Positions 1 through 64,000 of a DNA stretch of 64,000 nucleotides are shown piece after piece. The notes below the pieces were generated by a model that saw only the letters and a list, made by a program, of their open reading frames with translations, was not told the origin of the DNA and did no database searches. Every line of letters starts with the position of its first letter. Position 1 is the first letter of the stretch. Both the position numbers and the translations under genes were made by a program. Origin of the DNA: Mytilus edulis. Its lineage: Eukaryota. Location: contig NC_092354.1 of the NCBI RefSeq assembly GCF_963676685.1, positions 17,980,001-18,044,000 on the forward strand, in the 5' to 3' direction.

Positions 1-449
1 TAGTCTATAAGCTACCCGAAGTTTGTTCTCTAAGGAAAAAGATATTATACAAGCAATTAAACATGGACATAAAAAAACACACATTTAATTTGATGATGGT
101 TTAATGAACTCAATTTTATTCATACACATATTTCTAGAAAAGTAAAGACAAAATCAAAACAAAATCAAACAAGCGAGTTGTTTACGAAAGACACGTTTTG
201 AATATTTGTCATGTCGTTTACCGTAATTTTATTTAAAATATTGACAAGTATAAGAATAGGCAGACAAGTACAAGAATAAGAGGTGACACCAACAAGATTT
301 AAAAAAAATATACAAAAAGGTATTATACTGATATGTTTTTAATTTAATTTGTTTAAGAAGATGCCGGAGATACTAAGAGGATATTATATAATCAGATTAT
401 TGATAGACAATACATGTGAAAAATTAAGTTAAATGTTTTGGGATTTAAG

Positions 450-3400
450 GATATACATCAGCAACCGGAAAAAACTGCAGACCCTGTCCAAACAACATGT
501 ACGGTGCAAGATGCGGATATGAGTGCTCTTGTTCAGTTTTTCAAACGTAATTAAATATATAGCAAATGTATTCTAATTTATTTCTACTGTGTGTAAAGAC
601 GCAAAACCAATTTCCCCTGAACTTTGTTTCGCGCAAAGTATCTCTCCAAAGAGTCCTACATCAAATCTACAATATAATAATATAGACCAATCTGTGTATT
701 TTGAAAATATTACAATAATTTGAATATACAACTATATTTGCAATGCCTGAAGATGGCCCAAAACCATGCGTATTTTAGATTTCCTATTATTTAAGTTCCA
801 GTAGATTTAAGCATACTGTACTTTCGTGCAAGAAAACACATCTCAGTGAAATTAACTTTTTTTAACCGATATTTTTCTTTTTTTAAATGATATCTTGAAT
901 TGATGTTCAATATGATGGTCTATTTATTCGAAATATTTGGAATTCCAGCCACCATTTCAATAATTACAATTGTAATGGTATCTTCCCTATTCAAACAAGT
1001 ATTGATTAACGAAAAATCATAAACTTTGAGTATTGAATCTACCAGATATACAATTTATGTTAAGTAAAAAATAGAAGTTGTTTTATAACTGTTTTGGACA
1101 TATTACCATTCGAAAAATGTTCAATTGATATTACACTCCAAGGCTTCAATAAGAATATATCGTACGTTTTACTAAAGTGTTCATGATTTGCTGAGACCTT
1201 TGTGAGTCCTTTTTTACCTTTGTCCGTCTGTATGTCTGCATATCTGTATGTTTATACCTACGTACGTCCCAAAATTGGTTTCTGTTCACTAACTGTAGTT
1301 TTCCTTACACAATGCTCATTAACATTAAATACAGATCAAGTTGAAGTTATATGCGTTCATTATTATCGTTTTAAAATGTTAGTAAAATGGCCATTGTTAC
1401 ATTATAGTTTGTTTCTGTGTGTGTTACATTTTTGTGATGTGTTTTTGTTGTGTCGTAGTTCTCTTATATTTAATATGTTTCTCTCAGTTTGATTTTTTTT
1501 TTTTTCTATCTATTTATGAATTTTGAACAGCGGTATACTTATGTTGCCTTTATTTACCCCTTTACAAATCGTTTTCGTTCTTTCGCCTACAAATTTTGGT
1601 GGTGTCACTATTACTGTTCTTGAGTTATGTTCCTTTTTAACGTTATCATAAGCGGACTATCATATTTGTCCCATGAACATGTTTTAATTTATTTTCTGAT
1701 TAGATTTTGTGAAATACATTACAGATACATTTATAAAAAAGAAGATGTGGTATGATTGTCAATGAAGCAATCCCCACAAGAGACCAAAATGACACATAAA
1801 TTAACAACTATAGGTCACTGTAGAGCCTTAAACAATGAGGAAAGCACAGACACCTCTTCGTGTTGAGTACACACACTCATACGCTTATATTAGTTAAGAG
1901 TATTTGTTAAAATGTATGCATATTTAAATCTGCCTACCAGCTGTATAAATACGAGCTGAAATTAAATGTGTTTTTTCATGTAGATTTATTTAATTCCAGA
2001 TGTGACAAGGTGGAAGGTTGTGTTGATGTTTCCTCACAAAATGGCACCTTAGTGATAACAACATCGGGTAAGGAATATCAGTAACATAAATGTTAATTGC
2101 CATAAATACCGAACTTCAGAGTGATTGTAAAACTTTATATTCTAAAGAAAATGTGAATTAGATGTAAGTACTAGAAAACTCCAAAGATATGCTGAGAACC
2201 TATGATGTTAGGCTCTCAAATCTATAGCAGTAGTACTAGTAATAACATATTTTACTTTTCTATCCTTTATATTAGTATTCCTCATTTAAACCCTTAACAC
2301 AAATTGGAAGATTTGGTCCTGCTCTGTTTCGTTTTGAAAATGCAAGAATCGTGTTTTAAGGAGAAGTAAGTTGTATTTTGTTTACAGTTTTTGTGTTTTT
2401 TCTATGTTGTGATTTGTATACTATTGTTTTTCTTGGATTGTTTCTTGGTTTTTGTCACTGCTAAAACATTTGACTTTTCTACTCTTTACACAAGTATTCC
2501 ACATTCCAAATTAAAAGACAAACTGAAAAAGTTGTTATTGCTTTGCTTCATAAAAAAGAATGGCCAACGTTGATACAAGTATCTTGTCTTAGAGAGGGAT
2601 ACATTCTTCATTGTAAAGGATCACTCTGGTTCAAACAAAATTTTCTCTGAAACTGATAATATCTAGATGCTTGATTTTTTTAATGACAACATATTTGTTA
2701 CGTTCGGAAGATGTGCTTTTGGGAACAAATTGTGCCCCTCTACTTGCCGACTTGTTTCTTTATTATTATGAGGCTGACTTCATTCAGGAACTTCTTAGTA
2801 AGAAAGATAAGAAGTTAGCAATATCTTTTAACCCTACTTTCCGCTATATAGATGATGTTCCTTCACTAAATAATTCAAAATTTGGTGACTATGTGGAACG
2901 CATCTATCCCATCGAACTAGAGATAAAGGATTCTACAGATACAGTTAAGTCGGCTTCATATCTTGTCTAACATCTAGAAATTAAGAATGACGGTCGGTTG
3001 AAAACAAAACTTTATGACAAAAGAGATGATTTCAGCTTTTCAATTGTGAACTTTCCATTTCTAAGTAGCAACATTCCAGCAGCACCTGCAGACGGGGTAT
3101 ATATCTCCCAATTGATACGATATTCCCGTGATTGCATTTCCTATCATGATTTTCTTGATAGAGGGTTGCTGCTCACAAGGAAGCTATTAAACCAAGAGTT
3201 CCAAATGGTGAAATTGAAATCATCCCTTCGTAAATTTTAAGGACGCCATCACGAGTTGGTTGACCGTTATGGAATATCCGTTTCACAATGATATCGGATA
3301 TGTTCCTTACGTCGTAACTACAATCCATTCACTTCCCTGTCATGAATGTGACCTTCCGAATGAAACTTTTTACCGAATTTGTTATCACATAAGCAACACG

Positions 3401-6331
3401 ACGGGTGCCACATGTGAAGCAGGATTTGTTTACCATTCCGGAACACCTGAGATCACCCCTAGTTTTTGTGGGGTTCTTGTTGTTTTTTCTTTAGCTTTCT
3501 ATGTTGTGTCATGTGTACTATTGTTTGTCTGTTTGTCTTTTCATTTTTTAGCCATGGCGTTGTCAGTTTGTTTTAGATTTATGAGTTTGACTGCCCCTTT
3601 GGTATCTATCGTAAAGTGGCTTTACTAATAAAAACTAGATATGTAATAAGAAAGACGTCTAAACTGTATGAATTTGTATTGATGACTAAAGTACAAGATA
3701 ACGTCATAAGTAAACGACGTTGGATATACATTAATGCCGCGTTACGTGAACGTTCTCTTCTGTGCGTGATTACCAACAGTATCTTTCGTCCCTCTTTTGT
3801 AAGTTTGGCATCTTAGATTTGTAGTAGATGTGGTTCTATGTTAAGGAATGCTATAATGAGGATCTAAGGTTCTGATATATATTATCGTTAGTAGAAAAAC
3901 TCTTTCTGAAAAAGAACATAACATATATAAATAACTAGCTATTCAAGATAATATAAGTAAATACTTAAACGGAATATCACAGAGTGTTATTGTTGTGTAC
4001 CTTATAATGACGACTGATGTGTAGTTTTTTTTTTCTTGTTCTCATATCGCGGATCATAGGAAACGCAAATAATGGTTGGAACTAAGACAGTAATTTTAAC
4101 TCGTACTTTGAAATAAAATAATGTTGTTATTTGTAGATAGTACAACTTTACCACAGGAATTAGATACAAGTATTTAAAAAAAAAAAAAAGTATTTACGAT
4201 GAAAACACAGAAAAGAGCGTTCAAGGTACAAGCTTTTATCATCCTACTTGGAACTACCTTTTGAAATGCTTTTGCAAATTCAAAGTTCTTTTTCCTGTGC
4301 CTATTATATGTTGTTGCGTTGCATGCTTTCAGAAACAACGACTAATTCAGCTATCAGTTTTATCTGCACTAAAAAAAATGTATATTATAAAAATTGCAAA
4401 AGAGATCAAGAATGGTTAGTTCTGACAAATGAATCAACCGGAATGCAAGGCAAAATAATATAATACTGAAAACAAAACTTGTTATAAAGTTTTGATTTTT
4501 GTTTCATCTATTTAGTTGCACATGTACATGCACTGTGGGTAACCTAGATACCGTATAGCGGGTTATTTTCGCGGGGTGTAAATTTTCGCTTATTTTCGCG
4601 GATAGAACAAAATCACCAAAATAAATTCCGCCAATTTAAAAGTGTACATGCAAAGGTAATGTTAAAAATGTTGAATCCGCCAAAATAATAACCGCCAAAA
4701 TATTTCGTATACCTTATTCAATGAAAATCGCGAAATTTTGCACCCGCGAAAATAACCCGCTATACGGTAATATGTATTTTGTTATCATGTTTCGGTAAAA
4801 AATCCAGTTTTTGCATTTAGAAAGGCGATTCATATTTCCATATAAAAGTTATGATACGGTATCAATTTGATGACAAATCTGTAACTATGAAAAACGTCTG
4901 CATTTTAAGAATTGAAGTTAATGACAAGTTCAAGTGTGTCAACAGAATACTAGTTTCACCAAAACCAACACGAGAAAAATAATTTAAAACGTTATGGAAA
5001 TTATCAAATTCGAAGTCGGTAATACTTAAATATTTAAGTTGTTGGTTTTCTGGAAATAAAAACATAAGACATTTTAATGCAAAGAAAATCTGCCTTTGTC
5101 AATAAGAATTTGATTATTTCGTCTTGTTGTATCGATGTGTTCCTCCTTTTTGTGTTACCGAGAAGTTCAATACTGCTGTTATACTTTTTCTTCTAAAACC
5201 ATCAGAGTATGTTGGAATATCATTTGGTACTGATGTTGAGTATATTTAGTGTTTGATGTTGTCATTTCAGGATTGTTGTCAGGAAAGGTAATTGTAATCT
5301 ACATATTATCAGTTACATTGGTGGTTCTCGGAATATGTTTATGCTTTATATTCTACAAACACAAGATGAAAGCAACTATCACCCAATCACAAAACCCGTC
5401 GCCAATTCCAAACAGTCATCATATCGAAATGGAAGAACGTTTGTATGCCATTATCAATGACGCAGACATGCTTGACGAACAACAGCTGAAGGAAATTCAA
5501 ATTTCGACTGATTACCTCGATGTAATAAGCGGATCAAACAGCTCCGGAAGTGGTGAAGGCCCAAATGATGACGCAGCTATCACCCGATCACAATATCCTT
5601 CGCCAACTCCAACCAGTCATCATATCGAAATGGAAGAACGTTTGTATGCCATTATCAATGACGCAGACATGCTTGACACACAACAGCTGAAGGAAATTCA
5701 AATGTCGGCTGATTACCTCGATGTAATAAGCGGATCAACCAGCTCCAGAAGTGGTGAAGGCCCAAATGCAGATACCAATGAAATCATTTTCAAGTCGTTG
5801 TCAGCTAATCAGATGAAAATCCTGGTCAACAAAGTAATATGTAGTTCTTTAAATAATAGTGAAAGTACATTATCGTCTAGAGATGATAGCCGGGAAACAA
5901 CACAAGATTACTTAAATCCATATCAGTCCGTGATTAAAACGTCAACACCAAGCATTCGAGAATATCTTACATTAGCAACAGTACACAACATAACAGAGAG
6001 TACTGAGTTCGATAAACAATCAGGTTCACTTAGAAATAATGAGAATATACTTCGGGATCCGAAGGACCTAGAGGAGATCGGTTTGCGGCAACCATATAAA
6101 TTATACGAAAATTTCTCAATTGGCGTTGGATATGCAGTCTATCAGAATTGTTTATCAATTAAAAGGGAACGTGAATCGAAATCGTGCGAAAATTTGAATA
6201 TCAACTGGTTGAAAATAAAAACATTTTCCGCAAAAGACGTTAACAATAAAACATCAAGTGAAGATAATAGCTTTGACTATTATAATATATTCAAAACTAA
6301 ATCAGAAAGCGACTTATTTCGTAAGCAATAA
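450..6331 (+). CDS. EGF-like (MEGF10/SCARF-type) single-pass receptor, 5'-incomplete, spliced
   Basis: Phase-consistent exons: 450-546 (GYTSATGKNCRPCPNNMYGARCGYECSCSVFQ), 2000-2067 (CDKVEGCVDVSSQNGTLVITTS), 4137-4169 (DSTTLPQELDT) and 5271-6331. CP-x3-YG-x2-C-x3-CxC...C-x4-GC is the MEGF/SREC-type EGF pattern. The acceptor at 449 is weak and upstream exons were not found. Confidence 0.7.
2458..3800 (+). mobile_element. 5'-truncated, degraded Penelope-like retroelement (RT and 3' tail) in an intron of gene 1
   Basis: Broken ORFs carry KTFDFSTLYTSIPH, GTNCAPLLADLFL, FRYIDDV and KLYDKRDDFSF..SNIP..GVYISQLIRY; several stops and frameshifts; the 3' tail recurs at about 34872-35122. Confidence 0.85.
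4551..4767. mobile_element. MITE with TA target duplication (Tc1/mariner-type)
   Basis: TIR CCGTATAGCGGGTTATTTTCGCGGG at both ends, flanked by TA. Confidence 0.9.
5271..6331 (+). CDS. Terminal exon of gene 1: TM helix and Tyr-motif cytoplasmic tail
   Basis: Acceptor catttcag at 5270; hydrophobic VIVIYILSVTLVVLGICLCFIFY followed by KHKMK; tail motifs YAII x2, YLDV x2, YQSV, YLTL; AATAAA overlaps the stop codon. Confidence 0.85.
5372..5773 (+). repeat. In-frame 201-bp (67-aa) tandem duplication
   Basis: 5372-5572 and 5573-5773 both encode ..SHHIEMEERLYAIINDADMLD.QQLKEIQ.S.DYLDVISGS..S.SGEGPN. Confidence 0.95.
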
Positions 6332-7005
6332 AATGTTCATAAAAACAAAATCGAGGAGTCATGCATCAATGCTCATTGCATAACTTGTATGTTATAAAAG
6401 TTTCTTTTTATTTATGAATCATAATACATCAATATTGCAGTTTAAAATACTGAATATACGATGATACACAAGTTTACGCATTATACGAGAACTATCAAAG
6501 CTTAGAACTACATGACTGTATAGTTTTGCTACATATTGATGTTGATATTTAACAAAATAAGTAAAGTGCGCATTGCTTATTTTAATCAATGGCATTATGT
6601 ACAGTGATTTGATGTAAAAATAAGTAATAACTAATTAAACATGTTTGAAAGCCAACTACTAGGTTATTATATTTTTTTTGTTCTGTCATCTGATATTTAC
6701 AATCATATTCTACCGAAACCAAATTGTTGGTTGAAAATAATGTCGAATTGTCCTGTAATAAGCTTTACATATTAAAACCCATTAGGGTTACAATATCTAC
6801 GCTACTTCTGATGTTGAATTAGAACTTCAAATTAAATACTAGTAAAAACAGCTTGACTGGTTGATAAAAAGTAAAAGAAAAACGTCGTGTATCACGTTTC
6901 TTTTCATTATATCGTAATTATTTCCGCACAATGTAGACTCCTAAATATTAAGTTTTCGCCCCTAAATGAGGCGCGTTTTATTTTAATTAATTGTAACGTA
7001 TGTTT

Positions 7006-8293
7006 AACAAAAATATGTCAATAGTACACGCATGTTCCATCTGCACTATCATTTTCTATGTTCAGTGGACCGTGATTTTGGGGTAAAATCCCTAATTTGA
7101 CATTATAATTAAAAAGATCATATCACAGGGAACAGGTGTACTAAGTTTCAATTTGATATATAGGACTTCAACTTCATCATGTTCATCAAAAACTACTCTG
7201 AAAAAAACTATAACTAAAAAGAACTTTTACCTTAAGATGGACAGACGGACGGACGAATGGACAAACGTACGGGCGAATAGACGCACAGACCAGAAAACAT
7301 AAGGCAACAACTATTTTCTTATCGGGGGAAGGGGGGGGGGGGCAGGGCTTGGATTTTTATTTTGTTCATAAATTTTTTCAGAACCTTCGTCCGATAATTT
7401 TTCTTTCTTTCTTTTGAGAAGGAAAGTAATTTTTGTTTTCCTATAATGTGGAACAGAAACACATTTTTTTTTTCGTCTCATAACCATAAAATTTACATAA
7501 AATTTATTTTAATTTTTTAATTGATGTAAAAGGTGAAGTGCATGGCTCTGTCTATATCCTGGCATTGGCTGTTGTCTCTGTGTTTTTTTTTTTTCGCCCA
7601 CTTTCTACATTATGACCACGACCTATTCTCTTAGTGACAGTCCGTCTTATAGGTATCACAGTCCCTATGAAATGGCAAAAAGTTAGTAGTTTCAAATTAT
7701 AAACATCCACTGTTTCCAACTATGATAATTGACATTCCATTGAAAAACGAGGTATAAAGAATGATACAGAATGATACAAAGGAAAATACTACCGGTATAC
7801 AAGTCTGTGCCATACACAATCAGGGCCTTTAAAAGACTACTTATGATACCATATATATCCCTGTTATTAAAGGACCATTGCATGTTTATAATAGTTGCAG
7901 TTTTAAGTATGTCTTAATGTAGTAGCATACATGCGGGAGATTTGGAATGCTTTTAAATATTGTTGGATCAAACACTATAACAGGAAAATACAAAAAGTAA
8001 TAAGGCATTTAAATAGAAATCTTAGGGTAATCTATATATACCCTGGACAGATGTTTATAATCTGCTGTTTCACTGTCTCAACTGTTGTTAGTTTCATTAT
8101 TCTCAAATTCAGCAGTGCACAATTTTTTTTTCAAGCAGGTGACAGCATAATTATTTTTTCAGCAACAGTGCAAAACCTTTTTTTTTCTTTTAGCTAGGCC
8201 ATTAAATTATTTTTTTCAAAAAAAAATCCCCCACCCCCATCCCTCTCAAGTTAAGAAAATGATTGTAGCCTAATGCCCATAAACTGGGCATAA
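7006..8293 (-). mobile_element. HINE/Helentron-type non-autonomous element (GACG microsatellite), interrupted by a MITE
   Basis: Reverse-complement match to the copy at 61705-61961; gacg/ggac repeats at about 7240-7290; sequence resumes after 8270. Confidence 0.7.
7303..8270. mobile_element. PIF/Harbinger-type MITE with TAA TSD
   Basis: Imperfect TIR GGCAACAACTATTTTCTT ... AAGAAAATGATTGTAGCC; TAA on both sides; removing it restores the host sequence cagaaaacataatgccc. Confidence 0.75.
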
Positions 8294-8379
8294 TAAATAG
8301 GGTATAAAAAAAGCAATCATATATATATATATATGTCAAAAAACACATGTTTGAATGGGTTGATGATAAAATGTGTATT

Positions 8380-10665
8380 TTAGGCTTATATAGACAAGTT
8401 TATTTAACAATATTTAAATGACTTATATCTGTATAGTCTAGACTATTTAAAGTACAAACTTGACCTTGGCAATACTATTTATAATTTCAGTATCGCCATT
8501 TTTTTGTCCAGGACAACATTTATATTGATAAACGATTATAAAGAATACCTTTATAATTTCTTAATCAAATATCAAGGATTGTTTGGATTTGTTAATAAAC
8601 AACGTAAATAAAATGTAAGTAATGTCTCTAACTAAGTTCATATTTTAACTTTCGATTTAGCTTTGCTACACATACATATTTATAAAACAAACAAACAAAT
8701 TCGTCAATAATGAAGCGTCAAATGAGCAGTCAAATTATAGTAATCTTAAAATTAAAATAAGGAGATGCATGTGGTTGGATTACTAATTAGACAAGTATAC
8801 CAGAGTTTACATGACATGTATATAAGCAATTATATGTCACCGTACTGGTTCCAACAAGACTTCGGCCGGCATGAAAAATGTTTATACGAAAATAAAAAAA
8901 TTACAACCTTATACATAACAATACAGTTACGAAAAACAAATTTTACTGACATGAACCAAAAAAAAATTCAGATTAACCAGGGTCGGATCAAGCCATATCT
9001 AAAGCGAGGACCCCTCCCTAAATAAAAAGGGGGTTTCAGCTATTGGTCTCCATTCAAATGCATTGATCGTCAACAAAAAGGGTTCCAAATCCCGTAATTC
9101 CTCCTTTGAATCCTCTACTGATTACAGGCTCATAAATTTATATGAACATACATATATAATTTAACAATGGACTAAAACATGACAAAAAGAGATAACAAAA
9201 CTAAACAATGTCAAATCTTCCACTGCACTAAAAGAATTGAATAAGTACTTCTCTATTGTAATTAATGGAGGGCAGATATCAGAAATGAAAATCATGCTGA
9301 TTCTTTTTTCTCAAATTATGTGCACAACCAACTCAATCAAAGTTTTTTTTTTTTAGTTGGAGCGCCAAACGTAAATTTAAAAAGAACGCCTTTCATTCAA
9401 AGTTTACCCCTTAAAGTTCAGACAGAAAAACAACAAAAAAACGTTGCGTATCACGTTTCTATTTCATTATTTATGGAGTCTTTATTTCTTACAATTTAAA
9501 CTCATTTTCTTCCCTTCTAGTGTTTTATTAATCAACTGTAACCTAAAACATATTAAAAAAAAACAATCATACAGGTATGACAACAAACACATTTTGGTTA
9601 ATAGATAGAAGAAAAAAATATGCATTTAAAGCTTACAAGTTTATTTATCAATTACATTTAAATGACTAAATCATTTAAAAAAACAGAATTGACCTTTGTA
9701 AAATTATTTATAGAAATATATGTCGGTGTCGCCATTTTGTTTGAAGAACAACATTATATTGATAAGCGATTCAAAAAGAATACCTTTATAATTTCTTAAT
9801 AAAAAATCAAGGATTGTTTGGATTTGTTAATAATCAACGTAAATAAAATGTAAGTAATGTCTATAACTAAGTTCATATTATAACTTTCGATTTAGCTTTG
9901 CTACACACACATATTTATAAAATAAACAAACAAGTTCGTCAATAATGAAGATTCAAAGGGACAGTCCATTTATAGTCTTCTTTAAATTGTAATAAGCAGA
10001 TACTTGTGGTTTGATTACCAATTAGACCAGTATACCAGAGTTCACGTGACGTGGATATAGGCAATTATATATATGTTACTGTATTGCCTTCAAGAGATTG
10101 GGCGGCATGAAAAATGTAAAAAAAAATTTTAAAAAATACGAACAATCTTATAAATAATACAATTTACGAAAGACAAATTCTACCGACATGAACGACAGCC
10201 CCACACTAACCAGCGGCGGATCAAGCCATTTTTAAAACAAGGACCGAACCCAGAATAAAAAGGGGGGTTCCATTTTTTTATCATTTCATATGCATTGTTT
10301 GTCAACTATGGAGGGGGTTCAACTCCCGGAACCCCTTCTCTGAATCCGCTACTGATAACAAGCTCATACATTTGAACATACATATATGATTTAACAATGA
10401 ACTGAATCATAACAATAAAGGGAGATAACAAAACTAAACAATGTCAAATCTTCAACTGCACTTAATGAATTGAATAAGTACTTCATTATTGTAATTAATG
10501 GAGGGTATACAATGTAGCGAGATTTCAGAAATATAAACCATGCTGATTTCTTTTTCTTAAATTGGATGCACAACAAGCTCAATCAAATTAATGAGTTGTT
10601 TTTTAAAGTTGGAGCGCCGAATTTAAATTTAAAGAGAAGTTCAACGCCTTTTGTTCAAAGTTTAC
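8380..10665 (+). repeat. Diverged tandem segmental duplication, period about 1.25 kb
   Basis: About 8380-9407 aligns with about 9625-10665 (for example aaagaatacctttataatttcttaat...tcaaggattgtttggatttgttaat); 6875-6910 matches 9435-9470. Confidence 0.85.
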
Positions 10666-10984
10666 AACTGTAACAGCCCAGGTTGTGATAAGGGACTCCT
10701 GCGACAGTACTCCAGTGCACTTCTAGCTGAAATACATGTAGCCAACCAAAAACGTTATCAACAAGGGGATTAAGAAATGGATTTTGAAAATTAAAAAGGG
10801 TCTGGCATCTAGTTGATGTAATATATATATTTAGTGATTCTAAAAATAAAACAAATGGGTTAATGTCCCTTGAAGGTGAATAGTAGGTACCTTTAAGAAA
10901 ATCGATTTGGAGAAGTTTGTGATTTTTATTCAAGGGTAAAATATCGTAATGATAGGCCACACAAAAATTACAAAATGAGTTATT

Positions 10985-11390
10985 GATTATTTTTGGTTGC
11001 TCTACGTCCAGTGGTGAATATTTCATGCATATTCAGGACAAGTACATGTCGACTTCACAATACATACAGGTAGGTTCTGAAATAAAAGTCGTCCGAGATG
11101 AAGATCGGGGCAATTTTTGACCACCATTGGAAAATTACAGGACAGGAAAAAATGACTTGCAACAGACCACCTACCGATCCCTCAACGGATTTTATCTAGC
11201 AGATTTTTTAGCATCGGATTTTATGTTTCTTTATGATCGCACATTACTGCGTACTTGTACATGCTGCACAGCCAAACAAACGCCACACTCAAGTGTGTTA
11301 AGGTTAGTCATTAGGAGACCTAAGTGACCATATTTATATTCCACAGTCACCTATGAATTAGACATTCTTGACTGGAACTAACAGTACAAG
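10985..11390 (-). mobile_element. SINE/LINE-tail repeat family (related copies at about 17348-17740 and 43320-43580)
   Basis: Shared tail acgtccagtgg..aatatttcatgcatattcaggac and shared downstream body in three copies. Confidence 0.6.
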
Positions 11391-11440
11391 TTTGAGCTTT
11401 CTAGAAAGCTAACGACTGCTTTGCTGTTTCATAATTTAAG
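11380..11440 (+). other. Putative non-coding first exon of gene 2
   Basis: Consensus donor AAG|GTAAGT at 11440/11441 upstream of the acceptor at 12309; the 5' boundary is a guess. Confidence 0.4.
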
Positions 11441-12070
11441 GTAAGTTTTTGTCATATAAAAAGGTAAATAACTCAATTCTTTAAAATATTTATAACAGAA
11501 TCAAAGTTCTTTTATATAAATTGTAACGTAAACTTAACCCACAAAAGAACACAAGGCCTACGTTTACATTGACTACTGACGGTGTGTAGTCAATCCCTGC
11601 TTTAAACTATCTCAATGTAAACACGGCCATACTCTGGTTTAACCTTTTTTATTTTATTTTTTTTATTTTGTGGATAACAAACGGGAGATATTGTGCATTT
11701 GATAATGATGCAAAATCTGTAATTGAGGTCAAGTATTTTAAAAGACAGGAAAATAATCCGTACCACTGTTTTAACGGAAACAACACTAGTAAATATAAAA
11801 AAAAACAACGGTATGCAATATTTAGATTATACACAAATGTTTTATAACAATAAAATCAAAGTCATAGTAGATTGAAATACTGCGGAAAAGTCGGAAAGTG
11901 TTCAAAACCTTTAAAACTTTTTTAGGTTCATCCCATTTCTTAATTGGATTAATGATAACATGATAACGGACTCTTTCTCTCTCTTATGATATTGAATTAG
12001 TATGCGTGTGTGTCTCTCTTCTTCTTTTGTTTGTGTTGATGTTTTTAATTACTGCGTAACTTGTTTAAAT

Positions 12071-12218
12071 CAGTGGCGGATCCAGAAATTTTGATAAGTG
12101 GGGGCCCACTGACTGCCTAAGAGGGGACCCGCTCCGGTTATACTTCAGTGATTCCCTATATAATCAACCCAGAAAAGGGGGCCCGGGCCCCCATGTGCCC
12201 CCCTCTAAATTCGCCTCT
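12071..12218. mobile_element. GC-rich MITE family CAGTGGCGGATCCAG (relatives at about 8978-9120, 10211-10353, 15270-15396, 44448-44530, 56300-56420, 59047-59212)
   Basis: Recurrent termini cagtggcggatcc ... gatccgccactg around G/C-run cores. Confidence 0.7.
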
Positions 12219-12330
12219 TTTGTTTTCGTCTTTTAATGCTCTTAAATAAATATGTGAATAATTAAATACCAAATTGAATGGTTTTTTTTTTATCTTTTTA
12301 TTGTAACAGATTTCCACTGAAGATGTTTAA

Positions 12331-15300
12331 ATGACAGAAATAACAGACACAATTTCAGTTCTGACTTTCGTCAGGTTGTTCTTAGTATTCCAAGTAAGTC
12401 TTAAATTATCAGTTACTATCTAATATTGATGTGATAGTTGATTGGTTGGTAGATTGTGGTTAATAAAAAGATAACGATGTGGTATGACTTGGGGCAGGAA
12501 CATGCAGGATGTGGCGGGGTTAAAAATAGTTTGAAGGCGCCTCCCCCTAAACCAGTGGTGTGACAATATAACATTAGAACACACTACGGAAATAAGTTTA
12601 AAAATTCTTAACTCATCAGTTGATATAAATAGTAAAACATCTAACAAAAACATAGAGTACACGTGGCACGGTACTCATACATCCCTACAACAAACAGACA
12701 CGAATTAGAGATATGATAATACTCGCAGTTACTGGTAGCTAGTTTATAGAATAATTAAATAGTTTCTGAAAGGTAGATCAATCGATAAAATGAACGGTAA
12801 ATTCAGACTGTCATTTGACTAGACTTGTGTATGGATGGCTGATTTACCGTACAGCGGCAAATGTATACGCATATTCAGGAAGATAACATGCTAGTACGAT
12901 ATGAATATGGACCCCACTTTGTACAAGACCGACACATGAAGTCTAAATTTTACTATATTGAATATGAATGCACATTTGTACCCATATGGGTTGAAGGCAT
13001 ACATAAATCAACATAATAATTTTACAGTACATCATACAGAAAAAAACAACAAAAGAACAAAACATTATATACATATATGTATCTATCATGCAGTTGTTGA
13101 GTCCAACCTTTCAGTGCCCATGACTTTTAACAAATGAAGCAGCATACTGCATAATTGGCGGACAAGAAAGACACAAACCAATTTATCCAAATTATCCATG
13201 TTATCTATATCAGAATAGATATTTCTAACTTTCTGCAAAAATTCAAATCTCATATCTTTATATTTTGTACATGTAAATAAAAAATGCTCTTCATCATCTG
13301 TTTTATTTAGACAACAATGTTGACATAAACGTTCTTCCCTTTTTATATTTTTGTATCTACCCTTTCAATTTCCAAAATATGGTCACTCACCCTTAATTTA
13401 GTATTTTTTTTCCTTATTTCAAAGTTATTCTCTTTAAGTAAATAAGGCTCAGTTTCATATTTCGTTTTAAATTTACTATTATAATAGATAAATAATTTAT
13501 TATTTTCTGTTAAAGAATTTAATTTTTCAAAGAACAGCTTTTTACAGTTTTCTTGTAAAATCTCTTTCGTGTGTTTATCCATTTTATATTTTTCTTTTAT
13601 AAAGTCAATATTTTGTATATCAGATATATTTAAATGTGACTAGTTAACAAAGTAACAGTCCACATGAAGACACGTATTCCATTTGGTTAATAGCGGATAG
13701 TTGTCTTTTGTTTAATTCATACCACATCTTCTTATTTTCATCTACCTTGACTCATCATTCCTATACACCACGAGACCATCTTGGCGGTTGACTTTCAATT
13801 GGAAATGACGGTATGCTGGACATGTTGGATGTGGGCAACATTTCTCTATTCTGACGTGCATGTATTTCTACATCCGCACAACCGAACGACCTCACCTAGG
13901 CTATTATGTTTATACACCCCAGTCTATGCATCAGTAATAAATCTAAAGGTTTTTTTTAACTTATCAATCAAATATACATAGTGTGATATGTTTATAATTC
14001 TGTAAAATTCATTAGTTTAGAATTTTAAGTATTACTTTTTGTTTTTGTAAGAAATATCTTTTATACATGTATGTATCAACATAAAAAAAATATTGACCTT
14101 GTGATACACTTTCAGTGCTAAAATATCTGTATAGAGATAATTAGTATAGATTTACTGACTACAAAATCAATATGTATATGTATAAACATATCGGTACTCA
14201 TATATATACATTTGATACTCATTTAAAATGATGTATACCAGTTTGAATGTTTTATTATTTGCAGATGTTAATATCAGATGCATACTTTTACAACTTTAAA
14301 TGTCCTTCGGAAGCCAGTTGGAAATTTCGGGCGGAAGTAGAGTGCAACAGTACCTCGAACTACTTTTGCTTATACAATAACGTAGACTTGAAGTATGTTG
14401 AGGGTTGTAATGGACCAGACTGGGATAGAAAAGGTACATTTTCAATAGCGAATACGAATATTACCTAATATTTTAAAGAAGAAGTTTTGGGGTCGCTTTA
14501 ATGTTTATGTGTATCTTGGAACACTATATTTTACGGGAAATTAATCTGATTGTCAATATATAATGTTCCTAGGTGTATCGAATTTGTAAAGACGATAAAA
14601 CAAGCAAATATTTTTCGACGCTTGTAAAAAAAAAGAAGTTAACAACTATAGGTGACCATCCTTCTTTCAACAATGAAGAAAATCCATACCGCGTAGTTCG
14701 TTTTTCCCCATTGGAATCTTTATGGGGAACATGCATTTCGTTATTTTGTTTTAAAAGAAGCTGCTTTGCTGTTAATAAATACGAACCCATACGTCAATCA
14801 TCATTACGTGCCGACCTGCTCTATTATTTTCCATTTGATTTTCATGAACTTGTTAAATGTCACTTTCAAGATACATATAAATGATGCAGCAACTCCATTA
14901 CATCACACAACTATAAGAACTAGTCTACATGCAACTACACTAGACTGCTACCGATGGATTATATCTGTCTATAATTCAGCGGTTCGATGTGTGATTTAAC
15001 TTGACAGTAACAATGAGGTATGGCGTCAACATTGAATTATCCGAACAGCAAAATATGGTATGAATATGATGTAAGACAACCTTTGACAAGGTTTCTTACT
15101 AGAACGAACACTTACATATATAGACTAGTAGAGGGTATGGATGGGTACTTCATATCTGTATTAATGTCTAGCTCATTATTCTTTATTTAAAAAAGGGGGT
15201 TACTGTATTTAACTGATAACGGTTACTTGACATTGTTCTTTTCTGTAATCAATATATTTTACCTAACCATAGACGAATCCGGGGGAGCCCCCACCCCCTT

Positions 15301-18300
15301 TCCCTTTTGTGGGAAAAATGGTTGTTTAATAGGGAAACACCGAAGCATGGCTGGAGCGCCCCCTTTTTTATAAAAAAAATTCCAGATCCGCCACTGATAG
15401 ATCATTAATATTTGCAGTTATGCAGTTATTCTTAAAAAAAAATATACATTGTATTTGAATACCCCCGTATACTATATTCTTTATTATGTTTGATCCACTC
15501 TTTGTCCTGTAAACCCTATCTACACATCCAAGGTATACTATCATGCGGCGAAGTTAAATTCTAATTGTCCATATAAACAGTTTTTTTTTTTATTAAACTA
15601 AATTATAATAACTATGAAGATAGGAATTTGTTTAATTCGTTGTCCTTTTTGTGTTACAGGAAGTAAGCGGATTTATGTTGGAGACTTTAGCAGAGGAAAA
15701 TGTAAGTCTGACCGTTTCCAGCCATTTAAATTCTTTACTAATGAAAGCATGACCGACTGTTACTATGCTAAATCAAACTGCAGTGAAGAAGGACAAATTC
15801 TGCAAGAAAAAAGTTCATCAAAGGAAGATAGAAGATGTCGATGTAATCATGAAAAGAATTATGCATTTATTAAAACTCCAAGAAATGTATGCTTTTGTAT
15901 TCCAACAGAAGAAGACTGTTCCTGTTATATTAAATCATGTCCAGTAAACCAAACACTGGCAGCAGGTATTTAACTTTTAATTTGTTTATAAGAAGAAACA
16001 TTTAATTTGACACAAGATATACAATGGTTTCGAAAAGCATGTAGAAAATATTGATAATGTGAAATTATGCAATGGTAAAATTAAATGAAACGCTATAAAA
16101 AAATAAAGTTTAAAGATCAAAAGATCAAAAGATAGCTTACAGTCTATAGTAACAATACCTAATTATGGCTTACTACATATATTTTGAACAGGTTAAATAC
16201 TACCTTGCGATATAAAGAACGATTCAATTTCGTCTTTTATCATGAAAAAAGTTGACTAAGTTTCACAGATGTAGTTTTGAAGATTCTTTAAGTAGTATTA
16301 GCAAATCAATTTAAAAACATTTAGTTTATAAAAAAATCTATATCATATCCTGTTGTTACGATTTTATAATTCCCAAATAAAATCATGTATTCAATTTGAA
16401 TTAAATGTTATATATATAATAGCGCCTGGTTAATCGTGTGTGTTAAATTGGTAGATTTAATTGGATATCACTTCGCCGTAGAGGTTGAATTTTATACGTG
16501 ACGTAATTTCTTGTCATATAAAATTGAGAATGGAAAAGGGGAATATGTCAAAGCGACACCAACCCAACCATAGGTCAGTCAACAGCCGATGGCCACCAAT
16601 GGGTCTTCAATGTTGCTAGAAACTCCTGCACCCGGAGGCATCCCTCAGTTGGACCCAAACCAAATATCTTTACTACTTCAGTGATAATGGACGTCATACT
16701 AAACTCCAAATTATACAAGAGACACTAAAATTCATACAAGACTTACAAAGGCCAGAGGCTTGGGACAGGCGCAAAATTGCGACGAGGTTAAACATGTTTT
16801 TGAGATGTCAACCCTCCCATTATACCTCTAGCCAATGTAGAAAAACAAACGCACAACCATACGCACAGTAAAACTCGGTTAAAGAGAAGTCCGAGTCTGA
16901 TGTCAGCATGAAACATTTTTTTTTTATATCAAAATGACAATAATACATAAATAACAACAGACTTCTAGCAGTTACTGACATGTCAGCTGCAGACCTCAAT
17001 TAATCTGATTGAAAGATCATGTCTTCATCATATGAATATCAGAAACTACTGGGCCATATTTAACCAAACTTAGCCACAATCATCCTTGGGGTATCTAGTT
17101 TAAAAAATGTGTCCGGTGACCTGGCCATCCAACCAAGATGGCCGTCATGGCTAAAAATAGAACATAGGGGTAAAATGTATATTTTGGCTTATATCTTTGA
17201 AACCAAAACGTTTAGAGCAAATCTGATAGAATAAAATTGTTGATCAGGTTAAGATCTATCTGCCCTGAAATTTTCAGACGAATCAGGCAACCTGTTGTTG
17301 TGTTGCTGCCCCTGAATTAGTTATTTTCAGAATATTTAGCAGCTTTTGGTTGATTGTTGTTTACTTAACGTCCAGTGACAAATATATCATGCATGTGTTC
17401 AGGACGAGAACAACTTAACAAAAAAATCAATAGGTATGTCCTGTAATATTGAGGCCATTCGGGATGAAAGACGGGGAATGAGTACTGCCGCTGGAAAATG
17501 AGGGTAAATAGGATAGGAACAGAACTTTCGCATTGCAACCTACGGACCCTTTAAAGAGTTGCTGCAATTTTTCTAATGATGAAATGAGCATTGCATGGTC
17601 AACATGAGGCACTGCTGACCGGACGTGGCTGCGCATTTAAACATCCAGCACAATCAAACGAACGTCCTACTTTTTTTCAAATATTAAACGGCCGGTCGAA
17701 AGAAGCCAACTTGTGACTTAACTTCTATTTCCCAGTCGCCCTTTGAAAAATAATTCTTACATGTCATACCTTGTCTTTACCTATATGTTGTTCACTTGAA
17801 ACCAATTTTTTGGTTTCTAAATCACCTGAATAAAATTGCCGATCCTCTGGGGTTTCAATGAACTAAACATTTTATATATATATATGTCAAGTCGTTGGTA
17901 CAAATTTGACTGAATGAAATGTGTTTTACGGGTGCTTGACGTATTCTTGAATGCAATGTTTCCTTTAATTTCAGATTATATTTGCACTCACAATGAGAAC
18001 CTGGGAAAATCAAAATGTAAAGATATACACAAGTAAGATTATTTCCTAAATACATGCAGTTTACTTAACTCAAAGCAGTGTAATGAACTTTCATATTTCA
18101 ATAAACTTAGTTGTCACTAGACTTTAGGCAAGCGTTTTTTTTGTTATCATTTTAGTGATATACTCAAGTTATTTTATTTGTAAGAAAATTCACGATCAAA
18201 GATACCACTTAATGTTAAGAACTTGCACAGTTGACTATCTTAACCTCATTGACTAGATAAACTGAATAAAATTTAAACAAAAAAATTGTAAGGGTTCCGC

Positions 18301-21300
18301 GGAAACCAGTGTCTCTCCTACTTTTGCTCTAAATCGCAGGCTCAACAAAAATGAGGGAAAAAATAAATAAAAATATTCCGCTTGATACTATCTTTTGATT
18401 GTGAAAGAAGCTTCTGTCCAAGTTTGGAAAAAATCCAGGATGAATCTAATAAATGTTTTAAAAACTTTAACTATATGGATATACAATGTAATGTTAATTT
18501 GAAGACAAACTAAGTCCATTTATTATAAGTAAAATACAGATACACAGGTACAAAATATTCACAAAATTTCCTTGAAGATACTAGATTTTGATCATAAACA
18601 AGCTTCTGTCCAAGTTTGATATAGTATAAGAAAGTTATCATAATTTAAAAAAAATTAACCATAGTGCGAGTGTGTTGTTTCATGGCAGAAAATCTAAGTC
18701 CATTTAAAGTAAAATACGGAAAAAAAATCTCGTTTTACAAAATTTACTTCTGGATACTATTTAATGATCATAAACAAGCTTCTGCCCAAGTTTGGTACAA
18801 ACCAAGGATTGTTTAAGAAAGTTATTAAAATTTTAAAATGTATAACCACAGAGTGAATGTTATGTTTTCAGGCAGAAAAACTTAGTCCATTTATAGGTAA
18901 AATACGGAAAAAATGGAATTTTCTTTTTACAAAATTTACTTCTGGATACTATCTAATGATCATAAACAAGCTTCTGTCCAAGTTTGGTAGAGATCAAGGA
19001 TAGGTTAAGAAAGTAATTAAAATTTTAAAAAACTTTAACCACAGAGTGATTGTAATGTTTTCCTGCAGAAAAACTAAGTCCATTTATAATTAAAATACGG
19101 AAAAAATGGAATTTTATTTTCACAAAATTTACTTCTGGATACTATCTTATGATCATAAACAAGCTTCTGTCCAAGTTAAGACTTAAGTCGAAGGCTCGAC
19201 AAAAATGAGTTGCCTTCTATGGTATTGGGGGGAAAGTTTGTCGTTATACATATACGAACTTCTCGGAACGTCAACCATAGCAATTTTTTCAACGGTTTCA
19301 TACATTGTTCAATCGACATCTTGATAGAATATTAGATTGTTCCTAGGCAACAATACCACTTAACGCCAAACAGTTCAGAAGACAAAATAAGTTCTGCAAG
19401 CCTAACAGTAAGTGATGCATATTCAAATAAGTGATGTAATGTGCAAATATTGACGTTAGATTCCAATGTCGTTATTGTTAATATATATATAATTGTAGAT
19501 ATTACGTAACCTTGAATGAAACAACAGAAGTCAGAATGGGGAAGAATAGCACGTGGTTAAATAAATCAAGTAAGATCTTAGAGTAGTTAACTCAATCTTT
19601 AGAATGCGCAAAAACGTTCAGACTTTATATATTAACTTTAGGATAGCCGATTAAGTGTTTCGTATCCTTCTAAATATATATTTATCATATACTTCATGCC
19701 TAATACAATGCTTTTTGCATATGTGTAACGACCGGAAGAAAACAAGCTGTATTTGCACACCCGGTCTGATAACCCCGTATCAGCGCAATGACGTTTCGAC
19801 CCGGGAAGAAAATCCATACCAGCTTACGGTGTTAATCTTCTTTATTTTCGAAAGTATATGATAAAGAGATTAATAAATGGCCTTTTCCATATTGGCCCGC
19901 GTATCATCCATCGACCCATATCAGAACCTCGACTACGTCTCGGGATGATACCCGGGCTGATATGGAAAAGGCCATGTATTAATCTCTATATATAATCCAA
20001 CGAACTTGCATAGAAAGTACATAATGCTACAGATATTGTTTTCAAACATAAGATCCGCAGTCAAAGGATTAAATGGAATTCCCAAAGTGAGCAAAGATAT
20101 GACCCGAAATTAAACATAATCTTCTAACGTAGTACACTATTTCATTTAATCTCAGAATATGAGGGTCGTATTTTACATAATAAGTTTTCTGTATATGATT
20201 TCTTAAATGTGACATGCATTTGTTATATGTTTATATTTACACGATACCAAAGTGAACATATACAATATATCTATAAGTTTGCCTATTCAAGAGTGAGGGG
20301 TTTGGTAAGTATAATTTTATGACATCTTTGTCGACATATATAAGCGTTTAGAAGTTGCTGGCTCTCTGATTATCAAAAGATATCGCCATTCATTCATTAG
20401 TTCTGCTATTTTTCACCTGTTTGGTATTAGCATAGACGAAAAACATGTGTTGTTGCTTTATTTTTAATAAACAGTAGCAACTTTCTATAATAACTTTTTT
20501 TTCAGCTTCCAAACAGAGGGACAAGTTTATTGTTTTTATCATATGTTGTATAATTAGTAAGTATATAAGGTAGTATAGTGTAGTAAAGTATTTATTATTT
20601 CCATTATAAATTTAAAAATTGTTAATGTTCCTAAAATACAGAACAGGCTTACATATATACCCTTTTAATCCTCAATGTTTTTTCGTTTTGTCCCCTCGTA
20701 ACGCGTTGCGGGGGACATTGAAAAAACGGGTTTGTCGGTCCGTCCGTCTGTCCAGTCTTTTTAGCACTCAATACTAACAGGTACAATTCTTGACACCAGC
20801 ACTTCAACTATGTCTGAATATATCGTGCATGCGGAATATGCATTGTTTAATTTCTTATCAATTTTGGGTCATGCAATCCAAGGTAATGAAATAAATTCAA
20901 GTAAAAAAACACATAGTAGGAAAGAATTTTGATGACAGAACATGGACTCAAAATGCAAAAATAAATAAATAGGGAAACCATCGACATCGTTGTTTGAATT
21001 CACGTCGCTTGACATAATGTTTAACGGCAAACTATTATATTAAAAGTAGCTGTTATTTGTACAAAACTAAGCGAACCTCCAAAAAAGGTTGATCAATTCA
21101 GAAGTCAATGCTACGGTTCTTACATTAGTTTAACAACTTATCTTCACCTATTTAGGTATAACACATCATTAGCTTTTTAACACTGATTTGGTTCGAGCAT
21201 TTCTTATGGTCCTGTTTCGTGTAAATTAAGAATAGCATTTCGCATGCACGAAATTATATATGTATCAAGTGTTACTTTCAATTAATTTCCAATATTTAAA

Positions 21301-24300
21301 TAATTGCCTTAAAAATTGCAAACTCCTTTGTCATATGTTAACAAAATTAATGATGTCTTATTCTTATTTCTTTTCAGTTATCTGTGGATTTGTTGTTGTA
21401 GTTTTTCTAAAATGGAAAAATGAAACACAAGAATTATTTAGAAGATGTTTCATGAGAAGAAAAACAGGTAAAGTAAATTTCAAGTTCAAAAATCTTTTTT
21501 TTTTAAGTCAATGACCCAAAGCGACTAACTTAAGGTGACTGATTTATTCATTGCACACATACTTCGACATCTGGTGAATGAACAGTTATATTCTTAATTT
21601 TGATAAATCGTTGTAGATCCCGAGAAAATCGGTGTAATAAAGAACGAACATGGAAACATATCAACTTACACTGTGGAAGGATACGAAACAAAATCTCCTG
21701 AAAGTACTCTACTTGATGAAGAACAGAGTGTTTATAAAATAGAAGGTATAATTTTCTAAAATGGATTAGAGTTCAAATTTAAAAACATTTTTATTATCTT
21801 GATCACATCAGTAGCACGTTTTGTTTTTTTCTTCAGTGTAACACAATATTTGATAATAATATAAAAGTCCGTCGTTAAAAAGAACACAATAACAATAGGC
21901 TTTTATAAAGTTTATCATTATAATTTAAGATAGAACTTTATTTTTTAGTTTTTAGAAAATTTTAAAGACATTCTTTTTAAAAGATGCTTGCAGCAACTAA
22001 AAAAAACCTGTTCATTTATTTTATTGTTTCAGATAATGTTGATAGCAAAGTCACAGCAGTCAACATAGAAGAACATCATCTAACAATACGAGGTAAGTAG
22101 TCACTGCAATTATTACCAAAACGGACTTATGAATTCCAGAATAGCCGACCTACATTACCGATAACCTGTCAGAGTTTAATATATCCTCTTCTTTATAACA
22201 AAACATTATTGTATAAAATTTCAAAGCATATGCTTTTTTTGCGCACCAGGGAAAAACAGAACAACCTTGTTATAGTTATTTGATGATTTTAATTACAAAT
22301 AATGCAATGCCTTCCTAGGTACACTGCACTCTAAATATCCAAACTATATTAATAGGAAGTTGCAAAATTCATGACACATATATTTTGTAAAAATCAATTG
22401 TTCCAAATTTAGATGAAGCCAATGTTATACCAATAGAAAAAGAGATAGTGAACACAGTTGGCCGAAGCAATCTTGAGTCTTTGGAAAGTACAACCATTGA
22501 AAAACCACTGGGTATTAGTATTTACATTTAAGATTTACACTTTAAAAGTAAAACCATGTCTCAGCAGACATGCATGATATATTTTGTTCTTGTATAATGT
22601 GAAAAATATCATTGTCAATTGGGTTCTAACATCGGAAAGTTCAGCATTATTATATACAATAGGTAGTCTTAGTTTTTGGAAGTTCAATCTCATAAATTGA
22701 CGAAGAAGACAGAGCAAAGTAACAAACAAAACACAAATTGAGAGAAACCTATGAACTTCCAAGCGAAACCAGGTGACAGTTTGTGATTTTTAACTCACCT
22801 GGCCCGAAGGTGAGCTTTTCTCATCACTTGGCGTCCGGCGTCCATCGACGTTAACTCTTACAAAAATCATCTCCTCTGAAACTAGTGGGCTAAATTAATC
22901 TAAACTTAGCCACAATCATCTTTGGGGTATCTGGTTTGAAAAATGTGTCCGATGACCCGGCCATCCAACCAAGATGGCTTTACGGCTAAAAAAAGAACAT
23001 AGGGATAAAATGCAGTTTTTGGCTCATAACGCAAAAAACTCAAATTTAACTGGGGTTTAAGTGTTTATCAGGTCAAGATCTATCTGCCCTGAAATTTTCA
23101 GATTTACGGTCAACTCGTTGTTAGGTTGCTGCCTCTGAATTGGTAATTTTGAGGAAATTTTGCTGTTTTTTGTTATTATTTTGAATATTATTAATAGATA
23201 GAGATAAACTGTACACAGCAATAATGTACAGCAAAGTAAGACCTTAAAATAAGTCAACATGACCAAAATGGTCAATTGACCCTCTAAGGAGTTATTGTCT
23301 TTTATAGTCAATTTTTAACAATTTTCATAAAATTTGTAAAATTTTTACTAACATTTTCCACTAAAACTATTGGACCAAGTTCATTATAGATAGAACAAAT
23401 TGTAAGCAGTAAGAATGTTCAGTAAAGTAAGATGTACAAACACATCACCCTCACCAAAAACACATTTTTTTCATGAATCCATCTGCGTCCTTTGTTTAAT
23501 ATTCACATAGACAAGATGAGCGACAGAGCCTCTAATTTTTTAATTGAACTGAAATCATTATCTGCAATACATTTGCATAAAAGTCGTGTCGATTCAGACA
23601 TGTACCAAGCAACAAAAGTTGTTGACGAACTAACACAATAGCTTCTGTGTTGTATTATTGATTCGTATTGCCAATACATAGCGGATACGGAACAGAATAT
23701 CATTATTAACTCTACGGGACTCATAAATAAACTCACAATAGATACCAGGGTTGAACTTTTGTACCTGCGCAAGACGCGCGTTTCGTCTTCAAAAGTCTGT
23801 CAATGACGCGTGAATTGAAAAAGTTGGAAACGATGAATAAAATACGGAATTGAAGAGTTTGGAGGACTGTAGACGTTCGTCTTGTGAAAATATTTCCGAG
23901 ATTAAAGTTCAAAACGCCAAAAATAAAATATGTACAAATCATTTGGGTTGTGTGTAATCTGCTGATTGGATGGAAAAGTAATCAAATGTTTTTTGCAAAT
24001 ACGTTGTTGGATTTTTTTCTCAAAAACTAACGGTAATAGCTCGTTAATATTGTACATTTGTTAATATTTCTTATTATCTCTGCTTCCAAACCGTCTTCTT
24101 TTGAATATTCATGTTCCGGAAAGTAAATCTCATTAGTTCCATGTGATAAATATACATTCGTATAAATTTAACTTTTTAGTATTTGTTGTGTTATCAAACG
24201 AGTTTATACTGCACTCGTTCTATTTGTGCAGTCAAAATGCAATGACTGTATATTTCTATGTCATATACAGTCACTGACCTGATATCACTTTTCCTCATGA

Positions 24301-27300
24301 ATATTTAAATTGAAATTGCCGAAATTGTAATTAATTATTCATACGACCTATTCAACCTGTTCTTGTTTTCAATGTATACAACGACTCAAACTACTTTCTT
24401 TTACAATTTTTAGAGAAAAAAAATATTTCACTTAAATCATTATGTTTTATGCTTATTGTTGATATTTTAGTTCATTCTCAAACAATAATTCCTTCACCAT
24501 CGATTAAATGTTTCATTAGGAAATGTACATTTCATTGTGTTGTATATTTCTCCGCCTGCATGAGATGAGGCCTTTTTATAAAAGGGGGAGTTAAATCAAA
24601 TAATAAAATTAACACTTTACAAATCAATTGAAAATGTTGTTTTAGATTGCAGTATAAAGACAATAATAGTGCATTGACTTGACATATCAACGATATAAGG
24701 ATTCGGCACGAAACGGGGAAAATGCTCGGCATAGCCTCGCTTTCCCCGTTTCTAAGCCTCATCCTTATATCGTTGATATGTCAAGTCCATGCACTATTAT
24801 TGTCTATTTTTTGCGTTCTGAAAAGAGCTGACGTACTCAATACAATATATTCATAACATTTTCATTAAATCCAAATAACTAAACAATGTGTTCCGGTATG
24901 AAATCAAGTTCACACCACTTGACATAACTCAGTGCAAACTATTGTTTATGTGTTATTTCCAAAATCAAATTGTGTGATTTAGTGACATGCTAGAGAAAAC
25001 AATGTCATATTTTGAGATAACAAAACAAAAACGTTGCCTAAAACATACAGTATTGAAGAATTGATATAAAATTTAGCTACATATTTACATTTTATGGACA
25101 TCATAAATGTTGTTTAAACAACAAATGTAAGTTTTAAACTACCTTGACTGGCTATAAGCCCTTGTACGGTCGGCTGTTGTTTAAATGGTGCTTTTTACTG
25201 TACTTATGATTTTCGAGTACATTGAAATTAATTGTTGCAGATACCGAAGAAGCCACAATTTCAGCAAAAGAAGTAGATATTGTGGAAACTTTTGATAAAA
25301 ATGATTCTAAATCTCTAGAGATTACTGCAGTTAACTGCGAAAAAGGTATAACTGATATATTCAAAAGTTATGAAAAGAATTAAATTTAAAACAACTACAG
25401 TAACTGTCATAGTATTAATATTCTGCTAAACCTGCTGACAAAAATGTTGCTTTTATTGAAGGTTAAATGTTATTGCCACTTGTAATTGTATCATATGCAA
25501 AGTTTATTGTAGATGATTTATGCAATGACGTAAATGATACAATATTAAAAAACCATTTGATTTCTTATAATTTTATAGATTTTGGACTTTTAAAGTGACA
25601 ACTAAACGAGTCGAAAGTAAATAAACTCATGAAAGATACCAGGATTAAATTTTATAATTACGCTAGACGAGTGTTTCGTCTACAAAAGACCCATCAGTGG
25701 AGATCGAATCCAAAAAAGTAAAAAGGCCAAATAAAGAACAAAGTTGAAGAGCATTGAGGGTCAAAATACCTTAAAGTTTTGCCAAATACATCAACCTTAA
25801 AAATTAATAATGATTCTATGAGCTATAGTATATATAAGAAATTTGAATTGTAATCTACATTAGACATACTATTTGTTTTTTTAAGGTTGTGGATATCTAT
25901 CTCCAACCATTATCAATTTAATCATTTTCTCTTTGAATGTCCATGAACAAATGGAGGTATGGGATATATGCAAATGAGAAAAAAACGAAATATTTGTACA
26001 TACACTTTTGATATTTTTAATTGTACTGGTATATCAAAATATTTTTGAATTCATTACTTAAAGTTCAGAATGAAATATAAGTTAATGAACTTATATGGAG
26101 AATTTTGTTATCAATAAATAGTAGTGGACTGCTTTTAGTAAAGTCTGTACTTTTCTGTTATAAATCAGAACACAATCATAAATCCTGATATTAAATATAA
26201 AAAAAAAGATGTGGTATGACTGTTAATGAGACAACTTTCCAAAACAGACTAACATGACACATAAATTAACAACTATAGGTGACTGTAGAGCCTTCGACAT
26301 TTAACAAAGCCAATACCGCATAATCAGCATTTACAGGCCCCGAAATAACAATGTAAAACAATTCAAACGAGAAAACTAACGCCCTTATTTATTTTTGAAT
26401 AAATTGAAGCCTAGTTCATTTTAAAGAAATGCAATATATTCAAATTTCCAAATGAAGAACAATTGACGCTAGAAATAGATAATGATTGCATGGAATAATC
26501 ATGAGTGCACGGATTGTAAAGATTATAAGACTAAATCAGTCATATTATTAAGAGGGTGTCCATGGAAAAAACAGGCAGTGGATGGCACATATTTTTTTTA
26601 AGTTTTGTTCATCTGTTTCATATCACAAATTCATTCTTTCTCAAAGTTTTTTTTTTATCAACTGCAACAAATTATGAGAAAAGAAATACATAGAAAGCAC
26701 TGAAAATTCACTGAAAAAGGGGAGATAACTCTTCATTTTGTACAAAATTTTGTTGCATTGTTAGTGAACTTTGAAATCATTTTCGTAGCCATCCACAGTT
26801 GATTCAAAAATATCTTTGACATATATATCCTTTGTATGATATACACATTGCATTGGAACCAAAAATTCAGTGGGAACAACAATTTGTTGGATTTGCCTGA
26901 TATTTACTTGGACAGCCTCTAAATTTTATATCATTGCGAAAAATTATAATTGATGCATTATGAACTTATCTTCTACATGAAATGAATTTAGCAAGGAATT
27001 AAGATTGAGGTTAATATATATAGAAATAATATCACATATAAAAATAATTAAAACAACAGTTATCATAAACATCAAAAGAATGATTTAAATTAAAAACAGT
27101 TAATTAATTTTACGCCTTTGTTTTTCATATTAATTTGAATGTTTGAAGTAATATTAAACAATGTCCATTATGTTATCCTTTCTAGTTGAACCAAGAGTAG
27201 ATGACATCAAGTACTATTTACGAATAGTTCATTTACTATTCAGAGTGGTATGTCCAGTAGTGAGAATGTATTTTAACCAGGATACATGTATCAAACCTGA

Positions 27301-30300
27301 GCAGTTACGAAAAACACTTGATACAAATAAAGCACAGTTGAGACGAAAATACAGAATGAAAGATTTTGTCATCAATAATGACCAGTGGAAATTATTATAT
27401 GATCATGTTAAGGGTAAAAAGTTAACTCAGTAGGATATATTAATAATGTTAAATAGTTTTGTGTCTGCTACATTGTATCTGTAGTTATACTCAAGGACTG
27501 TTATAGGTAAAAAAAAGATATATTAATAATCGTTTTACCTGTGATACAATGAGTTTTGTAAATGGAAATTGACGCTTGTTTTAATAATGTTTACATTCCT
27601 TTCATTCTTGGGGATTCAACTGAAGTTCAAATGGATACGGATGAAAGTGAATAACGATATTTTTTTACTACTTTTGACAAAACTGAACCAAACTGGCTGC
27701 TACAAGAGAATTATTATTTCAATATTTAATTTATAATTTATCAAAAATTGAACATAAACAAATTATACTTTAATTAATTTTCTATATATCGTAGCTAATA
27801 TCAATTTAATTATTTCTTACAAGGTTTATAATTATATGTCTTTATTTCATTTCAAGGAAAAACACTTACTTCAGAGGATTTTGACTTAGGACTCATGATA
27901 TATCTATTACCAACAATTAAGTCTATCGACCTCGGGGATTTATATCCAGTCAAAACTAATACGAGAATCAATGCAACGCTTACCAGAATTAAATATATAA
28001 GAAATAATGTTATTCAAAGCATAGTCGAATCACATTCAGATGAAAATTATCATCAATTTCTGGATGATCTTGAAGAGGTAAGAACATTGTTGTTTGTGTT
28101 CGTGTAGTTGGTTGATTACAAACCTTTGATCAGTCTTCATGTCGTTTCATTCAATACCAGTTGGTAAAGAAATAGGGTTTGGTATTTTGATCATAAAAAA
28201 TACACTGAGAACAGACAAAAGTTTTGGTATTAAAACAACATTTACAGATAAGCAGTATTTTTTATGCTGCACATCTACATTTTGAAATCTCACCCCTTGT
28301 ATATTGTGATTAAACAAATAAGTTCAATAAACAATAACTGAACATAAATTGATATAAAAAAGACGTTAATTTCTAGTTATACCTGAGTTTAATTTTTTTT
28401 TTTAATCTAAACATAATGTGTTTGGCCTTTTTAATGTATGCACGAAAGTTTGAAGAGAAACATAAGTTGTCTTGCAACTAGTCACTTAAAAGAGCCCCGA
28501 TGACTGATTGTTCGAAGATGTTTAATAACTATAGGTGTATTCCACCATTGATTTTTCCCTATTAGTCTTTGTTAAATTGACACTTTTAAAAAAATTGTAC
28601 AGTATTTACCTTTATTTCAACCAAAGAAATACTTTGCATGTTTAAAGTTTAATCCTTTCCAGTGATACAGTGAAAATTTCACACTACATTTCATTGTATA
28701 TAAGAAAGTAACCTACGCCGGAAGTAAACAACCCAATTTTTACACTGTTATTTACTGGTTACCTGCTTTGGTAACTATGTAACCTTTACGTTCCAAAATA
28801 TTTTTTAAGACCATCAAATAAAAAAAGAATGATGCTTTGAGACATCCAACATACATATTTACGACTCAGAAAAATTTAAGTGCATTGAAATGCAGGGTTA
28901 ATTTTCTACAACTGTCAAATTCAAGGGAATATTTTTTTAGGCCTACTTTCGTTACATGATTTGGTGGTATTACACCTATACTGCTCGCATGTCAAAGCTA
29001 AGTAAGGAGTTTGAATCACGTACGCGGCAGCTTTTGTTGAATCAAATCCAGGTTTTCTGACTTCCTCAACCAATAAATATGACAACTGCTATATAGCCAA
29101 AACCAATCAAGCAATCAATAAATCAATTAATATTTATAGACAGTTGGTTTGTCAAGAAGCTGATTTCTTTTGTTTTCTTGAATTACGATCATGACAATGT
29201 TGCATTTATAATTAAACAGTTACTTCACAATAAGTTTCAGATTTATAACTTCTGCTAGTAAAATTCTACTGAATAAATTATACACATAATTTATCACATA
29301 TCCTATTTAATAATTTATACGTTCATGTTCTGCTAATAGATTTTTTTTAATAGGCTGTACTTAATTTGTTGCCACCACATACATATTTCAAGGAGAATGA
29401 CAAAGACAAGAAACAACTTATTGGTAAGATGCATTAGTTAATCAATTTGAAGGAAATCTTTGTTTTGTTTTTTTATGTTTGTTGAATAAACACTTGATTA
29501 TCACAAAATTGTTTTTTTTTTATTAATTCTCTAATTGCCAAGGGTACATAATTAAGAACCGTGTTTTAGAAATGCTCTAACGGCCTGGGAAGCAGAACAT
29601 GCAAGGGGCTAAAAAGGTTAACATTTTTCTATAGATTATGCGTTTACTAAATAAAACATGTTAATGCGAATAACAGATGTAATATTTCTGCCCCTTATCC
29701 AAAATATCCTCATTTTCATGGTATTCAAAATATCTCGCCCTTCAGTCTGCTTACATTAAGTAGTATTATCAGTGTGTTAATTTTTACTTAGTTCAATTCT
29801 TGAATATATATGACGTGAGTACCACTGAATAAAACAATCACAAGTGACCATGTATGTTTCCAATTTGCTTAAACCTAATTATTTGTATCCAACAGATGGG
29901 TTTGTGTTGCACCAATCTGAAGTGTGCTTTGTATATGTTGTATAGTGTTGTTGATTCCAGTTTGTTGTATTTTGATTATTCTTTAACAAAGCATTCTTAT
30001 AACTTTTTATCTTGATTTTTTTCGTTTATTTATTTCAGATAGACTCCTTTTATTGAATCCCATAAATGTTAACAATGATAAGCTGTTTGCCTTTATCGCT
30101 ATGTCTGAAATATATCCTTCTATAATACTACAGAAACTCATTTCTGAATTTTTGACATTAAATGAATTAAAAATAGAACAAGTACTAGAAGAAGAAAAAC
30201 ATCAGCTTTATCACAAACGACATAAAACAGAAAAATGCTGTACGTGCATAGAAATATCAGCAACATATATGAAAGTGCTTACCGAAGAACAATGGGAAGC

Positions 30301-33300
30301 ATTGTATGAATTGAGGGGTTGTACCAATAGTAATGACTGTAAATGTATGCTCAAAATATGTAGTAAATCAGTTGTTCCGAGGAAAGATTTCAAACTTGAT
30401 TCATGTGATTTGTCATTGGTCGTGTCACTGATTCTTTATATACCAAAAATATTGAAATATTTTCTTTGCATTTACGGTTTTCGCAACTTCTTGGTGAATT
30501 ATCAACATACAATTTACCATTATATGGAGAACAAGAGATGTTGTAAATGTAAAGAACAGCTAACTGGAAAATTAATACTAAAAGAAAAGGAATGGAATAA
30601 GATTTTTATTAGAGATAACAATAAATCTTGCCAGAACAGTAATAAGAACTGTTGTTGCCGTTATAAACCAATAGATGGAATCGAATGCTCAAACGTGAAA
30701 GCGACGTTGTTGTCAAAAATTGTATATGCGGCAGGCCCTATAAGTGTTCTTACAAAAATTGGACAAGAAACGTTCTTATACTTTATAAATTGGACAATTG
30801 ATGATGTAAAATTATCTGGGGCGTTAAAAGAACTATTAAGAATGATAAAACCAGATGAAACATTTTCTCGTGACATTTTACATCGGATAACATCCAGTAA
30901 CTTCACTCAACTAGATAAAACTTTGACACAACATATTAATCCGCATAGATGGATTTCAAGACACTTGCAACATCAACAGGTATGTCTTTTACTGTAATTA
31001 ATCTCCTAAAGCATTAAGAATGGAAACGGGAATGATGTCAAAGAAACCTCAATCCGATCTAATAGAATAAAACATCCCATGGCCACTAATGGGTCTTCAT
31101 CACAGCGGGAAAATCCCGAAAACAGAGGCGGGCTTTAGCTGGCATCTTTTACAAAAGTGTGATAAGAGAATGACTTCCATGTTAAAGGCCTCAAAGAGAC
31201 CTATAGTTGTTAATTTCTGTGTCATTTTGGTCTCTTGTGGAGAGTTGTCTCATTTGCAATCATAACACATCTTCTTTTTTATATAAACATAGGACATATG
31301 GTCAATACATACAAATGTCTTCTTTGAGATAACCACTGATTAGAATGAAATCATGCAGGGCATGGATATTCCTTATGCGAAGTTTAACCAATGTTATTAC
31401 TTTCACCATCCAAGATGGCAGCCAGCTGGAGACTTCGTTTTACAAAGGACTCTATAGACAATACTAACACATTTTTTCTTTTAGAGAACCCCTAAACGGA
31501 ATGAAATCAACATGGTATGAATGTTCCTGATTGGATGCTGACCAAGAGTTACTGTGTTGAAGCCCATCAACAATCGTAGGGGGCTTATAGCCGAGGACTT
31601 CGTTTAACATAGGACAAAATGAGCAATACATACAGATGTCTTCTTTGAGAAACCACAGACTGGAATGAAACCAAATATGGCATGAATGTTCCTAATGAGG
31701 TGTTGACCAATTGTTGTTACTTTGTAGCTGATTGATCATCAAAGATTGCCGTAAGCGGGGATTTACTTTAACACTGGACCATATAGAAAATACATACAAA
31801 TTTCTTCTTTTAGAGATAAGCTTAATGGAATGAAATCAAACATGGCATACATATCCCATGAGGTGCTGATCAAGTGTTGTAACTTTGTCGGCCATCCATC
31901 GTCCAACATGGCCGCCAGTTTAGACTTACATGTAGTTTACCATATGACCCTATGAGAAATGCATACAAAAATGCATACAACTGTTTTCTTTTAGGTAACC
32001 ACTGAATTGAATGAAACCAAACACGGCTTGAATATTCCTAATGAGGTGCTGGTCATGTGTTGTTTCTTTGTAGCCAATTAAACATCAAAGACGGCTGCCA
32101 GAGGAAACTTAAGTAATGAAAAACCCCTATGTGAAATACTTAAAAAAGTTTTCTTTTGAAGAACCACTGGATGGAATTAAACCAAACATGACATAAATGT
32201 TCCTTATCAGGTGCTCATCCGATCCACTAACAAAGATGGTTGTCAATGGGGAACTTTATTAAACAAAAGATACTTAGGGAAATGTATTACTTTTGAGGTG
32301 CTTACCATGTGTTGTTACTTTGTAGCTGATTTGTCATTACCAATATGAAGTAATTTTCTACAATTTCAATGAATTTGTGAGTGATTTCTGTACTTACAAA
32401 AATCTTCTGCGTTTGATTAATGTACGATGCTAAAATAAATATTAAATCTAATTTGGCCTCGATGATTATAAGTATATCAGTTATGATTTTAATCTCTTTT
32501 TTAACATGAATTCAAAAAAAGTAGAATCAGGTGAGCGACACATGCTCTTGAGAGCCAGTAGTTGAATTTAACCTAAATGGACAGTTTTCATTTTTTTTAC
32601 CCTGGTATCTATAATGACTTAATTTTTACAGTATTCGCACGGCATTTAGTTCATAGATTTTGAAAACATGTCTTTTTAATTTTTGTTCTCAGGCCACAAC
32701 TGGAAAATCTCTTCAAATTCTTCTACTCGATAAAGGTATGTAATGTTCATTAATAAATGATAATAGAAATACAAATTCAAAAAAAAAAGTTGTGATGTTT
32801 CACTACTGTCGCGGTTTAGCAGGGGAATGTTTTGAAATATCAGATTGTGTATGTGCATATTCTGAAATAGAAGACGGTTTTTCAGTATTTTTTTAGGGAA
32901 AGATTGCATGAAATGCAATCAAAACAATATGTTACTGCCTTGATATCTATTCCTTTCAAGGCTTATCACTACCTTTTTTACACACAAAATATAGTGCATT
33001 GATCGTAACAGTCTATACTTCCGATCCATGAACATTTCCAGAAATTAATCAATGAAATACATTATATATATGCTCAGATATTCAAGTCACAAAACGATGT
33101 TACGCCTGTCAAGAAAATTGCATGACTTTTGCAAGGTGCAGGAATATAATATCTGTTTTTAAAAAATAAACGGTGTCATTGCTAAAGTCATTTTTAAAGT
33201 ATGAAGATACATCTGTATCTCCCATTCTCCAGTATTGTAATTAAATCAACCACAACACATGCTTTATTGACAATTCAATATTCAATTTTACTTCCCACTG

Positions 33301-36300
33301 ATAAATTTACGCAGACTTTAAAAATAAAATTGAGAAAGGGAATGGTGAATATGTCAAAGCGACAACCACCCGACCATAGAGCAGACAACAGCCGAAGGCA
33401 ACCAATGGGTCTTCAATGTAGCGAGAATTCCTGCACCCGTAGGTGTCCTTCAGCTGGCCCCATAAAATATGCATAATAGCACAGTGATAATGGACGTCAT
33501 ACTAAACTCCGAATTATACACAAGAAACTAAAATTTAAAATCATACAAGACTAACAAAGCCCAGAGGCTTCTGACTTGGTACAGGCGCAAAATTACGGCG
33601 GGGTTAAACATGTTTATGAGATCTCAACCCTCCCCCTATACCTCTAGCCAATGTAGAAAAGTAAAAGAATAACAATACGTACATTAAAATTCAGTTCAAG
33701 AGAAGTCCGAGTCCGATGTCAAAAGATGTAACAAAAGAAAATAAATAAAATGACAATAATACATAAATAACAACAGATTACTAGCAGTTAACTGACATGC
33801 CAGCTCCAGACATCAATTAAACTGATTGAAAGATTATGTCTTCATCATATGAATATCAGGTACAATCCCTCCCGTTAGGGGTTTATTTACCCTTTTGTGC
33901 TCACAATAACTTTAAGTGTATTATTTGTTGCTATATATCATATTTGTTTTTGTATCTAGTAATGTGTCCATAAAGCAAGCCGTTGGTTTCCTCTTTTGAA
34001 TTGATCTATATTTATATTTTCATGGCCTTTCTAAAGCACAGTTACATATTGTGCTTAATAGTTATCAAAGGTACCAGGGTTATAATTTAGTACGCCAGAC
34101 TCGCGTTTCGTCTACATAAAACTCATCAGTAAATCTCATATCGAAATATTTAAGCCAAACAAGTTCAAATTTGAAGAGCATTGAGGGTCCAAAATTTTCA
34201 AAAAGTTGTGCCAAATACGGAAATACAGTCTGGGATAGTGAAAATCCTTTGTTTTTCGAAAGAAAAAAACATTTTTTTTTTTAAAATTTGTGAAAATTAC
34301 CATATTATTGACATTCATGTCAACACCGAAATGTTGACTACTGGCTGGTACGAAACAAAACGTCCACCAGCAGTTGCATCTACCAAGTAGTGTAAATAGT
34401 TATCAAAGGTACCTTAAAGTTGATGTTGTATAATGATCTTTAAATTATTAAGCAGGATCTGTTTCCGCTTCCGAATCACCCAATTTTTTAGTGTGGTTCG
34501 TATTGGTAAATCTTTTGTTTTCTGTGTTGTGTTTTGTGTACTGGTGTTTATCTTAACGTCGGGTTTTCAGGTTTTTTTTTTTTATTTTGCCATGGCATCG
34601 TCAGTAAGTTCCAGACAGATGAGTTTGGATATCTTCTGCCTCTGTTTATTCCTACGTCATTTTGTCATTATTGGCGTGTTGTCTTTAGAAATTTAAAAAC
34701 ACATCCTGTTATTTTTAAATGAACCTCGTTACATTCTCGATATGCGTTTTCAAGTTCTTGACTTCGTTTTTGTTCTGTTATACATGTTCCTTCAATATGA
34801 AATGAAGGATTTTTCTTCGAACTATTGTTGCAGTCTACATAAATGAAGATATTTGTTTTTGTAAGGGTGAACATTTACCGGATTTGTAATCACATAAGCA
34901 ACACGACGGGTGCCACATGTGGATCTGCCTACCCTTCCGGAGCACCTGAGATCACCCCCAGTTTTTGGTGGGGTTCGTGTTGTTTATTCTTTAGTTTTCT
35001 CTGTTGTGTCATGTGTACTGTTGTTTTTCTGTTTGTCTTTTTCAATTTTAGCCATGGCGTTGTCAGTTTGTTTTAGATTTATGAGTTTGACTGTCCCTTT
35101 GGTATCTTTCGTCCCACTTTTTTTAAACGTATTTTCACGTCTTAACTTAAGAAAGTTAAAACGAAATAAGTTACACAGTTTGCTACAAAAATTTTACGAT
35201 ATACATAGGGTTAGTAATTTCTTACGGTGTAAAAGAAAAAAGCTCGAACCCCATATGAAATTTACTGACCTTATATGTATCGTAGTATGTCAATAGCACA
35301 TTATGTTACCGTCTGTGACAATATGTGGCATTTGGACTAGTGGCATATCTAGCGATCAAGTTTTCAATATGAATAATTTCCCATGGTTTGTGTACAACAA
35401 ATGTCATCATTTACAATTTATTAGCTTTTAATGCATTTATTCCAATCGTCCAGTATCAACGTCTTCGTGTTTTGTCATTGTGAAACGTTTCAAATTTTTC
35501 TAAACGTCTTGTTCATGTTGTTGTTTATTTGAAGTAATAGGTAGTTGTGCAATTTTGCCGCATTTTCATGAAATTTTAGAAGCAGTTTGAGTATATAGAA
35601 CTGTAAATTGATAACGATGAAAATAGATATTAAGTAAGTTTTATACTTTTATATATATAATATACAGCCCTGACAATGTTCTGTAAAAACTCACAAGAAG
35701 TACAAATATATCAAATGCACGTAAATATTCCTTAAAATTGACATGATACTGCCACTAAAATGTCTGTTTTGTATGAAAGTAATAGGGGTTTCGAATTCGT
35801 ATTTGTTATAAATTACTCAACGGTTTCTCTGTGATATATTAAAACGTATAAAAATAGAAATTCTTACCAAGACGTCACGATCATTTTTGCCTTTTTTAAG
35901 TGCTTTTCCACGCTGTACAGAAGATTCAATTTTCATTCTAAAAAGATTATATCGGCGACCCCCTATAAATTTAATATCAATAAAAAGGACAGTTAGGTGA
36001 CTAAACGTCACTTTTATATAGAACATTCTTAGAACAGGCTTACAAAAAATATTAATTTTGAGACAAAATCCCTGTACTTATCTACTATATTCACATGTAT
36101 TTACTACATTTATTCTACTATTTTCCGGAAATTATATTTGTTATATCTCAAAAGTTCACAAAGTTCCATTATTTGAGATAATAATATAATGTGTAATATA
36201 CAATTCAATTTGGGAAGATGCAATCATATCTTAACTTATTAAATGAGTGCCCTTTAGGTTGTAGTGGATTTTTTTTTATTACAAATTAAAGCATTTTCTG

Positions 36301-39300
36301 TCTAAAATCTAATTGATAATGTCTTACATATCCTAAATCATTTAGGTAGTTGTGAATGAAACCTAGTATTTTGTGTGACATCTGTGCACATGATTTATTG
36401 AAACCTGTAAATATATTTACTAATTTTAGTTTTGAAATGACAGAACATATCTAATTCATATAACTAATGTTTAAAACATGTTTTTTTTAGGATTTAATCA
36501 ATACAAATCAATGTTTCCTTTGGTTAATTTGTTTTTATTGGCAAAATCTAACATGTGAATATACAGAATAAAAAAACATTTATTTGAAATTTTTCGTTTA
36601 GATGATTTGCATGTTAAAAGTGTACAGATCCCTAAAGATTTCCCTTTACCTCATAGAACGTAAGTAATAACTACAACCTTTGTTTTGAGAAAGTATTCAC
36701 CACAGGCATGCTATTGGTTGAAAGCGCAGTGTTGTTTATCAATTATTCTGAATAGAGTAAAACAAAATCATTTTGGCTCTATCGTTCTTCATTGGCAATA
36801 CATGAACACATTTAAAGTTAAAACTTAAATTCCTTACAGATAAAAACTGTATACTAATGCATCTCTCATTAAAAACACGTTATACCTCTTTTTTGGATCC
36901 TTTTATTGACTGCTTATTTATGTTCATACATTGTTGTACACCTTGCCAAATTACCTTTTTACCTTTGTATCCGTCGTTGTTCGTTAACTTAAGCAAACAT
37001 CTTCTCCTCTGAAACTACTTAATAGAATTTAACCAAACTTGGTCACAATCATAATTAGTTATAAAGTACAAACAAATATGTGTCCGATGACCCTGTCTGT
37101 TAGTCAAGATGGCTGAGAAAAAATAGTACATAGTGCAAAATGCATGTTTTGTCTTTCATCTTGAAAACCTATGAAAGGGAAAAATCTGGCAGAGCAGATA
37201 TGGTGAGAACATGGTTATCTGCCTGCTGTCCTTGTTCGTCAGAACTGCCTTGTAGGAGTTATAGAATTTTCTTAAAATCTAAAGTTTTATAAATTCTAAT
37301 AATGAAAATTTAAAGATTTTTATCTTTTGTAGAAATTATATGACAGATCTTACTACCGACGAAAATAATTTCTTAGTTGTAGTTTACGTACTAAAACAAA
37401 TACTATGTCCTGTGATAAAAAATGAATTTACCACCCAATGCCCTAAGCATGTATTAGATGAAATCAGAGATCGTATATCTGAACTGCAAAAACCCAGAGA
37501 CTTGCGTAAAGTTGAAAGTAAAAGCGGAAAAGAAAAAATTTACCTGACGCAAGATCAACAAACACGATTAATTTCGCAAAAAGGTGAGTTTATTTACAAT
37601 TTTGATAGCTTACAATGAAAGTTTTATTTTGTTTTACATATCATTATCCATGTTTGTATCTTTGAATCTTGCGCCATACTTTGTATATACTGCACATTAA
37701 ATTTTGTTCTAAATCTTAAGAAATTAACTTAATATATGTTCTTTATTACAATGTTCAAACGAACATAATATATGTATGTGCTTAACTTGCTGTAATTTTC
37801 TTGTTCCATTCTGCACCTCATTTTGAGTAATAAAAAAACTATTATTGTATAAATTTATATAAATAAGACCAGACTATTTTTCAAACTACCAGACACGGTG
37901 CACTTTTCGATGAACAAAGAAAACAGGACGTGTAAATGTTATGAACCTAAATTCTTAGATAGAAATAGGAAGATGTGGTGTGAGTGCCAATGAGACAACT
38001 CTCCATCCAAATAACAATTTAAAAAGTAAACCATTAGAGACTTTTGCAAAAGCTTCCCAGAACAGTAGGGACTATCTTACCTATAAATGACTACGTTATT
38101 TCCATTTCTGTAACTTTATGTTTGCTCTTATAAACAAAAATAATGACATGCAATATATGAAAGACTATGTGTTTAGCTGTAATGTTGCATATTTGAAGTA
38201 AAACCCTGAAATTTCATAAATATAGACCTTTAAGGAAAGTGACAATATTTTTGAACGAACAGTCATAACTTAACTGGTGTGTGCAAAATGTTCCGTGGAT
38301 CCATGACATCCTTGGCATCAATATACTGTAACAAGTTTAATATTAAATCAAATTATTATTTTCTGAATTTATATTGCTATTAGTAAAATATAGAAATTGA
38401 CAATATTTGTTCGTCTATTTTTTAGAAGTGTAAGAAAACTTCGATGGTTGATTTTTGTCTTAAAATGTTTGCGGAGCGTTCTTTAGAACATTACTTGATT
38501 GATTGCCAAAGAACTAAATGGGAGCCCATGTGATTGTTTTGTCAATAAAAGCAATAAATCTTGATTTTTAATGGCTACATTGGAATAAATTTAGATTTTT
38601 CGTATGCGAGTTAATCATGATGAGTTACAGATTTAGTTTAAGTTGTGTATCGCTCCGCTAATTTTTACCGAAATTACGGGCTTTGGACTTTGATAAATTG
38701 TTGAAAATCACAGTTATACGGACTTTTTTTCTATACGCCTTCAGATTTTGAGTTGATTTTTTATATGCGAGACTACCATTATGTTTATGTCCACAGGTGT
38801 TATTCAAATTGCAGATATTCAACTGTTTGTGACGGGCCGTTCGTGTCGCTTTGACACATCTAGTTTTATTGGTCACGTCGACTTGAACTTATATATTTTG
38901 ATCTTACATCTTAACATGCTTGAAGCTTATATTTCATCATAGGGAACACGTCGAAAGTTCATTTTTATAATTACTTCTAATAATATAAATACCTGGTCAA
39001 AATTTCATTGACTAATTAATTGAAAGAGAAAACTTTCTATTGTGTAACATGTAATTACAAATCAATTTGAAACGCACTGAACATAGTTATAGCGTTAACA
39101 AATGTTTATTTTTATAGGAGAAGAATCGAAGAACTTAGATTTGGAGCTGATGGTTTACATTCTGAAACAAAGATCCAATTCTGAATGGAACAAAAACTAT
39201 ATCGAGCATTTGGACGAGATTGAAAAGATCAGAGGGGAGATTGTTCAAAGCAAAAGTGGAACTTTAGACCAAACAACGTTCGAAGATTTTATGGACCGCA

Positions 39301-39724
39301 TTTGTAAGGTACATGTATAACGAGACATCAAAACTATAGTTGATAGTAAACAAGTATAAATGTAAGGTCGCAAAAGTTTGATAATATTTAAAACCAGTGA
39401 ACTTTTGGTATATACTAACACCGAGAAAGAAACCAGTAAGGTCCAATGAAGCACAACGAAACAAGACCAAATGCATCATGTTATCTAAACAAGTTGAAAG
39501 AAAACGTTGTACGTTAATTTGCTGCATTTAGGTTATAAACAAACATCGAAAGCCTAGACATCGTTATGACGGACCCTTATTTTGAGCCGTTGGATATACG
39601 GCTGGTTAGAGAGAGAAAAAAAAACCAATATATTTAGGCTATGATTTTTTTCTACTCAGATGCTCAACGGTTGAAGAGAAGGATATTTTACCTTCATGGA
39701 ATTAAAAAAAATATGTACTATTGA
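12331..39724 (+). CDS. Multi-exon type I membrane protein: TNFR-like Cys-rich ectodomain, TM, acidic linker, two DZIP3-type HEPN-like domains flanking a duplicated Cys/His module
   Basis: 19 GT-AG exons join with matching phases and no stop (3204 nt, 1068 codons): 12331-12393, 14265-14433, 15660-15965, 17975-18032, 19499-19569, 20506-20556, 21378-21467, 21617-21745, 22033-22092, 22413-22511, 25241-25345, 27186-27413, 27857-28077, 29354-29423, 30039-30979, 32693-32735, 36602-36659, 37333-37583, 39118-39308. The terminal exon is uncertain; candidate 39638-39724 has AATAAA at about 39790. Confidence 0.8.
12960..13640 (-). mobile_element. 3' fragment of a non-LTR retrotransposon (RTE-X-like ORF2 C-terminus)
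   Basis: Minus-strand EPYL..KLRVSDHILEIE, then across a frameshift EERLCQHCCLNKTDDEEHFLFTCTKY, the CCHC-type tail of such LINEs. Confidence 0.7.
14265..14433 (+). CDS. Gene 2 exon: end of signal peptide and first Cys-rich ectodomain segment
   Basis: MLISDAYFYNFKCPSEASWKFRAEVECNSTSNYFCLYNNVDLKYVEGCNGPDWDRK; follows hydrophobic exon 12331-12393 (MTEITDTISVLTFVRLFLVFQ) in phase 0. Confidence 0.85.
15660..15965 (+). CDS. Gene 2 exon: TNFR-like cysteine-rich domain
   Basis: CKSDRFQPF..DCYYAKSNCSEEGQ..SSSKEDRRCRC..CFCIPTEEDCSCYIKSCP resembles TNFR CRD spacing (C..G....D..C.C); phase 1-1. Confidence 0.85.
16520..17040 (+). repeat. Interspersed repeat family B (aaaattgagaatggaaa.gggaat.tgtcaaag); copies also at 31015-31150, 33325-33885 and 61110-61430 (minus)
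   Basis: Long near-collinear match between 16520-17040 and 33325-33860. Confidence 0.85.
18275..19205. repeat. Tandem array of about five 180-190 bp units (aagcttctgtccaagtttgg), probably HINE-borne
   Basis: Unit marker at about 18408, 18600, 18776, 18968 and 19161. Confidence 0.85.
19861..19991. mobile_element. Palindromic MITE
   Basis: agagattaata.atggccttttccatat..gccc is mirrored by gggc..atatggaaaaggccat.tattaatctct. Confidence 0.85.
20506..21467 (+). CDS. Gene 2 transmembrane helix split across two exons (20506-20556, 21378-21467)
   Basis: Spliced peptide KFIVFIICCIIIICGFVVVVFLKWK: 21 hydrophobic residues followed by basic stop-transfer residues. Confidence 0.8.
22788..23537 (+). mobile_element. 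HINE/Helentron-type element, one-unit copy of the 62538-63830 family (fragments also at about 17043-17350, 37000-37260, 41930-42220)
   Basis: ctcacctggcccgaaggtgagc 5' end, shared body and gagcgacagagcctct 3' end. Confidence 0.85.
23767..23810 (-). ncRNA. Degenerate minimal type I hammerhead ribozyme in a retrozyme-like repeat
   Basis: Minus strand GCGTCA ttgacaga c ttttgaa GAC GAAA CGCGC GTC ttgcgc; GAAA, palindromic stem III and GUC retained, CUGAUGA box decayed. Confidence 0.5.
24658..24805. mobile_element. Near-perfect 148-bp palindromic MITE
   Basis: agacaataatagtgcat.gacttgacatatcaacgatataaggat is mirrored at the 3' end. Confidence 0.9.
25660..25706 (-). ncRNA. Degenerate minimal type I hammerhead ribozyme in a retrozyme-like repeat (about 25620-25790)
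   Basis: Minus strand CTGATGg GTC ttttgta GAC GAAA cactc GTC tagcgt; one substitution in the catalytic box. Confidence 0.6.
26551..26920. mobile_element. TIR MITE
   Basis: agagggtgtcca..aaaaacaggca and tgcctgatatt..tggacagcctct form imperfect inverted ends. Confidence 0.6.
27186..29423 (+). CDS. Gene 2 DZIP3-type HEPN-like domain 1 (three exons)
   Basis: YYLRIVHLLFRVVCPVVRMYF..PEQL..INNDQWKLLY / SEDFDLGLMIYLL..LYP..LTRIKYIRNNVIQS..SDENYHQFLDDLEE / AVLNL follows the DZIP3-HEPN pattern (QW..LY, FD..L...LL, L.RIK..RN). Confidence 0.75.
28534..28976. mobile_element. TIR MITE flanked by TATA
   Basis: TATA-GGTGTATTCCACCA ... TGGTGGTATTACACC-TATA. Confidence 0.75.
30039..30979 (+). CDS. Gene 2 large exon: two tandem Cys/His-rich modules
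   Basis: 941-nt exon; KHQLYH..KCCTC..LTEEQWEALY..C..C.C...C..P and QHTIYH..RCCKC..LKEKEWNKIF..C..CCCRYKP. Confidence 0.85.
31290..32563 (+). repeat. HINE-type element with about six or seven tandem 160-180 bp units
   Basis: Repeated ggaatgaaaccaaacatggc..tgaggtgctgacc..tgttgttactttgtagc; ends with aggtgagcgacac and hairpin gctcttgagagc. Confidence 0.8.
34057..34413 (-). mobile_element. Retrozyme-like 338-bp monomer with terminal direct repeat
   Basis: aatagttatcaaaggtacc at 34057-34075 and 34395-34413; contains a hammerhead core on the minus strand. Confidence 0.75.
34092..34137 (-). ncRNA. Minimal type I hammerhead ribozyme
   Basis: Minus strand ..a CTGATGA GTT ttatgta GAC GAAA C gcga G TC tggcgt: both catalytic boxes, stem II, short stem III and GUC site present; stem I weakened. 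Confidence 0.75.
34872..35122 (+). mobile_element. 3' tail copy of the Penelope-like element (older copy at about 34452-34660)
   Basis: Near-identical to 3368-3607 plus 3785-3798. Confidence 0.85.
37333..39308 (+). CDS. Gene 2 DZIP3-type HEPN-like domain 2 (two exons)
   Basis: LTTDENNFLVVVYVLKQILCPVIKNEF.. / SKNLDLELMVYILK..LDEIEKIRGEIVQSKSGTLDQTTFEDFMDRICK; same internal phase-1 and closing phase-0 introns as domain 1. Confidence 0.72.
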
Positions 39725-42700
39725 TACATTCATATAATTTCTTATCCGTTTGTATATATCTTTGAATATTTATCACACCTAGAAATTAAAATAAATCCAG
39801 ACAGAGGACATACAATTTCTGTATACATATGCATATACATGTATATCTATTTATATCTATACAAAAAAGTCATGTATAACAATATTTGAATGAAACTGGC
39901 TTTCACAAGATGGCTAATTTCCATGACATTTAAGAATGTACACATAATTTCAGGCAGTAACGCATTTGGGTGGACAAAAGTACACGGAAGAATTGTCAAG
40001 CCTTCAGCATATAAAAAATATTCTCGGTAAGAAAAATAGAAGTCTTTAGGTTCATGCGTAATGGTTGCATAATGCATACCTTGTACACTTATTTTGTGAT
40101 TATCTTTAAGATTATGTTGACCAAGTTATTGAAACTTTTAAGTATCTGGAAATAAAAGAGAGCTCCATACATCACGGTACACAAAAGAATCGTGGCTGTG
40201 TGTTTTTTGTCAATATCCATTTGATCTGTGTGCCCTGGAACTTTTAAACTATTGGGTTTCCACACTTTGGACAATGTTCAAAGGTTATTCGTTTGTTTTA
40301 TTAAGTGTTTGATTTTTTGAACAATTTTGTCTTTAATTTGGTTTGAAATACATGGACGATGTGGCATATACATATGGTCACTCTTGTATGGTCTTTAAAC
40401 GACTGGTAATAGAACTTTTGCCAAAGTGGATCATCTATTTGGCTGTACAGGAATACGGCCATATCTGAAGCACACTTGCAACAACTCCCTGAGGGTCCGT
40501 AGGTGGTCTGTTGCAAGAAAAACAGTACCTACCTCAATATGAGCCCATGTTTTAGTGGTAGTTCAAATTTCTCTGACGTTCATCTAGGATAGCCTCTATT
40601 CAATGACGTAATAAACTTAATATATTTATTTGTTCTCGTTCTGAACAAGCATTTTTCATATATATATATATACACGAACAGAAAAAGGGAAAGACACATG
40701 ATCGATGATTTGCCAGTTTTGTTGACAAAAGATGACAATCTTTAGACTGGAGTCGAGCGAACCTGCCCCCTTCGGAGTTCGAACTCACAACATCAGATAT
40801 TTTCATATTTCTTTATACTCTTTATCGGAAAATTCAAAACTGGCAAAAATCATGTTATTGGAATGTCGAAACAATATCACCTGGCTGCACTGTGTGGACT
40901 AGTGTAACCTTTCCTTGTTATTAGAATCTAGAGTTGTAGCACAGTACAATATATTATATGAAAGTATAAAACTAGGCCAACAAAATCTGAGCTCGAATCC
41001 CGTCGAGGAAAGTACGAAAATTTGCTGATTCAACATACAAGTACTCGTATAATATACCACCAATGGCTGTATAGCCATTCAACAAGTAATGTTTTTTTTT
41101 TCTCATAAATGGTACCACGGTTTTCTTCTTCTTCTTTTTTGGTAAACACTTAGTCTTCAAAATGTCATGTACCCATTTAAATATTTCGGTGAAATTGTTG
41201 ATAGAGGGATATCTTATGAGCAACATAATATTTGGAAATTTGATCTGGCTCTTTTAAAAGTGTTCATGTAATCATTGTTTTAACTGTTTTAACATTTCTA
41301 TACATAAATATACAGCTTCTACATGTTATTTCTGGGTTTTTTTTCAGAATGAAATCTAAGATTCCATAGCAGCGATAAAATACCAAGGAACATAAATGTC
41401 TTATTTCAGCAGTGTTCAACTCAATACTAGACTTGTATCTTTATGATTTATCGAAATTCAATTTGACCGGACAAAATGTATATGGTGGCAAAATATGAGG
41501 CAATTGAACAATTTCTGATTCATTCTTAACATAAGAGTAGTGAAGCAATACGAAATTGTTGCCGGTTAATTGAAAGTACCAGTCTTTTACATGTATTACA
41601 AATCATGTCAATCCATTGAGATAAAATATTCCGTTTTATAAATGGAAAAATCTGGACTCAATTCTTTCTCTTTTATTAAAATTTTATGCTGAATAGAAAC
41701 ATCAGTTAATTCTATTTAGTTGTAAAATAAAATGTTGATAACAGATGAAATGATATCATGCATGTTTACTAGAACTGGTGCTAATTGAGTAGTAAACACG
41801 GCAAACATGCAGATAATATAAATAAAAGAGAAGTTTTTACTTCAGGGTTTCGTACCTTTTTGTCCTTCTTTATTTACTATCATGTAGCATTTTTTTTAAA
41901 TGTTCAATGATTCCACATTCACAACAACCTGCCATCTTGATCGACATGGCTTAAAATAGAACATTAGGGTAAAATGCAAGATGTATCTGTTATTTTAAAA
42001 AAGATTTAAAAATTTAAAAAAAGAAAATCTGACAGAGCCAAAATGCTCGGAATATATAAAGCTCTATCTTTTGTTCATTATCATCAAAACGGTGGGGTGA
42101 TTTTTGTCCAGTATTTTGAAAGCTATAACAGATAGAGAATCTTTAATTGGAAAAAAATCATCAAATTAAGATCTTCGTTCAGATCCTTAAGAGGACTCGT
42201 TGATGAAGTTATTGCTTTTTGATAACAATTTGACCTTTTTTATGCATTTTTGATATCTAATAGATATAGGAAGATGTGGTATGAGTGCCAATGAGACAAC
42301 TCTCCATCCAAGTGACAATTTATAAAAGTAAACCATTATAGATCAAGGTACGATCCTCAACACGGAGACTAGCCTCACACCGAACAGCAAGCTATAAAGA
42401 GTCTTACTAATTACTAGTGTAAAACCATTCAAACTGGAAAATCAACGGTCTAATCGATACACAAACGAGATGAACCGCATAAACAAACAACAACTGCTGA
42501 TATCTGATTCCTGACTTAGGACAGGTGTAAACAATTGCATTGGGATTAAAGTTTTAATGGTACCATACCTTCGTCCTTTTCTGAAACAATAGTATATTAA
42601 CATCACAACATAGAAAGACACACCCTAAAAAATCATTTGGAATGGCTAAACTGAATCAATAAACGTAGTAACACAAATAAACACACAATGAACGAAAACA

Positions 42701-43894
42701 ATGATCTGTGATACAATGTTAATACATAGTTAATAAGACTAAGGAATGAAAAGTTAAAGTAAAACTGAATATAAAACCGTTTACATTTTAACGGGTCTTT
42801 TCCATGTAACGAAATACGTATATTTAGATGTAACATACATAATAAAAACGAGTTACATTTTTACACAATATACTCCTTCCAATATTCAGTCTCGGAAAGA
42901 CATGATTATATCACAACTATGTCTTAAAGTTATTTCATCGTTAAGTTGCTGTCTCATTGAAGTATATTGTTTAGTTTAAACAGTATGTATTAATGAAAAA
43001 TTACAAGAATAAAATGTTACATGAAGTTCAAATATGGGATTTGAAAACAAGTCTGGAAAATCTTCAATTAATTAATATACCTTACCAAAAATTGGTGTAT
43101 CATAAACATTTTATGACAAATTAGATTTAAAACACGTATACAACTTGCCTCCTCATGCCACTAAAGTTTATTTGTTTAAGTGCAAGAAACGCACATATTG
43201 CAAAGAGTCAGATTACATCACATGACAAATATACAGCTTTGACTTCGTTGTTTTGTTCCTTTATGTTCGGAGTACCTGAATGTAGAAAGCTCTATAGTGC
43301 GACTCTATTACTAAATACTTGATTGATTAACGTTCAGTGGCAAACATTTCATGCATGTTCAGAAGGTGAATAAATACAATAAGTAGGTCCAGTAATAGAG
43401 GCAGTCCGAGAAAATTAGAATGCCACTGGAAAATTTTGGTATATTGGATAGGGACAGAAAAAGGCCACCTACGGATCCCTCAAAGATCGAGGTTTTACTG
43501 TGGTTCTCAGTGTCTCTAGTCGGACGTTGTATTGATAAGGAGTTGGAATTCTTACTTTATAACTTTCCATGGCATGTAACTTTACGGGGAAAAAGGGGGG
43601 GGGGGTCTTTGAACACAGTGAAGAAAGTCCAGATTTCGAATTTTGTCATCTGTGTGTTCTTTCATGCTTCTTTTTATGCACATACAAGCCAAAATCCAAA
43701 TTTCTGTGAAATCAATCTATTTTTACGAATACTTGAAAACAAAAACCCAAACCGTTGAAATGTATATACTTATATACATATTCAATATTGAAATAGACGA
43801 GACCTCTGTCTGCATTGAGAGGAAAACAATAGATGATGCTTACAAAACGCATCTAATCACCGCTATAAAAATGACACTTTTATAAAAAAAATAA

Positions 43895-44282
43895 AAAAAA
43901 AAGAAGATGTGGTATGATTGCCAATGAAAAAACTTTTAAAAATAGACCAAATGACACAGAAATCTATAATTGTAGGTCACTGTACGGCCTTCAACAATGA
44001 GCAAAGCCCATACCGCATAGTCAGCTATAAAAGGCATCAAAATAATAAGGTAAAAAAAATCAAACGAGAAAACTAATTGCCTTATTTATGTACAAAAAAT
44101 GAACGAAAACAAATATGTAACACTAAACAAACGACAACCACTGATTAACACATAACAGACTCCTACATGACTTGGGACAGGCACATACAAACATAATGTG
44201 TTGGGGTTAAACATGTTAGTGGGATCCCAACCATCCCCCTAACATGGTACAGTGGTATAACAGTACAACATAAGAACGAAAC
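43895..44282 (+). repeat. Abundant SINE-like repeat family A (aagaagatgtggtatgattgccaatgagacaact); copies also at about 1735, 13690 (minus), 26200, 31190 (minus), 37965, 42265, 45180, 46828, 47745, 48045, 59908
   Basis: More than ten copies with a shared end and variable truncation. Confidence 0.85.
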
Positions 44283-47200
44283 ATATTTTGTATATTATAC
44301 TTTTTCTATGCTTTTGCCGTTGAATACCTTTCAATTATTTTAAGCACGAGAGTTCGATTCTCTAATATGTTTACTATAATAGTAGAGTATTTTTATATTT
44401 TACATGGCAATCAACCTAGCTTTCTCAGTTTCTGCAATATAGAAATTCAGGGGCGGATCCAGACATTTTTAAAAGTGTGTTCCAACCATATGCCATTCAA
44501 ACGCATTGATCCTAAAACCTAAAACAAAAAAGCGGAGTTCCAATCCCAGGACCTAAGTATATAAATAGTACTATTAAAAGGGTGATAACTACGGAAGCGT
44601 ATTTATAGCGCCACACATTTTTTTCTTCCTATGTTTGCGTTGTAACATTGGAAATATCAAAACTTCTTCAGCCCACTGTAATCGCAAAACTAAGTCAGCA
44701 TGTGACCCAACGCACCACTAACTAGCATGGTGAAATTCATATGTACATTATGTACAGAGACAAAAATAAAACGAAAAAGTCACAAAAAATAATTTTATTT
44801 ATGAAATGTACATTATTTTATACCCCTAAGGCATATACAAACAATACAATACAATATACATAATGGAAAAAAATAACATATTAAACATCATATATAAAGT
44901 GGTAAAACAGTAATATACGAAACACGAAGACTATAATTATATACATACTCTAATTTTTTAGGAAATGTCATTAATACTTGTTGACTGTCGTGAAAGTTTG
45001 TATATTATACTTTTTCTATGTTTTTCTCTGCATAGCAAGGTGTTTAAGTATAATAAGCATTAGTTATCACAATGAATTAGCTGTTGAAGCTTTTCATGTT
45101 ATTTTGTAATAGTGTGTTGGAAAACTATCCGAAATTTATGATAAACCATAAGGTCAATAAAATGATCAAATATGAGAAATAAGAAGATGTGGTGTTGATT
45201 GCCAATGATATAACTCTCTTTAAGAGACCACATATGTCACCGTGCACATACATTTTTAAACATGTGATTGAAAGCACCAACCCTCCCTTACCGGACGTAA
45301 CCTTTTACAAATAAAGTTCTCATTCCTTAATATAAAAAGCTATGTAGAATGTACATATTTCCTACTGAAAGTAAACATTAAAGGAATCTTTGCCTCATGC
45401 AGATCTGAGCTCCGAGTAAAGGTGATAAATAAATAAGATCAAACTATAAGTTACGGGCGTTTTTCAATAAAAGCATAACTTTCAGACCTAAAAAAAGTGG
45501 AAAATCAACTTGTCTAAAATTTAATTTCAAGAGTTATCTGAATACCTCTATTATAGACCTGTTTGTAAACAAAAATTGCAATCTTAAATATTCTCTAAAA
45601 TGATATAATTTTCATAATTTGTGTACAGTTTCGTAGGGGACTTGTGTACCCTATGAAACTTCTTCTTAACACATATATTTTTTGCAATTTTAAATGTTTC
45701 CTATAGACATTCCAGTTGTTTACTTTAAAAACTAGGAAAATCTCATTTTTTTCTGAATTGGAAAACCATTTTTATCGATAAAGAGTAGACAGTACTTCAC
45801 ATATGAAGGTACAACTCATGTTACGTAGTGGACATTTTGATGCGTTTCGTAGTGGACAAAACCGTTTCGTAGTGGACAAAAAGTTTCGTAGTTGACATCA
45901 ACCCTATTATATGTTAAGAAAAACATAATAAAAATTACATGAAACTAACCCTTGTTATTTGGTTTGGACGAATATAATCGAAAAAAGATTTAAAAAAGAC
46001 TGCATGGTAGTGGTAGTGTCCACTACGAAACGTTCTTCTCCCATACTTGTTTCGTAAGGGACAGTTTCGTAGGGGGCGTATTCGCATGTTTTATTTTTTT
46101 TCCCACAATCCCTATATTCACAGTGTGGGAACGGAACTGTACGGTTTTCTAATATTTTGGTCATTCGGGAGACTGTCAAGCGGTGCTCCGACATTCGAAA
46201 AATAACAAGTTGCTTGATGGAAACTTTGACGAACTTTTATGTTCCTATATAACGTTTCTTCTTCAAGTTTTGATAGCTAAAACATTCTTTATGTAAATAT
46301 GGACCAATAAAATAATAAGAAAGATATATGCATCGAAACGTTTTTCTTAGAATGGTGGAGCTCCGTGTAAAACGATCAAAATTGTCACACAACAGCGATC
46401 AAAAATGTCAAATAAACATCGAAAAATCAATGTTTGCTACCTGGATTTTCACATGTACCTTTTCTGATATATAGTCTTACCTGTCTGAAAGTTTCAAAGC
46501 CATTGTCCCAGTAGAAGTCCAAATATATTCATTTTCTCCATGTCGGATATTTTTATTGACTGTACAATCGCTCGCAAGTTGACTGTAATATCACTCGGAG
46601 ACTTCCTGTAAATCACTTGGAGCTTTCCTGTAGAATTGCTTGGCCAAATTTATTAAATACATTGCATATGCATTGCATTGGTTGTTTATTGCTGTCCTAT
46701 TTGTTCATCTATGGTATTTGAAGTGAAAATAAGCACAAAACAAGTCATTTTGACAATTAAGATTCTATCAAGGAACCCTTTTAAGGTGACTATATCAGAG
46801 ACAAAAACAAAACGTGTACACTACACATAAAAAAGAAGATGTGGAATGATTGCCAAAGAGACAAATTTCCACAAGAGACCAAAATGACACAGAAATTACC
46901 AACTATAGGTCACCGTACGGTCGTCAACAATGAATAAAGCCCATACCGCATAGTCATCTTTAAAATGTCCCGAAATAACAATGGAAAACGACTTCGGAAA
47001 ACTAAGGGCTTATTTATGTACAAAAAATGAACGAAAAACAAATATGTAACACATAAACAAACAACCACTGAATAAGTATACAAGACAAAAAGAAAAGGAC
47101 AGTACAAAATATGTTAAGAATCTAATCTTAAATAAAAATGATAATAATCCTCGTACAAAGTAAATATTTATATATACCGAAAAGATTCTCTGGAAAGTTA

Positions 47201-47325
47201 ATTGACATATTTTGAATTTTACTTAATATATTATTCACCAGCAATTTTAGAAAAATAATAAATACATATTTGAACAATACAACAAAGAATTTTTCAGCAC
47301 AGGATCGGGATATTGAAACTTGATA

Positions 47326-47659
47326 TGTACCATAGTTTGTTTGAAAAAGTGTGAGGGAATCGACACATACACCACAGTTCCATATCGACCCTCTGATTGG
47401 TTTACCAGAAGATTGAAAATGGTCATGTGGTGTATGTTAGATTCCTCACACTTTTAGCAAGAAACTACATTGTACCACATTTTCTTTCCTGTGATATCAG
47501 TTGAGAACTTTGACACATGTCATTTACCAAATAAAAAAGTGATTGGCTATATGTGCAGATACACCATAGGATGAACTAAATTTCAAAGCAAAGCTTTATC
47601 GTGAAATTTAGCCTCTCTTATGGTGTATCTACACATACCCAACACTTTTTAATTTGGTA
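47326..47659. repeat. Two adjacent palindromic MITE-like hairpins (47326-47476, 47525-47659)
   Basis: aaaagtgtgagggaatc..acatacaccaca mirrored by tgtggtgtatgt..gattcctcacactttt; taccaaataaaaaagtg..gatacaccata mirrored by tatggtgtatc..cactttttaatttggta. Confidence 0.75.
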
Positions 47660-48223
47660 TAACAAGGAATTCGAATGTGGAATTGTGGTAGCTAACCACT
47701 GACCCAAGAAAAGACACGTATATGTCAATAAACATGATATTAAAATAGAAGATGTGGTATAATTACAAATGAGATGTCTGTGTATTACAAGCTATACATG
47801 TAGCTACTGGTAGAAAAGGCTCCAGTAAAATTAAATGTTATCAAGGATAGGACAGGACTTGTTATCTGAAAGACAGAGAAAACACAAAATTCTTCAACAT
47901 TTTTTTTTTTATATCAATGTCACGATTCAGGAACTTTTTAATATTCCCAACTATAGCATCCGACAAACAAACGAAACAGTTGTTTTTATTTAGGGAAAAC
48001 AACATTTTATCAATTTGAAACCACATTTATATTTTCAGCATAAAAATAAGGAGTTGTGATATGATTGTCAAAGTTAAAAAATAAATGGATTTAAGCAATT
48101 ATAATCGGCTATAAAAGGTCCCGAAAAGAAAAATAAGAAACAATACCTTTCGAATTAAACTGACGGCCTAATTCATAATAAAACAATTTACGAAAAACAT
48201 ATATGACAGACACGAACCAACGA

Positions 48224-48823
48224 TATTCTGCCTCAGTGCATACTAGTATAACCATAAGCCACAGTAATGTATATCATTTATTTCGAAAACCATGAAATAA
48301 CAAGTTCTACATATGTGTGCTGTGATGTTGGTAAAAAGCTACAAAAAACAAAAACAAAACCTTAGCTAACTCATCATACTCATGACTACAAAAATCATAA
48401 AACTAACAGTTCAAATCTATGTATCAAAATGAATTTTCAATCAAATCATTCAAAAATTATAGCACCAAATGGCTTTCCATACTTTTGTAAAAACAGTGAC
48501 AAAATTAACAATCATCATATTTCACTTTTGGCTGATATACACATATACAAAATTTATCTTGATGTGGAAACATATTAACTTTCATCATACAATCATTAAA
48601 AACTATGAATTATAAACTTACATTGTGAGTTGGTGTAGTTTACGATACTTTTAAATGCCTGTGACCACGTTCATGCTTTCAATTTAGGAAACAAAAAAGT
48701 ACGGGGGACAGTAACGAAGTTCAAAGTACAAAAATCTAGCAATAAAAAATAGTCCGGGAAAACTTATGAAAAATCGATAGAATTTCTGTTAAACAATAAA
48801 AAATCAACACTGGTAACAGTACA
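48224..48823 (-). repeat. 3' LTR
   Basis: Direct repeat of 55526-56125 with about four differences by eye. Confidence 0.97.
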
Positions 48824-49288
48824 CTCCCCGTCTATTATCATTCCCATGATAATATTTTACAACAAATTTATGCAAATATACCAAATGTAAAAATAAGTCA
48901 CAATTTTGACTATTACGAAAAATCAATGCTATCGAAGAACATTCCTTCAGCATAAAAAACACACTAAAAATACAAACAACAGTTCACTTAAACCTTCCCT
49001 TGACACCATTTGCGAGTATGGTCTTGAGGAAACGATGATAGTCCGTCGGACGGGGACGATAAATGGCTGGCCCGTGTTAAGAGAGAGCCATATCTCTTGC
49101 ACGTTAAAGACACCCTTGTAGATTTCGAAAAAGAGTAGGCTAATGCCGCTACAAGGCAGCACTCGCACCCGCAAAGTGGAAAGGGATTCATATAAGTTGT
49201 AAAACTTGTTTCCCAATCCACTATAAATAAATATGTTTAAACTAAACTAAACCTTTTATAATTTGTTCAATATTGTCAATATTCACAA

Positions 49289-52200
49289 TCAGTCTACCAA
49301 TAAAACCATCTCACTAATCGGTCTAGTATATGTAACAGCTTTTCCTTCCTTGTAAATGCGGAGGCGAGCCTTGCGTACTTTTCCATCATCGCTTTTGAAA
49401 ACTTCCTCCACAATGCCTAGTGGCCACTTTCCTCGGTAAATAGATTTGTCTCTCATAAGAATTACATCACCAACTTTGATATCGTCTTTGTCAACGTGCC
49501 ATTTACGTCTCTGTTGCAAACATTGTAAATAATCTGACCTCCAATGCTTCCAGAATATATCTGATAGAACTTGCACATGTTTCCATTGTGCACGATACAT
49601 ATCCTTGAGATTGTATGTGTCCGTTATCACAGGTAAGTATTCTTGTTTTCCAGTTAAGAGCATTGATGGACTTAAAATCAAAGGCATTTCCGGATCTGAT
49701 GATATCTGTGCAATGGGTCTTGCGTTAATAATAGCGGTCACTTCAGCTAAGAATGTTGTTAAACTTTCATGAGTCAAACTTTTACTACTAGAAGTTAAGA
49801 TAACAGCGTCTAATATTCTTCGTGTGACACCTATCATCCTTTCCCACACTCCTCCCATGTGGGAAGAGTGGGGAGGGTTAAATTTCCATACTGAACCAGA
49901 TTCACATAGAAAGTTTTTAACTGTCAAATCTTCAACATTTATAGCTTCAATATTTGAATCATCTGTGGCACCTATGAAATTTGTCCCACGGTCAGATCGA
50001 TACACTTTGGCTTGTCCGCGTAATGACTGGAACCTACGAAGTGAATTTATAAAACAGGAACTGCTTAATGATTCTATCACTTCTATATGAACTGCTCTCG
50101 TAGTCATACATGTAAATAAAATAGCCCACCTTTTACTATTTGCTGAACCTCCATGTGTCTTACGAGTTAATACTTGCCAAGGTCCGAAGGTATCCAAACC
50201 TACAAATGTGAACGGAGGCCCTGGTGTTAGTCTATCAGAAGGCAAGTCCGCCATTTTTTGTTCCTGGAACTTTCCTCGAAGTTTCCTGCATATTACACAC
50301 TTTTGTATAAATGAAGAAATTAATCGTTTAGCTCCAATTAGCCAGTATCCTGCACTCCTTAACGCACCTTCAGTTAAATGTCTACCCTGATGTTTCACTG
50401 AATTGTGATAGCGGTCTATAAGAAGCTTACTAATGTAACTATTTTTCGGAATGATAATTGGGTTAATTTCTCCTGTCGGAAGCCAAGACTTTGCCTTTTC
50501 CAAACGTCCTCCTACACGAATCAAACCTTGTGAATCCAAAAATGGCGAAAGAGAGATTAAAGATGATTGTTTTGAAATGTTTGTGCCTCTAGCCAAACAT
50601 TCTATCTCTTGCGAATATACTTCCTTCTGACATTCCTTCAAGATAAATAATTCCGCTTTTTGGTAACTATCAACTGACATGACATTTTGACAAAAATGCC
50701 AACCTTGGCACGACTTATCCTTTAAACTGAATGACTGAGCCACATGTTGCAAAAATGATATAGCTTTCACAAGCCGTCTCCAACTAGAGAATTTTTTAAA
50801 ACGCCCCACTATTGGCGCAAGCGCATCTATTGACGTTTTCGATGCACTTATCTCTTTTCTAATCTCTTTATCATTATCTGGACTAACTAACGGATATAAT
50901 ATTTTGACATCACATTGAGCTTCTTCGTCAGAGTTCTTCATCCACTTCGGCCCAAGAAGCCATGGATTGTTTTCCTTATCAACAGATATTGAGTAACGTG
51001 TACCGCAATCTGATGGGTTTAAATGTGTTGGGACAAACTGCCACTGATTTGACGACGATACACTCAGAATGCGTTCAATTCTGTTTGACACGTAGGTGTG
51101 AAAACGTCGGGTCTGATTAGTGATATATCCTAACACAATTTTGCTATCAGAATAATACTTGATAGAGTCCAACGGAACATCTAAATTTTCAGATATTATT
51201 TTTCCAATTTCGGTTGCCAAGACAGCCCCACATAACTCTAATCTTGGTATTGTGTTTCCGCTAAGAGGTGCTAGTTTCGATTTTCCCATAATAAATCCTA
51301 CGGTACTGGTCCCATACGTGTCGATAGCTCTTAAATATGCCGAAGCCGCAACTGCCTTCTCTGAAACGTCTGAAAATACATGTACTTCTAAGTTGTCCAT
51401 AACACTGATTGACATAGGTATATACATACGCGGTATACTAAGTTCTCGAAGTGACAAAACAGGGATCCTCCATTCATTCCATTTCTCTTGAAAACTTTGT
51501 GATAAACATTCATCCCAATCAGTACCCGGTGGGGATGCATCTCAAAACAAAATCTTTCCGCTAATTGTGAGTGGTGACAAGAATCCAATCGGATCAAAAA
51601 TACTATTCAATGACGAAAGAATACCTCTACGGGTGCAGGGTTTATCATCTTGTAATGGGGTAAATATAAAGCTATCGGTGTTTAAGTCCCAAGCGAGGCC
51701 AAGGCTGTGTTGTACCGGAAAATAGTCTTCACACAAGTTTAAATTCTTGAGATCCTTTCCAATATCATCGGTAGGGAAAGCCTTCATTACGTCGCTACTA
51801 TTTGATGTAATCTTGTGTAACCTAATGTTACCTTCTGTTTTTAGCGCCATCTGTGTTCTTGTTATAAGATCAATTACTTGTTCACTTTCAGGCAAGGAAA
51901 TGAGCCCATCGTCTACGTAAAAATCCCTGTTAACGAAAGTCTTAACATCTGAGCCGAACGTTTCATTAGAGTTTTCAACTGTCTTACGTAATCCGTACGT
52001 TGCCACTGCAGGAGAAGCGCTATTGCCAAAAACATTGACACACATCCGATGTTCTATAAGCGGATTATCTGGGTTATTGTCCTTGTACCAAAAGAACCTC
52101 AAAAAGTTTCTATCTTCTTCTCTCACGTAGAATTGATAAAACATTTGTTCTATATCAGCAGTGGCCGCAAACTGGTCACTGCGAAAACGCAACAAAATAC

Positions 52201-55200
52201 CAAGTAGGTTGTTAGTGAGATCTGGTCCTGACATCATAACGCTATTGAGAGATACTCCTTCGAAAGATGCTGAGGAATCAAATATGCCTCTTATCTGGTT
52301 AGGCTTGTTCTGATGGTAAACGCCAAAAAGGGGGAGATACCAACACTCCTCATCTGTGATTATGGGAGCTACCTCTGCTGCTCCGCTAACTAATACTTTT
52401 TGCATAAATTCTACAAAATGAGTCTTTTTTGTAAAATTTTGTTGGAAAGATTTATCGAGTATTTGAGCCCTTTTCCATGCTTGACTCCTATTGTTCGGCA
52501 ATCGTTGTCTATTTGGTCTAAAAGGGAGGGGTGCAGTCCAGTGCCCATTTGAATCTTTCTTAAATTCAGAATCCATGAGATTAAGGAACAAGCGGTCTTG
52601 GACTGATGTGCCAATCTTGTCGTCGTCTTTGGTTTTAATAAACAATGGGTCATTGTTACATCTTTGTGAATGAACATTATCTCTGATATGAGCCAATTCA
52701 GTGTTTTCCTTTACATACAAAGTGTTAATACAAGGTTCAAATATAGTTCCTCTACCATTGTTCATTACATTAGTCTTATTTACATTGACAAAATTTGGTT
52801 TGTTTACTTTGCCTAAGCAAACATCGCCTATAATTACCCAACCGAAAAAGAGCTCCTGGGCAAATGGCGTGCCCTTCGGTCCTGTCAACTGTCTAAACAC
52901 GTGGTGCGCTTCTGGGACATCTCTTCCAATCAAAAGTTGAATGTCTATATTTGGATTCAAATCTAACATTTGATGAGCTATCTCCCGTAAATGGGGATAG
53001 GATTTAGCAATATCCGGAGTCGGAATTTCTGATTTTTCGTCTGGGATTGCACTGCACTCTATTACTGAATGTATTTCAAGTTCTCCATTACCAGACAATG
53101 ACTCAACTATCAGACTTTCTGCACATCTACCATTCATGATAGTGCGTCCAGCACAAGACGACATAGTATACTGAATGGCCGATGTATTTATACCTAATTG
53201 ATCAAACAGCTCAGTCTTCGCAAGAGTTCTGTTACTTTGGTCGTCCAGTATAGCGTACACATTAACGGCTTTATCTGGGAAGTTCTTCGGGTACACACGG
53301 ACCTGAACGGTTTTTCCACATGATTTACCACTAAATCCACATAAAAACGTGCACTTGGATGACACTATTTGATCATTAGCATTTTGCGTTGTATCAGATG
53401 ATTTCTCTCCGCCGTCAGGACAACTAGATTTTGCAGTTACATGCATAGCGGTTATATGATAATTACTTCCACAATGATCGCATTTTACAGTTACAGTGCA
53501 ATTTCGTGACATATGAGTTGTCGAATGGCAGCATTTGAAACAAATATTATTGTCCTTCAGATACTTTCTGCGTTCTTCATAAGTCATCGCTTTAAAGGCT
53601 CGACAAGTATTCAAATGATGATTGGCTTTATGAATAGGACAACGTACTGTCTCTTTCTCTTCCTTCTGTTTAATATTAACATCCGTTTTTCGGTTAAACA
53701 CTGACGTTGCACCATGGTTAACTTTTCGTGTTTCATTTTTCCTAGAATACGACGTTTCAGTATTACTATAAATAAACGCGGGATCATTTTTGACAGCACT
53801 AACCTCTCTGATAAATTGCACCAAGTACGAAAAAGGTGGAAATGGTACGTTGTTCCTCAGTTTGTATTGCGATGCACGTGTTGTCCACTTCTTTTGTATA
53901 TTATATGGTAACTTGTCCACAATTGGTAAAACACCAGAAGAAGAGTCGAAATATGACAATAAATTTGAAAATGTCTCATTCTCTTTCGAAGATTCTATTT
54001 GTGTGAGAATATCTAATAGCTCATAAAGTCGACTATGATCCTTGTTTGTTAACTTTGGAAACTTCTGTAGTTTTGTTTTAATTGCAGCTTCTACCATCTC
54101 AGGTCTACCATAGCGTTCGTCAAGACGCTCCCATATACATGTATACGACGAAGACCAGCATTTGGATTGTTCACATTTGACGCACGAATATTTTGCGAAA
54201 ACTTTGAAGATTCACGGCCGAGCCATTTAACTAATAAGTCCATTTCTTCGGAAGCCGTAACTGAGAGTTCTTCAGTAATACTTTTAAAGGTAGCTTTCCA
54301 TGAAGCATAAGTTTCGGGACAGTCATCGAAATTCTGAAATCTAGAAAGTAATAAATCTTTCTTCAACAAAAACTTTGTCAAGTCAGACACTACAGACTGA
54401 TCATGATTTGGTGGCAGTGGTGGTTGAGTTAATTCAAAATCAGCTGCATAAGGATTTAATGTTTGTTTTTGCCGAATTTCTGGTTTAATATCTTCAACTA
54501 TCCATCGATCCAAATCGTCGACTTGAAATTTTGGCAAATTCCTTGGCGTAGGAATTATGTTTAACTGGTTCCGAGGTGCCGGAGTATGTGAACTAAATTT
54601 GTCTTGATTGTTCGGAATATCTTGCGGAACATTATTATTCTTGTCTTGAGATTTGAGTTGTTCCACTTCATTAAATTGTTCATTTACATACTTTTCTGTT
54701 AGTGTCATTTTCACTTTTTGTAAAGACTCTTTGTCTTCTTGTAACAACAAGGATCTTCTATCGCTCTCGGCTTCTTCTAAAACTTTGACCTCGACCTCTG
54801 CGACAGCGGCTTCTGTCTGTTGTTTAAGCAGTGCTAAATCTGCATCAACTTCAGCTTTTTCATGGTCCTTTAAAGCTTTAGACTGTGTTTCTAATTCACT
54901 TAATCTTGCTTTTTGCTTAATTAATTTTGTTTGTTGTTCCGCATATTGTAACTTTGTTCGTTGAACTTCAGCATTTACACGCTTCCTAGCCATAGCTGAA
55001 CTCGAAATTGAGCCGCTTTTACCACTATTGTTTGAACGGACAGACTGTACAGGAACTACTGACATAGTTTCAGCTGCGGTTAATTTCAATGTCTTAATTT
55101 GTTGTAATGTATTGTCAATGATTTCAGTGCACTTTTTAAACTCAGTCTTAAAGGTGGGTAATGCTTCATTACTGTCTTCATTATTCTTGCGTGTCAAAAA

Positions 55201-55455
55201 CTCAATATATTGATTTGAGTTTTCACAGTATTTTTCACGAGACTTCAAAATGTTTTTCTCTAGTTTGCGTAGCGGTTTCAGCTCCTTCGAGCACTCTGAG
55301 AATTCTTCGAGTAAATTTTCTATAGTTTCCCACGAACCGTCAATTTGCTTAAGGTATTTTATCTTATGTGAATGATAAAGTTCTTTACCTTTCTCTGTCA
55401 TTTTATGTTCATGTGTTACTGTTGTTTCAGGCGGAAGTGGTTGTGATTGAGCCAT
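49289..55455 (-). pseudogene. BEL/Pao gag-pol polyprotein with one frameshift and one in-frame stop
   Basis: Three zinc knuckles (CPIH..HHLNTC, CFKC..HMSRNC, CDHC..HITAMH), protease ILDDQS, RT FYVDD, RNase H HVFSD and TIPRLEL, integrase H-H-C-C and LDTFG/SDRGTNF/WERMI. Frameshift at about 54134-54145; TGA at 51542-51544 lies between two same-frame ORFs. Confidence 0.93.
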
Positions 55456-55525
55456 TTCATAAAATTGTTTGTAGGAACTACTGCATGTTATTCTGTATCG
55501 AACTGTGTCTTTGCAATCTTTTTAC

Positions 55526-56125
55526 TATTCTGCCTCAGTGCATACTAGTATAACCATAAGCCACAGTAATGTATATCATTTATTTCGAAAACCATGAAAT
55601 AACAAGTTCTACATATGTGTGCTGTGATGTTGGTAAAAAGCTACAAAAAACAAAAACAAAACCTTAGCTAACTCATCATACTCATGACTACAAAAATCAT
55701 AAAACTAACAGTTCAAATCTATGTATCAAAATGAATTTTCAATCAAATCATTCAAAAATTATAGCACCAAATGGCTTTCCATACTTTTGTAAAAACAGTG
55801 ACAAAATTAACAATCATCATATTTCACTTTTGGCTGATATACACATATACAAAATTTATCTTGATGTGGAAACATATTAACTTTCATCATACAATCATTA
55901 AAAACTATGAATTATAAACTCAATTGTGAGTTGGTGTAGTTTACGATACTTTTAAATGCCTGTGACCACGTTCATGCTTTCAATTTAGGAAACAAAAAAG
56001 TAAGGGGGACAGTAACGAAGTTCAAAGTACAAAAATCTAGCAATAAAAAATAGTCCGGGAAAACTTATGAAAAATCGATAGAATTTCTGTTAAACAATAA
56101 AAAAATCAACACTGGTAACAGTACA
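55526..56125 (-). repeat. 5' LTR
   Basis: Minus strand TGTACTG...GGCAGAATA. Confidence 0.97.
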
Positions 56126-58263
56126 AACGACAACCACTGAACTACGAGCTCTTGACTTAAAACAGGTACATAAAGAATTTGGCAAGGGTAAAAATGTTTG
56201 TGTGCGCTCATTTCTCCCCAAAACTATCACAGCACAAGACCAAACTATAAAAATCAGATGAATAATCGGATCATCATACTATCATTGACGATATAAGACC
56301 AGGTGCGGATCCCGCCTTTCTACAAAGGGGGATCCAAACCACGGAACACCATAAAAATCGAGAAAAAAAATTAGGCTTCAACCACCAAAAACTCCCGCTC
56401 CCCGCATACCAGATCCGCTAATGCAGGCTGCAGTCATTCAAATAAAACGTTCAAAAATCATTAACACTTTTGAGTGTGTAATTTAGGTTAAAACAAAAAT
56501 CGATAACAATACCAAAAATCGTAACAGAAAAAGGAGAGAAAAATCATACCATACATATATTGTATTGGATTGCAGTAGTTTTAATAAATATTTAGATGAC
56601 AAAAGTAGGCCTATCATGGAAAACATAAACTGATCATGAATGTGGCAGAAGAAGTTTAGCATTATCTACTTAAGAGTTATAATTAGTCATATGCCACTAG
56701 AAACTATTACAGCAAAATGCATTGACTAGCTTGCTTGCTAGCTGGACCGTGAAGTCATAAGAAGGTTAAGTAGGTTACCCTCCTTTCGGAGTAGTCTAGT
56801 TGCCCAAACGATGAAAAGAAAAGCTCCGAGTGATTGTACAGGAAGGCTCCGAGTGATATTACAGTCAACTTGCGAGCGATTGTACAGTCAATAAAAATAT
56901 CCGACATGGAGAAAATGAATATATTTGGATTTCTACTGGGACAATGGCTTTGAAACTTTCAGACAGGTAAGACTTTATATCAGAAAAGGTACATGTGAAA
57001 ATCCAGGTAGCAAACATTTTTCAATGTTTATTTGACATTTTTGATCGCTGTTGTGTGACCACTTTGATTGTTTTACACGGAGCTCCACTATTCTAAGGAA
57101 AACGTTTCGATGCATATATCTTTCTTATTATTTTATCATTGGTTCATATTTACATAAAGAATGTTTTAGCTATCAAAACTTGAAGCAGAAACGTTATATA
57201 GGAACATAGGAGTTCGTCAAAGTTTCCATCAAGCAACTTGTTATTTTTCGAATGTCGGAGCACCGCTTGACAGTCTCCCGAATGACCAAATTATGAGAAA
57301 ACCGTATAGTTCCGTTCCCACACTGTGATATTGCAATAGTATAAAGATTGACTGTATTCATCAAAGCATGTATTAAGCTGTACACTGATATTTTTTTCAT
57401 AATTTTAAAACCAGATACTGAAGGAGATTTGACCCGTTTCGTAGTGGACATTTACAAAAATACGGTATCACTCTGGTGCATTTAATGTGCTCAATTTTTC
57501 TTACCAACAATTTAATTGCCGTTATAAAATCATCACTTCTTTTGTAAGACCCTAATGATTATATCTCTTGCAAACAAAAATTACACTGATTTTATAAAAC
57601 TGTTTATTAGCAAATTTTAATGACTTCGTTTCGTAGTGGACATTTTGTTAGAGACACACCTTCTGAAATTAAAAATCCCATGTTAACCGCTGTTTATTAG
57701 AATATGTTGGCTCTAAACATACTTTTGAATTATTAAAGAACTTATATTTGGTAAAAATAATATTTATTTCTACACTTTTTTACGATATTTTTTAGTATGA
57801 ATGTTGAACAGGCGGGGTAGGGACATGCTATTTTGGTTGTTTTGGACCATTCAGGAACCAATATCTTATTAATCCCTCTAAAAAAATAAACTGTTTCTTT
57901 GCTTTAAAATGTTAAATCTAATTCAATGTACTGACTGCACAAAAAAATACTTGCAAAGATCAAACGCATGTTTTTTAAAGTGGCTAGGACAAGAAAGTAC
58001 GTTTTTATTGAAAAAAGCCCTTATAATAAGGTTTGAATAATCGAAAATTGCTTTTAATAAGGCAGCAACCAATTTATTTTTGTATTTCAGAAAAATCTGA
58101 TCAATGCTTGGGGTCAAAATTTGCAAAAATTGAAAACCATTGTCTCATTTTATTTCTACCATAGGGTTCATTCATTTAGTATGTGCCTTATGTGTCTGTT
58201 TTCAAAGAAATAATATGCAAAAACCCAACGGAGGCCCCATTCCAATAACTCTCCTGTGATGAA

Positions 58264-58366
58264 GGGGAATAACCTTTTTGCACAACGCTTAGCGTGACGT
58301 CACTTTGGATACAAATAGAAAGGGTTTGCACACTAACACTGAAAATCACACATTGATATCGTCAAA
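58264..58366 (+). promoter_or_regulatory. Putative lectin promoter and non-coding exon 1: kB-like, C/EBP-like and CRE sites
   Basis: GGGGAATAACC 58264-58274, TTGCACAA 58278-58285, TGACGTCA 58295-58302, TACAAATA at about 58310, donor AAA|GTAAGT at 58366/58367. Confidence 0.45.
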
Positions 58367-58556
58367 GTAAGTTTTGTAAGACTATTCGCTATATTCATTC
58401 TAATACATAATGCAATAAAGCATAGGAGATTATTTTTCTATTCTTTATCAAAACAAAATTCATGGATATTATATCACATTTATTCAGTCACAAGTTTGTC
58501 TTGGTTTCTCTCTCTCTCCACAGTCTCTAGAAATGTTTGCGGATCATTTTCATCTA

Positions 58557-58746
58557 TCGTAAACCAACTTATTTTCGCGGATACTTTATTTCGCGTTTAG
58601 CCTTTTCTATTCCACTTTGAATTTTACTTTACGATACTCTTAATCATTTTATGAAGTTCAATTAAAGGAAAGATCCAAGTTTTACAAATTGGCGACGACT
58701 TATAAACGCGTTATTTTTCTACTCGCGAAAATTAGTTGGTTTACAG
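58557..58746. mobile_element. MITE with TA TSD
   Basis: gtaaaccaact.attttcgcg and cgcgaaaat.agttggtttac inverted ends flanked by TA. Confidence 0.8.
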
Positions 58747-59782
58747 TATTCCAAATGTTGTTACGTATGCTTATTTTCGCCCTTTGTACACAATTGTTAC
58801 TGAACTTTCCTGCATTTTTTGTCGCATAATCAAATTTCCCATTCGTATTTACTTTTAGCCAGGTTATTTAATTTATGTTCAGCTCTATAATCAACTGCTG
58901 ACCACTGTTTGCGTATCTTATCTGCACCCCTACCTCATATTTGTGTCTTTAAATTTCGTTAGGTAACATTTTCGCACCATAGGACTGGTTTAGTGGGTCA
59001 GTCGAGGTTTAAATAATTTACTGTCACTATCCTATATAAAACACCACAGTGGTGGATCCAGAACTTTTCATAAGGGAGGGCCCGGCCCGCTGACTTACCT
59101 AAAGGGGGAGCATCTCCCGGCATGCTTCAGTGATTCTCTATATAAGCAACCAAATTTTCCTAACCCTCAAGCCCCCCCCCCCCCCTCCCCCCAAAAAAAA
59201 GTGAATCCGCCTTTGTACCAGTAAAAACAGTAAAACTCGTCCGACCCACTGAACAAGCCCCTGTGATTTTCCCTCCAAACTTCATATTCCTCTCAGATCT
59301 CTGGTTCCGCAACTAATGCAGTAATGCCAGTATGTGCATTATTATATTACTATGCCTATGGTTTTGCTCATAGTTGTCAATTTCTGTGTCATTTTGTGTG
59401 AAGTGGAGAGTTGTCTGTTTTTCGTCGACATCGAACTTTATATATTGTATCTATAGCTGCTCATTCGAATTCCTATCACAAAAGGATAGTACACTTTATT
59501 AAAAAATAAAGTCATTATTTTGTATATACATGTACGGGGCCATAAAAAAAAGAATATGCTTGTTTGCCCCAACCCTACATGTACCTACCCAGAAAAAAGG
59601 TGCCTTCTCAAAATCTGCAAAATCCCAAATGCAAAAAAAGTTGTTTTTTAAATTAGATAGGCATGAAGAATAAAAAAACATCTGACACTTCAATTTATTT
59701 TTTGCTGAAGAAAAACAAAAAGAAAACGCCTACCTAACTAACTTTGGGTAGGTTTTGGGCAAACCAAAATATTTTTCAGTGT

Positions 59783-60600
59783 GGCCTGGTGGTCTCATGA
59801 TAGTGTGTTTCAATAAATGCGGGAGGTCGTGGGTTTGAACCATTCCCAAAGACTTTAATGTTTGTATTCACTGTAAAGCACACAACATTTAGAAGTAACA
59901 GCAAATATAAAAAAGAAGATGTGGTATGATTGCCAATGAGACAACTATCCACAAAAGACAAAAATGACACAAACATTAACGACTATAGGTCACCGTACGG
60001 CCTTCAACAATTAGCAAAGCCCATACCGCATAGTCAGCTATAAAAGGCCCCGATAAGACAATGTAAAAAAAATCAAACGAGAAACTAACGGCCTTATAGT
60101 TATTTATGTAAAAAAAAAATGAAAAAAGACTGATCTAATCAGAGAATAATCTAAATCCATGTATTACGACATGTCTTGTGGAATGTTAAGGCAAAACAAA
60201 AAAGTTTGTGTGTAACCCCTACTTAGGCCATGGAAAAATAATTGATGGTTTCCCCTAACCCGACCGGGTCAATTTTTAACCGCCGGGTCATTAGGGGAAA
60301 CCAACAATTAATTTTCCATGGCCCTATCCTAATTTTTATCCCTACCCTAAAGATGTGTTTGGCTATTATTGATTATGCACTGTTGCTCCCATTGTATACG
60401 GCCATAGTTATAGACTCGATGTCAAAGAATAATAATAAAAAAAAAAATCTTACCTGTAGACCTACCCTGTTTTTTCTCAGCATGTGACAGTTAACACACA
60501 TATTTTTTTGTTTAGCCTAACTTGTGCGTGTCGGTTTTCGAAAATACGTTATTGCTCTCGTCCGGAATATGCATATTAATTTGCCGCTGGACTTGGAGCA
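59783..60600 (+). mobile_element. Fragmented tRNA-derived SINE interrupted by family A and by Harbinger-type MITEs (60190-60517, containing 60226-60323)
   Basis: A/B-box-like head (gtggcctggtggtc..gggtttgaacc), body aagcacacaacatttagaagtaa.agcaaa|agactg, tail ctcgtccggaatatgcat..gccgctggac; inner MITE ggccatggaaaa..ttcccctaa mirrored by ttaggggaa..ttttccatggcc. Confidence 0.55.
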
Positions 60601-60811
60601 GCGAGTTAGCATTACCATCTTCATCTTTAGAATTTATGCGGGAGTATAAATGTATTTATGATTAATACACTTTTATTGTATCGACAAAAGAAGACTCACG
60701 ATGCTGACATGTCACATTGTGCGGCACTCTTTAGAATTTATGCCGGGGTATAAGTGTGCTTATCATTAATAATGAATAAACTTCTCTTGTAGCTACAAAA
60801 GAAGACTCACG

Positions 60812-63800
60812 ATGCTGACGTGCGCGGCACTGTTTGTCTTATTTTTATCTGGAGGTTAGTATTAATTGGATAGAACTTATATACTTTATTCCAAAAGGTC
60901 CACAAGGTCAAGGAGCACGAGAATATAACATGATTTCACAATTTTAGATGATGAGGAACACCTTCATTGTCAATTTAACAGTATTATTTAAAAAGCCACT
61001 ATCCTAATTCAAACCATTTAGACTCAAACTCATCAACTTCGAACTATTTTAGATCCTAATAAAAAGATGTTTTTTTCTAGTGTTAAAAGGAGGTGTCGCC
61101 TCCCTTCCCCTTTTAGAGCTATACACGAGATCTCAAAAGACATGTTTAACCCTGCCACATTTTGCGCCTGTCCCAAGCCAGGAGCCTATGGCCTTTGTGA
61201 ATCTTGTATTATTTTTCATGTTAGTTCCTTGTGTATATTTCGGAGTTTAGTATGACGTCCATAATAACTGAACTAGTATATAATTTTGTTTATGAGCCAA
61301 CTGAAGCACGCCTTCGGGTTCGAGAGTTTCTCGCTGCATTGTAGACCCATAATGATTGGTGTCTGCTCTTTTGTCGGTTTTATTAACCCTTCTCTTTAAC
61401 ACATTCCCCATTTCCATTCTCAATTTTATTATTGCTAATACTGTCGATTTCTAAAAATTGCCATGTTGGTGGGATGTCCTTTTTGATAAATGTTGATCCG
61501 TCAAACAGAAAAGTGTGTGTATTTACTGTTTATACATGCTGATAGAAAACTAGGGTTAGATATGGAAGAATTTTTATTTCTAATAAAAAAAAATTACGTT
61601 GAGTCTATGGGAGGGATTTAGGGAGGTAGGGGTACAGTAAACACACACAAACTAAGTGTGGATTGGCCTTATGAAAATAGAAAAGTTATCTACAAGTCTA
61701 TTACTTTTTATGCCCCATGCATTGATCGGGGCATTATGTTTTCTGGTCTGCGCTATCGTTCGTTCGTATGTACCGCTTCAGATTTAGTTTTTGGTCGAGG
61801 TATTTTTTGATGAAGTTAAAGTCCAAACAATTTGTTCCCTATGATATGACTTTCTCATTTTAATGCAAAATTAGAGTTTTTACACCATTTTCACGGTCCA
61901 ATGAACATAAAAAAATAAAAGTGCGAGCGGAGCATCCGTGTACTATGGACACATACTTGTTTTGTAATCTTTCAAACATTTTAGTTTCAGCTCTTGGATG
62001 TGAGAGATTATGGGTACAATTTGAAAACTCTTGCTATTATTCAAATCAAATGCCAGAATCTCAACGGAGAGCCTTCCAACGAGTAAGATCTGCTAGTGCC
62101 GGCATGGTTGAAGATATCTTTTTTAAATGGCAACAAGCAAAGGTATGTTAACTGTAGACCTGTAGAAACAATAAATATCTGCTAAGGGGGATGAATTGTC
62201 CTTTCTGAGGGGTGTAAAATTTATACATCTACAATGTAAGGATCTTAGGGGATGAATTTTTTTTTTTTGGTCATCTTTCACGTACATTTATACACAAAAA
62301 CATTCGAAGGTCTTGCAGCAGTAAAATTAATGATTAATAATAATTGCCTGCAAACATTACAGGTTTTTTCAACAAGATTGAGCCAAGGTTACAGAAACTT
62401 CAAAAGACTAGAATATAAGGGATGTTTTCAGCTAGTTTGCAGAGATCTTAATATATTCTATTACTAGTAACAATTCTATATGTTTGCATGACTTAGAGCA
62501 TTGCCTATTGTAACTTCCATTTTAAGTTGGATATTATTTTTAGCTCACCTGGCCCGAAGGGCCAGGTGAGCTTTTCTCATCACTTGGCGTCCGGCGTCGT
62601 CGTCCGTCGTCCGTCGTCGTCAACTTTTAGAAAAATCTTCTCCTCTGAAACTACTGGGCCAAATGAAACCAAACTTGGCCACAATCATCATTGGGGTATC
62701 TAGTTTAAAAAATGTGTGGCGTGACCCGCCAAACCAAACAAGATGGCCGCCATGGCTAAAAATAGAACATAGGGGTAAAATGCAGTTTTTGGCTTATAAC
62801 TCAAAAACCAAAGCATTTAGAGCAAATCTGACAGGGTAAAATTGTTAATCAGGTCAAGATCTATCTGCCCTGAAATTTTCAGATGAATCAGACACCCGGT
62901 TGTTGGGTTGCTGCCCCTGAATTGGTAATTTTAGGGAAATTTTGCTGTTTTTGGTTATTATCTTGAATATTATTATAGATAGAGATAAACTGTAAACAGC
63001 AATAATGTTCAGCAAAGTAAGATTTACAAATAAGTCAACAGGACCAAAATGGTCAGTTGGCCCCTTTAGAAGTTATTGCCATTTAAAGTCAATTTTTAAC
63101 CATTTTTCGTAAATTTTATATATCTTTTACAAAAATCTTCTCCTCTAAAACTGCTGGGCCAAATGAATCCAAACTTGGCCACAATCATCATTGGGGTATC
63201 TAGTTTAAAAAATGTGTGGCGTGACCTGCCAAACCAACCAAGATGGCCGCAATGGCTAAAAATAGAACATAGGGGTAAAACGCAGTTTTTGGCTTATAAC
63301 TCAAAAACCAAAGCATTTAGAGCAAATCTGACAATGGGTTGAATTGTTCATCAGGTCATGTTCTATCTGCCCTGAAATTTTCAGTTGAATCAGAGAACCC
63401 GTTGTTGGGTTGCTGTCCCTGAATTGGTAATTTTAAGAAAATTTTGCTGTTTTTGGTTATTATCTTGAATATTATTATAGATAGAGTTAAACTGTAAACA
63501 GCAAAAATGTTCAGCAAAGTAAGATTTACAAATTAGTCAACATGACCAAAATGGTCAATTGACCCCCTAAGGAGTTATTGTCCTTTATAGTCAATTTTTA
63601 ACAATTTTCATAAAATTTGTAAAATTTTACTACCGGTTACATTTTCCACAGAAACTACTGGTTTAAGTTCATTATAGATAGTGATAATTGTAAGCAGCAA
63701 AAATGTTCAGTAAAGTAAGATGTACAAACATATCACCAAAACACAATTTTGTCATGAATCCATCTGCTTCCTTTGTTTAATATTCACATAGACCAAGGTG

Positions 63801-64000
63801 AGCGACACAGGCTCTTTAGAGCCTCTAGTTTTAGTTTTCTTTTCTTTTTTTTTCAAAGATAATTATTCTTTGTTAGTAACAATTTCCTCCATTACATTAT
63901 GCTATAAACTTATAATTTTTTAAGATCAGCACCAAACTAATAGAATTCAACAAAATTTTATTTTCAGTTAGCATGCGAAAGGAAAGGAGCATACCTTGCA
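60812..64000 (+). CDS. Secreted C-type lectin (perlucin-like), 3'-incomplete
   Basis: Exons 60812-60854 (MLTCAALFVLFLSG), 61991-62142 (ALGCERLWVQFENSCYY...KWQQAK) and 63968-64000 (LACERKGAYLA); phases 1 and 0 match; C..W..F..SCY..W..A...C...GA.LA is the CTLD N-terminal signature. Confidence 0.85.
61705..61961 (+). mobile_element. HINE-type element
   Basis: 5' hairpin atgcccc..ggggcat, cgtt microsatellite, 3' end gcatccgtgtactatggacacat.cttgtt. Confidence 0.7.
62538..63830 (+). mobile_element. Well-preserved HINE/Helentron-type element with 500-bp internal tandem units, in a lectin intron
   Basis: Subterminal inverted gctcacct/aggtgagc, cgtc microsatellite, units starting at 62631 and 63131, 3' hairpin aggctctttagagcct, T-rich insertion site. 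Confidence 0.9.

What the first reader, a model, noticed from the sequence alone, without database searches (positions are those of the whole stretch)
12331..39724. TNFR-like membrane receptor wired to tandem DZIP3-type HEPN domains
Seen: 19 exons splice into an uninterrupted 1068-codon frame running signal peptide, Cys-rich ectodomain, TM, acidic linker, HEPN-like 1, two Cys/His modules, HEPN-like 2. The ORF track shows only fragments of it. Established: HEPN domains are dimerisation-activated RNases in Cas13, RNase L and Ire1; TNFR-type ectodomains cluster on ligand binding and normally signal through death domains or TRAF motifs. Inference: this is a cell-surface receptor that couples ligand-driven clustering to a HEPN-fold output, an Ire1/RNase L-like logic without a kinase. 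Two HEPN domains in one chain could pair intramolecularly as in Cas13. I know of no characterised receptor with this architecture.
Basis: partly seen in the sequence, partly recalled or inferred. Interest (0 to 1): 0.85.

Follow-up and report, generated by a model that had tools for sequence, protein, structure and literature searches.

The report
Mussel membrane receptor with dead HEPN domains
This is a real blue-mussel gene, already listed in RefSeq as "uncharacterized", for a single-pass membrane protein. It joins a mussel-specific cysteine-rich outer domain to three HEPN-fold inner domains that have all lost the RNA-cutting histidine, so it more likely binds or scaffolds than cuts RNA.

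Summary
The gene is real. Eighteen GT-AG junctions rebuild a product identical at 1059 of 1059 compared residues to Mytilus edulis RefSeq isoform X2 (1060 aa). Isoform X1 adds a 33-aa cassette exon. Paralogues and RefSeq use 39954-40026.

The layout is confirmed:
- signal-like N-terminus
- ectodomain with 16 Cys
- transmembrane helix
- acidic linker
- HEPN1
- middle module
- HEPN2

Uninterrupted ORFs on roughly 3-kb public contigs show the same fusion in paralogues.

HEPN1 passes Pfam HEPN_DZIP3 (64.6 bits, cut-off 27). Both HEPN domains carry Gln at the catalytic His position, family-wide, while ten canonical copies in this genome all keep His. The middle module is probably a third, degenerate HEPN with two Cys/His repeats. 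HEPN1 and HEPN2 are predicted to pair through their Rx4Q motifs (0.80, best control 0.44).

"TNFR-like" is weakly supported: there is no sequence match, only TM 0.39-0.46 to TNFR models.

The ectodomain exon has at least 150 intact copies in this genome. Only five, in one 0.5-Mb cluster, sit upstream of this HEPN module; others precede nSTAND3-ankyrin exons.

A related oyster family was described by Kaur et al. 2021. I class this as a new variant of a known kind. No RNA reads could be reached.

The parts
12331..12393 (+). Exon 1: start codon and hydrophobic N-terminus (likely signal peptide, residues 1-21)
   Evidence: Matches P0057 residues 1-21. GT donor at 12394. Hydropathy peak at residues 7-25, KD 1.9. 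The signal-peptide role is inferred; no predictor was available.
14265..14433 (+). Exon 2: N-terminal part of the Cys-rich ectodomain (4 conserved Cys)
   Evidence: tblastn of paralogues, 57-69% identity. Junctions exact. C34, C48, C56 and C69 are near-invariant.
15660..15965 (+). Exon 3 (phase 1-1): core ectodomain module with 10 conserved Cys (RYQPF...EEGQ...CRCDY...EDCSCY...CP)
   Evidence: 100% identical to P0057 residues 78-179. At least 150 intact copies in the same genome, 204 candidates. Alignment A1.
17975..18032 (+). Exon 4: 'DYxC...C' membrane-proximal ectodomain piece
19499..19569 (+). Exon 5: stalk with N-glycosylation sequons
   Evidence: The ectodomain as a whole has 7 NxS/T sequons.
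20506..20556 (+). Exon 6: first half of the transmembrane helix
   Evidence: TM residues 230-248, KD 3.58.
21378..21467 (+). Exon 7: second half of the TM helix plus basic stop-transfer stretch (KWKNE...RRCFMRRK)
21617..22092 (+). Exons 8 (21617-21745) and 9 (22033-22092): acidic juxtamembrane linker
   Evidence: Linker residues 251-367 have 26 D/E against 17 K/R. No Pfam domain at E<=0.1.
22413..22511 (+). Cassette exon (33 aa) present only in RefSeq isoform X1 (P0067, 1093 aa)
   Evidence: 100% match to the X1-specific insert. AG/GT flanks, phase kept.
25241..25345 (+). Exon 10: acidic linker, similar to the cassette exon
27186..29423 (+). HEPN1: exons 11 (27186-27413), 12 (27857-28077) and 13 (29354-29423). 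The Rx4H site reads R-N-N-V-I-Q (Q497).
   Evidence: Exon-level Pfam hits are collinear: PF18738 profile positions 1-34 and 69-113. On the whole protein P0057, residues 405-524 score E 1.1e-17. Motif.
30039..30979 (+). Exon 14: middle module (residues 541-854). It holds two Cys/His repeats (H-x3-H-x6-7-CC-x-C...W...C...CxC) inside a helical domain that is probably a third, degenerate HEPN.
32693..36659 (+). Exons 15 (32693-32735) and 16 (36602-36659): short connector before HEPN2
37333..40026 (+). HEPN2: exons 17 (37333-37583), 18 (39118-39308) and 19 (39954-40026). The Rx4H site reads R-G-E-I-V-Q (Q1015).
   Evidence: Second Pfam stretch on P0057. The HEPN1 region of P0005 hits 39126-39302. 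Paralogue P0013 residues 756-862 match PF18738. Exon 19 is supported by P0005, P0016 and P0057.
41348..41352 (+). Probable last coding stub (AA + TGA), giving the RefSeq C-terminus ...NILE*
   Evidence: It is the only acceptor downstream in the window with a strong pyrimidine tract that yields E plus a stop. Without this splice the frame ends at 40049. Inferred.

Best explanation
The locus encodes a type I single-pass membrane protein of Mytilus edulis.

Layout (shown):
- Outside: a mussel-specific disulfide-rich ectodomain (16 Cys, 7 N-glycosylation sequons). It is the most conserved part of the family.
- Inside, after an acidic and alternatively spliced linker: three HEPN-fold units. These are HEPN1, a middle unit carrying two Cys/His repeats that probably bind zinc, and HEPN2.
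- All three units lack the catalytic His of the Rx4-6H RNase motif.
- The same ectodomain module is used at least 150 times in this genome. Elsewhere it sits upstream of other conflict-type cytoplasmic modules such as nSTAND3 NTPase plus ankyrin repeats.

Mechanism (inferred):
- HEPN1 and HEPN2 fold back on each other into a Cas13-like or Swt1-like pseudo-dimer, with their Rx4Q motifs facing each other.
- This assembly acts as a non-catalytic binding or scaffolding platform at the membrane. It could bind RNA, a nucleotide or another protein. It does not act as a ligand-gated RNase.
- The gene is one output variant of a modular, lineage-expanded family of probable innate-immune receptors.
For: Gene and fusion:
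- 18 GT-AG junctions with exact junction peptides, and 1059 of 1059 identity to RefSeq P0057.
- Paralogues with the same order in M. coruscus, M. galloprovincialis and M. trossulus.
- Logan contigs of 3152 and 3297 nt with uninterrupted ORFs of 974 and 982 aa carrying ectodomain, TM and HEPN.
- All 5 genomic copies of the middle module lie 10-30 kb downstream of an ectodomain exon, same strand, within C11 18.0-18.5 Mb.

Topology:
- TM KD 3.58, basic residues after the TM, and Cys plus sequons on the N-terminal side.

HEPN identity:
- Pfam PF18738 at 64.6 bits against a cut-off of 27, with 2 stretches.

Loss of the catalytic His:
- HEPN1 has Q in 15, R in 3, L in 1 and N in 1 family members. 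HEPN2 has Q in 17, L in 1 and Y in 1.
- Q1015 and S1016 are near-invariant.
- Ten aligned canonical copies in the same genome all have His.
- In a pearl oyster, 194 of 202 DZIP3-type HEPN proteins keep Rx4-6H (PMC9646362).
- Anantharaman et al. 2013 predict that motif-less HEPNs (MtlR, Swt1) bind RNA non-catalytically (PMC3710099).

Third HEPN:
-.

Pairing:
- Complex prediction score 0.80 against a best control of 0.44. The runs agree in at least 84% of contacts, and the partner's pLDDT is at least 79. This mark was reached by 51 of 78 solved complexes and 2 of 108 mismatched pairs.
- The interface includes residues 496-501 and 1010, 1013-1019, which are the two motifs.

Modularity:
- At least 150 intact ectodomain exons.
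- The same ectodomain at 51% identity (E 1e-47) on nSTAND3-ankyrin proteins P0065 and P0066.
- About 9 ectodomain exons on C8 lie 7-45 kb upstream, same strand, of nSTAND3-ankyrin exons.
- A mollusc nSTAND3+Ank cluster is among the Atlas structural neighbours.

Conservation:
- Ectodomain 64% mean identity among paralogues, against 43-46% for the HEPN units.
Against:
- The source libraries of the Logan contigs could not be checked. That they are mRNA is inferred from ORFs filling contigs far shorter than the 28-kb gene.
- Signal peptide, surface location and zinc binding are all inferred.
- Non-catalytic function is inferred from one missing residue. An alternative active site cannot be excluded, because the Gln-Ser is itself strongly conserved.
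- The complex test can pass from memory of known HEPN dimers. It does not distinguish intramolecular pairing from homodimers.
- No ligand is known.
- The immune role is by analogy only.
Confidence: 0.6

Rival explanations
1. One reading: a ligand-gated RNase. Ectodomain clustering brings the HEPN domains together and switches on RNA cleavage, following Ire1/RNase L logic without a kinase.
For: - The HEPN_DZIP3 fold is present twice or three times.
- HEPN RNases are activated by dimerisation (established knowledge; PMC3710099).
- The Arg of the motif is kept: R492 and R1010.
- The Gln-Ser that follows is strongly conserved, so the pocket is under selection.
Against: - The general acid/base His is absent from all three units, across the family down to a relative only about 23-28% identical.
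- All 10 aligned canonical copies in the same genome keep it.
- The middle unit's site is degenerate (K-I-G-Q-E-T-F-L-Y).
- HEPN1 and HEPN2 are predicted to pair within one chain, so receptor clustering would not be needed to form the dimer.
Confidence: 0.12
2. Inside-out reading. The fast-diverging cytoplasmic HEPN array is the sensing or target-binding part, for example for viral RNA or viral inhibitors. The conserved ectodomain is a constant module for anchoring, self-association or presenting the protein at a membrane, not a ligand-specific sensor.
For: - The ectodomain is the most conserved region among paralogues (64% against 43-46%).
- Kaur et al. call the ectodomain-TM part of the oyster family the 'constant region' and the C-terminal domains 'variable'.
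- The same ectodomain is attached to several different cytoplasmic modules.
Against: - Across the whole family of at least 150 copies, the ectodomain exon diverges to 36-50% identity, so it is not constant family-wide.
- There is no evidence for any intracellular ligand.
- This reading overlaps with the best explanation rather than excluding it.
Confidence: 0.18
3. Annotation artefact or decaying copy: two neighbouring genes merged by gene prediction, or a pseudogene of an expanded family.
For: - Some M. coruscus models in the family look chimeric or truncated. Examples are P0052 with a GMC oxidoreductase tail, P0007 and P0009 without a TM, and P0062, whose GTPase part was not found next to ectodomain exons in M. 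edulis.
- No reads for this gene were examined.
Against: - All 19 exons are open, with canonical splice sites.
- The same fusion sits in uninterrupted ORFs on short public contigs.
- There are 5 of 5 ectodomain/middle-module pairs in the genome.
- RefSeq lists seven protein accessions in two protein isoforms.
- Cys, His and motif residues are conserved.
Confidence: 0.05

Closest known systems
Crassostrea virginica lineage-specific expansion: Cys-rich ectodomain, TM, DED, NCOA6-type TRADD-N, then variable C-terminal effectors (Kaur, Iyer, Burroughs, Aravind 2021, eLife; PMC8195603)
   Same: - A bivalve-specific expansion of single-pass membrane proteins.
- A Cys-rich extracellular 'constant' part with swappable cytoplasmic conflict-type domains.
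- Those domains explicitly include HEPN RNases, STAND NTPases and ankyrins. These are the same output classes seen here.
   Different: - No DED or TRADD-N was detected between the TM and HEPN1 (Pfam at E<=0.1). The linker is only 117 acidic residues.
- This gene has three HEPN-fold units, all without the catalytic His.
- Whether the oyster and mussel ectodomains are homologous was not tested, because no oyster sequences were at hand.
- That paper does not mention Mytilus.
DZIP3/hRUL138-like HEPN family (Pfam PF18738; Anantharaman et al. 2013, PMC3710099)
   Same: - HEPN1 scores above the curated cut-off.
- The family is known for lineage-specific expansions in oysters and cnidarians and for fusions to immune domains.
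- This genome has at least 651 candidate copies.
   Different: [quoted passage not shown] A signal peptide, ectodomain and TM are not among them.
- His is replaced by Gln.
Ire1 and RNase L (KEN-type HEPN)
   Same: A sensor domain coupled to a HEPN-fold module. Ire1 is also a single-pass membrane protein (for KEN = HEPN).
   Different: - There is no kinase or pseudokinase.
- There is no Pfam KEN match.
- The catalytic residues are absent.
- The ectodomain is disulfide-rich and glycosylation-rich, which suggests the secretory surface rather than ER-lumen stress sensing.
Cas13 (two HEPN domains in one chain forming one composite site)
   Same: - Tandem HEPN domains in one polypeptide, predicted to pair through their motif helices.
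   Different: It is not RNA-guided, has no crRNA-binding lobes and no catalytic His, and shows no demonstrable homology beyond the HEPN fold.
Swt1 C-terminal HEPN dyad (yeast; PDB 4pqz)
   Same: - Swt1 HEPNs are a dyad predicted to be inactive and to bind RNA.
- A distant homologue of the middle module hits Pfam HEPN_Swt1.
   Different: - There is no PIN nuclease partner.
- The match is below the tool's own reliability range for helical bundles.
- Swt1 has no Cys/His inserts.
TNF receptor superfamily (TNFR_c6 cysteine-rich domains)
   Same: - Type I topology with an elongated Cys-rich ectodomain.
- Six TNFR_c6 clusters are the nearest named structural neighbours of a paralogue's ectodomain model (TM 0.39-0.46, 85-106 residues).
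   Different: - There is no TNFR_c6 Pfam hit and no PDB-sequence hit.
- There is no death domain or recognisable TRAF motif.
- TM below 0.5 usually means another fold.

Membership tests
HEPN_DZIP3 (PF18738) | Sequence match to the family profile above the curated gathering score | tested here: met
   P0057, identical to the window's product, scores 64.6 bits against a cut-off of 27, E 1.1e-17, with 2 stretches and a best stretch at 405-524. The exon-level hits are collinear.
HEPN_DZIP3 (PF18738) as an active RNase | Rx4-6H motif (catalytic Arg and His) | tested here: not met
   HEPN1 reads R-N-N-V-I-Q and HEPN2 reads R-G-E-I-V-Q. Across the family Gln holds this position in 15 of 20 (HEPN1) and 17 of 19 (HEPN2). 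His is invariant in 10 canonical copies of this genome.
HEPN fold (middle module as third HEPN) | Four-helix up-and-down bundle superposable on solved HEPN domains, or profile similarity to HEPN families | tested here: inconclusive
   [not shown]
TNF receptor superfamily | TNFR_c6 cysteine-rich repeats recognisable by sequence profile | tested here: not met
   No PF00020 hit on the exons, on P0057 or on 16 paralogues at E<=0.01 to 1. A profile of 30 ectodomain exons finds no TNFR chain in the PDB at E<=10.
TNF receptor superfamily | TNFR-type disulfide-ladder fold of the ectodomain | tested here: inconclusive
   AF2 of exon 3 failed (pLDDT 43.3). The Atlas model of P0005 residues 25-185 has six TNFR_c6 clusters as its nearest named neighbours, at TM 0.39-0.46.
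TNF receptor superfamily | Cytoplasmic death domain or TRAF-binding signalling tail | tested here: not met
   No Death-family Pfam hit on P0057. TRAF motifs were not searched for.
Oyster Cys-rich-ectodomain/TM/DED/TRADD-N receptors (Kaur et al. 2021) | Cys-rich extracellular region followed by one TM helix | tested here: met
   16 Cys and 7 sequons in residues 26-229. TM at 230-248, KD 3.58.
Oyster Cys-rich-ectodomain/TM/DED/TRADD-N receptors (Kaur et al. 2021) | Intracellular DED plus NCOA6-clade TRADD-N dyad after the TM | tested here: not met
   No DED or TRADD_N Pfam hit at E<=0.1 on P0057 or its paralogues. The TM-to-HEPN1 linker is 117 acidic residues. Only Pfam was used, so very divergent versions could be missed.
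Oyster Cys-rich-ectodomain/TM/DED/TRADD-N receptors (Kaur et al. 2021) | Homology of the ectodomain itself | not tested
Word-based searches from the mussel ectodomain returned only Mytilus proteins.
Ire1/RNase L | Kinase or pseudokinase domain directly preceding a KEN-type HEPN | tested here: not met
   No kinase or KEN Pfam hit on P0057.
Cas13-like tandem HEPN | Two HEPN domains of one chain forming one interface through their motif helices | tested here: met
   In silico only. Complex prediction scored 0.80 against a best control of 0.44, with contact agreement of at least 84% and partner pLDDT of at least 79. The interface covers 496-501 and 1010, 1013-1019.

The most novel reading that the evidence does not exclude
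In mussels the HEPN fold may have been turned into a signalling domain, used the way Death or TIR domains are used. In this reading, surface receptors with a catalytically dead triple-HEPN platform use the composite Rx4Q pocket and zinc modules in one of two ways. They either bind an RNA or nucleotide signal, or they dock active HEPN_DZIP3 proteins (at least 651 candidate copies in this genome, many on STAND/NLR-like proteins). That would link extracellular sensing to an intracellular RNase network.
Probability: 0.15. Interest if true: 0.8.

Novelty: new variant of a known kind. Interest (0 to 1): 0.45.

Why it matters
Bivalves have no adaptive immunity and carry very large, poorly understood expansions of conflict-type domains.

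This locus gives a clean, full-length example of a membrane receptor whose cytoplasmic output is a HEPN assembly that has lost its nuclease residue. It also shows that the same mussel-specific ectodomain (at least 150 copies) is attached to different outputs. That is a natural domain-swap series, useful for asking what the ectodomain recognises and what motif-less HEPN domains do in animals.

The finding extends the oyster receptor theme of Kaur et al. 2021 to Mytilus in a form without the DED/TRADD-N adaptor. It also points to a possible non-catalytic role for animal HEPN domains. It does not open a long-standing question by itself, and no function is shown.

Tried and rejected
The cytoplasmic domains behind the other ectodomain copies (at least 150) could only be approached by coordinates.
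- Ectodomain structure. AlphaFold2 on exon 3 with 30 paralogous exons gave pLDDT 43.3. The model was not used for fold search.
- Fold search of the middle-module model. Foldseek found nothing against PDB or BFVD at E<=0.001.
- PDB sequence searches. The ectodomain profile and whole P0057 gave nothing useful.
- ESM Atlas by features. It gave only unnamed mollusc clusters.
- Ectodomain search from P0062. It returned only 2 proteins.
- The ectodomain-dynamin-like GTPase fusion of M. coruscus P0062. It was not reproduced in M. edulis: its C-terminal part maps to C1 and C11, away from ectodomain exons, and its GTPase part gave no hit. I treat it as unconfirmed and possibly chimeric.
- A first beam-search exon refinement. 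It gave wrong boundaries and was replaced by the anchored junction test.
I could not reproduce it. An exon ending at 39724 in the only open frame adds at most 28 residues to the 1035 of exons 1-18.
- Joined sequence. Exons were joined only inside scripts, to test the frame and to compare with P0057. Whole-protein searches used the public record P0057 by id.

Full report
**What is in the window.**
The window is AT-rich (28-39% G+C) and has no N runs. ORF listing shows only fragments on the + strand between 12.3 and 40 kb. The largest is a 314-codon piece at 30053-30997. At exon level, Pfam gives two collinear sub-threshold HEPN_DZIP3 (PF18738) hits. One is at 27161-27433 (profile 1-34, E 0.047). 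The other is at 27895-28107 (profile 69-113, E 0.0017). Nothing else hits, and there is no TNFR hit.

**Homologues and the gene model.**
- An exhaustive HMMER search with the large exon found 43 cluster representatives. The long ones are 781-982 aa. They show a hydrophobic N-terminus, a Cys-rich region, a TM helix, HEPN_DZIP3, the large-exon module and a second HEPN.
- They are Mytilus coruscus and M. trossulus predictions, plus proteins from short Logan contigs. They map collinearly on the window.
- A search with a paralogue's ectodomain returned 26 proteins. Among them is P0057, M. edulis RefSeq 'uncharacterized protein isoform X2' (XP_071139634-36).
- Using P0057 as a guide, all 18 junctions are GT-AG with exact junction peptides. 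The exons joined in a script give an open frame identical to P0057 at 1059 of 1059 compared residues. The window is therefore M. edulis, chromosome-scale contig C11 at 17.98-18.04 Mb.
- The exons are: 12331-12393, 14265-14433, 15660-15965, 17975-18032, 19499-19569, 20506-20556, 21378-21467, 21617-21745, 22033-22092, 25241-25345, 27186-27413, 27857-28077, 29354-29423, 30039-30979, 32693-32735, 36602-36659, 37333-37583, 39118-39308 and 39954-40026.
- RefSeq ends ...NILE*. This needs one more stub, most likely 41348-41352. Without that splice the frame stops at 40049.
- Isoform X1 (P0067, 1093 aa) adds the cassette exon 22413-22511 in the linker.
Those used exons by reference or P0057 by id.

**Is the fusion real?**
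Four lines of indirect evidence are strong:
- RefSeq lists seven protein accessions in two protein isoforms.
- Logan contigs of 3152, 3297, 2716 and 2244 nt carry uninterrupted ORFs of 974, 982, 623 and 626 aa with the ectodomain and HEPN_DZIP3. TM segments were confirmed for the two longest. The genomic gene spans 28 kb in 19 or more exons, so these contigs are best read as spliced mRNA of paralogues.
- The large middle exon has only 5 copies in the genome, all on C11 between 18.01 and 18.52 Mb on the + strand. Each lies 10-30 kb downstream of an ectodomain exon on the same strand.
- The whole frame is intact.

**Ectodomain.**
- Residues 26-229 hold 16 Cys and 7 NxS/T sequons. The TM (230-248, KD 3.58) is followed by a basic stretch, which fits type I topology.
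- Exon 3 is a phase 1-1 exon with 10 conserved Cys. It has at least 150 intact copies in this genome out of 204 candidates, with no internal stops, spread over many chromosomes at 36-65% identity.
- No TNFR_c6 or other Pfam family matches. A profile of 30 copies finds no TNFR chain in the PDB.
- My AF2 model of exon 3 was unusable (pLDDT 43).
- The ESM Atlas model of paralogue P0005, cut to residues 25-185, has two unnamed mollusc clusters as neighbours (TM 0.92 and 0.87). After those come six clusters carrying TNFR_c6 (TM 0.39-0.46, 85-106 residues). A mollusc nSTAND3+ankyrin cluster also appears.
- 'TNFR-like' is thus a reasonable description of a possible fold, not a family assignment.

**HEPN domains.**
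- On P0057, PF18738 scores 64.6 bits against a cut-off of 27, with two stretches.
- HEPN2 is also tied to HEPN1 by a cross-hit and by Pfam hits in paralogues.
- The genome holds at least 651 candidate HEPN_DZIP3 regions. Ten canonical copies aligned here have an invariant His in R-N-x3-4-H.
- In this gene the sites read R-N-N-V-I-Q (Q497) and R-G-E-I-V-Q (Q1015).
- Across the receptor family, the His position of HEPN1 is Q in 15, R in 3, L in 1 and N in 1. In HEPN2 it is Q in 17, L in 1 and Y in 1. Q1015-S1016 is near-invariant even in a relative only about 23-28% identical.
- In a pearl oyster, 194 of 202 such domains keep the motif (PMC9646362).
- Anantharaman et al. predict that motif-less HEPNs are non-catalytic RNA binders (PMC3710099).

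**Middle module.**
- AF2 gives a confident model (pLDDT 84.9, pTM 0.86). It is mostly helical, with two small beta hairpins.
- It contains an internal repeat (E 8e-5) with near-invariant H595, H599, C607, C608, C610, C648 and H697, H701, C708, C711, C745, C747. These are probably zinc sites.
- Foldseek finds nothing.
- hhalign places the module's C-terminal helices on the catalytic helix of canonical HEPN_DZIP3 (E 3.4e-4, probability 38%).
- Distant sequence homologues of the module carry Pfam HEPN_DZIP3 (profile 77-124) or HEPN_Swt1 at the equivalent place.
- I read it as a third, degenerate HEPN with Cys/His inserts, with probability about 0.7. Its motif position is K-I-G-Q-E-T-F-L-Y here.

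**Pairing.**
- HEPN1 (368-545) and HEPN2 (888-1060) scored 0.80 against a best control of 0.44. The runs agree in at least 84% of contacts, and the partner's pLDDT is at least 79. The mark was reached by 51 of 78 solved complexes and 2 of 108 mismatched pairs.
- Both Rx4Q segments (496-501; 1010, 1013-1019) lie in the interface.
It cannot exclude memory of known HEPN dimers, or homodimers.

**Family context.**
- Among 18 family members the ectodomain is the most conserved part (64% mean identity). HEPN1, the middle module and HEPN2 are at 43-46%, and the stalk, TM and linker at 22-26%.
- The same ectodomain occurs on M. coruscus proteins with nSTAND3 NTPase plus ankyrin repeats (51% identity over 154 residues, E 1e-47).
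- In M. edulis, about nine ectodomain exons on C8 lie 7-45 kb upstream, same strand, of nSTAND3-ankyrin exons.
- An ectodomain-GTPase model (P0062) was not reproduced.
- The HEPN-coupled receptors are therefore a five-gene tandem subfamily of a much larger modular receptor family.

**Prior knowledge.**
- Anantharaman et al. [quoted passage not shown]
- Kaur et al. 2021 describe a C. virginica expansion of about 50 proteins. Each has a Cys-rich extracellular domain, a TM helix, DED and TRADD-N, and variable C-terminal domains including STAND NTPases, HEPN RNases, AIG GTPases and ankyrins. Mytilus is not mentioned there.
- Searches of the paper library found no description of the mussel family or of a HEPN receptor lacking the catalytic His.
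- The present gene lacks DED and TRADD-N by Pfam.
- Other notes of this scan list many HEPN fusions in the same genome.

**Verdict.**
The most likely mechanism is a membrane-anchored, non-catalytic triple-HEPN binding or scaffolding platform in a modular, probably immune, receptor family. It is a new variant of a kind already outlined for oysters.

Noticed in passing
window 49289-55455, minus strand: Three long ORFs (722, 851 and 454 aa) carry Pao/BEL retrotransposon peptidase (Peptidase_A17), an integrase zinc-binding domain and DUF5641. This is an LTR-retrotransposon pol region. It lies inside the 46119-57327 element that another note (s1-835504) reads as bounded by RSS-like heptamers. I observed it only, and checked nothing beyond Pfam.
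   Followed up: partly
window 5249-6331, + strand: A 360-codon ORF upstream of the gene has no Pfam match and no similarity to the receptor family. Its nature is unknown.
   Followed up: partly
window 16482-16868, 31010-31262 and 33198-33669 (introns 3, 14 and 15): Open stretches with clearly related translations recur in three introns (for example ...KRQPPDHRADNSRRQPMGLQC... and ...KRHQPNHRSVNSRWPPMGLQC...). They look like copies of one interspersed repeat.
   Followed up: no
window 18649-19205 (intron 4): Three tandem copies of a roughly 200-bp unit give near-identical translations (...AEKLSPF.KIRKKWNF.FTKFTSGYYLMIINKLLSKFG...).
   Followed up: no
window 34424-35293 (intron 15): Two adjacent, related, very hydrophobic open stretches of 90 and 132 codons look like a duplicated repeat, not an exon of this gene. 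No family protein matches there.
   Followed up: no
G000 C8:50.2-51.0 Mb (+) and C8:12.6-13.0 Mb (-): There are clusters in which copies of the ectodomain exon lie 7-45 kb upstream, same strand, of large nSTAND3-NTPase/ankyrin exons. This matches the M. coruscus proteins P0065 and P0066. A membrane-anchored STAND NTPase with an extracellular Cys-rich domain would be unusual and deserves its own look.
   Followed up: partly
G000 whole genome: There are at least 651 candidate HEPN_DZIP3 regions, of which 150 were scored and all passed the Pfam cut-off. Many have the same exon layout (profile positions about 37-115 in one exon).
   Followed up: partly
P0064 (M. coruscus, 636 aa): A divergent copy of the ectodomain (35% identity) with a TM at 223-241 is followed by an immunoglobulin domain (278-345) and then a HEPN_DZIP3 with Gln at the His position. 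An Ig domain on the cytoplasmic side would be odd. This may be a gene-model artefact.
   Followed up: no

Follow-up and report, generated by a model that had tools for sequence, protein, structure and literature searches.

The window, the whole stretch of 64,000 nt of Mytilus edulis DNA that was analyzed (NC_092354.1), contains an 11.2-kb element at 46119–57327, inserted in a host repeat of about 1.36 kb and interrupted by a retrotransposon. The following features were distinguished:

45452–46113, no strand assigned: left part of the host repeat (~1.36 kb), an 88–95% match to 11/11 fetched host copies
46114–46118, no strand assigned: left target-site duplication (TSD) ATATT, 5 bp, with the empty site in 10/11 host copies
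46119–46630, plus strand: left terminal inverted repeat (TIR), 512 bp, the counterpart of the promoter-side (5') end of the coding element described below
46119–46198, plus strand: terminal 80 bp, resembling both coding-element ends, likely the transposase recognition site
46560–46625, plus strand: three subterminal repeats of 22–23 bp (CTGTA..ATC.CTCG), likely protein-binding sites
46631–48218, no strand assigned: left part of the non-coding core, 85–97% identical among family copies
48224–56125, minus strand: nested BEL/Pao LTR retrotransposon, with LTRs at 48224–48823 and 55526–56125 and the TSD AACGA
54091–55521, 51542–54211 and 49289–51541, minus strand: BEL/Pao reading frames
56131–56815, no strand assigned: right part of the non-coding core, from comparison with family copies
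56816–57327, minus strand: 512-bp right TIR, in which the coding element's 5' end occurs a second time
about 56822–56887: subrepeats of the right TIR
57328–57332, no strand assigned: right TSD ATATT, 5 bp
57333–58025, no strand assigned: right part of the host repeat, from alignment to the fetched host copies

The inverted repeats, which the first-pass annotation had judged to be more than 90% alike, were 96% identical (489/508 aligned bases, eight gap positions). Both arms begin with CACAGTG and carry ATATT on their outer flank, as that annotation had read them, and the subrepeats it had placed at the inner TIR ends lie 441–505 bp inward from each element end. The empty site that it proposed to look for, CCCT-ATATT-GCAAT with a single ATATT, was present in 10 of the 11 host-repeat copies that were fetched, the remaining one reading ATAT-GGCAAT, and the 5-bp duplication is thereby proved. 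The LTRs of the BEL/Pao element are identical at 597 of 599 positions, other family copies are continuous across its insertion point, and it is a later passenger in the present copy. When it was removed 3,302 bp remained, agreeing with the earlier estimate of about 3.3 kb without a transposase and with the 3.2–3.4 kb of uninterrupted family copies. No ORF of more than 110 aa was found in the two uninterrupted copies listed, and tblastx detected no remnant of a transposase or zinc-finger gene in the core, which shares with the coding element just a stretch of ~120 bp that is non-coding there too.

The family comprises about 100 copies in the genome, where the exact 16-mer ends occurred 202 times and a reversed-pattern control did not occur at all. 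TSDs were scored in 37 of these copies. The first 34 pairs gave 27 exact 5-bp TSDs and four with one mismatch, together with single cases of a 4-bp TSD, a 6-bp TSD and no TSD; three additional pairs were all exact, bringing the total to 30/37, and a cross-pair control matched in 11/1,122 combinations. The TSDs had a GC content of 21%, against 33% for the window. Several other readings of the ends were rejected. The arms are not independent insertions, since family copies pair around the same core, as expected of the single element first described. A 3-bp TSD with TCAC ends is excluded by the variable base preceding CAC and by the single ATATT of the empty site. A CACTA/Chapaev (CMC) element, for which passages of PMC4482050 give TSDs of 2–4 bp, was likewise discarded, because only one of the 37 pairs fits 4 bp and the empty site proves 5 bp; the 2–4-bp alternative raised with the original reading was thus not borne out. 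Kolobok was dismissed because the family has neither TTAA TSDs nor RR..YY termini. P-type excision footprints, sought as two end stubs within 30 bp, gave no matches, a result of little weight.

The first-pass annotation had deduced that a cognate transposase would exist elsewhere in the genome, and the family's ends do enclose a gene in four copies (family A): C5 (6,875 bp, TSD TAGAT, in-frame stops and a deletion), C9 (11,808 bp, TSD TTGTT, a late frameshift), C1 (15,269 bp, TSD TTTAT, many stops) and C7 (20,362 bp, 6-bp TSD TAGTAT, a 385-bp insertion). None of the four is intact. The terminal 80 bp of the left TIR match the two ends of the coding element at 77/80 and 76/80 positions, and those of the right TIR at 75/80 and 73/80. 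Measured on copy L034, TIR bases 1–111 share 91% and bases 123–502 share 72% identity with the 5' end of the coding element, whose own TIR spans 61–80 bp. Motifs resembling the subrepeats are located at distances of 426 and 459 bp from the coding element's 3' end, and in family B they are found 410–422 bp from either end. The listed coding-type ends belong to the coding element or its deletion series, one of them, C12, matching over the terminal 116 bp only. The unusual TIR length noted earlier therefore stands at 512 bp, but judged from these alignments it is a derived feature, apparently formed by placing the coding element's 5' end at both ends.

Beyond its terminal ~110 bp the TIR shares just 70–72% identity with the coding family, and its direct parent might therefore be a sister that has been lost. 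The element might likewise have been moved not by the family A enzyme but by a sister transposase from the same lineage that has since disappeared, with an unchanged mechanism. We consider this unlikely, even with the inner divergence and a difference between the non-coding and coding groups at end position 28, since the terminal 80 bp are 91–96% identical and copy-to-copy divergence is similar in both groups, which fits cross-mobilisation. In a search of the genome, no further transposase family came closer to the cognate enzyme than about 50%.

The enzyme is ~1,500 aa long and has the motifs D..D..DxxH..E, its first two catalytic aspartates being separated by an inserted lambda-exonuclease (YqaJ) domain. 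Fold models were made on a relative, L121, which is 29% identical to the cognate protein, using alignments of 16 and 11 rows. The L121 model (pLDDT 78) matched the Drosophila P transposase with Z 26.6 (rmsd 2.8, 306 aligned), compared with 12.1 for HzTransib, 10.8 for RAG1 and 9.1 for Hermes; BbRAGL chains also aligned, at a score far below P. When the C-terminal half was compared with 48,161 chains, P gave Z 18.7 and the next match 6.2, with Transib/RAG at 5.4–6.2. The model places D, D, DxxH and E on the strands and the helix where they would be expected. A P-element fold with a helical insertion domain is accordingly what the model predicts for the transposase. Members of the P superfamily (Drosophila P, 1360, Galileo, THAP9; PDB 6p5a/6pe2) share this predicted RNase H fold and insertion domain, and the same order of D, D, DxxH and E (the D(2)H signature). 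The zebrafish THAP9 elements are described in parts of PMC7776569 as likewise combining a short TIR with subterminal repeats about 400 bp inside.

The lineage nevertheless differs from that superfamily in several respects. Its TSDs are 5 bp, rarely 6, instead of 7–8 bp (PMC3698922); the ends of ordinary P-like elements of the same genome, intended as a control of TSD length, were not found in 10/10 stretches. In place of the N-terminal THAP domain there was no Pfam THAP match in 13 transposase ORFs and no THAP pattern in 46/46 long proteins, 10 of which have an N-terminal C2H2 finger. The spacing is 555 aa between D1 and D2 and 386 between D2 and DxxH, the corresponding values for an ordinary P-like protein from this genome being 108 and 38; the inserted exonuclease and a separate convergent zinc-finger gene are further differences. 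These elements could still be a divergent P-superfamily branch already curated in Repbase/Dfam as P, Transib or unclassified, a reading that the P-like fold, the DxxH signature and the passing of PF21787 in 2/13 ORFs would favor. The good curation of the oyster and amphioxus genomes also speaks for it. We regard this as unlikely: no description of the lineage was found in the literature searched; relatives are labelled in their sources only as hypothetical, uncharacterized or YqaJ-domain proteins; and profile-profile comparison (hhalign) with ordinary P-like transposases of the genome was not significant (E 0.33–0.45, from shallow alignments). A P-fold lineage with a built-in exonuclease, in which the roles of the enzyme's parts are inferred, is thus apparently undescribed.

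In the model, the inserted domain has the PD-(D/E)XK fold and the catalytic residues of the Lambda-exonuclease/YqaJ family. Residues 309–501 of L121 matched exonucleases with Z 15–16, those of Lambda exonuclease and LHK-Exo (PDB 1avq, 3sm4, 3syy) over 170–190 residues, and the D and ExK motif residues are present too; unlike in these enzymes, the domain is here part of a transposase, on a predicted long helical stalk. PF09588 scored above cut-off in 8/13 transposase ORFs, and a sequence search of the PDB returned exonucleases only. Conservation was counted in 99 proteins of at least 900 aa, with the proteins covering each site as denominators. The transposase sites were kept in 68/68 (D1), 95/98 (D2), 91/91 (DxxH) and 84/85 (E), the exonuclease sites in 97/99 (D), 98/99 (E) and 98/99 (K), and the insert itself in 67/67 proteins covering D1 and D2. 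Motif residues are missing in a few copies, all eight sites being intact in 52 of the 56 full-coverage proteins, as could be expected if the domain were carried along for structure or DNA binding and took no part in transposition as a nuclease. That is improbable given the near-complete retention of D, E and K among relatives that are 19–50% identical to one another. Comparable associations are known: KolobokE joins a DDE transposase of the C/DxxH group to a PD-(D/E)XK lambda-exonuclease-like domain, according to sections of PMC9587614, and ISL2EU also carries a YqaJ exonuclease, there a separate ORF beside a Harbinger-type transposase with the TSD AT, according to sections of PMC4482050.

A convergent C2H2 zinc-finger gene accompanied the transposase at 16/16 coding loci examined and on 2/5 metagenome contigs. 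At 17 loci of other families carrying the enzyme, a TSD scan that by design sought CAC..GTG found CAC ends with an exact 5-bp TSD at eight and with a 6-bp TSD at one, the other eight giving no TIR and TSD pair; an unbiased self-BLAST recovered the same arms at most loci. All TIR and TSD evidence comes from this Mytilus edulis genome. Contigs from two runs, of which one is recorded as RNA and the other guessed to be RNA, covered the family B ORF, both with a joint at a GC-AG intron; in two raw RNA runs, reads on this ORF were nearly absent. Relatives fill 971 clusters, whose named members are molluscs, an annelid and amphioxus, with Owenia, Batillaria and Ruditapes among the genera named and a species name available for 3/30 cluster representatives. 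Metagenome contigs held at least nine loci among 596 stretches, with both element ends on none of the five contigs examined, and 93 pattern matches in viral contigs included no relatives. The ESM Atlas contained one cluster at 0.85 (YqaJ 64%), noted as a lead only.

Taken with the observed common ends, TSDs, empty site, coding copies, conserved motifs and second gene, the element is very probably a non-coding member of the ~100-copy family, likely moved in trans by cut-and-paste by the ~1,500-aa transposase with its predicted P fold and inserted lambda-exonuclease domain. The family's origin would lie in an older element related to the coding one, whose 5' ~500 bp came to flank unrelated filler DNA on both sides. 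The transposase may recognize the terminal ~80 bp and the subrepeats ~430–500 bp inside, and its DDE center would cut the ends and join them to the target with a 5-bp stagger, probably with no strong sequence preference beyond AT-richness. The role we would most readily assign to the inserted exonuclease, with an even chance of being right, is trimming of 5' strands at the cut ends or the donor break, a digestion that would stand in for the 17-nt staggered cut made by P with GTP as cofactor. Slightly less probably, the zinc-finger protein would supply sequence-specific end binding, as THAP does in P, the alternative being a regulator of the transposase gene. The BEL/Pao element landed in the present copy afterwards.

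The first-pass annotation had assigned the element to a non-autonomous Transib/RAG-like family. Its non-autonomous nature, CAC ends and 5-bp TSD were upheld, and the family assignment was not: its proposed search for copies enclosing RAG1-core/Transib or RAG2-like ORFs led to the P-fold enzyme instead. Transib and RAGL/ProtoRAG share the CAC termini, here an exact RSS heptamer, and the 5-bp TSD, as portions of PMC1131882 and PMC7204232 describe; other mussels contain RAGL elements (portions of PMC7204232), Hztransib has long TIRs (portions of PMC1852546), and RAGL has two convergent genes, as here, although its second gene is the kelch-PHD RAG2L and not a C2H2 zinc-finger gene. That the element is Transib/RAG-like and merely shares its ends with P-fold elements is very improbable, since no A-rich RSS nonamer follows at 11–13 or 22–24 bp spacing (best 4/9), the AT-rich TSDs contrast with the GC-rich targets stated for Transib in portions of PMC1131882, the ends do not resemble the protostome RAGL consensus CACTWMCAAAC (portions of PMC7204232), the Transib/RAGL fold match is far weaker in the models, PF12940 had no match in 13 transposase ORFs, the entire 500-bp TIR maps to the 5' end of a P-fold element, and all element-borne transposases found within the family's ends are of the P-fold type. 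A RAG1 Pfam search of the genome gave 0 candidates, without a working control. The missing nonamer and the atypical AT-rich TSD, both mentioned as doubts in that annotation, were correct warning signs.

CAC ends with 5-bp TSDs serve as the signature of Transib/RAG-like transposons, from which V(D)J recombination descends. Since the present family fits this signature with a different enzyme, gene-less "Transib" elements classified by their ends may be misassigned. It is possible, with a likelihood a little below even, that the lineage is an unrecognized superfamily of animal DNA transposons with a P-fold DDE transposase, a working inner lambda-type exonuclease, a zinc-finger gene replacing THAP, RSS-like CAC ends and 5-bp TSDs. 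If so, its ends would be processed by exonucleolytic trimming, for which no example among eukaryotic cut-and-paste elements has been described, and the combination of RSS-heptamer ends and 5-bp TSDs would have arisen outside the Transib/RAG line. The enzyme is unusual in that each chain combines two nuclease folds, one set inside the other, an arrangement conserved in hundreds of element lineages of animals. Apparently intact copies, among them L117 (7.1 kb) and the C10 element (13.5 kb), would allow a direct test of what a transposon-borne exonuclease does.

The CACAGTG-ended element at 46119-57327 of the window is real, and it is apparently the non-autonomous passenger of a seemingly undescribed transposon lineage, whose enzyme is predicted to combine a P fold with a built-in exonuclease and is accompanied by a zinc-finger partner gene. 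The following features were located within it:

46119-46630, left arm, starting with CACAGTG
48224-56125, BEL/Pao retrotransposon, TSD AACGA, LTRs identical at 597 of 599 positions
56816-57327, right arm (inverted), starting with CACAGTG

The two arms were identical at 489 of 508 aligned bases and ATATT was present on both flanks, in agreement with the first-pass annotation, which had described arms over 90% alike. The host is a repeat of about 1.36 kb, and the search for an empty site proposed there was successful: 10 of 11 fetched host copies carried a single ATATT in CCCT-ATATT-GCAAT, which proves the 5-bp duplication. Removal of the BEL/Pao insertion left 3,302 bp, close to the 3.3 kb estimated previously, and other family copies were continuous across the insertion point. 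No RSS nonamer was found after the heptamer (best match 4/9), as had also been noted. The BEL element is young, judging from its LTRs; on its own strand these read TG...TA, not TG...CA, and one stop lies between its two downstream frames. Additionally, a roughly 135-bp imperfect palindrome in the core (47525-47659) was retained in most family copies. The host repeat (45452-46113 and 57333-58025), for which a first look gave 434 candidates across the genome, contains GTTTCGTAGTGGACA subrepeats and a weak inverted repeat of 45-52 bp at its edges.

The first 16 bases of the element occurred as 202 exact copies in the 1.37-Gb genome (reversed control, 0), corresponding to about 100 elements. A database protein that matches one ORF of this genome exactly is recorded for Mytilus edulis. 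The tabulation of TSD lengths that had been suggested gave an exact 5-bp TSD in 27 of the 34 copies having both ends and one mismatch in four; of the other three, one fitted 4 bp, one 6 bp and one had no TSD. The TSD was also exact in three of three further pairs, and control pairing of flanks across copies matched in 11 of 1,122. These counts leave out the fetched ends for which the stretch held no partner (L042, L043, L048, L064, L066, L067, L069, L070, L198 and L200). The GC content of the TSDs was 21%, bearing out the remark that an AT-rich TSD sits badly with Transib.

A cognate transposase elsewhere in the genome had been predicted, and four elements with the same ends (family A) were found to enclose a transposase gene. 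One of them, C5 on the fetched stretch L056 (6,875 bp, TSD TAGAT), holds long, broken frames; a search with these gave 123 matches, and the same gene was enclosed in three more elements:

C9, 11,808 bp, TSD TTGTT
C1, 15,269 bp, TSD TTTAT
C7, 20,362 bp including insertions, 6-bp TSD TAGTAT

Their terminal 80 bp matched the window element at 73-77 positions. None of the four is intact, the C7 frame of about 1,500 aa being interrupted solely by an insertion of 385 bp, and the closest other transposase family in the genome was about 49% identical. The 500-bp TIR aligned to the family A 5' end (91% over bases 1-111, 72% over 123-502), and only 80 bp of the family A 3' end matched it. These alignments argue that the long TIR is a derived state, two 5' ends flanking filler DNA. 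The unusual TIR length noted before (about 500 bp) is correct, as a derived duplication of the coding element's 5' end.

A RAG1-core or Transib-type enzyme had been expected, and this was not what the elements enclosed. The open frames of related families span 1,336-1,511 aa. In them D1 (DGKK) is followed by a long helical region and then by a YqaJ domain; D2 (DGQ) comes next, and after another long insert DxxH and finally E (ExFF). PF09588 (YqaJ) was above the Pfam cut-off in 8 of 13 ORFs. An AlphaFold2 model of the relative L121 (1,167 aa, pLDDT 78, alignment of 16 rows) matched lambda-type exonucleases and the Drosophila P transposase in Foldseek. Against 973 chains, VIA-align gave Z 26.6 for P transposase (rmsd 2.8, 306 aligned), 15.8 for LHK-Exo over residues 309-501, 12.1 for HzTransib (rmsd 5.1), 10.8 for RAG1 and 9.1 for Hermes. 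The C-terminal half modelled alone (pLDDT 74) and compared with 48,161 chains gave 18.7 for P, 6.2 for RAG1, 5.7 for HzTransib and 5.4 for BbRAGL. A P-like fold with a nested exonuclease is thus predicted. Among 99 database proteins of at least 900 aa, the catalytic residues were kept, where covered, in 68/68 (D1), 95/98 (D2), 91/91 (DxxH) and 84/85 (E), and the exonuclease residues in 97 (D), 98 (E) and 98 (K) of 99. The insert was missing in none of the 67 proteins covering D1 and D2, the search profile having included the insert and so favoured such hits. As evidence to the contrary, comparison by hhalign with the genome's ordinary P-like transposases, using shallow alignments, gave no significant match, and no THAP domain was seen in the ORFs by Pfam or in the long database proteins by pattern.

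CAC ends with an exact 5-bp TSD were found at 8 of 17 loci of other families that carry this enzyme (AACTT, AATGT, ATTAA, AACAT, ATTTT, ATTAT, ACCTC and TTCAA); one had a 6-bp TSD and eight no pair. TIRs ranged from about 50 to 483 bp. A C2H2 zinc-finger gene lay downstream of the transposase, on the opposite strand, in all 16 coding loci examined, and likewise in two of five metagenome contigs from other sources. A profile search yielded 971 clusters (E up to 1e-30), with named members in Mytilus, Ruditapes, Batillaria, Owenia and Branchiostoma; a species name was given for 3 of 30 representatives looked up. When 46 proteins sharing 19-50% identity were placed in a FastTree tree, the 10 mussel sequences were scattered among these lineages, so the group is old. 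Contigs from two runs (one recorded as RNA, one guessed) covered the ORF of family B, another family with this type of transposase, at a depth of 3-12. Both showed the joint of a GC-AG intron (the last one, L113:7670-8682) agreeing with the annotated exon border. This spliced joint points to an RNA origin, the contigs as such being also compatible with DNA; two raw RNA runs gave almost no signal on this ORF.

Regarding classification, CAC ends and 5-bp TSDs are shared with Transib/RAGL, but the membership proposed by the first-pass annotation was rejected: the enzyme and the second gene are of other kinds, no nonamer was found and the targets differ in composition. The enzyme is like that of the P element in predicted fold and in signature. 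However, the 7-8-bp TSD and THAP, both defining P features (PMC3698922), are absent, and the lineage was therefore not filed as a P member. P transposase cleaves with a 17-nt stagger and requires GTP (PMC7776569). The same kind of nuclease occurs in KolobokE, but downstream of the transposase and with TTAA targets, and in ISL2EU, but as a separate ORF (PMC9587614 and PMC4482050, respectively). No description of a P-fold transposase with an inserted exonuclease and CAC ends was found in the literature searched; prior curation in Repbase, Dfam or subscription reviews is possible, though less likely than not. The case for a separate superfamily falls slightly short of even.

The ends with their TSDs, the empty site, the coding copies, the residue conservation and the second gene were observed directly. 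Subrepeats were also seen 430-500 bp inside the ends, and families A and B have them at comparable distances from either end. The transposase would bind the terminal 80 bp or so together with these subrepeats, and its DDE centre would cut the ends and join them to the target with a 5-bp stagger. Lambda exonuclease digests 5' strands; the best guess, at about even odds, is that the 5' strand is trimmed by the inserted domain, either where the ends have been cut or at the break in the donor. The zinc-finger protein might take the place of THAP in end binding, a proposal held a little more tentatively, or could alternatively regulate the gene.

Two open frames without a Pfam match (363 and 336 aa) lie at 5240-6331 and 29987-30997 of the window. 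Among the lineage elements, the most compact intact-looking copy found was L117:1166-8303 (G000:C6). It measures 7,138 bp, its 483-bp TIRs are 99% alike and its TSD is ACCTC; it holds an open frame of 1,443 aa and a zinc-finger gene. Element ends were not found for three ordinary P-like (PF21787-9) transposase genes of this genome (L179:295-1593, L177:8432-9517 and L183:2282-3337). These, too, each have a second ORF next to them, 350-430 aa in length; one such ORF gave a weak C2H2 hit and two gave a weak PF12596 hit. Moreover, the coding element at G000:C5:94707880-94721801, which has 418-bp CACTGTG TIRs, unlike flanks and an inverted piece of the transposase 3' exons, is possibly a rearranged copy.
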